This document shows positions 1 through 55,670 of a DNA stretch of 55,670 nucleotides, piece after piece (within the stretch, counting starts at the first letter, position 1; each line of letters begins with the position of its first letter). The position numbers and the translations under genes were made by a program. The DNA is from a virus (Duplodnaviria; Caudoviricetes): the IMG/VR virus record IMGVR_UViG_3300030118_005064, positions 1 to 55,670 of that record; one strand, written 5' to 3'. The notes beneath the pieces are model-generated. The model had not been told where the DNA came from, searched no databases, and saw only the letters and a list, made by a program, of their open reading frames with translations.

Positions 1-39
1 GAACTTTTGTTGTGATTGGTCGCCGATGAGGTGGCTTAC

Positions 40-213
40 ATGGCAAAAAGTGTCACCATCCTTGGGCCATTTCCGCCGAAGGACTTTCAGGACTCAACCG
101 CTCGTACAGCGATTGCTACTGAAATCAGCACAGCCATTGGCTCCAACACCTGTGTGTCGGCAGACCCGCACCTCATTCTTGGAAACATCTTTATTATCGT
201 GACTACCAGTTGA
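40..213 (+). CDS. Small hypothetical (possibly virion) protein
   Basis: ORF 16..213; ATG at 40 preceded by GAGGTGG SD. Confidence 0.6.
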   Translation: MAKSVTILGPFPPKDFQDSTARTAIATEISTAIGSNTCVSADPHLILGNIFIIVTTS

Positions 214-223
214 GGTGGTTGTG

Positions 224-508
224 ATGAAAGAGTACGGCAGTCTTGGTCTTGACGACATCGCTCGGCTACAGAAGCGCGGCATCCGCCTTAACGAGTCCTA
301 CGGGGCTTCGGTGAGAACAAACGAGGACAATCCCCTCGCAGGCGTTACTCTCAAACAGCGCAACCGTAATAAAAGCGCAGGGGATGTCCTTAACATCGGC
401 TCCGGTACGAGGTGCAAGCATTGTGGAATGCTGTACTTCTGTTGGGTTGACAAGTGCAGGACATGTAGCAAACCGATGGACTTCAATTTGGGAGTGAAAG
501 AACAATGA
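224..508 (+). CDS. Zn-ribbon protein
   Basis: CKHC...CRTC at C-terminus; GAGGTGG SD before ATG 224; ATGA overlap with next gene. Confidence 0.7.
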   Translation: MKEYGSLGLDDIARLQKRGIRLNESYGASVRTNEDNPLAGVTLKQRNRNKSAGDVLNIGSGTRCKHCGMLYFCWVDKCRTCSKPMDFNLGVKEQ

Positions 509-720
509 CAACACCACTGGATGAGGCTTGGTTTGTTTTGAAAAAGCAGTTGCCATCATTGGAAGAATTACAGGATGACCCTTTGGCGTTTATGTCAGAG
601 GAGGAAAAGCGGGAGCGAGAACTTAGGGAAAGGATAGAAACTGTGCGTAGGATTACTGGTGAGCCAAAAGAGATACCAAACCCTTCCCGTCGTTTTCCAT
701 CAGCCGCCGGAAATGCTTGA
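505..720 (+). CDS. Small charged protein with N-terminal AWxxLK tag
   Basis: MTTPLDEAWFVLKK start; GGAGTG SD; E/R-rich helical remainder. Confidence 0.7.
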   Translation: MTTPLDEAWFVLKKQLPSLEELQDDPLAFMSEEEKRERELRERIETVRRITGEPKEIPNPSRRFPSAAGNA

Positions 721-733
721 GGGAGGAATATGA

Positions 734-2353
734 ATGCCAGTAGTGTTCAGTCCCGGTGAGCCTGAGACAAGGCCGCTTGACCCGGAGGCCATCGTCTACA
801 CAACTGGAGACAAGGTAGGGCAACTTCTCGGCATCGCCGCAGGTGAGCCTGTCCTTGGAGCGGCCGACGCCGTGTCCGACGGCTTCTTCATTTTGGGTGC
901 AGATTTCAGAGAACATGGATTTGAGAGTGGGGACACCATCCTCGTCCACAGCGACCTTGACCCGCTTGGTACTGAGTTCGTTATCACGGCTCCGACCGTC
1001 GTGGATGTCAGCGGAACAAAGTATGTGAAACTGCCAACGACCGGCGTCACTCATGCCAACTACACGACGACGGCAAACACCGAAATCCAAAACAAGACGA
1101 TTTTCACCAACGGCAAGCGAAGAGGCGTGACCAAGAACATCGTCAATGACCACATCAAGAGAATCCAAGACAGGATTGACAACTACACTCACAACGCATG
1201 GCGACCGTATTTGGTCTCGGCCGAGTACATCAACTTTGACACCTACAAGCCCTACCGACGGCGATACTTCACCGACTATGTGGGTACGACGCCTCTGTTG
1301 TTCCGTAATGTTCAGCAGATGCTGAGAATTGAAATGTGGCAAGGTGAAGACTACCGGGAGATTTGTGGTGCAGAGGCTCGCCTCAATTTCAGCGATGTGT
1401 CAAACCTCGCATCGGCAAAGGTGTTCTTGTCTCCCGGCAACGGCAGTGTCGCTGAACTCGCACAAGGCACTGCGAGCAATCAGTGGCGTGACGATTTTGA
1501 CGCTACGACCGTGGCTCAGAACATCGCCGACCTCATCAACAAAGAAGACAGGGTGAACAAGGCGGCTGTAGAGTTCAGCCCCACTTTTACCTTGGAAGGC
1601 GCATCATCCAATGTGGCAGTTCACAACGAGTTCTTGGCTTCGGCCAACGCAGACTACGGCACGGGCATTGTCAAAATAACTTCCATGCGACCCGTTAAGG
1701 CAGGCGAGGCGTGCAGTATCGTCACGACATCATCTGACATCGCTATAGACCACTCCTCTCGCAATACAGCCACCGTCACAAGCGTCGTTTCCACCACCGT
1801 CAATGTGGACTCAACGAACGACTTCGTTGACGCAGGCGTGTGCGTTAAGGGTGATACGGTCTTTCGCTACACCGGCAAAACCGCTACATCGTTCACGGGA
1901 TGCGTTGTGGTCACGGGTTCTGCCTTGAGCGACATCTCGGGAACAATCACTCAGCACAAGTTCTCTTTGTCTTTGCAGGCAGGCTCGCAAAGCACCGTCG
2001 TTGACGCCATCACTGGTGAGACCACAGTGGACAGAAGTAGCAGTGGAGACAGCGCTCGTTTGCGAGACTGGTGGCTTGACCACGAGATGGGCATCATTTA
2101 CTTCAACAACTCCTATCCGTTTTTTGAGTTCAACTCTGTCAAAGTGGCTTACATCTACGGTGAGCGATACCTTGAGAAAGCAATTGAAGAAGCCGCCACC
2201 AAACTTGTAGCGAGCGAACTGCTGATGTCCGACGACCGAAGTGTGCTTATTCCCGAAGGAAGCCAAAACATTGACCTCGGTTCCAAGGCACAACTGTTTC
2301 GCAGAGAGGCCATGGACATCCTCGCTCGCTACAAAGAAGTGGTGGTGTGTTAA
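734..2353 (+). CDS. Head-tail adaptor (neck) protein with inserted beta domains
   Basis: C-terminal VKVAYIYG...AIEEAATKLVASELL pattern typical of adaptors; position before terminator and tail tube. Confidence 0.6.
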   Translation: MPVVFSPGEPETRPLDPEAIVYTTGDKVGQLLGIAAGEPVLGAADAVSDGFFILGADFREHGFESGDTILVHSDLDPLGTEFVITAPTVVDVSGTKYVKLPTTGVTHANYTTTANTEIQNKTIFTNGKRRGVTKNIVNDHIKRIQDRIDNYTHNAWRPYLVSAEYINFDTYKPYRRRYFTDYVGTTPLLFRNVQQMLRIEMWQGEDYREICGAEARLNFSDVSNLASAKVFLSPGNGSVAELAQGTASNQWRDDFDATTVAQNIADLINKEDRVNKAAVEFSPTFTLEGASSNVAVHNEFLASANADYGTGIVKITSMRPVKAGEACSIVTTSSDIAIDHSSRNTATVTSVVSTTVNVDSTNDFVDAGVCVKGDTVFRYTGKTATSFTGCVVVTGSALSDISGTITQHKFSLSLQAGSQSTVVDAITGETTVDRSSSGDSARLRDWWLDHEMGIIYFNNSYPFFEFNSVKVAYIYGERYLEKAIEEAATKLVASELLMSDDRSVLIPEGSQNIDLGSKAQLFRREAMDILARYKEVVVC

Positions 2354-2355
2354 GA

Positions 2356-2829
2356 ATGGTCGCCACTTTCAAAGAGCCGCTGGATGCAGTCATTGACATT
2401 CTCAAGGCTGACCATGATGCAGGGACAGCCTTGGGTTGGAACAGAGCCAACACGGACAACATCAAGCCTGTAATCATTGACATCGCATCGGAAGGACCGG
2501 AGCGAGGAAAGCGCCTTGACCTACAGCGCCACGATTACATTTTGTGCTACGAGACTGCACTCAACGAAGAAGTTCCCGACCTCCTGTACAACTTCGTCAC
2601 AACACGAGTCAACATCACCGTTGACATGCGTACTTCAAGAGGCCGTAGTCGCTTACGAAAAATGGAAAACGAAATGCGTCGCATCATCCATGTGAACCGC
2701 AAGGGCGACGGTGCCAACTTTGACCGCATGATTCTCAAAGTCAGGACTGACCTCAGTGACCGCACGAAGAAACTGTTCAGGCACACATTTCAAGTTGAGG
2801 TTGTCATTCTTGCGGAGACGATACCATGA
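2356..2829 (+). CDS. Putative tail terminator / neck protein
   Basis: About 157 aa, between adaptor and tail tube; alpha/beta pattern ending FRHTFQVEVV. Confidence 0.5.
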   Translation: MVATFKEPLDAVIDILKADHDAGTALGWNRANTDNIKPVIIDIASEGPERGKRLDLQRHDYILCYETALNEEVPDLLYNFVTTRVNITVDMRTSRGRSRLRKMENEMRRIIHVNRKGDGANFDRMILKVRTDLSDRTKKLFRHTFQVEVVILAETIP

Positions 2830-4919
2830 GTGGATTTGGCGCACATTTCAAAGGTGATGTCTCCGAAGTCACCATGGGCCATGAAACGAGTCTTGTCATT
2901 GAACATGACCAGCCGAGAACATGGACAGCCAAGACAACTGACGCTACACGAGACTACACGACCATTGAGTTCAGAGGGACAACGACCATCACCAATAGCA
3001 GTATTTTTGAGCAAACCAAACCAATTCTCAAGGTTCCGCTTGGTATGTTGATTGGTCAGAAATTGACTTTTCACGCTATTTCCACAGGCAACAACAACTT
3101 CTCCAACTTCTACAACAGCACTCTCAAAAGCAGGGTGTACACGATTGTGGACCATACTCTGGAAAACAACACCGACGGGGCTTTGGCAACGCAATTGAAA
3201 ATCGTACCGGCGTTCCCTACAACGACATTGTTGAACAGCGGCACAGGCGACTCTATTTTGATTCACTCGCTTGGACTACCGACGGTTCAAGGCGACACAA
3301 ACTTCGCTATGGCAAGTGCCGCCAGTTCATCAAAGGAGGTCAGTTTGATTGACCAATTCGTCGGGCTGGCGAGTTTCATGACACTGCCCGACACGAAGGT
3401 GGACTTGCACAGTTACCATGTTGTCGGCCTTGGTCGTCAGGTCGCTGTCCAGCAGACGGGCAAGGTGCATCATGTAGGAGGTGCACTTGAAATGCCCATG
3501 CACAGCGCCAAATGGCTGTACTACAGTCTTGGCAGAGAAACGGTCAGTAAGGACAACTGTGGTTCAAAACCTTACATTGGCCTTTCCAGTGATGCTGTTA
3601 TCCGGTCTGACATTGAGCCCGGACAAGGCTACATTGATGTGACAAGTAGTCAGAGCGGTAGCGTTCGTTTTGGCTCAGGAACGGATGCCGCAGTAGGCGA
3701 CTACTTACTCATCAAAGACACAACTCTCATTCCTACAACAACCTACAAAACACCAAACAAAGACACCAACAAATACTTCCCACCTGAGTCGTCAGGGTCA
3801 GGACTTGCCAGCGACGCTGTGCATTTTGAGTGGGCTGAGTCAAGTGAGTGCCGTCGCATATCAGCGATTGAGTTTGTTTCGGACTTGGGCTCAGGCACTC
3901 ATCGTTATGTGTACAGACTCTATGTGGATGATGGTTGGCAGTTTCCGCACACAACGAGTGATAGCATTGAACTCCGTAAGTATGCAGACAACTCCAGCAA
4001 CAGTCCGCATGTGAACGCAACAAGGACCGTTAGCAACCATGTCAAGCGATTGTTGTTCTCTGCCGAAACCATCCCCAGTTTCTGTATGGAACACAGCATC
4101 AGGACAAGGGATGTAGGTTCATTCAACGCCACGGGTGAATCCACCGTATCACCGGGCTCTGCTAACGATAGCAAACAATTGACGAGGGTGTTCAAAGGAT
4201 GCAAAGTGGTTGAATGGGAAATGTCGTCCACGGTTGACGCCGAACTCAAGTACCGTTGCATTTTCAACGCGCTCGCTTGCTACACGGACACGGGTCGCCT
4301 TGAATCCAGCAACGCCGGTGACCGCTACACGGCTCATCGCATGTTCCAAAATACCGCCAACACAAAAATAGGCCGGAAGGCCAGCGGTATCGCAGAAGGC
4401 TCAGAGAAGCCGTTCATGTTCTACAACGGTGAAATTTCAGCCTTTGACCAAAACTTAGGCTTCGTCAGCGCTTTTGAACTCAGGGGTAAAACAGGTGTAG
4501 AACTGTTTCACACGATTCAAAGCAACCCTGTACCTGAATCAGTCAACGCTTCCAGCCTCAGTTTGAAGCAAGTTCCTTACGGTGGCACGAGAAACGCCAG
4601 CATCATCCGAGAGGGGCGTGAAGAGTTTGAAATGGAAATCGTCCTTGCTTTGGAGGATGCCAATCTTTTCCACGAACTCAGGTCGCATGTTGAACGAGGA
4701 GGGACGGTTGGCTCCACGGGTGGCACCATCATGCTCCATTTCACAAAGCCAATCGCCGCCAGCGGCACTGCACCGTCTCTCCGGGTCATCATTGACGATT
4801 ACTTCATCACGGAGTTACCCATCCCGATGCCCGACGACAAAGGCTTGCTGTTCACGACCATGAAAATCAAGCCTCAAAATGTGAAAGTTATAAGCGTGGA
4901 CACCGATTACCACTGTTGA
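2826..4919 (+). CDS. Major tail tube protein with insertions
   Basis: Tube-like segments (TLPDTKVDLHSYHVVGLGR, PSFCMEHSI, RVFKGCKV, KPFMFYNG, IREGREEFEMEI); synteny upstream of the frameshifted chaperone. Confidence 0.6.
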   Translation: MSGFGAHFKGDVSEVTMGHETSLVIEHDQPRTWTAKTTDATRDYTTIEFRGTTTITNSSIFEQTKPILKVPLGMLIGQKLTFHAISTGNNNFSNFYNSTLKSRVYTIVDHTLENNTDGALATQLKIVPAFPTTTLLNSGTGDSILIHSLGLPTVQGDTNFAMASAASSSKEVSLIDQFVGLASFMTLPDTKVDLHSYHVVGLGRQVAVQQTGKVHHVGGALEMPMHSAKWLYYSLGRETVSKDNCGSKPYIGLSSDAVIRSDIEPGQGYIDVTSSQSGSVRFGSGTDAAVGDYLLIKDTTLIPTTTYKTPNKDTNKYFPPESSGSGLASDAVHFEWAESSECRRISAIEFVSDLGSGTHRYVYRLYVDDGWQFPHTTSDSIELRKYADNSSNSPHVNATRTVSNHVKRLLFSAETIPSFCMEHSIRTRDVGSFNATGESTVSPGSANDSKQLTRVFKGCKVVEWEMSSTVDAELKYRCIFNALACYTDTGRLESSNAGDRYTAHRMFQNTANTKIGRKASGIAEGSEKPFMFYNGEISAFDQNLGFVSAFELRGKTGVELFHTIQSNPVPESVNASSLSLKQVPYGGTRNASIIREGREEFEMEIVLALEDANLFHELRSHVERGGTVGSTGGTIMLHFTKPIAASGTAPSLRVIIDDYFITELPIPMPDDKGLLFTTMKIKPQNVKVISVDTDYHC

Positions 4920-4929
4920 GGGGAGCGAG

Positions 4930-5145
4930 ATGCCACTGCGAGTTATCAAGTCCCTGAACCCATTCCAGCCATTTGATGGCACCGTTATTGTCAATGACGA
5001 AGAAGAAGAGGGCGGTCAGCACCTCTTCAATCCCGAAGCCGGAAGAGCCAGTGAAAACCCATTCGCTCATCTGCAAAAGGGCGAGTCCCCCGAACCGGCG
5101 GGCTCCACGACACGAGTGAGTAAGTATGGAGGAGAAGAGGAATAA
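4930..5145 (+). CDS. Small acidic hypothetical protein
   Basis: ORF with GGGGAG SD in the tail operon. Confidence 0.55.
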   Translation: MPLRVIKSLNPFQPFDGTVIVNDEEEEGGQHLFNPEAGRASENPFAHLQKGESPEPAGSTTRVSKYGGEEE

Positions 5146-5485
5146 AATCTACATCAACGGAGCCCCTGTGCAAGTTTCAGCCAAACGGCTGACATTTTTT
5201 GATGTTCAAGCAGTAGCACCTTTGCTTGCCAACGGTGACATGGACTTTTCCAACTACTGGCGCTTTGCATTTCACAACTGGCTTTCCTGCACACCTTCTA
5301 TAGAGGTTGACACACTCACACCCGACGAAGGTAAAGCCTTGGCCAGCATGCTTCCTGAACCGTCTCAAGTGATGGAGTGGTTGGTTTTTCGGGAAGCGAA
5401 GTCGGAATCATCAAGCAATACCTCCACAACCGGGGTGTTAGCGACCGGCTTCGCTACCAACGAGAAGGGATGGAGTACCTTTTGA
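5126..5485 (+). CDS. Tail assembly chaperone (gpG-like)
   Basis: Position after tail tube; contains slippery G GTT TTT at 5383-5389. Confidence 0.6.
   Translation: MEEKRNKIYINGAPVQVSAKRLTFFDVQAVAPLLANGDMDFSNYWRFAFHNWLSCTPSIEVDTLTPDEGKALASMLPEPSQVMEWLVFREAKSESSSNTSTTGVLATGFATNEKGWSTF
5383..5389 (+). promoter_or_regulatory. Putative programmed -1 ribosomal frameshift site GGTTTTT
   Basis: 0-frame TTG GTT TTT CGG; -1 frame GGT TTT TCG stays open to 5649. Confidence 0.55.
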
Positions 5486-5649
5486 TGACGCACTACAACA
5501 TGAACTTACAGGAGGTCAGAGATTTGTCAGTGAGCGACGCAAAGCAACTCTTGTACTGGGCACAAGCGGTTCAGAGCGAAGAAGAGGTGCCCAAGGACGC
5601 AGTTTATTTGGGCTATGACCGTGTGCCACCACTGGAGGACTCACGATGA
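5383..5649 (+). CDS. Tail assembly chaperone -1 frameshift extension (gpT-like)
   Basis: Overlapping ORF in the -1 frame opens at the slippery site; helical YLLMTHYNMNLQEVRDL segment. Confidence 0.55.
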   Translation, partial: GFSGSEVGIIKQYLHNRGVSDRLRYQREGMEYLLMTHYNMNLQEVRDLSVSDAKQLLYWAQAVQSEEEVPKDAVYLGYDRVPPLEDSR

Positions 5650-6065
5650 TTGACGGCGACATTGACCCTCGCTCTGTTGAAGCGATGGAGAAGTTCAAGA
5701 AATATAGCAAAGAGGCAGGTGAAAACATGAAAGCCTTGCAGGCTCAAATGGACAAGTTCAGCAAGTCCATGGAGATGACCAAGGTCAACAGCACCGACCT
5801 GACGGCTTCTCTCAAGAACATGGAGAAGTCTCAGCCGTTCCAGCAAATGATGGAAGGGCCAGTACAGCAAGGGCAGATTGCAGGCGGAGGTGGAGGAGGT
5901 CAGTCCAACAACATCACCGTCAATCTCAAAATTGATGTCAGCGGTGTCACCGACAAGACCGACAAACAAAAACTTGCCAAAGAAATCGGCACCATGGTGA
6001 CCAAAGAGTTGCGAAGCAAAATGGGCGGCTCACTCGTACAGAGTGGATTTAACAGGAGTGGTTGA
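5646..6065 (+). CDS. Very short tape-measure-like protein (139 aa)
   Basis: Occupies the TMP slot; coiled-coil N-half, then GGGGGG-NITVNLKIDVSG...LAKEIG C-terminus typical of TMP ends. Confidence 0.5.
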   Translation: MIDGDIDPRSVEAMEKFKKYSKEAGENMKALQAQMDKFSKSMEMTKVNSTDLTASLKNMEKSQPFQQMMEGPVQQGQIAGGGGGGQSNNITVNLKIDVSGVTDKTDKQKLAKEIGTMVTKELRSKMGGSLVQSGFNRSG

Positions 6066-8611
6066 GCGTGGATGAAGGGGAGAGGTTACCTATCCGTCTC
6101 GTGCAAGAGAACGGAGATACCATCTCCCTTGATGCGACCAGCGTAGACATCGTGGTAGAACGAGTTCAATCCAACTTTGCTCTGCCACTTTTGGATGCTA
6201 AGAAAATGGGACTTGACCTCAATCAATCGTCCGTACAGATTGAAATCCAAGGTGTGTTGGCTGACGATGAAGGGCAAGAGGCCACGGCTCAGGCTACGGC
6301 TATTCTTGATTTTTACCAGCCTCAACAAGTGGTCACTTGGGGTCAGCCGGTTGCTGGAGGCGGTGGTAATACGAGTAGTCCAGTGACTTCTGTTTTCAAC
6401 ACGCAGGGGTCATCGGGGTCTTTTGGTTCAACGACAGGAATTACAGGTACGACCGGTAACAGCGGTTCGTTTTCAGGCGGCATAGGCGGCTCGCTTGGCG
6501 GTACGCTGATAGACATCAACGACCTCGGCAATCGCATTTTGCAGTATTGGAACTTTAAGCACATTGACTTCCCTGTAGCCTACTGGGTGGAAGAGAGCGG
6601 CGCACTGCTCAATCCGGTCACCAGCGGCCTGCAACTGTGGCTCAAGGCAGACGCTTTGTCGCACGCTTTGGGAACAGCAATCACTTCGTGGGCGGACAGC
6701 AGTGGCAACGGTAGATTGGCTTCTCAAGCCGATAGTTCCAAGCAACCTGTTTATCGCACGGAAGGTGTGAACGGTCAGCCTTATGTTCGCTTTGATGGCT
6801 CCAACGATGTCATGGAAGTTCCGTTTGAAGCCTTCTTCAATTCCGAAGAGTTCACCGTGTTCACGGTCGCTAAGCACAGTGCTACAGGAGGGGATTTGCC
6901 CATTTTCAGTTCTATAGAAGGCACCACTGGTGGCGGAAATGCCGCTGGGTATGCGCTTCTTTACGATGCCAGTAACAATGATGCACAGGCAGTTTGGAGA
7001 GAAGGAAGCACAGATGACAATGTGACGAGTGCCAGTGGCACCATCAAGAACACTGATGCGTTTATCCTCACCTACACCATGGACGACACCAATGCTGACG
7101 CTCAGTCAGATGTCGCCAAATTGTTCATCAACGGCGATGAAAAAGTCAGTCAAACCAGCGGCGTGGATTATGTGCCGAGCACATCAGCCAATTTCAAAAT
7201 CGGTGAAATGAGTGGTGATTTTTTCAAAGGCGACATCTACGAGATTCTCATTTACAACACTGCTCTCACGAACGCTCAGCGTGAAAGCGTAGAGGGCTAC
7301 CTCTCCTACAAATACGGCATCAACCTGCCTGCCGGTCACGAATATGCAGGGACAGCAGAGTACAGTCACAACAGCAAGCATGTACGCTTGGCGTTTGACC
7401 GATTCATGGTTGCCAGCAAAAACGAACCGCACGGTTTCTTCAACAAGCAACGGAACACCAGCATGGTGATTGCGTCAGGAGGCATATCGGGCAACACGCT
7501 TACGGTCACTGGTGGTCAACCAAACCAGTGGTTTGAGCCTACAGAGAGTGAACGGTTGAATCGTGTGTTGTTTTTCCGAGGCTCAAGTTTTGTCACCGAC
7601 TCCAACGACGACATTTTCTTTGGCTCAGTCGTCAGCGTCACGGCTGACGCTTTGACCATCAACCCGCACAGCACAGGCGTAACACTGCAAGCAGGCGACC
7701 AAATCTACATCGCTCCCATCAATTATTCCGACCCCGGACTGATTGGACGCACAGGCTCACCTGTCATCATCTTACCCATCAAGAACGCTGATACTTTCAA
7801 TGAGTTTGCATCGCCGGAAAAGGCCGTAGGACCAGAGTTTCCGACGCACGAGGACGGCTCACCAAGGGACGGTGATACATTCACAAGAACCGATGAATAC
7901 ATCACTTCGCTGATTTCTAAAGCATTGACTGCCTCGTACATTGATTTGGGCAAAGCCGTTAATGCTTCGGGAGACACCACCATGGACAAAGTTTTCACAA
8001 CGGTGATTTCAAAGTCGGCGCACGACCATGATTGTCGTCTGACCATCACTCAGCAATACGCCTCTTCGTTGGGCGCTTTGTCGGACACCATCAACACGAC
8101 GCTTGGCGTGGGGCAAATGCCTGTCACGCAAGGCTTCTCAGGTGGTCGCAGTGGAAAGCGCGTGAAGAGTGGCGGAGATAAAGCGCAGGATTTGCTGGGT
8201 ATTCTCGCCAACAGCAACAACTACGCTGGCAACCCCGACCTCAACTTCGCTACAAAAATACTGAGTATGGGTGTTGACTTTTTGGAAAATCAAATCAAAC
8301 CCGTGGACCACACTGGTGATTACATCAGGGGCATTCAGATTCCGTACCTCACGCATGTCACGAAGGGAAAGAATGTGCTGGATTCGCATGTGGCACAGCG
8401 CAATTTTTTCTTGACAACTGAGGGCTCTACCGGTGGCAAACTTTCGGGCATCAATGAGATTCATGCTTCAAGGTTGTTTTCGCACAGCGCAGAGGGGCAC
8501 CGCAAGAACGGCATCAGCGGACTGGTGACGGATTTGAGCGTGAGTAGGGAAGCCGAGATGAAGGCATACGAGTTCAGTTTGAGGTTTGAGGCCGCTGACA
8601 TCATTTTGTGA
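6062..8611 (+). CDS. Tail-tip (distal-tail-like) protein 1 with LamG/ConA-like insertion
   Basis: GLQLWLKAD...SWADSSGNG...FDGSND...FKGDIYEILIYN...EGYLSYKYG LamG-like signature (about 6623-7321); paralogous to next gene. Confidence 0.65.
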   Translation: MSVDEGERLPIRLVQENGDTISLDATSVDIVVERVQSNFALPLLDAKKMGLDLNQSSVQIEIQGVLADDEGQEATAQATAILDFYQPQQVVTWGQPVAGGGGNTSSPVTSVFNTQGSSGSFGSTTGITGTTGNSGSFSGGIGGSLGGTLIDINDLGNRILQYWNFKHIDFPVAYWVEESGALLNPVTSGLQLWLKADALSHALGTAITSWADSSGNGRLASQADSSKQPVYRTEGVNGQPYVRFDGSNDVMEVPFEAFFNSEEFTVFTVAKHSATGGDLPIFSSIEGTTGGGNAAGYALLYDASNNDAQAVWREGSTDDNVTSASGTIKNTDAFILTYTMDDTNADAQSDVAKLFINGDEKVSQTSGVDYVPSTSANFKIGEMSGDFFKGDIYEILIYNTALTNAQRESVEGYLSYKYGINLPAGHEYAGTAEYSHNSKHVRLAFDRFMVASKNEPHGFFNKQRNTSMVIASGGISGNTLTVTGGQPNQWFEPTESERLNRVLFFRGSSFVTDSNDDIFFGSVVSVTADALTINPHSTGVTLQAGDQIYIAPINYSDPGLIGRTGSPVIILPIKNADTFNEFASPEKAVGPEFPTHEDGSPRDGDTFTRTDEYITSLISKALTASYIDLGKAVNASGDTTMDKVFTTVISKSAHDHDCRLTITQQYASSLGALSDTINTTLGVGQMPVTQGFSGGRSGKRVKSGGDKAQDLLGILANSNNYAGNPDLNFATKILSMGVDFLENQIKPVDHTGDYIRGIQIPYLTHVTKGKNVLDSHVAQRNFFLTTEGSTGGKLSGINEIHASRLFSHSAEGHRKNGISGLVTDLSVSREAEMKAYEFSLRFEAADIIL

Positions 8612-8620
8612 GGTGCAAGC

Positions 8621-10657
8621 ATGGCGACTCCAATCAGACTACTGGGCGGTTTGCAAAATGAGTTGCAAATGGATTTGCTGGCACAAGCGATTGACATCAG
8701 CGTTGACAGAAACGCTTCTCACTTCCCGACGCCCAACAACATCCTGAAACGCTTTGCGATTGATACCAACACGCCGAGAGTCATGGTGGAAATAAACGGG
8801 GTCATTATCGGTGACGAAGGCACCGAGACGCACCAAGGAGGGAGCACAATCACGGACAGTTCCGTACCGCTCCGTACACTCATCAATTTTGGTAGCATGC
8901 TACCCACCGAACCGTTCAGCGCGTTCAAACCTACAGGCTTTGGCACGGTTCACTTGACGAGTTATTCGTACGCCACCAGCAACATCAACAAGGATTTCCC
9001 AACCTTTGTCACCGACCGTCAGTACACGGTTGGGGCCACGAACACCATCAGCGGTGCCACGGCTTTGGGCAACAGGCGTGTCAAAAGGTGGGCATCGTCT
9101 GCCAACCTCTCCGCTAAAATCCAAACCACCTTGAAGTTCACAGGGAGTTCCAGCATAGGTGCTACAGGGGCACTACCAGTGGAGACCATTCTTTCGGTCG
9201 GCGGTTCGGCCATGTCCATATCAAGCAATCCAAGCGAAATAGGAGCGTCTGCTCTGTTGAATGTCGGCGACCGGGTGGTAAAGGTTGACGGTACTTTCCT
9301 TGGAGAAGTGTCGGCCTTGACTGACACGGCCGTGACTTTCAAGGATGCCTTGACTTCTGCCATAGCGGCCAACGATGAAGTCTATGTTTCACCAAAATGC
9401 TTCAATGAAAGAAACGAGTTTGTAGGGTTTGTCGTGGGCATTTACGACGACTCCAGCGTCAGTCAAGGAAACGACGCACAGTGGTACATTGAGTTCAGCG
9501 GCAACATTGAGACGAATGTCAGGGACGGCGACACGCTCACCATCAATCAAAGTAACCCGTCAATTGAAGCCACTCTTCACAACGAGTGCGTCAAATTGGT
9601 TCCCTCGTATTGGCTTGAGTCGGTGTCTCGTAATCCCAAGGGCTCTCTGTGTCAAACAGATGTCACGATGGGTCAAGGTAGTGGAAACATTGGTGTTCGT
9701 TTCCGTTTCAACGCCAGCAAGACACCTTCTTTGCTTGGAGGAAGTGACGCCATATCCATCATCCATCAAGCGAAGGCGACATCTCGTGCCTTTTCGCACA
9801 CCAGTGTGTCCGTGCCACGAGGAGATGCCGCTTTCTTTGACGCCGTAGTTGAAATACCCATCAAAGGGCTGACCACCACGGCAGGCAAAAATCCCGCAGT
9901 TATCATGGCTGAATTGCTTGAAGACGCTTTGGCAGTCTCAGGAAACATCAGTTCAGTCAATGTCAGCCCGACGGGTAAGACGCTGGCGGATGCGTTCAAG
10001 GTGACGAGACATCAATCCATTGTTGTCGTAGAGCAGATTTATCGTCCCGATAGGGACATTATCCATCCCGAGGCTATGTCCATCGTCATTCGCAAAGCGT
10101 TCCAGCCTCAAGTGTTTCAGGGTGGCGGTGTCAAAAGTAGCAGTGCGAAGAAGTCGGCCGGGGACAAAGTGCAGGATTTGATAGGGCTGGTTTCCAATTC
10201 TCAAAAGGACATTGACATGTTCCGAGGTATTCAGATACCGTACGACAGTCTCATCACCAGTTCAGGCGTGACGGGCACGGCAAGGAACTTTTTCTTGACC
10301 TTCGGTGATGTTCCTGCATCTGAAAAGGGTTCGTTGAACAACACTCGCTCGGCTTCGGAGATGATGAATCAAGTGATTTTGTCAAGCGATGCTGGAGGGA
10401 ATGTAGATGAATCAGCCAAAGAGGGCTTCTTTGACCAAGTAATTGATGCGTTGGTTCCTGAAACCGTGCAATCCCTTGTTGGCTTTTTGACAGGTGCAGT
10501 GGAAGATTTGTTCGTCACTCTTACGACGCCAAGCCACGGCAACGATGGCGGAATACGAATTATGCCGGAGAAACTTCATGTGCGATATGATGCTGGGAAC
10601 AACTACTACGCATTCACGCTGTTGCTTGTTGCGACGGACTTTGTAATAGGTGTTTGA
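8621..10657 (+). CDS. Tail-tip protein 2, paralog of 6062..8611
   Basis: Shared PIRL...IEIxGV...DEG and KSxGDKxQDL, RGIQIPY, RNFFLT motifs; GAGGTG SD. Confidence 0.65.
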   Translation: MATPIRLLGGLQNELQMDLLAQAIDISVDRNASHFPTPNNILKRFAIDTNTPRVMVEINGVIIGDEGTETHQGGSTITDSSVPLRTLINFGSMLPTEPFSAFKPTGFGTVHLTSYSYATSNINKDFPTFVTDRQYTVGATNTISGATALGNRRVKRWASSANLSAKIQTTLKFTGSSSIGATGALPVETILSVGGSAMSISSNPSEIGASALLNVGDRVVKVDGTFLGEVSALTDTAVTFKDALTSAIAANDEVYVSPKCFNERNEFVGFVVGIYDDSSVSQGNDAQWYIEFSGNIETNVRDGDTLTINQSNPSIEATLHNECVKLVPSYWLESVSRNPKGSLCQTDVTMGQGSGNIGVRFRFNASKTPSLLGGSDAISIIHQAKATSRAFSHTSVSVPRGDAAFFDAVVEIPIKGLTTTAGKNPAVIMAELLEDALAVSGNISSVNVSPTGKTLADAFKVTRHQSIVVVEQIYRPDRDIIHPEAMSIVIRKAFQPQVFQGGGVKSSSAKKSAGDKVQDLIGLVSNSQKDIDMFRGIQIPYDSLITSSGVTGTARNFFLTFGDVPASEKGSLNNTRSASEMMNQVILSSDAGGNVDESAKEGFFDQVIDALVPETVQSLVGFLTGAVEDLFVTLTTPSHGNDGGIRIMPEKLHVRYDAGNNYYAFTLLLVATDFVIGV

Positions 10658-10658
10658 A

Positions 10659-13600
10659 ATGAGTCTGCTGATTGAACCGGGCTTTGGTCTCAAGTTCAAC
10701 GGTATCAGCGATAGCGTTCTCGTTCCTGTCAACAGCAAGCAGATTCACGGAATCCAAGACGAGGGCAGAAAGGCCTTGCCGGTGTCTCTCAACGCGTTCA
10801 CTCTTGAGTCGTGGTTCATTCCCGATTGTGGCGGCGTCGTTTTTGAACAAGAGAATGTCATGCGGTTGACCGTCGGTAGTCCCAGCAGTCCGGCCCCGGC
10901 AACCTTTGAGGTGCGACTGAGAAACCCAGCAAGCGGAAGAGAAGCAATCTACACGCTGTCCACTGCCAAACCAGTGACCAAGGCTAACGGAAGGATTGCC
11001 TACTGGGACGGTGTTCTGTACCCCGCAGTGAACGAGATTCACGATGCGTACTTGGCAACTGACGCTGGCAGAAACGATGTCACTGCCTTCAACTCAGGAC
11101 ATCGTGAGTTGCTGAATGTCACCGTCATGTTTGACAGGCGAGTCATCAGCCTCTTTGTGAACGGTGACTTGGCAGTCTCTCAGACTTTGGAAGAGCCGCA
11201 TGAACTGGTTACTCAACAGAATCACATCTATTTAGGTGGGAGAGGTGGCGATTTCCGAGGGACGCTTGAGTCGGTGCATCTGTCAAAAGGCGCACTCCCC
11301 TCGGGCTATCAACAGTACGCTCCCGTCAAGAGTGACAACACGCTCGGCCTTTGGCGCTTTGAAGAGCCAATTGAGCCCATCAGTCTCATCACCACCACGC
11401 CGTCCATATCAGCGTCCACTGGTGCCAGTTCCACCGTCAATGTAGGTACAACTGCGGCACAGGCGCTTGTTGACGAGTTGACAGGGCAAAGCGGTCTGAC
11501 TTCCGTGGACTTCACTGACACCACCAAAGCGTACAACTCGGGCTCCTACTCCGTCACGGTTCACTCATCCACTTCCACCAGCACGGCGACGATTCCCAAA
11601 GTACCGTACAACATTCTCATCAATCCGCTGGGCTTCAATCAAACGACAGGTAAGCCGACAAACAAGGCACCTGAACGCATGAGACTGATGTCCGTTGACG
11701 CAAGTGCGGGCACTATCGTCGTTGAGTCCATTCACCTTGACTTTGAAGCCAACGCCTCTACTGGACGCCGAGGAGCGCTGATGGCTCACGATGCAGGACG
11801 CTTCGTTATCATCACGGGCGACTGCATCGTTGATACCGGCAAAGGCAACGAGTTTCAGCCGTACGGTAGCGGCACGCAGTTTTCACAACGGCAGGGACAG
11901 GTCTGCATTGATGAAAGCGATTACGAGAACCACGGCGTGGTTTTTTCACAAAGCATGGCCGTTGATAGTCACGAGTACAACAAGTTCTCTGCCAGCACAA
12001 CGAACATGGGCTCTGACTTACTCGCAGGTCATTGTGGACGACACACGCTGAATCATGTGGTCAGCCACCCGTTTATGGGTTTGCTCCCCCCTACGAGCCA
12101 CCACAGCGTTGACAAGAAATTGGACATGGGAAGCGATGTCATCACAGCGGCGTTCCCATCTCAGTTTTCTGATATACGCTCTACGGTTCCTGCCAACAGC
12201 ATCGTTTCCAGTTATGACATCCACTCACCCATCAAGGTCCAAAGCATCACATCGTCCACCGTCGTGTCTTCGTTGGTGGAAAACGGGATGTCCGACATCG
12301 CTGACTCACAGCGAGAAGTCTTGGCTTTTGGCGGTGAGGGTTTCAACCCTGTGCCGTTTTTGTTGAAGTCAGTGCCTTCACATCAAGAAACAGGAAACAC
12401 GCGCCACGCCATACCCTCCGTCAACTCACGCATCGCTACCTTGTCTCTCCCCAACTTGGCCACTTACGACTACGCCCCGTTCGTGCAAGTTCACTACAAC
12501 GCCCTTGACTACGAAGGCACCGAGTTCTCAGTCGGGGCTACAAGTCGCCTCACTGGTAACATCAGCGGTAGTAACAAAGTGCTTACACTTCAAAGCATCA
12601 AGTCGTTCGGCCACGACGGACAAACGATACTGGGCATGAACATACGCATCGGCGGCACTGCGGCAACGACGGACAGTCAAGTTTTCGCAACCATCAACTA
12701 CAGCGCCAAGACGCTCACATTTTCAGCCGCCGTTGCGTCAGGGTTTGCAACGGCCGCAACGACTGGAGCGATTGTGCAGAAATTGGACTTGACTCCTAAA
12801 CTCTTGGTTGAGAAGACACTGCCCAGTGTCAGTACAATCCTCACAGGCTCCTACTCCATTCTTGATTTGATTCACGATTCCATGGCAATCGGCCCGCTGA
12901 CCCTGTTTTCTCCCGGCGGTGTCATTGATTTTGAAACGCCCAGCATGCTTGCTTTGACCGATGGCCAGTTGGAAGGTGACAACTCTGAAGGCGTCGTTGC
13001 CGAAAAGGTGCTGAACCAAGACCTCTGTCCTGAAAATTATCTGCCGTTGACTTCAACTGACCCGCCCGCTACAACTCCACAAGCCATAGCGCTCGCTACT
13101 GCCGAATTGTCCAGCCGCAATTCGGTGTTCCATAGAGTCCTCGTGAGAAGCAACAAAAGTGAAATTGCTGATGTGGAGGAAGTGGCTGACGCTACGACGC
13201 AGTTGGCTTCCAACGGTAGTAGGCCACGAACCGGGGTGTTCATCAACAACGGGTCAGGTTACTCTTCCAGCACCAGCAGTGCGATGACTGTTGACGGAGC
13301 AGACGCCACCGCTTTCTTTGAGGTTGGTGACCGACTCTACAAAGCCGACGGCACAGACCTTGGAGCAATCACTGCGGTTTCAAGCACAAGCGTCACGGTT
13401 GGTGGCGGCACCACTGCCGCCGTTGTTGACGATGATGAGTTGTTCAGTCAACCGCAGATGTTTGGCTTGGGTACAACGAACCAAAGCACCTGTGTCAACG
13501 AATACTTTGACATCATTGAGCACACCTCGGTAGGGGGTCGCACGAGTCTTGTGGTACAGCCGAGCGACCGAGAGCGGCTGAACATGCTCAGCAAAATGTC

Positions 13601-16600
13601 CGACAGTTCGGATAGAGCCAACTTCATTTCCATTGAAAACCTGATTGCGAGAGGCAGAGTGGTTTCGTTTGCAGACGGTGAAGACGGCGAGTCTGTTTTG
13701 ACCGCTTACGGTACATCGGGCGACCTTGCTTCGTCCAGCGTTTATGTCAAAGGGTCCGCCGCACCTGACAGTCACATTGTCAAGGAAATCATGCCCGGTG
13801 CACCTGTCGTTACGATGATGCTCGGCGGGGTAGGGCAAGGGGCCATTAACACCAAGGAGACTTACGACCCAAGTCCACTTGCACGCCTTGCTTGGAACAC
13901 TCGGCACGATTGTCAAACGAGAGTGACCAGCACGACGAGCACGACAGCAGTCGTTGCTCCATTGAACAACAGAACGACTGACTTGCAGTCTTGGGGGACA
14001 TACTGCTTCCCCAAAGTCGGCACCGTCTACCTTGAAGTTGCCAGCAACGAAGGCGAGAGCATCAAGTTTGCAACGGCTCAGTACACCAGCAAAACAGGTG
14101 ACACATTCACCTTTGCTTCGGGTACTGGACATCAAGGCACTGGTAAGTTTGTACTTGCAGACGGAACAGAGTCCGATTCGTTTTCAGCGTGGGTCACGGC
14201 GACTGGCATGACGGCTGGAAGTGTTTTGCATGTTGACGATAAGTTCGGCGAAGAAAGCATGTGCAACGACGGAACCACCATCAACGACCGCTTGTTCCAA
14301 ACACTGGACACTGTACAACACGATTACCAACTGGGGACACAGTACGCAAGTACGAGAGCGCTTGTTGAGATTCCGTTGTTTGAGGAGTTCTTCTTTGACA
14401 GGCCCGACCAAGGTATATTTCCCGGTCCTGACAACACGATGAAAATCCACATTGACGCTACACACACGGCTCACTCTTGGGCACCGAGCCCGGTTGGTAG
14501 AAGAGTGCCATCTGTGTCACCGAGAGACCCGGAGATTTTCGGGCCGTTCTCTTACGCAATCCAAGCAGATACTCACCGTAGCGGTACCAAAGTCACGCAA
14601 CCTTACGATTCTTCTACGCACCGCATTTATGTTGAGGATGCAAGTTTGTTCCCAATACCTTCTGCACCACCTGTTTCCGTCGCAGGGCTTGGGGGTAGCG
14701 CAAGGTACCGACGCGCGTTCTTGGCAAGCGGAGAGTGGGTCATTTATTCAGCAAGAGACACCAGTAACAATTTCCTGACAGTTGTAGGTTCGGCCAGTGA
14801 TGATTTCATCGCAAGTGAGAACTTCTTCCGAGACTTGAAAGTAGGAGCGTTCATCCTCCCTGCTCCCGGCTATCAGGACATGAATTACACCGGGATTGCT
14901 GACAACCCCAGTCTCATCAGCGCAGGCTATGAGAATCGTCGCCCGTTTTACTTTGACCGCTCCAATGTGATGACGCAAGGTGGAAACACCGACTACGGAC
15001 TCAAGCAGTATGTGAGTGCAATTGAACTGCGAGCAGGTCCAAAAAGCAACCCTCACTTGCCGAAAATCAAATCCAAACGGCCACGAGCCAAGGTCATCGC
15101 AGTATCGGGTAGTCCTGCAACATCCATCACGCTGGACGACGCCAGCCTCTTCCCAAAAGACAGCCCTGACAGCGATTACAAGTTCAGGGTGGCGTGGCGA
15201 AATGCAAGTGGCACGGTGTTCAGAGGTTTTTACACCGGGAGAACAAGCAACACGCTCACCATATCCAGTTCAGATTCAGGCTTCACTCCGTCCGTAGGCG
15301 ATGAAGTCTACATTGAAGACTTGCACGCCACTGCTTCGGGTACCTTTCCAAAAGTCAAAGAGACATTCCTCAGCAGAGCATGGTCTCATCCTTTCTGTGT
15401 CGGCGGGTTGCGACAAGGTGACACGGTATGGATGAACATGCACTACACCAATCCTCATGCAATTGAAGGAATGTTCTGCAAGAGTCGGGGCACGCTCAAC
15501 GAAGCGGAGGTATGGAAAGGTTTCAACGGCGGCGTCGGCAGTCTCCATGCCAACCCAAGAGACAGCATCCCGATGGAAAACTTCCTGATTGGCGACAGTT
15601 GTGTTGAAACAGCACAGAATCTCGTTCAGCACATCAACAAGACGGTAGAGGTCAATTACGACGCACTCGGCTTAGACGAAACGCCGCCTGTTGTTGCTTT
15701 CATTGACCCTTATCAGTGCACAGAAGACTTTGCACGAGTGTTGTTGTACGATGTAGAGCATGACCGTGAGTTCATCGCTTTCCAAGACATTCACATGCAA
15801 GTCCAGTCCAGTCCTGCCGCCGCTACCATCGGTACGCAATCGGGCCTCAAAACAGGTGCCATTGTGAACAGCAACGATGCCAGCGGTTCTTTGTTAGATG
15901 TTGCCGCTGGCTTTCCCAGTCAAAACAAAAACCTCAACACCACTGCTAAATCAGACTTCATTGAGTCGGCTTACGCTCACGGTTCAAATGTCAACGAAAG
16001 CGTATCAGGAGGCTTAAGCACACACAGCGTCGGCGGTATTGAGAACACAGCAGACGACGGCTACTCCACAAGGACCAATCATGCCGTGGCGGATGTAGCG
16101 GATGCTCTTGCCAAACATCAGGAGATTGAAGCGTCTGTGCGAGAGCGGTCAACCTTTTTTGATACGCCCGACGGCACGCGTGTTATCCCTGCTTTCTTGG
16201 CGATGAAGGGCATACGCAACAGCACGCTGACGCTTGACGACACAAGATTGAATCAACTTGACCACTGGACAAAAATGGATTTCGTTCGCCGGTTGAGTGT
16301 TGATTTGGGTGAAGTAGCACTCCGAGATGGCGTTACAAACATTGAGTCTGCGGCAAGAGAAGTTGTGCGACTCATCAACCAAGCAGGTGCAAAAAATGGC
16401 AAGACGCATGCTCGTAGACCAAACGACCAGTTCCTTGGCGAAAACGACAAGTTTGACCCGGCTTCGGTCCATCAAAAGGCAGACTTTGCGGCAACGGCTT
16501 CTACGCACGACCCTGCTCCATTTTGGGATGTCAAGAAGGCGTTTGCAAATCACGACCGAGGGACACACATGGGCTATGTCCGGGCGCACTTGGGCCGTGT

Positions 16601-19600
16601 AGTCCTTGACTCTGATGGTAACCAAGGCTTTTCCGTCGTTATCCACTCAACCATCCCCGGTGCAAGCGGTCGCAATTTCTGCGCTTGGCTTGACGCCAGT
16701 CGGGCACAAACGCCGTACCGACCGCAATACCTCATCGGTCACGGCGGTCGGTTCCGCAACTACTGGTGCCAACCTGATGAAATCAGTGGAGAGAACATGC
16801 ACCCGGCACCGATGCCCATCAATCGTTTCGGTAGACCGTTTGCACCAATCACGACACTCAAGGAGTATCTACCACCCGAAAATGTTGACGATGAGACGAT
16901 GAACAATCTCAACTTCGGTGCTGACACAGTGGACAGCGGAACGAACTTGCAGTTCTCCAACACAGAGGTTGTTTCAGGAAGAACCAGCAATACGCTTCTG
17001 AATGAGTCGTTTGAAACTCAAAGCCCTGCATCGGCACTCGTTGATGGTCTGAGAGTGGGTACGAAGGCCAAATCAAGAATCAATTTTGGCGGAATGACCA
17101 TGGCTGGCATACCCGGCTGGTCGCCTGACTTGAGTAAGTGGGGCTACACTAACGACGGTACGGTCAACGCCACAAGGTACGGCAACGCGTCCAATGCCTC
17201 TGACGCCATGACCGTGACAACAGAAGGAAGCGACGACGGCTACATCCCCAAGACGGACATGTTGGCAGAAAACATCGGTAGTCGTCCACTTTACGGTCTG
17301 CGCTTTGAAGACCATCGTGGGGACAATCACACCATCCGTTTGTTGTACAAACAGTTCGGCAAGTCCTTTTCAGGCGAAAACACCTACCTGCCTCCGACAC
17401 TGGACGAAGAGGTCATCGTTCACTTTGACGACCGAGATGTAGGACAAGGTGGATTTACCATCGGTCGGCACATTGTCGGCACAGGTGAAGTTTGCGGCGA
17501 AAAGACTGGAGGCAGTGCCAAGAAGTTCAAAGGAAACCTTTGGAACACCTACCCGTCTCCAATCGTGGGAGTCAAAGTCGCTACATCGCTGTCCAGTGGT
17601 ACCATGACGGTGACGCTGGACGCACCGTATGACACCAGTGCACCTGCCGTGATGCAATCTCACCCCGACATCCTTGGCTACCTTGGTTTCCCAAAGAGCG
17701 GAATGTTCCAACTGTCAAAGCACGGCACGGGCGGTAGTGACCACCAAGGGTTGACATTTTACTACACGAGCAGAACACACAACAATTACAGCGGCAGTCA
17801 CAAGTTTTTCGGTGTACTCGGCGGTTCTGCCAGCCACAGCAACGGCGACTGGTACATGAGTCCAAGAATCAACTTCACGAGTCTCTTGACGGATGAAGTG
17901 ATTGCGGCGGCAGTGGCTCACGCTATCAACATGGAAAGCACCACACAAGACAACATTGAGGCAACTTCGTTTGACTGCACTGACATGTTCGCACCCGATG
18001 GACGCACCTTGGGTGAGTGGGGTGTGAGTCCGACAGCCATCCGAATCAAGGTGCGGTCGGATTCCAAGGTGCCACTCAACCGCCTGTTTGAAGCCAATGT
18101 AGCAAAGGACTTCGGATTGCTGGATGGTGTTTCCACAGAAACAGTGGACAGTGGGACGCATTTGCAAGGCTTAACGGACGCTGACAAGGATGCCGGAGTG
18201 AGGCTGGACATCGGGTACATACCGAAGACCGTCTTGCACATCAGCACAAAGTACAGAGGGACCAATGCAAACACCGCTACCCCAGTGTTGGTTGACAGTC
18301 AAAACAGTGTCGTTGACATCATTGACTGGCAGAGAAATCTGAGAGGAGAAAACTTCACTGACATCGCAGGTGACCACATCATCCCACGGGTGGACTCTCC
18401 TTGTGTAGAGGTGCATTCTTTTTCGGACCCTGACATCAGCGTAGCCACGAATGAATCGTGGGCTCTGCTTGGCAAACCAGCGTCTGACACAGCCAACAGT
18501 TGGGGTGAACCCTTCATCGTTTGGCACAGTAGCAACGCTTGGGCAAGAGTGCGAAGTAAGGCAGGCGTCAGTGACCCCGAAGAAGTGGTGACCATTGAAA
18601 GTAAAAGCACCAACCCAGTGGCATTCCCCAACCCTGCCGCAAACGACATTCTTTGGAAGCGAAGTTCAACCTATCGTGATTTTTCACAGATAGACGGTGT
18701 GAGGATAGCGGGTAGCAAAAACTCCAGTCCGTTTCTGCACTTCCGAGGTGGACGGGACAGCCCTGACCACTATGTTCCTCTCTACTTTGGTGGTGGTTTT
18801 AGCGGCGTCGTGACGGACATCAATGACGGTACGCAGAACGACTATGCTGATTTCTACACACATCCATACTCCAATGGACCCACCGGTTCGGCTGGTTTCC
18901 AAAATGTAGGAGAAATCGCTGGTTCGTTTGCACTCATTGACACCAACGCCATGATGGCCATGTTCCCCGGCACGGTCTACCTTGACCAGCACAAAGGACA
19001 GAATCATCCCCCTTTCTTCAATCAGGATGCCATACTACCCTTTGACATGACCAAGGGAGCAAACAGCAAAGCGACTGGATTGGACTACACGGACGGTACG
19101 AACTCTGTCCACGCTAACATCCCGAGCCCTGTCATTCTGCGCTTCGCTCATCCGCATGCCCGCTACAAGCACGATAGCAGTGCGAGTGACGCCACAACTT
19201 ACATGATTTTTGGACCGGGACAGGCTTTCCCGCATAACACAGCAACAACTGAACCACAGGGTGCAAACATTGTCACCGCTGGCAACGGCTACAGTGCAGT
19301 GCCAATTCACATCGGTGGCGATGCAAGTAAGGATTCGTTCTTGCCGAACCAATTGGCTAACGGAGACAGCGGAGAACACAGCGGTTTCAACAGAGGAAAC
19401 GCTTTGGCTCACTTGCCCATGACCACTTTCTTTCAGAAGAACAATGTTTCCGGTTTCAATTACACGATGAACTGGCAACCGACAAAGGGCTTTCCGAATG
19501 TGAATGCTTCCGGCTCTCGCACATACTCGCAAACTAACATCATGGGGTTCTTTTACGAAGGGTCAGACCAATCAGTCACAGGACTTCCCAAGCACTATCA

Positions 19601-22600
19601 CCCGTTCAATCACATCTTTGATGACATCAGCAGTAACGCTGTTGGCGGTTCAAGCCATCCGACTACGAGAAAGTCATCTGTCATTTGGCACATGGATGGA
19701 GGGTATCACCCCGGCGGTCATTTCCTTGACGACCATGTACGGAAGAATCCCAAAAATCATGCGGCAAGTGCATTTTTGTCAACGGGTAGCGGTGCTAAAC
19801 ACAACACAAGTGCCTTCCGACCTGCTGGACTTCTTGCCAAGGCTTACCTCAGTTACTATGGGGGTTCGCCTGACAATCAAGTGTTGGACGACAATGTTGT
19901 CGTGGTGGATGCCACACGCTGTCAAAACGCAGAAGAACTTGGTGCAGTGCTCAGCGGTGCCATTAACACCTTCCCCGGCAAAGACCCGTTGAAGGCGATT
20001 GGCGGCACTTTCATGCCCAGTATGCAGAACGCTCACAAGCAAGACCGCTACGGTTGGGTAGAATTGGCAGTGAACGAGTACAATGCCGAAAACGGCGGGA
20101 CACCTGCTTCTTTGCGAGTCACCAGCACGACGACAACACTTCCCGATTACGGTTGGCTAAGAGTCAGTAACGGCACCACTGCGGGCTTTGCGCCTTACAT
20201 TTCTCACAGCGTTTCAGCACCAAACATAACATTTACGCTTGCGAAGAACACCATCACTTCCAACACCAATGTGGTAGACCCCCAAGCACGCAGTGCAATT
20301 ACACCTGACTCAAACTACAAAGCGTATGTTTGGGCCAAGGCAGGCACTCATCGCTTCAACAACGCCGCCTCCGGCGCTTCAAGAGACCACATAACGCAGG
20401 TTCACTTCGGCGGGTTCCAAGACGCCGTTGACAGGACCAAGCCGGTCGGCGCTGTAGGATGGCACGGTGAGGCCTATTCGTACCTCAATTCGTATGAGGC
20501 TTCCAACAAAATAGGTGCCAATTTGCACCCTGCTGGCTTGGGGGCATGGCATCCGTTCTTGGGCTTCAATCCTTACGGGGCCGCAGAAACTTGCGTCAGT
20601 GGAGGAAGCCCGGTCAGCAAACTTGCGGAAGGCGGTGCAGTCGTGTCGTTTTACGAGGATTACTGCGTGAGTGGACTTGCCAGTCGTCATCTCGTAGCCA
20701 TCACTCACGAAAGCGAGTTGCCGTTGATTGCGAAAGCCGACAAAGACGGCGTGAGTGGAATGGGCGATTGGTTGCATGTTGGCCAAACAGGCAACATTGA
20801 GCATGCTGGTACGGTGGCATGGGACGCAAGCAAGGTGCACAACAAAGACCGTTATGTCGGCACCGCTACGGCCGGACCGCATGTAGAAGCGCAGGTTCAC
20901 TCGGGTTTCTCGTTGCCCACGGCGAGCAGTGATTACCCTGCCGTTGGTAGCGCACCTTCTGACTCACAACTGCACAGAACCATCCAAAGCGGTGACATGG
21001 TGCGAGCAAATGCTTGCAACTATCCAACTGGGGATTTGTTTTGGGACGAATCTGTTGTGAAAAACTCGGCTTTCCACGAGGACAGAGGGACATACGGTGT
21101 TGAGTGTATAGGAGTCAGCGACCGGAACGACTACCTGAACACTGCCGCAACGCCCTACAAAGGTCTGTACAACTACTACAACGAGCGTAGTGCGGCTCGC
21201 AATTTCTTGCCGGAGCATGTCGTGTGGAAGCGCATGGACGGCGGCAGTGTGACCATGCCCGCTGTCAACGCTCGTGGGCTCGGAATGATACCGTGGACGA
21301 AGCGAAAGGACGGTAGTGAGTACAAAACCGTCGGCGAAAAAATCCTTGGCAACAACCGATTTTCTTTTGAGACGACCAACGCCGCCATGTTCCCCATCAT
21401 CCAAGCACAGGAGTTGTCGCATCCACAGTTGGCGGAACAACATCCGCTTGAAATCAGAAACGCCCTGTTGATTCCCAACGAGCACATCCAGTTCCAAAGT
21501 GTCAGTGTCGTTGACGATACCGGGCAAGAACACCGGTTGGAGGGTGGTAGCCCACTTGGAACGGTCATCATGGACTTCCGGCACATCAGTGACCGTGAAA
21601 TTGAAGGCCTTGCTCCTGCCCTTGCTGGTGCAGGTGTAAGTCCAAATCTCAAAATTCGCTTGCCCAATCCTGACGAGATTCCCGGCAACATCGTGGTCAG
21701 GTCAGGATTTGACCGCTTACAGGGCTATCAAAACGAAACCATCGGTAGCGGTGGCCTGCAACACCCTGCACAGGCGAGTGCTCAACTCCAGTCAATGTTC
21801 GGCAACTCACAGCCGGGACCAAGGCTGTTTCCAACATGGGAGAACAACGGTTGGGAACATCTCAGTCAGGATGCAGAAGACATCTCCTCCGACACGAGTC
21901 ACAGTCGCTTGAAGTTCCCTGCTTCTACTTCCGAAGGTTGGAGTGACCACACTGATAACGCCCCTCTTGATTCTGCTTACGAGCCACACGACCGAAGTCT
22001 GTTCTTCCATGTCACTCGCATGGGCGTGTCCATGACGCATCGTTACGATGTTGACGAACTGACCTACTCCAGTTTCAGCGGTACAGAAATCACCGTCGGG
22101 TCTACACCCGAAGCGGCTACATGGACGGATTCAAACGAGCAAAGTAGCGGTCGGTATTTCCTGCGCGTTTATGACCCAACGACCGACAAAGGCGTCATCG
22201 CTTCGTACACGGGAGTGGGGACAAACAAGTTCACAGGCGTCGTCTACAGTCCCGACTTCTCGTCATTCGTGGCCGGGAAGACTGGACTCAAGGTTGTCCC
22301 ATCGTACTACATGCCTGCTGGCTCAACAAGGCTGTTTGCGGCAAGGCGATTACGAGACCACGCAGAGTACAGCGGTGCCAGTCCTGACATGAAGTCCATT
22401 GATTGGTTCACGCTTTACAGCAATCTACCTGCAAACACTGGTGCCATGGCGGCAACATCCACAGCCTACACCAACTTGACCAAACCGAAAATGACACCAA
22501 TGCCCATACCAAGAATGGGGCATCATCATGTCAATGCCACCATGGCACTGATGCCCGGACACTACGCTCACCCTGCTTACCAGCGACTGTACGACCTCAA

Positions 22601-25600
22601 CACTGCTTGTCAAAGTGCAAATTACAAGTCTGCCGACCACGACCTCATCGGGCCTTTGGAAGCCACAAGGACATCGGTCACCGCTACTTTGCAAAGCGAC
22701 GGTTATGTCAGAGACCCGCTCGCTTGGTTCTCTACACCAACTGCACCGTTCGGTCCCAGCGACATTCACGGAGGCAGTTTCACACTGCTCACTGAAACCA
22801 AAGTGAAGTACGAAGGCTACGGCATAGCCGCCAGTGCAGGTTCCAACGCAGGTACCATCAACTCACAAGGAGGTCATACGCTTGTTCTTGAAGCGGCCAA
22901 CACCTACACTCTGAACAATCATTTCCCTGACCCTCTTGAAGTAGGCGCATACCAAATCATCATTCAGCCAAATGTGTTCAAACAGCAACTGCAAGGTTTC
23001 CATCTCAACCACGGCACCGAAAACAAAGCACCCAGCGAAAGCGGAACCAAGGTCACTGAACTGACAGGTCAACAAGTCAACACCGTGATTGCAATTGAGA
23101 AGAACATGAGCACGAGGGGTGCTTATGCTCTCATTCTTGCAGAGGCCATGATGGCTGATGTACGAGGCTGTGAGGTCATTCTCAATGAAGTGATTTTGGA
23201 CATTGAGCCGGACGCTGGAAGTCAGTTCACCAACTTGGCTCCGCTCGCTCTGTACAACCCGTTAGGTGTGCAAGAGAGCACGAGTCCCTCATTCACACGA
23301 CGAAGCCTGCCATACCGTCCCGGTATGTTTGAGTCGTCCACTCCGGGTCGCACTTTGACCATCCCTTGGTGGGGCATCCTGCACAAAGACGGGGCGACTT
23401 CCTCCAGCGCTGACAAGTTTAAGCACCTTGAGTGGCACAAGCCTGACAACTACTACCAACTGTGCAGGGCCAACTACGGTTCAGTAGGGGCGCAGTTGAC
23501 GCTTGCTGGCTATCCTACAAGTTTCCTTGACATCTACGAGCCGCACAAGCGTCTGCGTAGCCTCAATCCAAACTGCATCGTTATCAGCGATAACGATTCT
23601 GACACCATCGTTGTTGACGACAATGCTTTGTTCCCTGTGCAACCCTATTACGGCGAGAACTTGGTGTACTTCAAAAACGGCATACGCTACACGGCCACTT
23701 ACACCAACCGGACAGGAACGCTCGCTCATGCTACCCTCGGAGAAAGCGACACCTTCTCAGGCGTGACTGGAACTACTGAGTTTTGGGCCAACTTGAGTGC
23801 GGGCACTGTTTTGCGACTTACCACGCCTTATGACAACGGAGATGCTGACTCACTGTATATAAACTCTCAAACCAGTTTGATGACAAGAAATCTGCCACAA
23901 GTGGCCAACGGGAGCAGAGACACCAACTCGTTACAACCGGCTGATGCGTTCCTTTGCATGTGGCATCCAAATCTCGGTCGCCCGTTCACTTGGTACAGCG
24001 ACGACAACAGTAGAAGTTTCTATGCGAATACAGGTGTGGCGGACGCCCCTGTCAACCAAAAGCCGTACAATCATGTACCTGAGCACTTTGAAACCATTCA
24101 CTATCACGATTTCAACTATGTTGCCAGCAAAGGACCGTTCGCTCTTGGAATGGAATGGATAAAGCCACCCGTCACTGAAACCGATTCATACTCCCTCCAA
24201 GCAGTGTCCGATTCAGTTGGTACCCTGTCCAACCGCAGGGGTATAAATTTCCAGCAGATTCTCGCCACTACCACATGGATGACAGGTATTCGTGTAGTTG
24301 GAAGTGACATCATTACTTCCAACCGTGGCAACAATAATGATTTTGACACAGACAATGTGTTCTTTTCCAAGATTGATATAGCGAATACTGATGGAATTTT
24401 TGACCAACAAAGTGCTGGACTTGGTGATTCGGACCTCAACAGTTGTGATGGGTTTGACATTGACCCCAGTGGTACGAAGATGATTGTCACAGATTTTCAT
24501 GGCGGCGGCATACGAAGTGCGACGCTTGCATCTGCCTTTGATGTGTCAAGTACCTTTACCTTCACCGGTAGTAGGAATGTGTCAAGTCAGACAGGTATTC
24601 GTGCTGTCTCATGGAACAACGATGGCACCAAGTATTTCATCGGTTACACATCTACTGTCCGTCAATTCACTGCCGGTACGGCTTATGTGGTGGCCTCCGG
24701 TGATACCGAAGGCACCTCTGCTACGCTGTCTTTTTCCAACATAAGCGACATCGTTTTCAGCCCGGACGGAAGCAAGGTGTGGTATGGAGACACGAATGGG
24801 TATGTACGAGAGTACAGCCTGTCCACACCGTATGACACTTCTACCGGCAGTGCGACTGTCACGCTTGACCTGCGTACTTACTTCCTCAACAGAACCGCGT
24901 CTGTGTCTTCAAACTCTGCTACTTCCACTCCTTGGCTTTCAGGCATTGACTGGAGTGACGACGGGACGAAACTCTATGTCTCTACGCTGTACGGCGTGAT
25001 TGACGACAGCAAAATGTCCAACAATCCAAGTCCAGCAACGGTCAACGGCATAGACGGAGCAAACACCACCAATCGCTTCCCGATTATGGAAATCAGCATT
25101 TCAACGACCACCGAAAGAGAAGGGACAGGTGCGGCGTTCACTGCCGCAGAGATTGACGCTGATGCAGTTTTGACACATCAGGGCGGCACGCTTGGTTCCA
25201 ACAAGTACAATTTCTTCGGCTTTTGGGGAGGGGGTAGTCATGGTGGCGGGGCCGTGAGTCGGTTGGAATCGTACGGACATTCCTTGATTGGGTGGGGCAG
25301 TGATACCTTTGGCATGGATTGCGAAACCTATCAAGACTCTACAGGAGTGGCTACTTTAACACTGCCGAATGACAGAAACCGATGTTTCGGTTATCGCATG
25401 GCCGTACGGCAGTTGTACAACCGACCTCGTTGGTCACCGTACATACGAGGTTGGTTGGAAGTAGCGAACAGCAACGCCATGCTCGGCTACTATCACGGCC
25501 CTCTCATCCAACACGACTCCAAGTCAAACGGTTGGGACTATGTGGGAAGCGATTCGGGCGAAAGCGATGCGGACATCACTGCCATGAACATCGGCATTTT

Positions 25601-27251
25601 GGAGCGTATCACGCAAGTTTCCAGCCTTCTTGGGCAAGACCAAATCGGCAGGCAGGTGCGCTACAGCGATGGTCGTCGTATGACGGGGCCGTTCGGTTGC
25701 CCCATACGGACATTGAGGAACGCATCCACGACCACGCGCATGTACCCCAACGATGAGGTCGGACAAGGTGTGGAGGAATTGGCAAGGGCTCACCGGCACT
25801 ACATAGTGGACTGGTGGGGCAACACTCGTGGTGAGGATGTCAGGCGTTTCCCTGTGCGTGGTTTCGGCCTTCGTCCGTCGTGGGATGCCGAGGACGCTTA
25901 CGCCGATACGAATGTGACACACCGTCCTGCCGCACATGATTTGTTTGGCGGCGACGGCACCGACCGCTACAGTGGGAATACCAACAGCGACAACAACTCA
26001 GCGAGCAACATGAGCAAGGTAGATTGGTTCAATCCAGCCAGTGCTCTCAGAGTTGGAGACCGTGGTGATGGCCGTGGTGTCCGTTGGCCCACGGTGTTCA
26101 ATGAAAGCCTGCTCATGGCTGTCAGTGAAAAGCACGATGCTACTGGCCTTGTTCTCAGTCATAGCACTGCCGAGCCAATCCTTGGACAAGGACTCGTCAG
26201 ACCCAGCAATCTTGCTCTGCAAGACGGTGAGGTTGAGCGCGGTATCAGTGACCGTGTTGACCTCAACGCAGACGACGGTTTGCTCAAACCGTCAGCGAGT
26301 ATCGGCGAGGCAACCGAAACGGTCAACGCTGACGACAGAGGAGCAGAACCTGTGTCTCGCAACGATGTTCGCATCGGACTGGATGTGGACACACTGGCTG
26401 AACTCAACGACGGTGTGTCTCGTGAGTATGTCGTCATGTCTACAGAGGCTCACAGTCTTCACACCGACAAGGAAGTGGGACAGCGCACCAACATCCGAGG
26501 TGCGTACGATGTTGGTAGTCGCACGCTCAAGGATTTGGACATGACCGCTCTCAACTGGTCGGACAAGCCTGTGACGGGCGTAGTCAAGCACTCCAACGCT
26601 CACGCTATGTGGGCACTCGGTGGCACTTACATCATGGAGTGGAGCAAGCACGCTGGTGTCCTTGATGTCAAAGGCTGGGGCAAAGCAGGAGCGTCTTCGT
26701 CGTCTAACCCCTACCAAGATGCCAATCACGATTCTGCGTTGGAAAACATCAACTACACGGACAGCACAATCCAATTCATCTACCGACCTGCTCACGGCCT
26801 TGACCACAAGCACAGTCAAATGTTCCGAGCGTTCCTCAACACGGGCGGTCCACAAACCGGCTCCAATTTCTACAGGGCTACTTCCGGTGGAAAGTACGGC
26901 ATGTTCACGAGCGATGTACCTTCGGCCCGTACGGGCACGCCCAGCAGTCCTCCGTACGCTCCAGTGTACACTGTGGTCCCAACGAGCAGTACGACCGTTC
27001 CTGACAGTCAAGGGCCGAAGATTCAGGGCGTTGAGGTCAGCGGCTACGACAAGGCCGATGTACGCTCACCAGTGGCCCGTATGGTCATGTCAGAGAACAC
27101 GCTGGAGCATTTCCGTTCCGATGCCAGCCGTCGCTCTACGGATGACGAGGAAGGCGACTACAGCGTTCAGCCACGATTCAGTCAGACCCTGCATCCAAAG
27201 GGGAGCAAGGGCGATGCAAGTTATAACACCGGAGACCATAGCGGGGAGTGA
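10659..27251 (+). CDS. Giant (about 5,530 aa) virion / tail-associated adhesin-like protein
   Basis: Uninterrupted 16.6-kb ORF (track start GTG 10650; ATG 10659 after AGGTG); N-terminal LamG-like domain (FTLESW...LFVNG...LGLWRFEE), repeated S/T/G-rich beta modules, beta-propeller segment. Confidence 0.8.
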   Translation: MSLLIEPGFGLKFNGISDSVLVPVNSKQIHGIQDEGRKALPVSLNAFTLESWFIPDCGGVVFEQENVMRLTVGSPSSPAPATFEVRLRNPASGREAIYTLSTAKPVTKANGRIAYWDGVLYPAVNEIHDAYLATDAGRNDVTAFNSGHRELLNVTVMFDRRVISLFVNGDLAVSQTLEEPHELVTQQNHIYLGGRGGDFRGTLESVHLSKGALPSGYQQYAPVKSDNTLGLWRFEEPIEPISLITTTPSISASTGASSTVNVGTTAAQALVDELTGQSGLTSVDFTDTTKAYNSGSYSVTVHSSTSTSTATIPKVPYNILINPLGFNQTTGKPTNKAPERMRLMSVDASAGTIVVESIHLDFEANASTGRRGALMAHDAGRFVIITGDCIVDTGKGNEFQPYGSGTQFSQRQGQVCIDESDYENHGVVFSQSMAVDSHEYNKFSASTTNMGSDLLAGHCGRHTLNHVVSHPFMGLLPPTSHHSVDKKLDMGSDVITAAFPSQFSDIRSTVPANSIVSSYDIHSPIKVQSITSSTVVSSLVENGMSDIADSQREVLAFGGEGFNPVPFLLKSVPSHQETGNTRHAIPSVNSRIATLSLPNLATYDYAPFVQVHYNALDYEGTEFSVGATSRLTGNISGSNKVLTLQSIKSFGHDGQTILGMNIRIGGTAATTDSQVFATINYSAKTLTFSAAVASGFATAATTGAIVQKLDLTPKLLVEKTLPSVSTILTGSYSILDLIHDSMAIGPLTLFSPGGVIDFETPSMLALTDGQLEGDNSEGVVAEKVLNQDLCPENYLPLTSTDPPATTPQAIALATAELSSRNSVFHRVLVRSNKSEIADVEEVADATTQLASNGSRPRTGVFINNGSGYSSSTSSAMTVDGADATAFFEVGDRLYKADGTDLGAITAVSSTSVTVGGGTTAAVVDDDELFSQPQMFGLGTTNQSTCVNEYFDIIEHTSVGGRTSLVVQPSDRERLNMLSKMSDSSDRANFISIENLIARGRVVSFADGEDGESVLTAYGTSGDLASSSVYVKGSAAPDSHIVKEIMPGAPVVTMMLGGVGQGAINTKETYDPSPLARLAWNTRHDCQTRVTSTTSTTAVVAPLNNRTTDLQSWGTYCFPKVGTVYLEVASNEGESIKFATAQYTSKTGDTFTFASGTGHQGTGKFVLADGTESDSFSAWVTATGMTAGSVLHVDDKFGEESMCNDGTTINDRLFQTLDTVQHDYQLGTQYASTRALVEIPLFEEFFFDRPDQGIFPGPDNTMKIHIDATHTAHSWAPSPVGRRVPSVSPRDPEIFGPFSYAIQADTHRSGTKVTQPYDSSTHRIYVEDASLFPIPSAPPVSVAGLGGSARYRRAFLASGEWVIYSARDTSNNFLTVVGSASDDFIASENFFRDLKVGAFILPAPGYQDMNYTGIADNPSLISAGYENRRPFYFDRSNVMTQGGNTDYGLKQYVSAIELRAGPKSNPHLPKIKSKRPRAKVIAVSGSPATSITLDDASLFPKDSPDSDYKFRVAWRNASGTVFRGFYTGRTSNTLTISSSDSGFTPSVGDEVYIEDLHATASGTFPKVKETFLSRAWSHPFCVGGLRQGDTVWMNMHYTNPHAIEGMFCKSRGTLNEAEVWKGFNGGVGSLHANPRDSIPMENFLIGDSCVETAQNLVQHINKTVEVNYDALGLDETPPVVAFIDPYQCTEDFARVLLYDVEHDREFIAFQDIHMQVQSSPAAATIGTQSGLKTGAIVNSNDASGSLLDVAAGFPSQNKNLNTTAKSDFIESAYAHGSNVNESVSGGLSTHSVGGIENTADDGYSTRTNHAVADVADALAKHQEIEASVRERSTFFDTPDGTRVIPAFLAMKGIRNSTLTLDDTRLNQLDHWTKMDFVRRLSVDLGEVALRDGVTNIESAAREVVRLINQAGAKNGKTHARRPNDQFLGENDKFDPASVHQKADFAATASTHDPAPFWDVKKAFANHDRGTHMGYVRAHLGRVVLDSDGNQGFSVVIHSTIPGASGRNFCAWLDASRAQTPYRPQYLIGHGGRFRNYWCQPDEISGENMHPAPMPINRFGRPFAPITTLKEYLPPENVDDETMNNLNFGADTVDSGTNLQFSNTEVVSGRTSNTLLNESFETQSPASALVDGLRVGTKAKSRINFGGMTMAGIPGWSPDLSKWGYTNDGTVNATRYGNASNASDAMTVTTEGSDDGYIPKTDMLAENIGSRPLYGLRFEDHRGDNHTIRLLYKQFGKSFSGENTYLPPTLDEEVIVHFDDRDVGQGGFTIGRHIVGTGEVCGEKTGGSAKKFKGNLWNTYPSPIVGVKVATSLSSGTMTVTLDAPYDTSAPAVMQSHPDILGYLGFPKSGMFQLSKHGTGGSDHQGLTFYYTSRTHNNYSGSHKFFGVLGGSASHSNGDWYMSPRINFTSLLTDEVIAAAVAHAINMESTTQDNIEATSFDCTDMFAPDGRTLGEWGVSPTAIRIKVRSDSKVPLNRLFEANVAKDFGLLDGVSTETVDSGTHLQGLTDADKDAGVRLDIGYIPKTVLHISTKYRGTNANTATPVLVDSQNSVVDIIDWQRNLRGENFTDIAGDHIIPRVDSPCVEVHSFSDPDISVATNESWALLGKPASDTANSWGEPFIVWHSSNAWARVRSKAGVSDPEEVVTIESKSTNPVAFPNPAANDILWKRSSTYRDFSQIDGVRIAGSKNSSPFLHFRGGRDSPDHYVPLYFGGGFSGVVTDINDGTQNDYADFYTHPYSNGPTGSAGFQNVGEIAGSFALIDTNAMMAMFPGTVYLDQHKGQNHPPFFNQDAILPFDMTKGANSKATGLDYTDGTNSVHANIPSPVILRFAHPHARYKHDSSASDATTYMIFGPGQAFPHNTATTEPQGANIVTAGNGYSAVPIHIGGDASKDSFLPNQLANGDSGEHSGFNRGNALAHLPMTTFFQKNNVSGFNYTMNWQPTKGFPNVNASGSRTYSQTNIMGFFYEGSDQSVTGLPKHYHPFNHIFDDISSNAVGGSSHPTTRKSSVIWHMDGGYHPGGHFLDDHVRKNPKNHAASAFLSTGSGAKHNTSAFRPAGLLAKAYLSYYGGSPDNQVLDDNVVVVDATRCQNAEELGAVLSGAINTFPGKDPLKAIGGTFMPSMQNAHKQDRYGWVELAVNEYNAENGGTPASLRVTSTTTTLPDYGWLRVSNGTTAGFAPYISHSVSAPNITFTLAKNTITSNTNVVDPQARSAITPDSNYKAYVWAKAGTHRFNNAASGASRDHITQVHFGGFQDAVDRTKPVGAVGWHGEAYSYLNSYEASNKIGANLHPAGLGAWHPFLGFNPYGAAETCVSGGSPVSKLAEGGAVVSFYEDYCVSGLASRHLVAITHESELPLIAKADKDGVSGMGDWLHVGQTGNIEHAGTVAWDASKVHNKDRYVGTATAGPHVEAQVHSGFSLPTASSDYPAVGSAPSDSQLHRTIQSGDMVRANACNYPTGDLFWDESVVKNSAFHEDRGTYGVECIGVSDRNDYLNTAATPYKGLYNYYNERSAARNFLPEHVVWKRMDGGSVTMPAVNARGLGMIPWTKRKDGSEYKTVGEKILGNNRFSFETTNAAMFPIIQAQELSHPQLAEQHPLEIRNALLIPNEHIQFQSVSVVDDTGQEHRLEGGSPLGTVIMDFRHISDREIEGLAPALAGAGVSPNLKIRLPNPDEIPGNIVVRSGFDRLQGYQNETIGSGGLQHPAQASAQLQSMFGNSQPGPRLFPTWENNGWEHLSQDAEDISSDTSHSRLKFPASTSEGWSDHTDNAPLDSAYEPHDRSLFFHVTRMGVSMTHRYDVDELTYSSFSGTEITVGSTPEAATWTDSNEQSSGRYFLRVYDPTTDKGVIASYTGVGTNKFTGVVYSPDFSSFVAGKTGLKVVPSYYMPAGSTRLFAARRLRDHAEYSGASPDMKSIDWFTLYSNLPANTGAMAATSTAYTNLTKPKMTPMPIPRMGHHHVNATMALMPGHYAHPAYQRLYDLNTACQSANYKSADHDLIGPLEATRTSVTATLQSDGYVRDPLAWFSTPTAPFGPSDIHGGSFTLLTETKVKYEGYGIAASAGSNAGTINSQGGHTLVLEAANTYTLNNHFPDPLEVGAYQIIIQPNVFKQQLQGFHLNHGTENKAPSESGTKVTELTGQQVNTVIAIEKNMSTRGAYALILAEAMMADVRGCEVILNEVILDIEPDAGSQFTNLAPLALYNPLGVQESTSPSFTRRSLPYRPGMFESSTPGRTLTIPWWGILHKDGATSSSADKFKHLEWHKPDNYYQLCRANYGSVGAQLTLAGYPTSFLDIYEPHKRLRSLNPNCIVISDNDSDTIVVDDNALFPVQPYYGENLVYFKNGIRYTATYTNRTGTLAHATLGESDTFSGVTGTTEFWANLSAGTVLRLTTPYDNGDADSLYINSQTSLMTRNLPQVANGSRDTNSLQPADAFLCMWHPNLGRPFTWYSDDNSRSFYANTGVADAPVNQKPYNHVPEHFETIHYHDFNYVASKGPFALGMEWIKPPVTETDSYSLQAVSDSVGTLSNRRGINFQQILATTTWMTGIRVVGSDIITSNRGNNNDFDTDNVFFSKIDIANTDGIFDQQSAGLGDSDLNSCDGFDIDPSGTKMIVTDFHGGGIRSATLASAFDVSSTFTFTGSRNVSSQTGIRAVSWNNDGTKYFIGYTSTVRQFTAGTAYVVASGDTEGTSATLSFSNISDIVFSPDGSKVWYGDTNGYVREYSLSTPYDTSTGSATVTLDLRTYFLNRTASVSSNSATSTPWLSGIDWSDDGTKLYVSTLYGVIDDSKMSNNPSPATVNGIDGANTTNRFPIMEISISTTTEREGTGAAFTAAEIDADAVLTHQGGTLGSNKYNFFGFWGGGSHGGGAVSRLESYGHSLIGWGSDTFGMDCETYQDSTGVATLTLPNDRNRCFGYRMAVRQLYNRPRWSPYIRGWLEVANSNAMLGYYHGPLIQHDSKSNGWDYVGSDSGESDADITAMNIGILERITQVSSLLGQDQIGRQVRYSDGRRMTGPFGCPIRTLRNASTTTRMYPNDEVGQGVEELARAHRHYIVDWWGNTRGEDVRRFPVRGFGLRPSWDAEDAYADTNVTHRPAAHDLFGGDGTDRYSGNTNSDNNSASNMSKVDWFNPASALRVGDRGDGRGVRWPTVFNESLLMAVSEKHDATGLVLSHSTAEPILGQGLVRPSNLALQDGEVERGISDRVDLNADDGLLKPSASIGEATETVNADDRGAEPVSRNDVRIGLDVDTLAELNDGVSREYVVMSTEAHSLHTDKEVGQRTNIRGAYDVGSRTLKDLDMTALNWSDKPVTGVVKHSNAHAMWALGGTYIMEWSKHAGVLDVKGWGKAGASSSSNPYQDANHDSALENINYTDSTIQFIYRPAHGLDHKHSQMFRAFLNTGGPQTGSNFYRATSGGKYGMFTSDVPSARTGTPSSPPYAPVYTVVPTSSTTVPDSQGPKIQGVEVSGYDKADVRSPVARMVMSENTLEHFRSDASRRSTDDEEGDYSVQPRFSQTLHPKGSKGDASYNTGDHSGE

Positions 27252-27256
27252 GGCGC

Positions 27257-27661
27257 ATGACACCGATGGAGAAGGCTTGGGTCATCTTGAAAGAGATGCG
27301 TCAAACGGAATTAGGTGAACATCATGAAGAGTTTCCCAGTTCTTACGGTGAAGTGACTCATTACCACGGTACAGGAGAAGCGTATGCTCCGTCTATTCAA
27401 AGACAAGGACTTCAACCGGGTCTTGGACATCATGGGTATGGAGTGTATATGACGCCTGACCTTGCGGAAGCCGAGTATTACGCAAGAAAGCACCGATACG
27501 GCGGCATACGCTACAATTCCCAAAATTACCAACAAAGCGAACCCGTCGTTTTTGCGGTTAGGGGTAACCAACTACCAATTGAAACCATGACACCCGAAAT
27601 ATCGTTCCTTGATTCTGCTCCGGTGCCCCCACAGCGACTTGTGAGGATTCAAGGGAAGTGA
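27257..27661 (+). CDS. ADP-ribosyltransferase-fold protein with N-terminal AWxxLK tag
   Basis: YHGT...SIQRQGL...GYGVYMT...AEYYA matches the H-Y-type ART (PARP/Tpt1-like) NAD-binding core; starts MTPMEKAWVILK. Confidence 0.7.
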   Translation: MTPMEKAWVILKEMRQTELGEHHEEFPSSYGEVTHYHGTGEAYAPSIQRQGLQPGLGHHGYGVYMTPDLAEAEYYARKHRYGGIRYNSQNYQQSEPVVFAVRGNQLPIETMTPEISFLDSAPVPPQRLVRIQGK

Positions 27662-27664
27662 AGA

Positions 27665-29317
27665 ATGATGGCACTGGGCAAGAATCTCTCAACCGGTCGG
27701 TCTGACGCCGCTCAGGACTCGGTAATGAAGGTGATTCGCAAGCCACGCTTTGTTGACAACGCCGTGCGACACGGTGAGTACACCAAGACTGCCGCTGGCT
27801 TTGTCGTCAACGCTCCTACACAGTCGGACTTCATGCCGACCACGGAGAAGCGTTACAGGCTGATTGAGGAGGAAGATACCATTCGTTTGCTTCACAATCC
27901 GTCGGACAGTGTTCGCTACGAAGGGGCGCTGTTCCTTGATGGTGACAAGGTGACGACTGCCAGCACGCTACCTGCGCTCGTGGTGGGCGCTGAGAACAAC
28001 GACCAAGCCCTCGTCGTGTCGCAAATCCAAGACGCCACCAAAGGCACACGGTACAGGCTGGAGAACCTCAAAGGTCGCAATCTCAAGTCCATCGGCTTCA
28101 CCGACAAAACCATCCATTTTTCTCAGAAAGTTGGCGTGGGCTTGCGAACTTCTGACTTGGCTCACCGTGTTGCCAAAGCAAACACCAGCGGTATCAATGG
28201 CGTACGGGCTCGTACCCCCAGCCTGACTTTTTTGGCCCAAGACTTCTTGGGCGTGGAAGCGTACACGGCACTCCGGTTTTTATCCAAGCATGACGGCTAC
28301 AGCCCCAAGGCTGACCGATTTGGAAATGTTTGCTACTTCCCACAGAACCACATTGAGCGTGAACACTTTGTAGGTGAGAACAGAGTTCTCGGCGGCTCTA
28401 TAGAAGAAGCCAGTGAAAGCACGCCAAACCGTGTTGTCGTGCGTGGCAAATCAAGAGCCAACAACCAAGACAACGCTGTTCAAGTCAACGACTTCGGCAG
28501 GCAACAAAACGGCATCACCGAGGTTCCGGGTGGCATTCATGCTCCTACTGCTGTGACCAAAGCCAGTGCTAAAGCCATCGGCCAGCGCATGTTGAAAATG
28601 GCAAAGAACTCTACGGGCAGTCGTAGGTTGGTGGATGTCACTGCCGCCAGTCACATGCACCCCGGTGACATGGTGTCGTATCAGACAAGGACCGACAATG
28701 AGCGCTACATTGTACTTGGTAGTCGCATCAACCTCAATGACAAAACCAGTGAACTACATGTGAACTCAGTGGATGTGACGCTGGAAGATGTTCTGCAACG
28801 CTTCCAAGAAATAGATGTCAGCGGTAGCACCGATGCCAACGATGAGCGTAACAGGCAATTCGCTGTAGAGGAGTTTTCTACTTCGTTTGGCTTCAAGGTC
28901 CGAGTAAGTTGGCAACTGTCCGAGCGTGCGGACATGAATCGGGGCGTCGGCTACACCATCGGACTACCTCGCCGAAACACCATCAACGGTGCACGACAGT
29001 TGCAAGGTACAGGCGTCCTTATCAACAATGGAGGCGGCTATGCAGTGGGCACGACTTCCTACACCGTGGACGGCACCTCGGCTTCCTCCGCCTTTGTCAC
29101 CGACAACCAAGCCGTCTACACTGCTAACGGAAACAAACTGGGCCACATCCATCTTGCTTCTGTCGGCTCTACTACCGTTGTTATCAAGTCAGCCAGCGTG
29201 CACAAAGTAGCCAACAACGACGAACTCTTTTTGTTGTCCGACTCAGCCGAAGCACTCAACAACCACCTGAAAATTGGTGCCGTACACAGTTATTTCTTGA
29301 AAAACAGGAGAGGATGA
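27665..29317 (+). CDS. Putative baseplate hub / tail-tip protein
   Basis: PNRVVVRG, AKAIGQRML, HPGDMVSY...YIVLG pattern reminiscent of hub proteins; C-terminal beta module shared with the giant protein. Confidence 0.5.
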   Translation: MMALGKNLSTGRSDAAQDSVMKVIRKPRFVDNAVRHGEYTKTAAGFVVNAPTQSDFMPTTEKRYRLIEEEDTIRLLHNPSDSVRYEGALFLDGDKVTTASTLPALVVGAENNDQALVVSQIQDATKGTRYRLENLKGRNLKSIGFTDKTIHFSQKVGVGLRTSDLAHRVAKANTSGINGVRARTPSLTFLAQDFLGVEAYTALRFLSKHDGYSPKADRFGNVCYFPQNHIEREHFVGENRVLGGSIEEASESTPNRVVVRGKSRANNQDNAVQVNDFGRQQNGITEVPGGIHAPTAVTKASAKAIGQRMLKMAKNSTGSRRLVDVTAASHMHPGDMVSYQTRTDNERYIVLGSRINLNDKTSELHVNSVDVTLEDVLQRFQEIDVSGSTDANDERNRQFAVEEFSTSFGFKVRVSWQLSERADMNRGVGYTIGLPRRNTINGARQLQGTGVLINNGGGYAVGTTSYTVDGTSASSAFVTDNQAVYTANGNKLGHIHLASVGSTTVVIKSASVHKVANNDELFLLSDSAEALNNHLKIGAVHSYFLKNRRG

Positions 29318-29318
29318 T

Positions 29319-29675
29319 TTGCCACTACTTAACGAAGGAACGAGATTTTTGATTGACACTTTGAAGAGTCGCATCAATGAAGTGGTCTTCGGATTTGACG
29401 GAACTGTTGCTACGCAGGAGGATGGCGGTATCGGCAGTCCTGCTGTCGTGGTCACGCCGACGGTCAGGGTGATTGACGACAATACGCTGATTGTTGAGGC
29501 CAAACTGGCTTTGGACACTTCGTTCACCCGTCCACTAAGAGAGGTTGTCATTCGTTTCAAGAATCCCAGTGATTCCACGGACACCACGGACATCATGCGC
29601 TACACCTATAACTCAGTCCAAAAGACAAGCAACAACGAACTCCAATTTTCAGCCATCATTGAGGTGACAGTATGA
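29319..29675 (+). CDS. Putative tail fibre / baseplate attachment protein
   Basis: 118-aa beta-rich ORF (FGFDGT...REVVI...VQKTSNNELQF); TTG start after GAGGA. Confidence 0.45.
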   Translation: MPLLNEGTRFLIDTLKSRINEVVFGFDGTVATQEDGGIGSPAVVVTPTVRVIDDNTLIVEAKLALDTSFTRPLREVVIRFKNPSDSTDTTDIMRYTYNSVQKTSNNELQFSAIIEVTV

Positions 29676-30865
29676 CGAACCCAAAAGCAGGACACACGAG
29701 CGCAAGTGGAATGGGCACCGACGCCCAAGGATTGAGAGACGGCGACGGCCTTACGAGCCCCAGTCTAACGAATCTCTACGAAGGTCTCCATGGCAACGGT
29801 ATCATGAGGTTGGGCGATGGAGCAAGAGGCGATTCATTGAGAAACAGCATCGTTTCCAACACGCCGGGTTTTATTGAGATAGGCTCTTCACAAGGCGAAA
29901 TCAAAGTCTACGGAGGATTCTGTACGCTTGACGGCGTGCTGTACAAGTTTGCAGGCGGACCGGGTGCAAGTGAGTCGTTCATTGTGGGCACGACAGGGAG
30001 CGGAGCAAACCACAGCGGCGACTTGCCCAGCGTGCCCGGTAGCAACAGCGATGTCTTTGTCGTCGTCTACCTCGTCGGTAGGACAGGGCCGGAAGCCAAC
30101 CTGATGTACGAGATGGGGACGCCCGCCGCTCCCAGTAGCGGTACGCCTCTGATTCCCAACCGTTTTCTTTCAAGTCCAAGCATCAGTGGGAACACCGACG
30201 CCAATCATCAGCACACCGTTCTTGGTGTCCTACGCTACGCTATGACCGGTGGGGCAGGCAGTGTCACTGCATCCCTCAGTACAACGCCGACGATTCATGA
30301 CCGACGAACCTACATACGCTCTTCGCCGCTGTACCTCACTCCCATGACCAAAGGCTCCATCGGGAATGTTGACACCTCCAACGCACTCACCAGCGTTGAC
30401 GGCTTCTTTGCCAGCCCGGAGGACGGCGACCTCAGCGGGAGCACATTTGGCGCAATTTGGCAAACGCACAGGGCAGATGTAGCAGGTGCCAAGCATGGTG
30501 CCATCTACGCATCGGTGCCAAGAAATCTCAACACTACGCCTGTGACTAACACCTATGTGCTTGGCCCAAATCGTCTTGAAGTCGTTACGACGAGTGGAAA
30601 TGTCACCTTCACCTTTGACCAAGCCAATGTGTGGATTGTGACCACTGACAACAACCGCACCATCAACCCAACCGGTGCGTTTGGTGCTGGCCATGTTGTT
30701 GAAGTCTATCACAAGGCGGGCTCTCACACGCTTCATTTTGATTCAACGAGTGGTGGGCACAGCACCAGTACGAAAATCAATGTGGATGTCGCCGTCAACC
30801 AGTATGCCAAGTTCATCTACGACGGTGCGAACTGGCACAAGGTGGACCTGCACACGGTGAGTTGA
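29672..30865 (+). CDS. Putative tail fibre / structural protein
   Basis: G/S/T-rich 397 aa ending FIYDGANW; end of the structural operon. Confidence 0.55.
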   Translation: MTNPKAGHTSASGMGTDAQGLRDGDGLTSPSLTNLYEGLHGNGIMRLGDGARGDSLRNSIVSNTPGFIEIGSSQGEIKVYGGFCTLDGVLYKFAGGPGASESFIVGTTGSGANHSGDLPSVPGSNSDVFVVVYLVGRTGPEANLMYEMGTPAAPSSGTPLIPNRFLSSPSISGNTDANHQHTVLGVLRYAMTGGAGSVTASLSTTPTIHDRRTYIRSSPLYLTPMTKGSIGNVDTSNALTSVDGFFASPEDGDLSGSTFGAIWQTHRADVAGAKHGAIYASVPRNLNTTPVTNTYVLGPNRLEVVTTSGNVTFTFDQANVWIVTTDNNRTINPTGAFGAGHVVEVYHKAGSHTLHFDSTSGGHSTSTKINVDVAVNQYAKFIYDGANWHKVDLHTVS

Positions 30866-31113
30866 TGAGTCAGTTCGTAGACCTGTTCAAGCAGAAGTGC
30901 GAGAACTGCAACCGCATCGCTCTGCCTCTTTGCATCGCTGGCAGTTATATCAGTGGCGAGAAGGCGGTCGTCCATCAGTGTCCGTTCTGCAACTACCTAC
31001 GCTTCCACGGGCAACTCGGCTTCAAGGGAGAGCGCAAACGCAGGGTCAAGCCTGTCGCCAAACAGACTGGCGGTCGGCTGTCCAAGTATCTCATCCGTCG
31101 GGCTGAGAGATAA
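30865..31113 (+). CDS. Zn-finger protein with basic C-terminus
   Basis: CENC...CPFC; K/R-rich tail. Confidence 0.65.
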   Translation: MSQFVDLFKQKCENCNRIALPLCIAGSYISGEKAVVHQCPFCNYLRFHGQLGFKGERKRRVKPVAKQTGGRLSKYLIRRAER

Positions 31114-32616
31114 TCACTCAGTGCGCTTGCCGATGATGTCGTCAATGCGTAGGATGCTGACGGTCACTTCGCTGGCTGACAGGATGGCCTGTCGTACCAA
31201 ATCAAACGGTTCGTACACATGGCGTTCGGTCATGCTACAGGCACCGCCGTTGTCAATGTCAGGGCCGGAGTCCTTGTGCCCGGTCTTGTGTTCGTTCCTG
31301 AGCGTCAGGATGGTGTCCAGCGGGTCATGGCCAGCGTTCTCTGCGATGGTCGCAGGGATGGACTCCAGTGCGTCGGCAAAGGCTTCAATGGCCATTTGCT
31401 CACGACCGTCCACTGTGGCCGCTTTGGAGCGCAGGTACAGCGCCGCACCGATGTAGGCAGAGCCTCCACCAGCAACCATTCGCTTGGTGTTGTAGGCGAG
31501 GCACACAACGCCGAGAGCGTCTTCAAAACCACGCTCAGTTTCATCAAGCGTCTGCATGGTAGCACCTCGTAGAATGAGCGTGGTGACTTCGCCTTCGCCT
31601 TTGACGACGATGTACTTCATGTCGCCAATTTGCTTGCATTCAGCATCGCAGTCAACTGCTTCTACCAAATCGTCTGTGCTGTGCGAGATTGATGTGCCCA
31701 ACAGTTTGGACAGTGCCGTCATGTCGCTTTCAGGGATGCGATGCACCAGCGATATGCCCGACTTCGCCAGCGTAGCGGCCACAACTTCGTGCACCGTATC
31801 ACGGCAGAATACCACACCGCCGTCGGGTAAGAGGCTGATGATGGCGTTGGCACATTCCACCCACTGAGTGCGACCCGACTGTCGTTTGTATTGCTGGTAT
31901 TCGTTGGCCGACGATAAACTGAGTTGGATGTTCTCTTCACCCTTCATGTCACTGAGACCCGTGTTGATGAGCAGTGCTTTACCGTTGGGCTTGAGTGGCA
32001 TGGCAGGGAGCAGGAACTCTTTGTGCAGAACCACCCCGGAGAAGCAGGACGAATCGTCCAGTCCGCCACCGGGCTGACACAGCACACGGATGCGGTCGTA
32101 GTCACCGCCAGCAGTCTTGACAGCATCCACGCAAAGGTTGCTCACATGCGTGATGCTGGACTCCAACGATTTGCCCGTGATGGAAGTGCGAGCAATATCG
32201 CTGAGAAACTTCTCCTCGGCGTCCACTGCCAATTCGTTGTTGATGTAGTCAACTGCCCAGTTGGAAGCCTTTCGGTAGCCACGACAGATGATGTTGGCGT
32301 GCAATCCTTTGCTGAACAGCAGTTCGCTGTTGCCGAGCAATTCACCTGCAAGCACGACCGTGCTGGTCGTGCCGTCGTAGCACATGCTCTCTTGGGTGTT
32401 GGCCGCTTCAACCAGCATTCTTGCCGCAGGGTGACTGATGTCAAGTTCTTGCAGGATGGTGGCACCGTCGTTGGTGACGATGACATTTCCGCCGCTGTCA
32501 ACCATCATTTTGTCCATGCCCATTGGGCCAAGTGTCGTCTTGACTGTGCTGACTGCTCTCTTTGCCGCCCGGATGTTGTGGACGACTGCGCTTGTGTTGC
32601 TTTCGTTTTCGTTCAT
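31114..32616 (-). CDS. Thermosome (group II chaperonin)
   Basis: TTLGPMGMDKM, TNDGATIL, YDGTTS, AGGGSA, ILRIDDII motifs; likely ATG at 32616. Confidence 0.95.
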   Translation of the reverse strand: MNENESNTSAVVHNIRAAKRAVSTVKTTLGPMGMDKMMVDSGGNVIVTNDGATILQELDISHPAARMLVEAANTQESMCYDGTTSTVVLAGELLGNSELLFSKGLHANIICRGYRKASNWAVDYINNELAVDAEEKFLSDIARTSITGKSLESSITHVSNLCVDAVKTAGGDYDRIRVLCQPGGGLDDSSCFSGVVLHKEFLLPAMPLKPNGKALLINTGLSDMKGEENIQLSLSSANEYQQYKRQSGRTQWVECANAIISLLPDGGVVFCRDTVHEVVAATLAKSGISLVHRIPESDMTALSKLLGTSISHSTDDLVEAVDCDAECKQIGDMKYIVVKGEGEVTTLILRGATMQTLDETERGFEDALGVVCLAYNTKRMVAGGGSAYIGAALYLRSKAATVDGREQMAIEAFADALESIPATIAENAGHDPLDTILTLRNEHKTGHKDSGPDIDNGGACSMTERHVYEPFDLVRQAILSASEVTVSILRIDDIIGKRTE

Positions 32617-32630
32617 GTCTCTCTCTCTCC

Positions 32631-33239
32631 TCACCAGTCCACTTCGTACTCTTTCACATCGCCACTGTGTCGGCATCGTGCCTTGACGAAGCCCTCATTC
32701 ATGCCGTGTTCCCACAGTTCGTAGACCAGTTGAGCGTCCTTGAGGCAGTATTCTGCCACTTTGTCGTAGTTGCCTTTGCGCCATTCAATAGGCGCATCGT
32801 GGCTGTTCATCAGTTTCCCTTTGTTGAGGGTGTGATAACAAGCGTCGGACAGCGGCACAGCGTGCCCGACAATGGATTTCAGCAAAGCAGATGTGTCAAA
32901 CACCTGCTCTTCTGACTTGGCCATGATGTCACCGGCTGTCCAACAGTCCAGTGCATCACGGATGATTGGGAGGTCAAACTGTTTCAAGTTGTGACCGAGG
33001 ACCATGCCGCCCTCAGAGACATGCTTGGCCAAGTCTTCCCCGATTATTTTTGGGTGAAGGGGCTTGACATCCGTACCTTCGGGTAGATACTTGGACACCT
33101 TTTCATCAGCGTAGACCGTGCCTTTTTCGCCATCCCAAGTGGCGACAACCGTTGGCTCAAAGAGATGACTGGAACCCCATCCTCCAATCTCATGAGAGAA
33201 GTTTGCAGTTTCAATATCAAGGGCCAACATTTTCTTCAT
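32631..33239 (-). CDS. DEDD / RNase H-like 3'-5' exonuclease
   Basis: LDIET, GHNLKQFDLP, EYCLKD motifs. Confidence 0.8.
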   Translation of the reverse strand: MKKMLALDIETANFSHEIGGWGSSHLFEPTVVATWDGEKGTVYADEKVSKYLPEGTDVKPLHPKIIGEDLAKHVSEGGMVLGHNLKQFDLPIIRDALDCWTAGDIMAKSEEQVFDTSALLKSIVGHAVPLSDACYHTLNKGKLMNSHDAPIEWRKGNYDKVAEYCLKDAQLVYELWEHGMNEGFVKARCRHSGDVKEYEVDW

Positions 33240-33385
33240 TTGATGAACGCCTCCATGGTATGCCTGCACCCATCGCACAGTCCCAGCATTTTGTTCAGGT
33301 GAGCGCCGATAATATGACCTCCGATGTTATCACCGAGTTTGGTATCACATAAAACACACTCGGCGTGCCAAGGTGTTTTCATCAT
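33236..33385 (-). CDS. 49-aa Zn-finger microprotein (below track cutoff)
   Basis: MMKTPWHAECVLC...LCDGCRHTMEAFIK; ATGA overlaps at both ends fill the gap exactly. Confidence 0.65.
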   Translation of the reverse strand: MMKTPWHAECVLCDTKLGDNIGGHIIGAHLNKMLGLCDGCRHTMEAFIK

Positions 33386-34806
33386 TGTTTGCCCCCTTTC
33401 TTGAAATCGCTGTTGAGGCGAATAAACACCCGGACCCCCTCTCTCGTGTCGCTAAACATTTCAGTGCCGTAGGTGTTGAACTTCTCGTTGACTGTAGCGT
33501 GACTGCTGTAGTTGGCCAGTTTGCCGAAGTTTGACATGACCTCTTTCTTCTTAGCCCACCCATGCCCACGGTGGTCGTCAAAGTCAAACAGTTCTGCTTT
33601 GTTGTAAGCATCTCGCCAACAGGCTTGCATCTTGTTCTTCTCTGATGCGCCCGCTCCGATGTTAACTTCGGACTCAAGCCACTGGATGAGATTCTGATAC
33701 AGGTCAAAGAGAATTTCTTTGGCCATGTCCACATGGTCTCCTCTGACGACCCATGTCCCTTCAATCATGGCGAAGTGATGAGCGAGAATGTTGGTGTAAT
33801 TCTGCAAGCCCATGATGAATGAGGAACAGATGCCTTGTTTGTCAGGACTCATAACTTCAACAACGCTGTAATACTCATCAATGGCAGAAATCAAAGCAGG
33901 TTTGTACGCCTCATCAGGTCGGAACATCTGCCGCATGAGCCCCATAACGACCACTTCTTGGTCGTCACTACTCATCTCATCCCACTCAAGAGGAGCGATG
34001 TCGCTGAGTTCCAGCACTCTGCGCTTAAGTTTCTTTTGCAAGTCCTTGAAAAAGCCAGTGACTTCTTCAAACGGTACTTCAAATTTAGGCTCACTGTACA
34101 CATCTTCTGCAAGGGCGTGGTTAATTTGTCGCTTCATTTCAAGTGTCCAATGTCGCCAGTAGGTCAGCACACGCTGAAAAATGCCCTTGTCAAGCACATG
34201 CTCTTTGATACCTTTTGGTGGGTAGGTAGTAATCCACAATGACACTTCTGACTTGATAGTGAATGTGTCCCTCGCCATGTGCTTTGTCAGTATGTTACGC
34301 CCAGTTCCTGCTGAGTTCAGAGCAGATTGTAAGAACAGAGTCGTGCTTTCGTTGAATTGACCCGTCTTGAGAACAACACTGCCTTCGTCAAAATTCAATC
34401 CTTTGCGACCTGCAAGGAGTCCCGGTCTTGTCACTTGAGGGGCATCCCTCGGGTTGCCTTCAAAATCAGGGTCAGGGACCAATGTCCCTATGAGAGCGGC
34501 ATCGTTACCACTGTTGTAGTCAGCAGTGTTCAGGTTGGAGCCGCTAAGCACCTTTTCTATGATTTGATATGCCGCTGATTTGCCTGTCCGAGTGTCTTGA
34601 ATCCAAAACATGTTGACCCTTGGGTCAAGGTTGCTACCCCCCACAGGCACTCTTACATACGGTATCGCCGCTTGTCCCAAAATGTAGAAAAACGAAATCA
34701 GTCCGGGGATTTCGTTGTTCTTGCTGACTTCTTTGAAGTGCTCAAGGTAACCTCGCAGAATCCCATAACTCCTAACGCATTCATACTTACTTGCTTTGTG
34801 TTCCAT
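33382..34806 (-). CDS. MCM-like AAA+ replicative helicase
   Basis: Walker A TRTGKS, AALIGT...PGLLA, Walker B LNFDE; replication cluster context. Confidence 0.6.
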   Translation of the reverse strand: MEHKASKYECVRSYGILRGYLEHFKEVSKNNEIPGLISFFYILGQAAIPYVRVPVGGSNLDPRVNMFWIQDTRTGKSAAYQIIEKVLSGSNLNTADYNSGNDAALIGTLVPDPDFEGNPRDAPQVTRPGLLAGRKGLNFDEGSVVLKTGQFNESTTLFLQSALNSAGTGRNILTKHMARDTFTIKSEVSLWITTYPPKGIKEHVLDKGIFQRVLTYWRHWTLEMKRQINHALAEDVYSEPKFEVPFEEVTGFFKDLQKKLKRRVLELSDIAPLEWDEMSSDDQEVVVMGLMRQMFRPDEAYKPALISAIDEYYSVVEVMSPDKQGICSSFIMGLQNYTNILAHHFAMIEGTWVVRGDHVDMAKEILFDLYQNLIQWLESEVNIGAGASEKNKMQACWRDAYNKAELFDFDDHRGHGWAKKKEVMSNFGKLANYSSHATVNEKFNTYGTEMFSDTREGVRVFIRLNSDFKKGGKQ

Positions 34807-35518
34807 GTCTCTCTCCTCTCTTGAATGTCTTTTTGACTGTGACGGGCTCTTCGGATGTCAAGACATCCAATAGTCGCTGGCGCAACTTTGGACCCATTCC
34901 TCGTACTGCTTTTAACGACTCCGGGTACAGCATTTCTTCAATTGACCCGCAAACTTCCAACAGTTTCGTCACCATTTCAGGACCGATGCCCGGCACCGTA
35001 ACGAGCATGTCGGCTCGCACATCATTGGTACTTGTTCTTGTCACGGCTCTTGCGCCATGCCTGCTTGCCGACTTGTGCATTTTGCTATGCAGTTTGGCGA
35101 TAAACATACCTGCTTCAGCGCAGTCCTTTGCTCTATAGATGTGACAATCAAAGTCTGCTGTTAAACGAGCAAAAATCCCCAGCATCAAATCAAGCGTTTT
35201 TGCGTAACTGGTTGGCCGACCTTGGTTTCGGCACATGGCCACATACTTCGCTATGTCTCCATGTACGACCAGTACAACTCGCTCGCAGTTTGCGTCAAGA
35301 TTTTCAATTTGACGCTGTAGATGCCCTTTGAAGGTGGACTGAATGAGGTCCGATATGCTTTTGCACTCTATGCTGGCGTTTCCAGCCTTGTAGTCGCCCA
35401 TTCCCTGTAAGTGTTCTTTCTTGACAGGGAAGCCCTCTCTTTCAGCGGCTCTGACCACAGCGTCGTGAAGTGGTCCACGCTCGTTGCTGTCAATGAGTAA
35501 CGGCTGTGTCATTTTCAT
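34787..35518 (-). CDS. ERCC4/XPF-family nuclease with HhH motifs
   Basis: IDSNE, GDY, IECKSISDL; VPGIGP and VRGMGP HhH repeats. Confidence 0.85.
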   Translation of the reverse strand: MKMTQPLLIDSNERGPLHDAVVRAAEREGFPVKKEHLQGMGDYKAGNASIECKSISDLIQSTFKGHLQRQIENLDANCERVVLVVHGDIAKYVAMCRNQGRPTSYAKTLDLMLGIFARLTADFDCHIYRAKDCAEAGMFIAKLHSKMHKSASRHGARAVTRTSTNDVRADMLVTVPGIGPEMVTKLLEVCGSIEEMLYPESLKAVRGMGPKLRQRLLDVLTSEEPVTVKKTFKRGERHGTQSK

Positions 35519-35742
35519 TCAGACACCTCATAATTTTGATGATAGATGCAGTATTTGCTGTTCTCAATAGTCCACTGCTTGCATCTTTTTTTCTTCACTG
35601 TAATACCTTGGCAACGATGACTGTCAGGAGCCGTTTTAGCACGGCAACTAACGCAGTGAACTTCTCCTCTTTGGGTCGTCTTGGCTTTGTTACTTACAAC
35701 AGCGTCGCAAATGGCACAGTGTGTGTTCAGCCTGTGCTTCAT
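35515..35742 (-). CDS. Small double Zn-finger protein
   Basis: CAIC...CVSC, then CQGIT...RC...YCIYH. Confidence 0.65.
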   Translation of the reverse strand: MKHRLNTHCAICDAVVSNKAKTTQRGEVHCVSCRAKTAPDSHRCQGITVKKKRCKQWTIENSKYCIYHQNYEVSE

Positions 35743-36851
35743 GCTTCTCCCTCACTAAAATCAATCGCTCCTGTTTTGTCCCAGTAACGGCACTTGCCGA
35801 GGCACATGCCTTTTTTGTAGAGCATTGAACAGGTTTGGGGATATTCTGTGCCGACGATGGTGCCCACTTGATAACGAGTGGTTCCCTCGTTGAAATCAGC
35901 CCAATCAAGAGACCGTATGAAACTGACAATCGTTTCTGTGTGTTCTTCCAACTTGGCTCGGTCAATCCGTTCCACGGGAATGAAGTTTCTCAGGCGTTTT
36001 GACAAATACTTGACAAGTTGAACTCGTTCGTCGTGGCTGGGGTTGCTACCCACACGGCACGCCGCTTGGTTGAGACACGGTAGGATAATCACGCCGTCCA
36101 TGGAAATAGTAGGCAAGTCAATGGGTTTCGTGTTCGGGTTGAACACCTTGCCCCGGCTTTTGCCTTTGACGACTTCCAACTTGAGCCCTTGTCCGCCGTA
36201 CGGAATCATACCTTGGCCGGGGTCAAGTGCCTTTTCCATGATGTGGTACAGACCAGCCTCAAGGTCGCCTGTGCTGAGCGGAATGGACCACAGGCCTCGC
36301 TTGGAGTTGTAGGAGTTTGGAATACGAATCATGCCGCTGGTATCAAACGGAACGGCAGGGTCAGAGCAGTACAGGTCCATGGTGTGAATCCATTCGCTGA
36401 CCAGTTTCATTCCTGCTTCTTTGATGTCGGACAGACTGTCGCCACTGCTGGGCATGTAGGCTTTGTCCAGCCCCACCCACACATGAAAGCCCCCGCCGCT
36501 GTACCACATGCTGTGCGTGATGTCCTGCTCCAGCAAGAACTCGTGAAGTCGCTTAGTCTGTTCAAGAGGGGCTTCCGGGTCAACATCACCGCCTTTGTTT
36601 TTCCGAAAATCCTTCGGGTCAAAGTCCATCACGAAGTGACGAATGATGGGAGTCTCCAAGTTCACTCGCTTGTTGAAAGGTGGGAGCGTAGCCCGGTAAC
36701 CGTACACGGTCATGTAGGCGTTTGACACTCCGTTTTTTCCTTCCCAATAACGCTCCAAGTCAGTGTTGCTTCGCACGATTTTACGATAACCTCTGCCCCT
36801 TTCGGGACTCAGTTCCATAACCTCTCGTGGAAAATCAAAGACAAGTTGCAT
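35739..36851 (-). CDS. Archaeo-eukaryotic primase, PriS catalytic domain fused to PriL-like Fe-S domain
   Basis: MDFD, SGGGFH, IRIPNSYN; C-terminal LPCL...HDER...YPQTC...CLGKC. Confidence 0.85.
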   Translation of the reverse strand: MQLVFDFPREVMELSPERGRGYRKIVRSNTDLERYWEGKNGVSNAYMTVYGYRATLPPFNKRVNLETPIIRHFVMDFDPKDFRKNKGGDVDPEAPLEQTKRLHEFLLEQDITHSMWYSGGGFHVWVGLDKAYMPSSGDSLSDIKEAGMKLVSEWIHTMDLYCSDPAVPFDTSGMIRIPNSYNSKRGLWSIPLSTGDLEAGLYHIMEKALDPGQGMIPYGGQGLKLEVVKGKSRGKVFNPNTKPIDLPTISMDGVIILPCLNQAACRVGSNPSHDERVQLVKYLSKRLRNFIPVERIDRAKLEEHTETIVSFIRSLDWADFNEGTTRYQVGTIVGTEYPQTCSMLYKKGMCLGKCRYWDKTGAIDFSEGEA

Positions 36852-36852
36852 C

Positions 36853-37131
36853 TTACTCACTTCTGTACATGGATGCAATTCTCGTTACGACTCCTGACAA
36901 TTTCGCTTTGCTTTGCAAAAGCGTGGTGTTCAAACTAAGGTACATGATTCCTTTGGAACCGATACCTTCACCGTCAAACTCGTACAGTGTCTTTTGGATA
37001 GCGACACTGTACTCTTTGTTCTTACCCAAGTGCGAGAAAGAAACCTGAACAGGTCTGCCTGTTTGCAACTCCAACCGTTTCTGTATTCTGCGCTTCGTAT
37101 TTTCTATCCGCATAACTTGAAATTTGTTCAT
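36853..37131 (-). CDS. Hypothetical basic protein
   Basis: ORF with ATGA overlap, in operon. Confidence 0.6.
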   Translation of the reverse strand: MNKFQVMRIENTKRRIQKRLELQTGRPVQVSFSHLGKNKEYSVAIQKTLYEFDGEGIGSKGIMYLSLNTTLLQSKAKLSGVVTRIASMYRSE

Positions 37132-38123
37132 GCAACCGCCTCCTTGTAATTGTCAAGGTATTCTTGTGGATTGTCACTGCCTTCCCAACTCGGACAAACA
37201 GATTTGAAGTTGCAGTAGGCACACTTGCCTGCACTCGGCTTGGTGGGAAAGTCTTCGGCAAGGTAAGCCGTCAACAGTGCTGTCTTGAGGCGCTCTACAC
37301 GCTTCCCAAAAGTTGTCCACCTACGCCCGGTGGCCTCTTCGTACACGACCTTGTTCACGCCACGCTGTTCGTAGCCGTACTTGTTCAACGGGTCCAACTC
37401 AGCAGTGTTACCCGAAGGGTAGACCCATCCCCAGTGCGTGACATCTTGATACGGGTGGTTCGCCCATTGGAGAAGTTTCTTGTAAAACGCCATCTCTTGT
37501 CGCATGGACTCCATCTTGAACTTGGAATCCTGCCACTCATCTTGGCGGTTCTTGGTCTGCACCCACTTCCCGGTCTTCAACTCCATGAGGGCGTAAGTAC
37601 CCTCGTCTGTCGCATAACCTCGGTCAATACTCCCAGCAAAATGGATGGGAATCGTGTGAGTCTCGCCATTGAATTCAATCTCTTCCTCAACGAAAGCATG
37701 CACCTCCAACTCATTGATGACAGGTAGATAGTTCTCTTTGCCACCAGCGAGTAAGCGTTCCAAGTCCCACCGGATGCGTTGCTCAATGGATTGTCCTTCA
37801 CCGAGAACATACTCCTGTTCAGGTATCACGCTCAGTGCCAATTCCAGTGCCTCCTGTCGCTTGTCTCTCTGCATCAGCGTGTAGAGTTCATCAAGGACAG
37901 GGGGTACATTGTCGTAGAACTTTTCAATGGCGTCGTGGACATTGTTACCCTTCGTCATGGCGTCAGTGGATGGCTCAGGAAGACGATGAATGCGCTTGTA
38001 CTCGTACTGCTTGGGGCAGAAGTCAAAGTCGCTCGTCAGGCTTGTCTTGGTCATTCTCAGGTATGGCTTCTCGCCCATGATGTAGGACGATTTTCGGTAT
38101 GCTTCCCAGTCTCTTTCACTCAT
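37128..38123 (-). CDS. Cas4/AddB-like PD-(D/E)XK exonuclease
   Basis: CPKQY, GNNVH, GSIDR, ELKTG, CAYC...C Fe-S ligands. Confidence 0.85.
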   Translation of the reverse strand: MSERDWEAYRKSSYIMGEKPYLRMTKTSLTSDFDFCPKQYEYKRIHRLPEPSTDAMTKGNNVHDAIEKFYDNVPPVLDELYTLMQRDKRQEALELALSVIPEQEYVLGEGQSIEQRIRWDLERLLAGGKENYLPVINELEVHAFVEEEIEFNGETHTIPIHFAGSIDRGYATDEGTYALMELKTGKWVQTKNRQDEWQDSKFKMESMRQEMAFYKKLLQWANHPYQDVTHWGWVYPSGNTAELDPLNKYGYEQRGVNKVVYEEATGRRWTTFGKRVERLKTALLTAYLAEDFPTKPSAGKCAYCNFKSVCPSWEGSDNPQEYLDNYKEAVA

Positions 38124-38296
38124 TGATATGCCTCCAGTGTTCTCTGCTCCATCTCTGCGAACTCAAACAGTCTTGATTGGCGAGTGCAAACCTCGTCTGC
38201 TCTTCCACAAGTAGGGCAGGTGGATTTGAGTCGCCACCAAGTTCGTTTTTTTGTCGGAGCGTCTTTGACTTTTCTCCAAAACATCCACTTGCTCAT
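38120..38296 (-). CDS. 58-aa microprotein with CPTC and two PIP-like motifs (below track cutoff)
   Basis: MSKWMFWRK...CPTCG...QSRLFEF..EQRTLEAYQ; ATGA overlaps at both ends. Confidence 0.6.
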   Translation of the reverse strand: MSKWMFWRKVKDAPTKKRTWWRLKSTCPTCGRADEVCTRQSRLFEFAEMEQRTLEAYQ

Positions 38297-38577
38297 TCTT
38301 CCTCACCCCTTTTCTTTGTACGATGGAACCAATCACTGGGGAATGCGGCGGCTCTCATGTCTTGCATGGCAAAAGCAGGAGGTGGTGCCTTCATACCTCC
38401 TTCCATTTCAATCAGCATTTGCAGGTAAATTGCCAAGTCCATGGCCTCTTCCTGTGCATGGATGAGCCATTCAAGACGAGATAAGCCAGCAGTCTCCACG
38501 GTCACTCCGTACTTATTCTTGCCAACCTCAGCCCGTTGCTGAATCTTCTTGCACACTTCGTCTTCAATTCTACTCAT
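38293..38577 (-). CDS. Small all-alpha protein, possibly MazG-like nucleotide pyrophosphohydrolase
   Basis: GKNKYGVT...WLIHAQEEAMDLAIY (EExxD) motif common in phage genes. Confidence 0.5.
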   Translation of the reverse strand: MSRIEDEVCKKIQQRAEVGKNKYGVTVETAGLSRLEWLIHAQEEAMDLAIYLQMLIEMEGGMKAPPPAFAMQDMRAAAFPSDWFHRTKKRGEEE

Positions 38578-38578
38578 G

Positions 38579-40930
38579 TTACCACCCGTATGTTTTGGGC
38601 ATCGCCGCCCCGCTTGCTCTCTCCAAGTCCCAGTCCAGTGCCTTGAAAATTGGCTTGAGTTTTGCTTTGATGAGTTTCTCCACCATCAAGTCGTAATTGA
38701 GTTTGAATCCGGCCAATTCGTCGGGCATTTCGTAAGCCACGACATCTATAGAAGGCATGCCGTCAGGCACACAACTGACATAAACCCAGTTCACACTGTC
38801 GCCCTCGCCGTAGTGCGCTTTTTCGGCCATCTGCTCGTTGTAGTAGCGTGCCGCTTTAACAGCACCCCCAGCGCCCTCAGCGTATTGTTCCAACCGCTTC
38901 TGCAACCTTGTCGTCGTAGCGATGTCCGAAGGTTCCACATCGCCTCGTCTGATGCGTTTGGCAAGCGGCCGGACCAGTTGGATGACTTCTTCTTCGGATG
39001 CACCTGTGCAGATGGCTGTCAGGACATCGTTCTCAAGGTTCTTTGAAATGGGAGCAAGCGTGCTGATTTTACCCCAGCGTGCGCTCTTGACTTTGCCCTC
39101 GTCCTCCGGTGGGAACGAACAGATGCCGTAGTAGAGATTCTTGCCACCTACAATCCAGTAGGGCATGTAGGCTTCAAACTCCACGAACAAGTGGTTGGCT
39201 TCGTGCTTGCGCTGAATGGTTTCGGTGAGGTGCTTGGCGAGCGCATGGGCTTCGTCAAACGGCACCTGCACGAACGCAGAGTCCGTGTGACCGTACAGTG
39301 CGTTGTAGCCAGCCGCTTCGGATTCTTCCATCAGCGCCTTGATGGCTTCACGCCCACAGGCAGTGATGGCTGATGCGATGTCAAAGTCGCACCAGCCCCA
39401 CCAGCCACTCGCGGTTGCCCCGTATAGACTGGCCATGACGCGCTTGACTGCCAGTTGAAGTGTATTCCAGCCGTTTCGCTCAGATTCGGTGGAAGCCTCT
39501 CGCATACGCTTTTTGTAGTCGTCTCTAACCTCAAACAGTTCGGTGACCATGCTCGGTAGCAAAGCAGAAACGCCTTGCCGCCAACAGGTGCCGTCAGGCA
39601 GTTGCCTGATGCCTTCTTCACCGGCCATGCTCTTTGGCACCTGCGTTTCCCACGACAGGTTATGGCTGAGAATAAGAGAAGGGTACAGCCCTTTGTAGTC
39701 CACACAGGCCACGCCCTCGTACCTGCCGGGGCGTGGTGGTGGGATGAACGCACCTTCGTACTCTTGCTTCTCTTGCATGGACTTGGACGGTGCTTTCCAC
39801 TCTGTTCTGCGTTGAAGCAGGCCTCGTGCAAACCGAGTGACATTGTGACATGAGCGGAAACTCACGCCACAGAACTCTTGTAGTGAGAGGAAGAAGTTCA
39901 GCACATGATTGTCCTCGTCAATGTGCTTCAAGAGGAAGGTGTCCACCATGCAGTAGTCCACATACTCGTCAAAGCGTTCAGTCCAACCTGTGTGAACATC
40001 CATGTCCAACTTGCCGCCGTAGCCGCAAACCCGTGCGATGGTGTCCAGTTTAAGGTTCTTCAACTGAGGCTTACCGCTGTCCTTCCACACACGCTCAAAT
40101 CCACTGCCGCTTCGCATCGGTGACGCCGTGTCAAAGCAGAGCCGACCGATGATGGGTTGGTCCACATAGTCGTACGAGCCCTTATTGGGTCGCAGAACTC
40201 TACCGAGCGGGCTGAGCCGCCGGAAGTTCTTGAGGCGCTTCGTAAGGTGAGGAAGGTCAGCCCACATGAGAGCGTGGGCTACGAAAATGTCAGGGTTGCA
40301 TTCATCCAAGTACGCAAGGAACGCATCGTGCATCTCTTGTTCTGAGCCGTACAGATGGCGTTCATAGGTTAGTGGGACTTGCTCCCCTTTGTGCTCGTAC
40401 TCCGTTGTCTTTTCTTCAACGAGGTGGTCGTGGTCGTACAGACCGTTAGGATTGTGCTTCTTCCAGCAAAACGAAACATGTCGGTTGTTGTAGTTGTCAA
40501 TGACAGCCATCACCGTGGTCTCGTGCGTCTTGGTGTCCCACTCAAGGTCAAAGTGCCACACCCGTGGTTTCCACTTGGGCATGACCTGCACTTCGTCAAT
40601 GAGGTAACGGTCTTGTAGGCTGAGGTCAGCCTCCCATGTCTTTGAGAAGCACTTCGCCAAGTCTCTCATGTCTCCCTGTCGGTAAGCGTAGACTTTGACC
40701 AACTTCTCTTCGGTCTTCAAAGCCTTGCCCGTATCATCAAGGTCAACGCAAGAACCGGGAAACTTGTCAAGAACACGGTCAATGTAACTGAGTGGGGTTC
40801 CGGCAGAAATCCAAAAGTAGGGTCGGAAGTCCGTGACGGTTTCTTCAATCAGGTTTCCTTCCGCATCACGCCACCTCTTGTAGATGTGGTCCGGCCCCTC
40901 GGGGTCAGGTCGGAAGGTATCAACAATCAC
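38579..40930 (-). CDS. polB: Family B DNA polymerase
   Basis: ExoI FDLE; motif A DYKGLYPS; motif B QLAVKRVMASLYG; motif C YGHTDS. Confidence 0.95.
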   Translation of the reverse strand: MIVDTFRPDPEGPDHIYKRWRDAEGNLIEETVTDFRPYFWISAGTPLSYIDRVLDKFPGSCVDLDDTGKALKTEEKLVKVYAYRQGDMRDLAKCFSKTWEADLSLQDRYLIDEVQVMPKWKPRVWHFDLEWDTKTHETTVMAVIDNYNNRHVSFCWKKHNPNGLYDHDHLVEEKTTEYEHKGEQVPLTYERHLYGSEQEMHDAFLAYLDECNPDIFVAHALMWADLPHLTKRLKNFRRLSPLGRVLRPNKGSYDYVDQPIIGRLCFDTASPMRSGSGFERVWKDSGKPQLKNLKLDTIARVCGYGGKLDMDVHTGWTERFDEYVDYCMVDTFLLKHIDEDNHVLNFFLSLQEFCGVSFRSCHNVTRFARGLLQRRTEWKAPSKSMQEKQEYEGAFIPPPRPGRYEGVACVDYKGLYPSLILSHNLSWETQVPKSMAGEEGIRQLPDGTCWRQGVSALLPSMVTELFEVRDDYKKRMREASTESERNGWNTLQLAVKRVMASLYGATASGWWGWCDFDIASAITACGREAIKALMEESEAAGYNALYGHTDSAFVQVPFDEAHALAKHLTETIQRKHEANHLFVEFEAYMPYWIVGGKNLYYGICSFPPEDEGKVKSARWGKISTLAPISKNLENDVLTAICTGASEEEVIQLVRPLAKRIRRGDVEPSDIATTTRLQKRLEQYAEGAGGAVKAARYYNEQMAEKAHYGEGDSVNWVYVSCVPDGMPSIDVVAYEMPDELAGFKLNYDLMVEKLIKAKLKPIFKALDWDLERASGAAMPKTYGW

Positions 40931-40932
40931 AG

Positions 40933-41694
40933 TCAGTCCTCCTCGTACTCTTGGTCAATGACGACCATCAGGAAGTTGCTTGTGGCTTGTTCAAGGATAA
41001 GCACGGTCTCGTCGCCAGTATGCAGTTCAAACTCACCGCTTGGTAGATTGGTGAGGAGTTCAGGGAGCCACTTGTCAAAGGCTGACCTAACCGACACGCC
41101 GTTTGATTCTACATGGCTGAGGTCAGCCTTGACGAACATTTTACCGGTAGCGGTAGAGCCGCCACGGATGATGAGTTCTTCACCATCCACATCAAACTCA
41201 GTCTTGCATGCAAACTTGTCGCCCAACACTTTCTTGAAACCGGTGGCGGGTTTCAGCGAGTCTGCTGAAACTCGTGCGTGGTGGGTCAACGGAATGTTGA
41301 ACCAAGTGCGCCACATGCTGTCCTGTGCATCGCTGATGGTCTTGGACATGAGTCCGACCTTTTTCTGCGACTCAATGTAAGAAGTCGTGGGGATTTGCAG
41401 ACTGGTGTTGCCGCATCGGATGTGGAGCGTGCCGGTCTTGCCTTCCTGTGTGAACGACAAGTCAGGGATTTTGCTGGTAGCCAAGAACGCCTTGACCTTC
41501 GGAATGTCGGAAATGTACAGGTTGCCGGGAACAGCATCACTGCATTCTACTTGTCGTGAGATGTAGTGCGTGCTTTTGGCCACAGCCGCATGCACTGAGT
41601 CTCGGTTGACCGTGATGGCGATGTCCATCAAGTCCTTACCAAACGAACTCAAGAACGAGTTCAACTTGTCTCGTGTAATGCTGAACGATGTCAT
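40933..41694 (-). CDS. Putative sliding clamp (PCNA-like)
   Basis: 253 aa, two-fold alpha/beta pattern, adjacent to polB and near RFC; no diagnostic motif, so inferred from size and context. Confidence 0.45.
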   Translation of the reverse strand: MTSFSITRDKLNSFLSSFGKDLMDIAITVNRDSVHAAVAKSTHYISRQVECSDAVPGNLYISDIPKVKAFLATSKIPDLSFTQEGKTGTLHIRCGNTSLQIPTTSYIESQKKVGLMSKTISDAQDSMWRTWFNIPLTHHARVSADSLKPATGFKKVLGDKFACKTEFDVDGEELIIRGGSTATGKMFVKADLSHVESNGVSVRSAFDKWLPELLTNLPSGEFELHTGDETVLILEQATSNFLMVVIDQEYEED

Positions 41695-41702
41695 GGTTTC
41701 AC

Positions 41703-41828
41703 CTCACTCGGCGGGGAAAACGAGTCATAGTGCAAACGCCCATGAGATATAGTGTGACAGTTTGCGCTACTATGCCATTTTGACCTATATTCTCGTTTTT
41801 ACTGGCAAAACCCCTGTGAGTCGTTTTC
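41703..41828 (-). ncRNA. Candidate structured cis-regulatory RNA / inverted-repeat element
   Basis: Nested complementary pairs CTCAC/GTGAG, GGGG/CCCC, AAAACGAG/CTCGTTTT, CATAG/CTATG, GCAAAC/GTTTGC in a 136-nt intergenic gap. Confidence 0.5.
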
Positions 41829-41830
41829 GC

Positions 41831-42910
41831 TCAGAGCACCCCTGCGTCTCGTAGTTCAGGCAATCCGTACCACTGTGCGTCCTCGCCCTTTTTGGTGACG
41901 AAGTAGAGGCGCTCTTGGTTGAGAAGGTTTGGGTTGGTCTTGCTCTTGTAGAACTCAGCCGTGTACCGGGTTTCGCCGGTCAGGGCACCGTCGTTGTTGC
42001 GAACCGGCTTGGCTCGCATCCACACAATTTGGAACAAGTCCTTGTTGGCAGATTTCTCCCACACGATTTTGAAACCGTCATGGCTCAACAGCCCGTCGTC
42101 GGGCTTGAGGTGGGTCTCCCAGTACACATCCACACCGAGGCGGTTGAGTTTCTGACAGATGGCTGTCAGTTGCTTGAACCGAGTGGAACGAATGCTCCAG
42201 TTCCAACCAATCTCTGAGTTGAGTTTGGCGTGGCTGGCTTCCACGGCGTCGGTGGCTTTCATGTCAAGGTCGTAGATTTTCATGCAGTTGACGCACATCT
42301 CGTCGTATTGGTCAACGCCAGTGACGATGAACGACTTGAGAAGTTGCCCTTCGTAGCCGGGTTGTGCCTGTCGCTCTGCGTATTCAACGGCAAACTTGCC
42401 AATCTCCATGGCACGGTTGTAAGACGCCAAGTAGTTGTACGCTGTCTTGTCTTCTTGTTGCATCACCCACGGCGAGAAAATACGGATGTTGGTGTTGCCA
42501 TCGTAGTGAGCCTGCTTGCAGGACAATCCGCCGTTGTCGTGGTCAAGAACAATGCACAAGCCATCAGGGTGCTTGTGAGCGTGAGCGTCCATGAGGACGC
42601 CGGTCTTTCCTGTTCCTTCATGTCCAACAGCGGCGAGGAAGGTAGAACTCGGTGCAATCTCAGGAGGATGCGCCTGTGCTTCCATCTCGGATGCGATGTC
42701 GGGGAAACTGCTGATGAACTCGGAGGAGGACACGACGATTCCTGTTTTCACAGTCGTCGGCTCTCCAGCGAGGCCCAGCAGTTGCTCCTGCGCCGCTTGG
42801 ACGGGCACCGTCTGTTGTTCTTGAATCTCAGCGAGCGTTTCCGTCTTCACTGGATTCTTGTTGCTTGCTTCGTTGTTTTCTGCCAATGCTTCCCAACTCA
42901 TTTTATTCAC
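41831..42910 (-). CDS. RecA-fold P-loop ATPase (RadA/Sak4-like recombination protein)
   Basis: Walker A GHEGTGKT, IVLDHD; next to the SSB-like gene. Confidence 0.65.
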   Translation of the reverse strand: MNKMSWEALAENNEASNKNPVKTETLAEIQEQQTVPVQAAQEQLLGLAGEPTTVKTGIVVSSSEFISSFPDIASEMEAQAHPPEIAPSSTFLAAVGHEGTGKTGVLMDAHAHKHPDGLCIVLDHDNGGLSCKQAHYDGNTNIRIFSPWVMQQEDKTAYNYLASYNRAMEIGKFAVEYAERQAQPGYEGQLLKSFIVTGVDQYDEMCVNCMKIYDLDMKATDAVEASHAKLNSEIGWNWSIRSTRFKQLTAICQKLNRLGVDVYWETHLKPDDGLLSHDGFKIVWEKSANKDLFQIVWMRAKPVRNNDGALTGETRYTAEFYKSKTNPNLLNQERLYFVTKKGEDAQWYGLPELRDAGVL

Positions 42911-44147
42911 CTCGGAATTGATTCAAACTTGTGTCTCCCACGCCGCCCGCTGGACGAGCAGTTCGTGGAGGAATGTAGATGCCGAGAGCCGACATGGAAG
43001 GTTGCATCTCGTTTTGATACGGTCGCAACTTGAGGCGACCTACAACAATCACGCTGGTTTTCTCGTTGTAAGGGCGGACATTTCCGTTGACATCCGTGTA
43101 GTGAAACACATTGTCACGGTCGTGCATGGTGCCTGAAACCCACACGGTCACGGGCTCAACGCCCTGTCCGTAGATTTGTAGACGGTAAGAGCGGCCGGTC
43201 GGGTCGTACTCGCTGTCCATCGGGTCTCGGTTGAGGTAGGTCACAAGTCCTCTTGTGACCACGATGGGGTTGAGTGTCATGCCGTTGGCCGTGGTGATTT
43301 TGCGCTCGGGGTGAGCCTCAAGGAGTTCGCCAAGAGGCACATACTCGTTGTGCATTTTGCCGTTGACAAGCAGACGCTCAGCGCTGAACGCTTGACGCAA
43401 GTTCTCAGGGAGCCAACTGTCCGTGTACTCCACGGTCTCATGGAAGTTGTTGTTGGTGTAGAGTGTGTCAGCGCCAGCCTTGGTTGGCTCAATCACATGA
43501 ATGCGAGCCGCTGTCCACTGAGTGTAGTTGGCCTCCATGGCCTTGCCTTGGAGGTTGACACGCCACATCTGAATGTCGCTCCCACCTTCTCGTGAGCCTA
43601 AAAAGTAAGCGGCCTTGCTGAAACTGGTCGGCATGACCGGCTTCACCTTGCCGTCTCGGTTGGTGAGAAGGCAGAGAATCATGTCGTTGTACTCAAAGCC
43701 AAACCAAGGCAGGTCGCTTCCGTTGACCCGCTCATCAGTGGCGTTGCCGTTGATGCACCACTTACCTTCTTTGGCAGTGAGAACACCGATGAGTCCGTCG
43801 TTGATGGCTTTGTCTCGGTTGTTTCGGAACATGTTCATCGCCTTGTCGTACATGCTCTTTCGGTTGTCTCGTGGCTCGTCTTCCGTGCCAACGAACATGC
43901 CGACATAGGTCACGGTGTCACGCTGACGACCGGCGCTTGCGTTTCGGGTTTCAACAACGAATTGTTCACACCATTGGCTGAGGTAGAACGGGTCTTCGCT
44001 GAAAGGGTCTTCAACCATGAACTCTTCTTTCAACCACTCGTGAAACTTGTTTGCCGCCTCACCGACCTTGATTCCGAACTTCTCAGCGTAACCGTTGAGT
44101 TTTTCCAGTACATCTTCGGGGTAACTTTTTCCTTCTTCCATTTTCAT
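42903..44147 (-). CDS. Putative RPA-like ssDNA-binding protein
   Basis: OB-fold-like C-terminus (SVIVVGRLK...SMSALGIY); replication context. Confidence 0.5.
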   Translation of the reverse strand: MKMEEGKSYPEDVLEKLNGYAEKFGIKVGEAANKFHEWLKEEFMVEDPFSEDPFYLSQWCEQFVVETRNASAGRQRDTVTYVGMFVGTEDEPRDNRKSMYDKAMNMFRNNRDKAINDGLIGVLTAKEGKWCINGNATDERVNGSDLPWFGFEYNDMILCLLTNRDGKVKPVMPTSFSKAAYFLGSREGGSDIQMWRVNLQGKAMEANYTQWTAARIHVIEPTKAGADTLYTNNNFHETVEYTDSWLPENLRQAFSAERLLVNGKMHNEYVPLGELLEAHPERKITTANGMTLNPIVVTRGLVTYLNRDPMDSEYDPTGRSYRLQIYGQGVEPVTVWVSGTMHDRDNVFHYTDVNGNVRPYNEKTSVIVVGRLKLRPYQNEMQPSMSALGIYIPPRTARPAGGVGDTSLNQFRGE

Positions 44148-45070
44148 TTCTCCTTGTTTTTCTTCAACTTTGCCACAAAGTATTCCACAAACGACAAGTC
44201 ATCGTCGGGCCACTGTGTGGACAAGACAGCAAACTCGCCGTATGTGAGCATGAAGTTGTGCCAGTCGTCTTCGCTTTCCATGAGCGGTTTGGCACGATAG
44301 CGGAGTCCTTGCAGGACGCCAAAGCGTGACTGTCCCGACTCCAGTGCTTGGGTCAGGTACGCAGTCACTTTGGGGAAATCGCTCCCCATGAGATTGAGAG
44401 CGGCCTTGTTGAGATATGAAGTGTCTCGTCGGATGCTTTCTGCGAGAGCGGCGGGCTCTTTTGGAATACTTTCCAAAGTATCAATCGCCTTTCTCAGCGA
44501 GCCGCCTGTAGATTTGATGAGGTGTGGTAGGTGCTCCTTCCACTCTTGCGGTAGGCTTTCCCGGTCAATAATGAACTCCAAGCGACCTGTGTTCTCATGG
44601 TCTATTGGCTTGAAGAAGAAAGTCAGGCATCGGTCACGGATGGCGCTGTGAATAGGACCGATGTCGTTGGCCGTGAGAATGAACACGGTGGTGCCATGAC
44701 TTTCCTCCATGATTTGGCGGAGCGCCTTTTGAGCAGGAGTGGTCGTGCTCTCAAACTCGTCCATGAACTCAATGCGACGAGCCACGCCGAGCCCCTTTCG
44801 CTTGCTAATTTGTTTCAGTTCACGCACAGCATCAATGCCTCTGTCGTCGCTGGCATTGGTGACACGGAAGTTCATTGGGTCAAAGAACTCGCCGAGCAAA
44901 TCCTTAGCCAGTGCGTAGGCCGCACTGGTCTTGCCGACACCGGGAGGTCCGACCAAGAGAATGTTGGCCGGGCACGAGTCAATGTCCCAAGTCTTGGCAG
45001 ACTTAAGGAACTCGTCGCACCCCGTCAAATCATCCAAAGTGGATGGTCGGTACTTCTCTCTCAGGTTCAT
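44144..45070 (-). CDS. rfcS: Replication factor C small subunit (clamp loader)
   Basis: EKYRP, GPPGVGKT, NASDDRGID, DE, QKALRQIME, FILTAN, DRC. Confidence 0.93.
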   Translation of the reverse strand: MNLREKYRPSTLDDLTGCDEFLKSAKTWDIDSCPANILLVGPPGVGKTSAAYALAKDLLGEFFDPMNFRVTNASDDRGIDAVRELKQISKRKGLGVARRIEFMDEFESTTTPAQKALRQIMEESHGTTVFILTANDIGPIHSAIRDRCLTFFFKPIDHENTGRLEFIIDRESLPQEWKEHLPHLIKSTGGSLRKAIDTLESIPKEPAALAESIRRDTSYLNKAALNLMGSDFPKVTAYLTQALESGQSRFGVLQGLRYRAKPLMESEDDWHNFMLTYGEFAVLSTQWPDDDLSFVEYFVAKLKKNKEK

Positions 45071-45081
45071 TCAGAATCGCT

Positions 45082-45113
45082 CCATTTCCTTTATTGTCAG
45101 TTTAAAAGGACTT
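45082..45113 (-). promoter_or_regulatory. Duplicated 32-bp promoter-like element, copy 1
   Basis: - strand AAGTCCTTTTAAACTGACAATAAAGGAAATGG with TTTTAAA TATA-like box, upstream of rfcS; identical to 52881-52912. Confidence 0.75.
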
Positions 45114-45117
45114 CATG

Positions 45118-46578
45118 TCAGGCACTCATTTCTATGAGGTCAGTCAACTGAGATACATCACTGTACCCCAGCCCATCGTCAAGGTAGCGGATGTCCGCTT
45201 TTCCTAAAGTCAGGTCGCTCAGTGAAAATTCACTGAGTTCAACGACAACAACCATGGCGTACTCATCAACAGGAATCCAATCCTGACCGGCAAGTACGCC
45301 TTGGTGGGCAAGTCGCTGACGCATGTGCTGAGCAACTTCCACACTTAATTGCAACTGTCCAATTTCATAGGTTTCATACCCGTCCATGGCGGACAGGCGA
45401 ACATGAGTTTCAAACGCTTCATCACGACGCACCGCAGTGACGAGCAGGCGAATGTGAAAGGCGTCTTTGAGAATGACCCAGCCGCCTACATTTCCGAGGC
45501 GGACAGGGCCGGTGGACAACAGTCGCAACCGTTCATCGTCCTCCAGCGTCTCAAGCAAATAGTTGAAATCGGTGTTGGTGGGTACAAACTTACCTACCTT
45601 GACCGGAGCCTTGAGACTGAGGTTTCCCAGCAAAGCGGCTCTGTCTTTGTAGTCCTGCTTGTAGATGTCCCAGTCGTTGCCGACTGCGTACACATCGGTC
45701 ATGTTCGTGACAACACTGCCGTCCATCTCCACCTCAAAGACAGCCTCTGTCTCTGCGTAGGGGAGCATGGACTCTGACATTTTGCCGAACACTTGCTTGT
45801 GCCGGTTGTAGAGAACGCCCTTGAATGTCCCTTTCGGGAACTCGGTGATGTGTAGATAGCGCCGGTCGCCTGATACAACCTCAGCGTACACATCCTCCGG
45901 CGTGGTCATTTTGTCCCACGCCTTGTAGATGGGGCCGAGGAAAGGCTGGCCCGGTTGCATGGTCCGCACTTCCATGTCCTGCGTGTCACCGTACAGACGC
46001 TGAATGATTTCAGCAGGCGACATGGTTTGGAGCATGACATTGATGGATTGCAGGCTCTGTGCGCCACGGTCGGTAGCGTACGAAACAGCCTGCAAAAAAC
46101 GGTTGACTGGCATGGGAGGGCGTTCATCTGTCGCCCTGCCCCAAAACAACAGTGCCTCTTTCTCATTCATTTTGCTGGCAATTTGAAAGAAGCCTTCGTC
46201 CTTGATTCTCGCCATGAGGTTGAGCGCTTGCTTAACGGTCAGCCCTTGACCGCCGTACTCTGCTGACTCCAGTGCCAGCATGGGGACGACGGGCTTGCCT
46301 GCCATTGATTCGTCCCACACCAGTGGAGAGATGGACAACTTCTTGCAGATGTCCTCCCGTAGTTCGTGGAACGAAATGAACTGCCGCTGGTACTTGGAAT
46401 ACTCGGGGTAGTACATGTCAATCAGTTGGGAACTATCGTCAATTGAGTTATTCACACCTTGGCGAATCAAGTCAACGATTCGCCTGAAATACTTGGAACG
46501 CTCTTCGGCGTCCGTCATGTAGAAGCGGTAGAAGTTTCGCAAGCCTTCTGCGATGTTTGCCGCCTCAGCCAGTAACAT
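45118..46578 (-). CDS. Degenerate ATP-dependent DNA ligase-like protein
   Basis: Ligase-like motif order (PGQPF..P, YAEVVSGDRRYLH, VFEVE, YKDRAALL, GWVILK, OB-fold tail) but no KxDG lysine. Confidence 0.55.
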   Translation of the reverse strand: MLLAEAANIAEGLRNFYRFYMTDAEERSKYFRRIVDLIRQGVNNSIDDSSQLIDMYYPEYSKYQRQFISFHELREDICKKLSISPLVWDESMAGKPVVPMLALESAEYGGQGLTVKQALNLMARIKDEGFFQIASKMNEKEALLFWGRATDERPPMPVNRFLQAVSYATDRGAQSLQSINVMLQTMSPAEIIQRLYGDTQDMEVRTMQPGQPFLGPIYKAWDKMTTPEDVYAEVVSGDRRYLHITEFPKGTFKGVLYNRHKQVFGKMSESMLPYAETEAVFEVEMDGSVVTNMTDVYAVGNDWDIYKQDYKDRAALLGNLSLKAPVKVGKFVPTNTDFNYLLETLEDDERLRLLSTGPVRLGNVGGWVILKDAFHIRLLVTAVRRDEAFETHVRLSAMDGYETYEIGQLQLSVEVAQHMRQRLAHQGVLAGQDWIPVDEYAMVVVVELSEFSLSDLTLGKADIRYLDDGLGYSDVSQLTDLIEMSA

Positions 46579-46840
46579 CTGTTTCCCTCAGTTTTTGGAG
46601 GGTATGCTGGATTGCTTTCGCCAGTGAATCGGCGTCCTCAAGACTCAGCCTCAAACCCTCTCTCGTGAAGCCTTCGCCTTTGGGATGTTCAACGGTGCGT
46701 CGGATGCGAATGTCAATTTTGGGCTCGGCATCGCCTTTGGGGTCAGCCACGCTCATGACTGCTTCGGCCTTGCCACGCCACCGTATCGTAGTGGCTGGCA
46801 CACGCCAGCGAATCTCTTGGTCAAAGCCACGGTTACTCAC
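46565..46840 (-). CDS. PC4-like ssDNA-binding protein
   Basis: KIDIR...FTREGLRLS followed by helix; likely GTG start at 46840. Confidence 0.55.
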   Translation of the reverse strand: MSNRGFDQEIRWRVPATTIRWRGKAEAVMSVADPKGDAEPKIDIRIRRTVEHPKGEGFTREGLRLSLEDADSLAKAIQHTLQKLRETDVTG

Positions 46841-47009
46841 CGGAATCACACCCCTCACACTCGCACAATTCAAGGGCTTCGTAGCACAAAAAGCACCAAC
46901 CTTCTTTCCAAGCAAGGAAGTGTGGGCAAGTCTTGTATGCGTCGTCATCCCTTCTTCCTTCGTCGCAGTGACCACAGGTATGCCCTTCGTATTTGTCTGT
47001 GTCAAACAT
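46833..47009 (-). CDS. Cys-rich microprotein
   Basis: MFDTDKYEGHTCGHC...CPH...CFLC...CECEGC. Confidence 0.5.
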   Translation of the reverse strand: MFDTDKYEGHTCGHCDEGRRDDDAYKTCPHFLAWKEGWCFLCYEALELCECEGCDSGE

Positions 47010-47193
47010 TCTTCTTTCCCTCCCACCATGCGGGTGGTTCTTTCTCGCCCACCCAGTCAAGGAGTCCGTCGTAGATAGCACGACGCAGGCGTAGGATGGA
47101 GCCGTAGTCCTCCCACACATCGCCGCTGTCTCGTCGCACGAGGAGCATGATGTGGCACTCGTCCTTCATCTCAGCGTCAAGCACTTCGGTCAC
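47002..47193 (-). CDS. Hypothetical protein
   Basis: ORF tiling with overlaps. Confidence 0.5.
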   Translation of the reverse strand: MTEVLDAEMKDECHIMLLVRRDSGDVWEDYGSILRLRRAIYDGLLDWVGEKEPPAWWEGKKNV

Positions 47194-47372
47194 TTCAATT
47201 GCCTCCGAATAACATTGTGAGCGTTTTCAAAACTCTCTCGGAAGATTTGATACTGGTCGGGTGTTATGATTCCCTCTTGCCACAGACCGGCAAAATAGTA
47301 CATGATGGATTCTAAATCCATCATCATTGAAAGCGTTTCATGATTTATTGCTTCTTCGTAATTCATCATCAT
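47190..47372 (-). CDS. Hypothetical protein
   Basis: ORF tiling with 4-nt overlaps. Confidence 0.5.
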   Translation of the reverse strand: MMMNYEEAINHETLSMMMDLESIMYYFAGLWQEGIITPDQYQIFRESFENAHNVIRRQLK

Positions 47373-47521
47373 TCATCACCTGCCCTTCGTCGTGCAAACG
47401 CCCAAGCAATCTCGCCCCGGCATTCTCTACAGCACAACTCCAAGTCGCTCTCGTCGTCAACATCCTGCCACAGTTCGCACAGTAGGCATTCGGTTCCATC
47501 AGTCATTTGTCCCATGTTCAT
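47369..47521 (-). CDS. Small Zn-finger-like protein
   Basis: CLLC...CCREC; GGAGGA SD. Confidence 0.5.
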   Translation of the reverse strand: MNMGQMTDGTECLLCELWQDVDDESDLELCCRECRGEIAWAFARRRAGDE

Positions 47522-47769
47522 TCCTCCTTGTTGTTGTAGCAAATGAAGCATTCGTAATCTCCGTCTTTGTTTGGGTTTTGAAGTTGGCGACCACGATAAA
47601 ATTCGTAACATTCTCCATCATTCACCCTTTCACAGTCGGGACACCAACCTGCATGTTCTACGAGATACAGGAAGCGTTTGTAGGAGTAATCCTCATTCTC
47701 CATGTAGCGAAGGACTTCATGAATCCAGTCAATTTTAGCCTTGAGAAATTCTACTTCGTTCATGTTCAT
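47518..47769 (-). CDS. Small Zn-finger-like protein
   Basis: CPDC...CFIC; GAGGAGGA SD. Confidence 0.5.
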   Translation of the reverse strand: MNMNEVEFLKAKIDWIHEVLRYMENEDYSYKRFLYLVEHAGWCPDCERVNDGECYEFYRGRQLQNPNKDGDYECFICYNNKEE

Positions 47770-48323
47770 TCCTCCTCGTCTGTTGGCCACATCTCAATCA
47801 GCGTGTTGCCATCGTAGCCTCGCTTGATGTGGATGGCGGCGGCAGGGAACCCGAAGGGGAACCCGCACTTGCTTGCTCCAATGATTCGCATTGACACAAT
47901 ACCTCCGTAGTCCATGACCATATTTATTCGCTTGAGACTTGACACCAATTTCGCAAGCGGTATCAGCAGGGCCACATTGTCAGCCACTTCAAAGCACTTC
48001 TCCAAGAACTGAGGGAAAATGCTGTACGGTGGGTTGGTGATAATCCAGTCCACCTTGTAGGGCCAATCAAAGAAGTCACGGCCCTCGGTGATTTCGCACC
48101 AGTCCTTGGCACTCCATTCGGGAAATTGGTCATAGAACGCACCATCGCCACGGCATGGGTCAAGTAGTATGGGTCGCTCTTGTGGAAGGTAATCGTAGAG
48201 AAGTTCATTGTAAAAAGCAATCATCTGCTTGGCGATGTGCCGTGGGGTCACCACCATGTCGTTGGGCTTGAGGTCGGGGTTGGCATCGGCGTTGCCACTG
48301 CCGAAGTTCTCGTGCAGGCTCAT
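47766..48323 (-). CDS. Amino (N6-adenine) DNA methyltransferase
   Basis: LDPCRGDGAF SAM motif; ITNPPY catalytic motif. Confidence 0.85.
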   Translation of the reverse strand: MSLHENFGSGNADANPDLKPNDMVVTPRHIAKQMIAFYNELLYDYLPQERPILLDPCRGDGAFYDQFPEWSAKDWCEITEGRDFFDWPYKVDWIITNPPYSIFPQFLEKCFEVADNVALLIPLAKLVSSLKRINMVMDYGGIVSMRIIGASKCGFPFGFPAAAIHIKRGYDGNTLIEMWPTDEEE

Positions 48324-48457
48324 GCTGTCACCTCCACCCAACCTTCACCATTACAATGAAGGCAATCCTCTCGTGAAATCAATCTCTTCGGGTTGTAGCC
48401 ACTACCGTCACAGTGTGAACACTTATTCCAGTTGGGGTAAAGAAAGGGTTCACTCAC
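48320..48457 (-). CDS. 45-aa DnaJ-type Zn-finger microprotein (below track cutoff)
   Basis: CSHCDGSG and CLHCNGEG (two CxxCxGxG); overlaps both neighbours by 4 nt. Confidence 0.7.
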   Translation of the reverse strand: MSEPFLYPNWNKCSHCDGSGYNPKRLISREDCLHCNGEGWVEVTA

Positions 48458-48654
48458 GCCGTCACCTCCTTCAAACGAGAGAGTGCGGCACGAGCATCAT
48501 CTTCGCTTGCGAAGTAAGTGACCTTCGGAATGTCAGTGGGTTGCTTGTAAGAGTTGAGCAACTGAAAGACCTCCTCTTGGTTCAAGTCAAGACGGCGAAT
48601 CCATCGTGACCTATCTGGGCCATAGTCCATGAGTACCCAAACAGTGAGATTCAC
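48454..48654 (-). CDS. Hypothetical protein
   Basis: ORF with GTGA overlaps. Confidence 0.5.
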   Translation of the reverse strand: MNLTVWVLMDYGPDRSRWIRRLDLNQEEVFQLLNSYKQPTDIPKVTYFASEDDARAALSRLKEVTA

Positions 48655-49160
48655 GCCGTCACCCCCCACCATGTGGGTACATCCGTTTTTCTGTAACGGA
48701 TGTTGTCTTTGCTTTGGTAGTAGCGACGGTAGGCCGTTACTGCGTTGTCGTGCTTGTACTCCACGGGCATCGCTTGAGCGAATGGGGTGTAGTCTCCTTC
48801 AGGGATGTACTGCTCCATGTACTCTATCATGTGCATGATGGGTTTCCGACAAGCATGCTCCTTGAGGTAGCGTTGCTCAAACTCCCGGCACAGTGCGAGA
48901 GCATGGGTCGCCAACCACATGAAGTTCATGCGTGACTCGCCAGCCCACAGTGTACAGGGGTGGTTTTTGTGAGTGATGCGCCACGGCGTCCCGCTCTTGG
49001 TGAGGATGCCGAACTGCCGACAGTCATCCTCGGTCATACCGTGACGACCGAGAGCCGCCCGCATCATTTGACCGGACTCAATAATCATCTTGCTCACTCG
49101 CTGGTCGTCAATGCACTGAGCCGCTTTCACGGGGTCGTTGTCAAGTACGAAGATGTTCAT
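48651..49160 (-). CDS. Pyrimidine-dimer DNA glycosylase (T4 endonuclease V-like family)
   Basis: MNIFVLD.DP...KMIIESGQM...HKNHPCTLW...WLATH...RYLKEH. Confidence 0.75.
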   Translation of the reverse strand: MNIFVLDNDPVKAAQCIDDQRVSKMIIESGQMMRAALGRHGMTEDDCRQFGILTKSGTPWRITHKNHPCTLWAGESRMNFMWLATHALALCREFEQRYLKEHACRKPIMHMIEYMEQYIPEGDYTPFAQAMPVEYKHDNAVTAYRRYYQSKDNIRYRKTDVPTWWGVTA

Positions 49161-49192
49161 TCAATCACTCTCTCTCTCTCCATTTACCGTAC

Positions 49193-49687
49193 TCAAACGA
49201 GTTTGTTGACTGCTTCGTACAAGTGGGGGTGCTTCTGCTTGAGTTCCACCAACGGCGTGTCGTACAGCCAGTCCTCAATGACGGACATGATGTCATCACG
49301 GGACTTGCCTGTGAATGCCAACAGTTCGCCGTAGGGCACATCGTTCACGGATGCACGCTTTGGGCGTTGCGGTTTCTGAACTGCGGCTTCTATGGCATCA
49401 GCGGCCATGAGTTCCTTGAGTTCTGCTTGCTTTGGTGCAATCGGTCCGTACGCCACGGGCGTTTGTCCCTTCATGTCGGGGGTTCTTGGGACACGGCGCT
49501 TGTCCAACTTGTTCTGTCGCCATGCGATGGACAACTGTGCGCCGATTTTCGCTTTGGTCAGGCCCTTGTAGGAACGGCGGTCAACCAATTCAAACGCTTC
49601 TGCCGGGGTGATAAAACCACCGTGAGTGTTGACCACTCGCACTGCAAACGCAATTTTTCCTTCTTCTTCTTCTCGTCGTAGTTTCAT
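49193..49687 (-). CDS. Hypothetical, possibly winged-helix DNA-binding protein
   Basis: Basic helical ORF; ATG at 49687 overlaps upstream stop. Confidence 0.5.
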   Translation of the reverse strand: MKLRREEEEGKIAFAVRVVNTHGGFITPAEAFELVDRRSYKGLTKAKIGAQLSIAWRQNKLDKRRVPRTPDMKGQTPVAYGPIAPKQAELKELMAADAIEAAVQKPQRPKRASVNDVPYGELLAFTGKSRDDIMSVIEDWLYDTPLVELKQKHPHLYEAVNKLV

Positions 49688-50007
49688 ACTTCGTCTTCCT
49701 CCTTTTTTTGTCTTGCGACTTTCACATCTGTCTCTACCCAACCATGCTTGGCTTCTCGTGAGCCAATCATGGTGATTTTCCCGCTGATGGTCTGATTGAT
49801 GGTCCATTCAAAATACTGCTCGGGCGACCAGTTGGCCCGGTATTCCATATCGTTGCAGTTCATGCACCAATCAGCATCCTCTTTGGCGAGGTCGGGGTGA
49901 TTGTAATTGGGCTTGCCACAATTCTCGCAAGCCGTGTAAGGCGTGAGTTCGTCAACCATGAGAACTCGTGTGATAATGCCGCCCACCTTGATGATTTCAA
50001 CATTCAT
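49684..50007 (-). CDS. Hypothetical Zn-binding protein
   Basis: CENC...CMNC. Confidence 0.55.
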   Translation of the reverse strand: MNVEIIKVGGIITRVLMVDELTPYTACENCGKPNYNHPDLAKEDADWCMNCNDMEYRANWSPEQYFEWTINQTISGKITMIGSREAKHGWVETDVKVARQKKEEDEV

Positions 50008-50771
50008 TCTTCTTCACCTGTTGCAATTTGCCATTCAGTTACTGACACAACTGCCCCTCGGACATGAGGGGGAAGCATGTGTCCGTTGTAGAAAGTGCCA
50101 GTCACGAACATGTCAGGCGCATCACCGTCAGCGTCACCGTTGTTCATGTCCATGAATGCGATGATTTCAGGACGGCTCAGTGCCGTCAGCGTGTACTCCT
50201 TCTCTATATGACCAATGGAAGGCTGACGAGATTCGGGAATGCTGGTCCTGAACGAATAGGTCGTCATGGCGTCATCGCCAGCCAGCAAGCCGTAGTCGTA
50301 CGGTTCAAGGGGCACTATCGTCTCACAAACAGGGCACTGCGTGATGACTGACCACTGCTCAACGAGTTCCTTCTCGCCGGTAGGAAGAATCATTTCTTCC
50401 TGCCCGTCAAAGTTCCAGCGGGCTTTCTCCAACGGGAAAGCCGAGAGTGGTGTGCCGCAGTTGCACTTCCAATTCTGTGCCATTTCTTGTCGCATCATCA
50501 TCTCCTGCATGTGTTGCTGTTGTGGTGAGAGGTGCTGTACATCCGTGAGTTGCGCTTCGCTTTCGTCCACCTGCCAACCAACACCTTCAATCAAAAGGCG
50601 CATGCGAATCCTCGCTTGTGCCGAGGTAGGGTTATTTTCCTGAGTAATCAGGCTGATGGATTTCTCACCGGTACGGATGTAGGACAAGCCAAGGCCAGCG
50701 GGTTGCCACAGGCCTCCTTCTCGCAGTCGCTCAAGAATTGTCAATGCGTTGTCTTCGGGTGTCTCATTCAT
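50004..50771 (-). CDS. Hypothetical protein with Zn ribbon
   Basis: CNCG...CPVC. Confidence 0.6.
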   Translation of the reverse strand: MNETPEDNALTILERLREGGLWQPAGLGLSYIRTGEKSISLITQENNPTSAQARIRMRLLIEGVGWQVDESEAQLTDVQHLSPQQQHMQEMMMRQEMAQNWKCNCGTPLSAFPLEKARWNFDGQEEMILPTGEKELVEQWSVITQCPVCETIVPLEPYDYGLLAGDDAMTTYSFRTSIPESRQPSIGHIEKEYTLTALSRPEIIAFMDMNNGDADGDAPDMFVTGTFYNGHMLPPHVRGAVVSVTEWQIATGEEE

Positions 50772-50953
50772 CACCACTCCTCCTCTTCGTCGTCCCAACT
50801 TTTCCAAAGCACCTTTGCTTCATCACGCATGGCCGCAAGTTCGCTGATGATGGTTTGGACATCAGCACCTTGGATGTGCATTTGAATCAATTCTGCTACA
50901 GTGTTGCGGACACCTTCGTAGTAGCCTTCGTCGTAATCTCTGCTTTCAGTCAT
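50771..50953 (-). CDS. Small acidic hypothetical protein
   Basis: ORF tiling. Confidence 0.5.
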   Translation of the reverse strand: MTESRDYDEGYYEGVRNTVAELIQMHIQGADVQTIISELAAMRDEAKVLWKSWDDEEEEW

Positions 50954-51207
50954 TCGTCCTCATCCTCTTCGCCAATTTCCATGACTACGACATCGCCAAC
51001 AACAATGTCGTCAAAAGCAATCATGCTGGTCGCCGCTTTGTTCACAGGTAGTCCCAGCAGTTTCCCTTCTTCGTTGCCGTACATGTAGCCAAGGTTGCCA
51101 GTTGGAATGAGTTCAATGTAGCCGCCCACCGCTTTTTGAATTTCTTCAAGCGAAGGGTTCCAGCCCATTTGTTCAATCGTGCCGTCCACTTTCAACAGGT
51201 ACGCCAT
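50950..51207 (-). CDS. DUF3846-like protein
   Basis: LEEIQKAVGGYIE...NEEGKLLGLPVN..AT...IVVGDVV. Confidence 0.7.
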   Translation of the reverse strand: MAYLLKVDGTIEQMGWNPSLEEIQKAVGGYIELIPTGNLGYMYGNEEGKLLGLPVNKAATSMIAFDDIVVGDVVVMEIGEEDEDE

Positions 51208-51308
51208 CACTCATCACCTCGCAAGGCTTCCTTTCGTTGGGCTTCTCGTGCTTTGAACTTCGCTCGGTATCGGCTCAGTCCTGCGCTTCGTTGGTTCTTC
51301 GTTGGCAT
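51207..51308 (-). CDS. 33-aa basic microprotein (below track cutoff)
   Basis: MPTKNQRSAGLSRYRAKFKAREAQRKEALRGDE; GAGGTGA SD; fills the gap. Confidence 0.5.
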   Translation of the reverse strand: MPTKNQRSAGLSRYRAKFKAREAQRKEALRGDE

Positions 51309-51319
51309 GTCTTCTCACC

Positions 51320-52843
51320 TCAATGTAGGATTGCGCTGAACATGGGAACATCGGCGAGTTGGTCGTCAATGGACTTGCCGTTGACTGCCTTCTTGGTGAT
51401 GTCGCCAAGTACAGTGTGGACCTTGCCGAGTCGCTCGGTCAAGGTGCTGAAATTGAGGGTGCTACCCTTGAGGGTCGTCTCGCCGTCCGTCCAAGTCGGC
51501 TTGTGAGTGAGAGCGCCGGTCAGGATGTTGTACACATGGTACAGGGAGCCGGTGTCTTCTTTGTCCACGGCGACCCATGGCTCTTGGTGGTTCGTCCATC
51601 CTTGTCCGAGGAGTCGCCACATGTGCCCACGGGTGATGGCAGAGACATTCCCGGTGTCGTCCCGCTTGATGACGGGCTTGGTGATGAGTCCCTTCCGCTC
51701 ACAAATCGTCATGAGTTTTTCAAAGATGTTTCTGTCAACCTTGACATCACGCATGGTTTCGGCCACGATGATTTCTTGTGCGGCCGCATCAATGACATCC
51801 ATGATTTTGCTGGCCATTTTGTCAAAGTCAAAGTTGCCCAGCGTGCCAACGGTGTGCTTGAGTTTGATGAGGTTCGCTGACTGGCCCATGACCATGCCGT
51901 TGGCACAGACGAGGCGCTCAGCAACGGCTTGCACCTTGAAGGATGAGGAGCCGTCCAAACTGTTGTAGATAGCGATGCCGACACGATAGTCGCCTTCACC
52001 CGTGAAGCCACGGGTTTGCCATCGCTGGCCCAACTTTGAGGAGGCTTTCCCCCAGTCAACATTGGAAGTGACATCCACGAAGCAGGCGGCTCGCTTGCCT
52101 TCGTCCCAAGCAATCACCTGAGCAGGCCAGCCTTTCTCCGCCGCCATGTCAAGGACAGGGCCGAAGCCCTTTCGGTAGGGCATGGGGTAGTATGAGGCAC
52201 TGAATGTGCCGAGGTAGGCACCGGCAGGCCGAGCGTTGTTGGCGTAGGTCGGGTTGAAAATGTGGTAGGCCACAGGCTTACCTGCGTTGTCGTTGACACG
52301 AGCCACGGTAGAACCGGCCTCGCCTTCTTCGTGCATGACGAAGGCTGGCTTGCGAACTGGGTCAAAGTCCCAGTTCATGCTTTCCAATTTCTTGCGACCG
52401 CCTGAGAACAGCATGTTGTCAAAGGCTTCTTCTGCCATGTGGAACTCCTCCGTTCCGTCTTGATTCACAACGGTGACCAGTGGCTGAGCCGAAGGCTGAG
52501 TCCACATCGGTGCGTTGTCGGTTGTTTCTTCTGCCGTGCCAGCAGGGATTGGCTCGCCGTATTCAAGGGCAGAGACAATCTGCATGTGTTCGTCAGTGAT
52601 GTGCAGTGGCTTGTAGTCCACGCCGATGTTTCGGTACACGGCTTGGCCCCGGTCGCTGTCGTCGGTTCGCACCAGTACGGCAACACGGTCGCCGGAGATG
52701 CGTTCAAACCTCGCAATCATGGTGCGAGGCAGGCGAACAGAGTTCACCCCCATGACCGATGGGTATTCCACTTCCACCATGTTCGGTGTGCTTTGCGTCA
52801 CTTTGGCAATCAATACGATGTCTTCCATGTTTTGTTCCTCCAT
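51320..52843 (-). CDS. DUF932/DUF945-family protein
   Basis: IYNSLDGSSSF...ERLVCANGM...LKHT motif. Confidence 0.7.
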   Translation of the reverse strand: MEEQNMEDIVLIAKVTQSTPNMVEVEYPSVMGVNSVRLPRTMIARFERISGDRVAVLVRTDDSDRGQAVYRNIGVDYKPLHITDEHMQIVSALEYGEPIPAGTAEETTDNAPMWTQPSAQPLVTVVNQDGTEEFHMAEEAFDNMLFSGGRKKLESMNWDFDPVRKPAFVMHEEGEAGSTVARVNDNAGKPVAYHIFNPTYANNARPAGAYLGTFSASYYPMPYRKGFGPVLDMAAEKGWPAQVIAWDEGKRAACFVDVTSNVDWGKASSKLGQRWQTRGFTGEGDYRVGIAIYNSLDGSSSFKVQAVAERLVCANGMVMGQSANLIKLKHTVGTLGNFDFDKMASKIMDVIDAAAQEIIVAETMRDVKVDRNIFEKLMTICERKGLITKPVIKRDDTGNVSAITRGHMWRLLGQGWTNHQEPWVAVDKEDTGSLYHVYNILTGALTHKPTWTDGETTLKGSTLNFSTLTERLGKVHTVLGDITKKAVNGKSIDDQLADVPMFSAILH

Positions 52844-52880
52844 TTGTTTTCTATTTGTTTTTGTGGTTTCAGAGAACCAG

Positions 52881-52912
52881 CCATTTCCTTTATTGTCAGT
52901 TTAAAAGGACTT
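52881..52912 (-). promoter_or_regulatory. Duplicated 32-bp promoter-like element, copy 2
   Basis: Identical to 45082-45113; 37 nt upstream of the DUF932 gene start. Confidence 0.75.
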
Positions 52913-52961
52913 GACTCCAGTCCTCGGAAAATGATATACCACGCTACTGCGTGCGGTGAAT

Positions 52962-53786
52962 ATGAGCAGGGCGCTTGAGATGGCTTGGATGCTGTTGAAG
53001 GCGTCCATGCCGCCGTTCGTCCCTCGTCGCTTGGATGACCAGTTGGGCATCGGAAGTTATCGTGCCGCTTACGAACCGCCGGAGGACTCCGACATTGGCT
53101 ATACAACCAAGTACGGCACGGGTGAAAAGTTGGCTGATACCATGGTGCTGGGTCAACTTGCAGAGATGTTCCCCGAAGCCTTCGTGGGAGAACAACTGCA
53201 TGCTTTACCAGTTCCCGAATCACAATTACCACTCTTCACCATGCAGGCTCGTAGGGACAAAGACGACCCACTGTCGTACAGCGAGCCTTACATGGCCGAC
53301 GAGTTCTTTGACTACGGTGCGGATGGTGGGCACAATGTTATGCCGGTGACCTACACCCAAGAATTGGGTGCACCCATTGAGTCCGATGTCAACTGGCGAG
53401 AGTTGGCCCCGCACATTGAAGTGCGTGACCGGTTGAGAGAACTGTACCCGCTTGCAGGTGCGCTTGGCGTCGGCGACACCAAGCCCGAAAACTTCGCACT
53501 GATGCCGGATGGCCTTGACATTCCTCAACTCAGCACCGCCGGTACCGTGAAAGTGATTGACCCCATGTTTGACTACCCCCGAAGGAGACCGTTCTACACG
53601 CCGGAGTTCAGACGGGAGGCCAGTCGCTTTCAGCAAGACCTCCCTGAATTGAGAGAGTTTGCTCAGCCCCTGTACGCTGGCCTTGACCAGTACAACGACC
53701 CCGCACTTGCTGAGCAAATGCTTGACGCCATTGTCCAAGGCGAGCAACAGAACCTGCAAAACATCCTCACTCCTCTGAATCCTTAA
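52962..53786 (+). CDS. Protein-kinase-like fold protein with N-terminal AWxxLK tag
   Basis: LGIGSYRAAY Gly loop, TTK lysine, GDTKPENF catalytic loop, KVIDP; starts MSRALEMAWMLLK; lone + strand gene in the - strand arm. Confidence 0.7.
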   Translation: MSRALEMAWMLLKASMPPFVPRRLDDQLGIGSYRAAYEPPEDSDIGYTTKYGTGEKLADTMVLGQLAEMFPEAFVGEQLHALPVPESQLPLFTMQARRDKDDPLSYSEPYMADEFFDYGADGGHNVMPVTYTQELGAPIESDVNWRELAPHIEVRDRLRELYPLAGALGVGDTKPENFALMPDGLDIPQLSTAGTVKVIDPMFDYPRRRPFYTPEFRREASRFQQDLPELREFAQPLYAGLDQYNDPALAEQMLDAIVQGEQQNLQNILTPLNP

Positions 53787-54102
53787 CGAAGGGTTCTGTC
53801 GGTAGACCGTAGAGAAGGTGTCCGAATCCGGGGTGACCTTTGCCTTTGGGAAAGGCACCACTCGGACGAGAGCCGTCTCTCGTACTGACATCAAGGTTAG
53901 TGTACACCGCACGCAGAACGAGGCGACCGACATCCCTTGAGAAAGCCTCCTCTCGTTTGATGAGTGAATCCCACGAAGGAGGTCGTCCATCTGCCGCACT
54001 GTAGGCACGGACCAACTCATCTATTTTCATCAGGATTGCGTAAGCGGTCTGATACGATTCGTTCAGCACAAAGGTTTCCATCCAGTCAATTTTGTCAGTC
54101 AT
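53767..54102 (-). CDS. Hypothetical protein
   Basis: ORF with ATGA overlap. Confidence 0.55.
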   Translation of the reverse strand: MTDKIDWMETFVLNESYQTAYAILMKIDELVRAYSAADGRPPSWDSLIKREEAFSRDVGRLVLRAVYTNLDVSTRDGSRPSGAFPKGKGHPGFGHLLYGLPTEPFVKDSEE

Positions 54103-54377
54103 GCGATTCGCCTCCAGATGTTTTTCCCGTTGGAATTTTTTTCCGCAACATAGCGTGGACTCATCCCCAAGAACACACCGAGTTGATAGGTGCTTTGAGG
54201 CATACCTCGTTTGCGGGATGGACCATATTGTGAAATTACAGCGTCCATGATTGAGCGAGAAGATTTGCAGTCTCCGACTGCCATGACGGCATCTACTCTT
54301 GCCAGTATGGCCCTTTGTCGTTGTTGTCTTTTACTCCGATGAAGGGGTTTGAATTTCTTCTCATCTGTTTCAATCAT
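54099..54377 (-). CDS. Basic hypothetical (possible wHTH) protein
   Basis: ORF tiling; K/R-rich. Confidence 0.55.
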   Translation of the reverse strand: MIETDEKKFKPLHRSKRQQRQRAILARVDAVMAVGDCKSSRSIMDAVISQYGPSRKRGMPQSTYQLGVFLGMSPRYVAEKNSNGKNIWRRIA

Positions 54378-54792
54378 CCAGTCCCAACTCCTCTGTCAGT
54401 TTGCGAATGCGGTTGTTCATTTTGAGCAGTTGCATCTGCCACTTCTCGGTCTGCTCTTTCACATGAGCCTCAATGATTTGCTTGGCTTCTTCTAAGGTGG
54501 AGGCTTTGATTTCTTCCAAGGCTTTGGTAACAGCGTCAGTTACGATGTCCCTCGCCGCTACTTCAATGACGAGTTCAATGTTGCCAAATTTATCCTCCAC
54601 TGCTTTGGTACGAGCCTCCAGTGACATCATGTTGTTTTGCACTTGGCGGTTCAATTTCTGAACGCTGTCTTTGGTTTTTCTTTCACTGTGACAAGCATCG
54701 CACCGAGTTTCCCACACCGCTGATGTGTTCGTCTTGGTCTTGAATGAAGTCCCACATATCGTGCATTCTCTGACTATGCCTCTTGCGCTCAT
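54370..54792 (-). CDS. Zn-finger plus coiled-coil protein
   Basis: CTICG...CDAC, then long heptad-like helix. Confidence 0.6.
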   Translation of the reverse strand: MSARGIVRECTICGTSFKTKTNTSAVWETRCDACHSERKTKDSVQKLNRQVQNNMMSLEARTKAVEDKFGNIELVIEVAARDIVTDAVTKALEEIKASTLEEAKQIIEAHVKEQTEKWQMQLLKMNNRIRKLTEELGLDD

Positions 54793-54796
54793 TCCA

Positions 54797-54973
54797 TCAA
54801 ACTCCGCACATGTTGTAAATCATAGCGATGACTCGCTGAACCTCTTCAAGTGTGTAGGGGTCATGATACTCATAGCCCCCTTCAAAGTTCAACTGCTCAA
54901 CGAACTTCTTGGGGAAGTAAAGTCCGTCGTTCAGCATGTATTCCATAGCCGCTCTCTCTTTCGGTGTCATCAT
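54797..54973 (-). CDS. Small hypothetical protein
   Basis: ATG overlapping the helicase stop. Confidence 0.45.
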   Translation of the reverse strand: MMTPKERAAMEYMLNDGLYFPKKFVEQLNFEGGYEYHDPYTLEEVQRVIAMIYNMCGV

Positions 54974-55670
54974 ATTTTCCAACCTCTCTCTTGTTTCAAT
55001 CGCTTGACCAGTTCACTGACCAAGCCTTTGCGCTGTTCTACATTCCCGCCATCCAGTACCGCTTTGACAACGGACCGCTTGTCCTCAACCACACGGTCAA
55101 AGTGTTCGTCAATCGTACCGGCACAGGAGAGGTACACAGCATGTACATGCTGGCTCTCCTGACCGATGCGATACACACGGTCCTCTGCCTGTTCCTCGTC
55201 AGTGGGTGTCCACTCACGCTCAATGAAAAGAACGGTGTCGGCCTTGGTCAGCGTGATGCCTTCCTTCGCCGCCACGGTGTTGCAGATGAGCACAGGGATG
55301 TGCCCTGCTTGAAAGTCGTCAACGATTTGCTGACGAGTCTTGGATGGCGTGTCGCCGTTGATGGTCCGTGCATCCTTGAACTTCTCAGCGAGCCGCTTGA
55401 GAACATCCCGGTGATGTGTGAAGACCACGATGGGCTTCCCGGTCTGCTCACGATACTGCGTAATCCAGTCGGCGGCGTAGTCCACTTTGATTTGCCCACA
55501 GATGTGGCGCAGGTCGGAAATCATGTTGAGCATGGTGCCCGGTGGCATCGGCTCGCCGTTCTGATAGTAGTCGTCAATCTTCCTGTCCCACTCCTCCTGT
55601 GCGTAGTCGTAGGGACTGCGGGCTTTCTTGCTGAGTTGGATAGGGAAGAAAGTGCGAGTCTTCGGTGGCA
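54970..55670 (-). CDS. SNF2/SWI2-family (HARP-like) helicase, C-terminal part (5' end outside window)
   Basis: LPPKTR, IVVFTHH, INGDT, EGITLT, WTP...QAEDRVYRIGQ. Confidence 0.9.
   Translation of the reverse strand, partial: PPKTRTFFPIQLSKKARSPYDYAQEEWDRKIDDYYQNGEPMPPGTMLNMISDLRHICGQIKVDYAADWITQYREQTGKPIVVFTHHRDVLKRLAEKFKDARTINGDTPSKTRQQIVDDFQAGHIPVLICNTVAAKEGITLTKADTVLFIEREWTPTDEEQAEDRVYRIGQESQHVHAVYLSCAGTIDEHFDRVVEDKRSVVKAVLDGGNVEQRKGLVSELVKRLKQERGWKI

Follow-up and report, generated by a model that had tools for sequence, protein, structure and literature searches.

A short peptide tag on unrelated proteins of magrovirus-like archaeal viruses, a possible address for loading cargo into the head

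In phage T4, the internal proteins IPI-III and Alt carry a capsid-targeting sequence that is removed by the prohead protease gp21, which cuts after Glu. This sequence is strictly N-terminal, the internal proteins are basic, and Alt is an ADP-ribosyltransferase. A short terminal peptide likewise suffices to address unrelated cargo into the HK97-fold shell of encapsulins, where the peptides are usually C-terminal and rich in Gly/Ser. In Staphylococcus phage 80alpha, the scaffold and capsid proteins share an N-terminal motif that is cut by an HK97-type prohead protease. One account of T4 describes its internal proteins as a highly diverse, fast-changing set that has only a short terminal peptide in common, with a prohead protease present (PMC3012670). 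Here we describe a peptide tag of 12–13 residues in magrovirus-like viruses and compare it with these systems.

Magroviruses are tailed viruses of marine group II archaea and rank with the most abundant viruses that infect archaea of the surface ocean; we know of no cultured magrovirus. The stretch of DNA analysed here in its entirety (55,670 bases, called the window) is part of the genome of a magrovirus-like archaeal tailed virus, judging from family matches and from synteny with a related record, G001. The window encodes PolB, an RFC-like AAA protein, a primase-large-subunit-like protein, ERCC4 and PD-(D/E)XK nucleases and a thermosome-type chaperonin (Cpn60_TCP1, E = 1e-130), and the syntenic G001 adds TerL, an S78 protease and a major capsid protein (MCP). 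The two together thus hold the modules of a magrovirus, which are described as a caudoviral head module related to those of haloviruses combined with a near-complete archaeal-type replication module (PMC5434244). The G001 MCP is 32% identical to the MCPs of HVTV-1 and HCTV and matches the HK97-fold capsid families SU10_MCP and phrog_24667. Most non-tagged genes are 77–100% identical between the window and G001.

Three + strand ORFs of the window, at 505–720, 27257–27661 and 52962–53786, begin with MTTPLDEAWFVLKK, MTPMEKAWVILKE and MSRALEMAWMLLKA, and the tag that the initial annotation had seen in these N-termini is borne out. The pattern AW.[VILMF][VILMF]K has exactly 3 matches in the six-frame translation of the whole window, all at these ORFs, and a tag PSSM finds 3 matches at a score of at least 15, against 0 in the reversed sequence. 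Its consensus is M-x-[P/A]-[F/L/I/M]-[D/E]-x-A-W-x-[L/I/V]-L-K (12–13 residues); the Ala lies 6–7 residues past the ATG in all three ORFs, and low-confidence structure models predict a helix (DSSP helix at residues 3–14 and 3–13). The parts that follow the tag are mutually unrelated, as had been proposed: pairwise blastp gives a best E of 0.071, and the three payloads fall into three different clusters. When the DNA of the three tags is aligned, only GCTTGG and TTGAA are common to all.

Two statements about the setting of these genes are upheld in part. Two tagged copies do lie between structural genes, and the ‘morphogenesis operon’ to which they had been assigned is based on weak family matches (phrog_9689, Phage_tube_2 and Phage-tail_3) together with G001 synteny. 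The third copy had been called the only + strand gene in the − strand arm, which is uncertain, as a greedy ORF list holds 5 further + ORFs of 67–173 aa there; one of them (46557–47078) is matched by tblastn in 1 of 3 relatives.

The tag is abundant in related viruses. Across 46 related records its DNA pattern has 134 matches, compared with 5 for a reversed-pattern control, and the strand that carries the terminase gene bears 129 of the 134. A stricter regular expression yields 38 matches in 5 records (456 kb), always on a single strand per record, and 0 in the reversed sequence. The PSSM reaches a score of at least 15 at 61 places in 8 records (745 kb), part of which served to train it, and at 0 places in the same records reversed; 48 of the 61 have an ATG 5–9 codons upstream. 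A stricter 21-base pattern picks out 90 stretches across all of IMG/VR, with up to 5 matches within 1.2 kb. The cultured relative HVTV-1 lacks the tag, with 1 pattern match against 3 control matches. A term search of the main text of magrovirus papers found no earlier mention of the tag; their supplements may hold relevant annotations.

Selection acts on the tag peptide rather than on its DNA, because all six Leu codons occur at the near-invariant Leu among 113 distinct tag cores; three Ala codons and both Lys codons are also used. On this codon diversity, a DNA-level repeat or recombination signal was rejected.

In G001, which is 98% complete, eight tagged genes are clustered at 92–100.7 kb; they lie upstream of TerL, portal, S78 protease and MCP and point in the same direction as these. 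The cluster forms the promoter-proximal start of the structural-strand arm and adjoins the divergent replication arm. Tagged clusters of 7–10 genes differ in content between relatives, and tagged genes come and go even between close relatives.

The 117 tagged ORFs of the related records sort by blastp into 55 unrelated payload clusters. The tag is thus modular and interchangeable, as the initial annotation had suggested, and heads at least 55 unrelated payload clusters. When 81 payloads were searched against Pfam, 8 matched a family (NUDIX, HD_4, GNAT, DnaJ zinc finger, DUF6321 and glycine zipper being the families found) and 73 matched none; proteins with an HExxH motif also occur among the tagged payloads of relatives. 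The payloads look soluble, a membrane-span-like stretch being present in 1 of 120, and they are mostly acidic, with a median net charge of −0.023 per residue and 24% net positive.

A scan of related genomes had been expected to return many matches restricted to the N-termini of diverse genes on the late strand. Matches are indeed many and fall on diverse genes of the terminase strand, but they are not confined to N-termini. The tag stands at the start of the ORF in 102 of 120 copies and is classed as internal in 16, some of which have a Met 6–7 residues upstream. Among the 102 N-terminal copies, the spacing to the Met is 6 residues in 45 and 7 in 20. The residue that follows the tag Lys is commonly small or polar (of 120, A in 37, G in 16, Q in 13 and S in 11). 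In several diverged genomes, tags are conserved at the C-terminus, followed by only 2–4 residues. Because such C-terminal tags are retained, the tag is probably not just a removable leader and would work while attached.

Other tags lie within polyprotein-like chains, in which 2–5 internal tags stand between unrelated segments and a conserved (T/R)(G/S)EP precedes the tags. For example, one ORF of G028 (4968–7484, 839 aa) has five internal tags that separate segments without mutual similarity. One payload has the tag at its N-terminus in L106 (1671) and follows a tag as part of a fusion in L101 (5727). An Atlas search with a 486-aa G001 protein that bears an internal tag variant gave no usable match. 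The tagged HExxH protein was considered as a universal tag protease and ruled out, the homologous G028 segment having no HExxH.

Tagged gene 1 (505–720, + strand) encodes a small charged protein of 71 aa without a family match. Its tag, MTTPLDEAWFVLK, covers residues 1–13 (505–543, + strand) and is one of the three six-frame pattern matches. A diverged homologue is found in G001 (66962, − strand), with the C-terminal end RFPSAAGNA common to both, and the G001 slot equivalent to position 505 is occupied by different small tagged genes.

Tagged gene 2 (P0002; 27257–27661, + strand, 134 aa) carries its tag, MTPMEKAWVILK, at residues 1–12 (27257–27292, + strand; PSSM score 29.7). The gene is inserted between a giant ORF and a 550-aa tail-like gene and is missing from the same slot of G001. 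Its product had been assigned an ADP-ribosyltransferase (ART) fold, and the evidence is divided. Residues H37-G38-T39, Y64 and E109 are invariant in the four sequences of the family, and Atlas feature matches name PARP, Tox-ART-HYD1, ExoA and Arr at 0.89–0.91. On the other side, the Pfam PARP match of the family, obtained for 3 of 4 members, is sub-threshold (13.9 bits against a cut-off of 26.7; E = 0.039 for P0002 and 0.0023 for the best member), and the structure model, with a pLDDT of 31, is unusable. An ADP-ribosyltransferase of the PARP-like H-Y-E clade is put forward as a lead only, a candidate assignment.

The product of tagged gene 3 (52962–53786, + strand, 274 aa) is protein-kinase-like, and no other conserved + strand gene stands with it amid the replication genes of the − strand. 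G001 and G002 keep it at the same place and on the same strand. Its tag, MSRALEMAWMLLK, spans residues 1–13 (52962–53000, + strand), and in a 23-row alignment of the family, which extends down to 45% identity, conservation is 90% or higher at A8, W9, L11, L12, K13 and A14. The kinase fold proposed for this protein is moderately supported. In the same alignment G29, G31 and K50 do not vary, and D172, K174, N177 and D200 are at least 90% conserved, residues of the kinds sought for a Gly-rich loop, an ATP-binding Lys, a catalytic D-x-K-x-x-N and a metal-binding Asp, and the best fold matches of the model (pLDDT 66.5) are kinase-like. These matches are weak, however: the top Foldseek rows are all kinases at E ≥ 6.4e-3, and the top ten rows of VIA-align, led by HipA (Z 6.6), CotH (6.0), CtkA (5.8), HipT (5.4) and MavQ (5.3), have Z scores of 6.6–5.0 and an rmsd of 4.3–5.6 over 129–198 residues. 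A Pfam search with the product returned no match.

The bidirectional spacer that adjoins the kinase-like gene contains a TATA-like element, GTCCTT[A/T]TAAACTGACAATAAAG, which also stands before one other gene of G001. It carries no timing information, and an inference of expression timing from promoter comparison was rejected.

We then turn to the head proteins. The protease of the lineage, taken from G001, matches Peptidase_S78 (42.1 bits, cut-off 21) and S78_2, families of the HK97 type. The initial annotation had looked to capsid and scaffold proteins as further possible carriers of the tag. This expectation fails for the full tag: the PSSM finds nothing significant in the MCP or in the protease-scaffold protein, including its scaffold C-tail, and the top scores lie within the shuffle null. 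Mimicry of the scaffold tail, also considered, is unsupported in the lineage, the C-tail (ending ..NMSWDDVHRLAGSVF) having only [A/S]-W-x-x-h-basic in common with the tag and a PSSM score within the shuffle null.

Head proteins do carry a half-motif, x-h-L-K followed by a small residue, at one conserved MCP boundary and at two domain borders of the protease-scaffold. At MCP residue 34 the sequence GSELLK|AD is invariant in 4 genomes; this column holds K or R in 110 of 124 aligned sequences and lies where a gappy segment gives way to the conserved core, and the alignment to the HVTV-1 MCP begins at residues 32–34. A second half-motif site lies at MCP residue 146. In the protease-scaffold, TISLLK|SD immediately precedes the S78 domain, and the domain closes with TFRILK|ED. 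The LK end of the tag may correspond to a cutting site of the S78 prohead protease, on an argument that is weak. N-proximal hLK is not enriched in the G001 head module (3 of 19, against 5 of 39 in the replication arm), so the link draws on position and conservation only. A complex prediction with the MCP, the protease-scaffold and a 40-residue tag alignment scored 0.00 against a mark of 0.32 and, having been run without controls, is evidence neither way. Sequence searches of solved structures with the MCP and with the protease-scaffold gave 0 matches at E ≤ 0.01, and the portions of the literature consulted on the cutting rule of S78 proteases, including those of PMC6471424 and PMC11445458, held nothing usable.

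Set beside T4, the tag shows the same arrangement of one short terminal peptide on unrelated proteins (3 of 3 in the window, 55 clusters in relatives), the tagged genes are the variable, or hyperplastic, set (P0002 being missing in G001), and the payloads include enzymes; on the weak argument of the half-motif, the end of the tag may also be compatible with sites in the virus’s own head proteins. There are differences as well. The protease belongs to Pfam S78 and is of the HK97 rather than the gp21 type, the putative cut falls after Lys instead of Glu, the tag is also found C-terminally and between domains, and the host is presumably an archaeon. Because the protease is S78/S78_2 and not gp21-type, the magrovirus tag would work like the T4 system without being a member of it.

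Accounts of the giant phages phiKZ and SPN3US offer another likeness, in that the head protease there cuts many head-internal proteins, including propeptides and ejection proteins, wherever one short motif occurs, and some of them more than once. However, these motifs are cutting sites within long propeptides rather than a 12-residue helix at the extreme terminus, and packaging was shown by mass spectrometry, whereas for the tagged proteins it is a prediction. With encapsulin cargo the tag shares a short terminal peptide on unrelated proteins and an HK97-fold shell (the G001 MCP). Scaffold or protease tails also bind HK97-fold shells; the tag has no significant likeness to the scaffold tail of its lineage. 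In 80alpha, two core head proteins carry the motif, in contrast to dozens of accessory proteins here, and the MCP and protease of the tagged lineage share only the last three to five residues of the tag.

The explanation that we favour, evenly poised between holding and failing, is that the tag is a portable address helix that works like the T4 capsid-targeting sequence and is perhaps cut after LK by the head protease, an S78 enzyme of the HK97 type. The initial annotation had read the tag in much this way, and its reading is supported in part, strongly so for a modular and interchangeable tag. If this model is correct, the helix would dock soluble proteins of unrelated kinds to one partner that they share in the assembling procapsid, and the docked proteins would be enclosed in the head, from which they could enter the archaeal host with the DNA. 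The LK end would possibly be cut by the prohead protease. The sequences show a modular tag, selected as a peptide, on many unrelated payloads, in genes that run with the structural genes and whose cargo changes fast between relatives; the partner, encapsidation, cleavage and host delivery are inferred. A bolder version, which we hold more tentatively, is that a position-independent 12-residue code, read at the N-terminus, at the C-terminus and between domains, loads a large and rapidly shuffled arsenal into the capsid (kinase-like, PARP-like, NUDIX, GNAT, HD and metalloprotease-like enzymes, with dozens of proteins of no known family), that the head protease cuts some polyproteins, and that the contents are injected into marine group II archaea.

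Some features sit less easily with an address tag. The invariant A-W lies 5–6 residues before the supposed cut, which is unusual for a mere protease site; the position of the tagged cluster at the start of its arm would equally suit early host-takeover genes; and acidic payloads are unlike the basic internal proteins of T4. The tag might instead dock a different common hub outside the capsid interior, such as the tail or baseplate, the giant proteins of 1910 or 5533 aa, the group II chaperonin, or a host protein bound by early takeover factors. N-terminal, C-terminal and internal tags do behave as short linear docking motifs, the invariant A-W and the predicted helix suggest a binding surface, a thermosome-type chaperonin is encoded in the window, the tagged cluster begins its strand arm, and NUDIX, HD, GNAT and kinase enzymes could act in the cytoplasm unpackaged. 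However, late expression linked to the virion accounts better for the bias towards the terminase strand and for the tags found between structural genes, and none of the candidate hubs has a recognisable complementary feature. We consider such a hub unlikely, with a real minority chance of being right.

We regard it as distinctly improbable that the tag is mainly a processing signal, one that marks polyprotein or leader boundaries for a viral or host protease and has no role in virion addressing. The chains with internal tags preceded by (T/R)(G/S)EP, the payload that is separately tagged in L106 and fused in L101, and the small or polar residue after the tag Lys are what such a signal would leave. 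Yet most tags stand at ORF starts, where a cut removes only 12–13 residues, which makes sense if the tag is a targeting leader and not if processing is its sole role; C-terminal tags are conserved with 2–4 residues after them; and the tagged HExxH protein is not universal, as the G028 segment shows. A degron or stability signal that times accessory proteins, or in a variant a DNA or mRNA element for cassette recombination or translation initiation, would account for the extreme N-terminal place with its fixed Met spacing and for the fast gene turnover at tagged slots, which is expected if shared ends promote cassette exchange. Diverse codons at conserved residues, with only GCTTGG and TTGAA common in the DNA, speak against an element, and internal and C-terminal copies misfit an N-degron or an initiation element, which makes this the most improbable of the explanations weighed here.

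Under these alternatives too, a 12-residue motif shared by more than 50 unrelated families amounts to an interaction code that is strongly selected and still to be explained. Because the tag is short, portable and seemingly tolerant of any position, reporter fusions can test it directly, and it may be of use for loading HK97-fold shells. Should the tag prove to be a head-loading code, the proteins that these viruses carry into hosts could be recognised by one short peptide, which would also give function-level handles on dozens of proteins without a family. It would also mean that an address tag with interchangeable cargo, as known from T4, arose in archaeal tailed viruses that have an HK97-type protease. 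If position-independent loading is true, an effector system delivered by the virion would be described for the first time in an archaeal virus, with a cargo code distinct from that of T4.

Translated in all six frames, the window (55,670 bases, the complete record for this genome) contains exactly three matches to the pattern AW.[VILMF][VILMF]K. All three coincide with the starts of the genes P0001 (505–720 (+), 71 amino acids, beginning MTTPLDEAWFVLKK), P0002 (27257–27661 (+), 134 amino acids, beginning MTPMEKAWVILKE) and P0003 (52962–53786 (+), 274 amino acids, beginning MSRALEMAWMLLKA), with the Ala located 6–7 residues past the ATG. The portions following this tag, termed payloads, are unrelated by blastp (best pairwise E value 0.071), and the only DNA common to the three tags is GCTTGG and TTGAA. 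The initial annotation had proposed that three ORFs share an N-terminal motif and are unrelated thereafter; both points hold as claimed, and the shared tag is confirmed far beyond chance.

The tag recurs among relatives of the window. A DNA pattern for its A-W-x-h-L-K core yields eight matches on the structural strand of G001, a syntenic related record, and none on the opposite strand or with a reversed-pattern control. Across 46 related records chosen by terminase (TerL; at least 73% identity), there are 134 matches versus 5 for the control, with 129 of the 134 on the TerL strand, although near-duplicates among these records mean that the counts are not independent. The sequence set examined further comprised 20 tag-rich regions and seven more whole records. 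Loose matches number 146 in 333 kb, 120 of which fit the flanking consensus, and by our own classification 102 of these 120 lie at ORF starts. A Met is placed six residues before the tag Ala in 45 copies and seven before it in 20. The 120 copies read M-x-[P 61/A 45]-[F 63/L 18/I 18/M 16]-[D 48/E 45]-x on the N-terminal flank, then A(116)-W(120)-x-[L 45/I 30/V 26]-L(104)-K(120) in the core, followed by [A 37/G 16/Q 13/S 11].

A tag scoring matrix (PSSM), whose training data overlap in part with the sequences scanned, gives 61 matches of at least 15 bits in eight records (745 kb), 59 of them on the majority strand, and none in the reversed sequences of the same records. A strict M-x-P-F-[D/E]-x-A-W-x-h-L-K pattern (21 specified bases) matches 90 stretches when run over all IMG/VR contigs, with up to five within 1.2 kb. 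Term searches of the main texts of three magrovirus papers (PMC5434244, PMC11706807 and PMC10160649) turned up no reference to the motif. One tag-like start, MAIPIDTAWVRIK (1808–2401 (+) of the G001 region L017), lies opposite a conserved gene for a 196-residue membrane protein and is seen again in two relatives; conservation of that gene probably produces it as an antisense side effect, and it was excluded from the tag alignment.

The proteins that carry the tag are diverse. When 117 tagged ORFs with payloads of at least 30 residues were compared by blastp (E < 1e-3), they formed 55 clusters, and the three window payloads fall into three different ones. Pfam assigned a family to 8 of 81 payloads and none to the other 73; the families are NUDIX, HD_4, GNAT, DUF6321, glycine zipper, the DnaJ CXXCXGXG zinc finger (two payloads) and, as a weak match, LIM. 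The median payload is 137 amino acids long, most payloads are acidic, and a membrane-span-like stretch occurs in only 1 of 120. P0002 lacks a counterpart in G001, where the giant gene directly abuts the next tail gene, and the slot at position 505 is occupied there by two other small tagged genes, one a diverged P0001 homologue. Thus, tagged content turns over between close relatives, and together with the 55 clusters this strongly supports the proposal of a modular tag on interchangeable proteins.

The enzyme folds proposed for two of the window payloads fare less evenly. The predicted P0003 model (pLDDT 66.5, pTM 0.70) has low confidence at residues 1–45, and DSSP assigns a helix to residues 3–14. 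The top Foldseek rows are all kinases (AceK, ERK5, WaaP and RIO), and a VIA-align search of 48,161 chains returned HipA (Z 6.6), CotH (6.0), CtkA (5.8), HipT (5.4) and MavQ (5.3), with nearly all of 50 rows kinase-like. The family also conserves G-x-G, Lys, D-x-K-x-x-N and Asp. Because of these fold matches and residues we call P0003 protein-kinase-like with moderate confidence, although every Z score is below 8 and no Foldseek match reaches an E value of 1e-3. The bidirectional spacer between this gene and a DUF932 gene carries a conserved TATA-like element, GTCCTT[A/T]TAAACTGACAATAAAG (52885–52915). In G001 it lies upstream of positions 8792 and 14560, and thus also precedes one other replication-arm gene; it may be a shared promoter. 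For P0002, the proposed ADP-ribosyltransferase fold is a lead: H37-G-T, Y64 and E109 are invariant in the family, and its Atlas feature matches are PARP, Tox-ART-HYD1, ExoA and Arr clusters (0.89–0.91), but its Pfam PARP match falls below threshold in three of four members (best E value 0.0023). It is therefore treated as a candidate PARP-like enzyme. P0001 is a small charged protein for which family searches gave no matches.

Tag copies also occur away from N termini. A 446-residue G001 protein (95668–97008 (−); 5668–7008 (−) in L017) with a zinc-protease-like HEVGH motif is tagged at both termini, its C terminus reading ..TGEPMNMAWRLLKKP, and C-terminal tags with 2–4 trailing residues recur in diverged records. 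An 839-residue, polyprotein-like ORF in the related record G028 (4968–7484 (+) of the fetched region L101) carries five tags, at residues 53, 247, 447, 586 and 775, and the segments between them have no mutual similarity. Its final segment is a Lys-rich tail, ..YPSAYANGWAVQYCKGKF.., and a tail of the same kind in a tagged G001 protein matches phrog_27331. Internal tags are preceded by (T/R)(G/S)EP, and their W is often replaced by M or F. One payload, starting MPVVDT, carries the tag at its N terminus in one record, and in another it follows a tag as part of a fusion. These N-terminal, C-terminal and internal copies indicate that the tag is a self-contained unit marking module boundaries. A conserved 486-residue protein upstream of TerL in G001 (5970–7430 (−) of region L016), for which both family and Atlas matches are absent, contains an internal variant with a one-residue insertion, ATGEPMEDAWSSLLK; its counterparts in G023 and G028 read AWSTLMK and AWSSLMK.

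The plus-strand arm of the window yields tail and virion family matches, all weak. A 5,533-residue ORF spans 10650–27251 (+) in the tail region; searches of both its halves against Pfam gave no domain at E ≤ 1e-4, and it shares 87% identity with the corresponding G001 protein. Pfam identifies on the minus-strand arm a family B DNA polymerase, an RFC-like AAA protein, a primase-large-subunit-like protein, ERCC4 and PD-(D/E)XK nucleases and a helicase C-terminal domain. G001 (an IMG/VR record of 100,986 bases, 98% complete by CheckV) is collinear with the window over its positions 11.5–67.8 kb, with protein identity mostly 77–100%. The head module, missing from the window, is present in G001 and encodes a major capsid protein (MCP; SU10_MCP, phrog_24667), a 492-residue prohead protease of the HK97-type S78 family with a scaffold-like C-terminal half, a 1,910-residue protein, a likely portal and TerL. 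The MCP is roughly 32% identical to those of haloarchaeal viruses HVTV-1, HCTV-1 and HCTV-5, which agrees with the published description of magroviruses (PMC5434244) as combining a halovirus-like structural module with a replication module.

Several head proteins carry sequences resembling the end of the tag. The MCPs of four genomes each open with a segment of about 34 residues whose last six, GSELLK, are invariant and precede AD(A/S)P. A search with the G001 MCP against 1.84 billion representatives gave 503 matches (E ≤ 1e-3), and an alignment with 123 full-length homologues (124 sequences) has K at the K34 column in 96 and R in 14. The residue two before K34 is L, I, V or F in 96 sequences, the four columns preceding that position are gappy, and K34 is followed by (A/S/T/K)-D-(A/D)-P. 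By tblastn, alignments to cultured halovirus MCPs begin at residues 32–34; the HVTV-1 MCP reads ..SGGMSK|ADNLLD.. after a 100-residue extension. The protease-scaffold protein has TISLLK|SD (or SIIK|AG or GLLK|AG) immediately before its S78 domain and invariant TFRILK|ED at the domain end, and a 133-residue head-module protein has ELLK, QLLK, SLLK or EMLK close to its N terminus. In contrast, no score of the full-tag PSSM exceeds the shuffle null in the MCP or the protease-scaffold, scaffold C-tail included; a second half-motif lies at MCP residue 146; and the frequency of N-proximal hLK, present in 8 of 11 tag-cluster proteins, is no higher in the head module, with 3 of 19 proteins, than in the replication arm, with 5 of 39. 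Cutting after LK, as initially proposed, is thus a suggestive hypothesis compatible with these data rather than a finding.

Other functions for the tag can be envisaged. It could be a degron or a nucleic-acid element. Among 113 distinct 30-nucleotide tag cores, the near-invariant Leu uses all six codons (CTC 34, TTG 27, CTT 11, CTG 9, TTA 9 and CTA 8), Lys is AAA in 67 and AAG in 46, and Ala is GCT in 66, GCA in 24 and GCG in 19. GCC is never used before TGG because CCWGG is absent genome-wide. Among 22 homologues of the kinase-like protein (45–97% identical), conservation reaches at least 90% at A8, W9, L11, L12, K13 and A14, and the tag persists in the three P0002 homologues as well. Judged from these sequences, selection is acting on the tag peptide. 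As a separate observation, CCWGG occurs 0 times in the window versus 113.7 ± 10.8 in shuffles, and ACGT, AGCT, GATC, CTAG, GCAGC, CTGCAG, CCCGGG and GCCGGC are likewise each absent (Markov expectations 15–486, both strands together). The fully avoided set varies among the window, G001, G023, G028, G017 and G024, and the pattern looks like restriction-site avoidance.

The tag might alternatively be a pure processing signal, or might dock its proteins to another hub. The virus encodes a group II chaperonin (Cpn60_TCP1, Pfam E value 1e-130; 31114–32676 (−)) where the two strand arms meet, and this protein could be the tag's partner instead.

In function, the closest known counterpart is the capsid-targeting sequence of phage T4. 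In both, one short peptide is found on unrelated, fast-changing proteins, tagged genes are co-oriented with head genes and the virus encodes a prohead protease; the end of the magrovirus tag may also be compatible with sites in head proteins. However, the protease of the magrovirus lineage is of the HK97-type S78 family, the putative cut follows Lys, tags occur at either end and between modules, and the presumed host is an archaeon; these differences set the magrovirus tag outside the T4 system. Loading of tagged proteins into the virion with clipping of the tag is plausible, with the chances about evenly balanced, and the magrovirus tag may work like the T4 capsid-targeting sequence.
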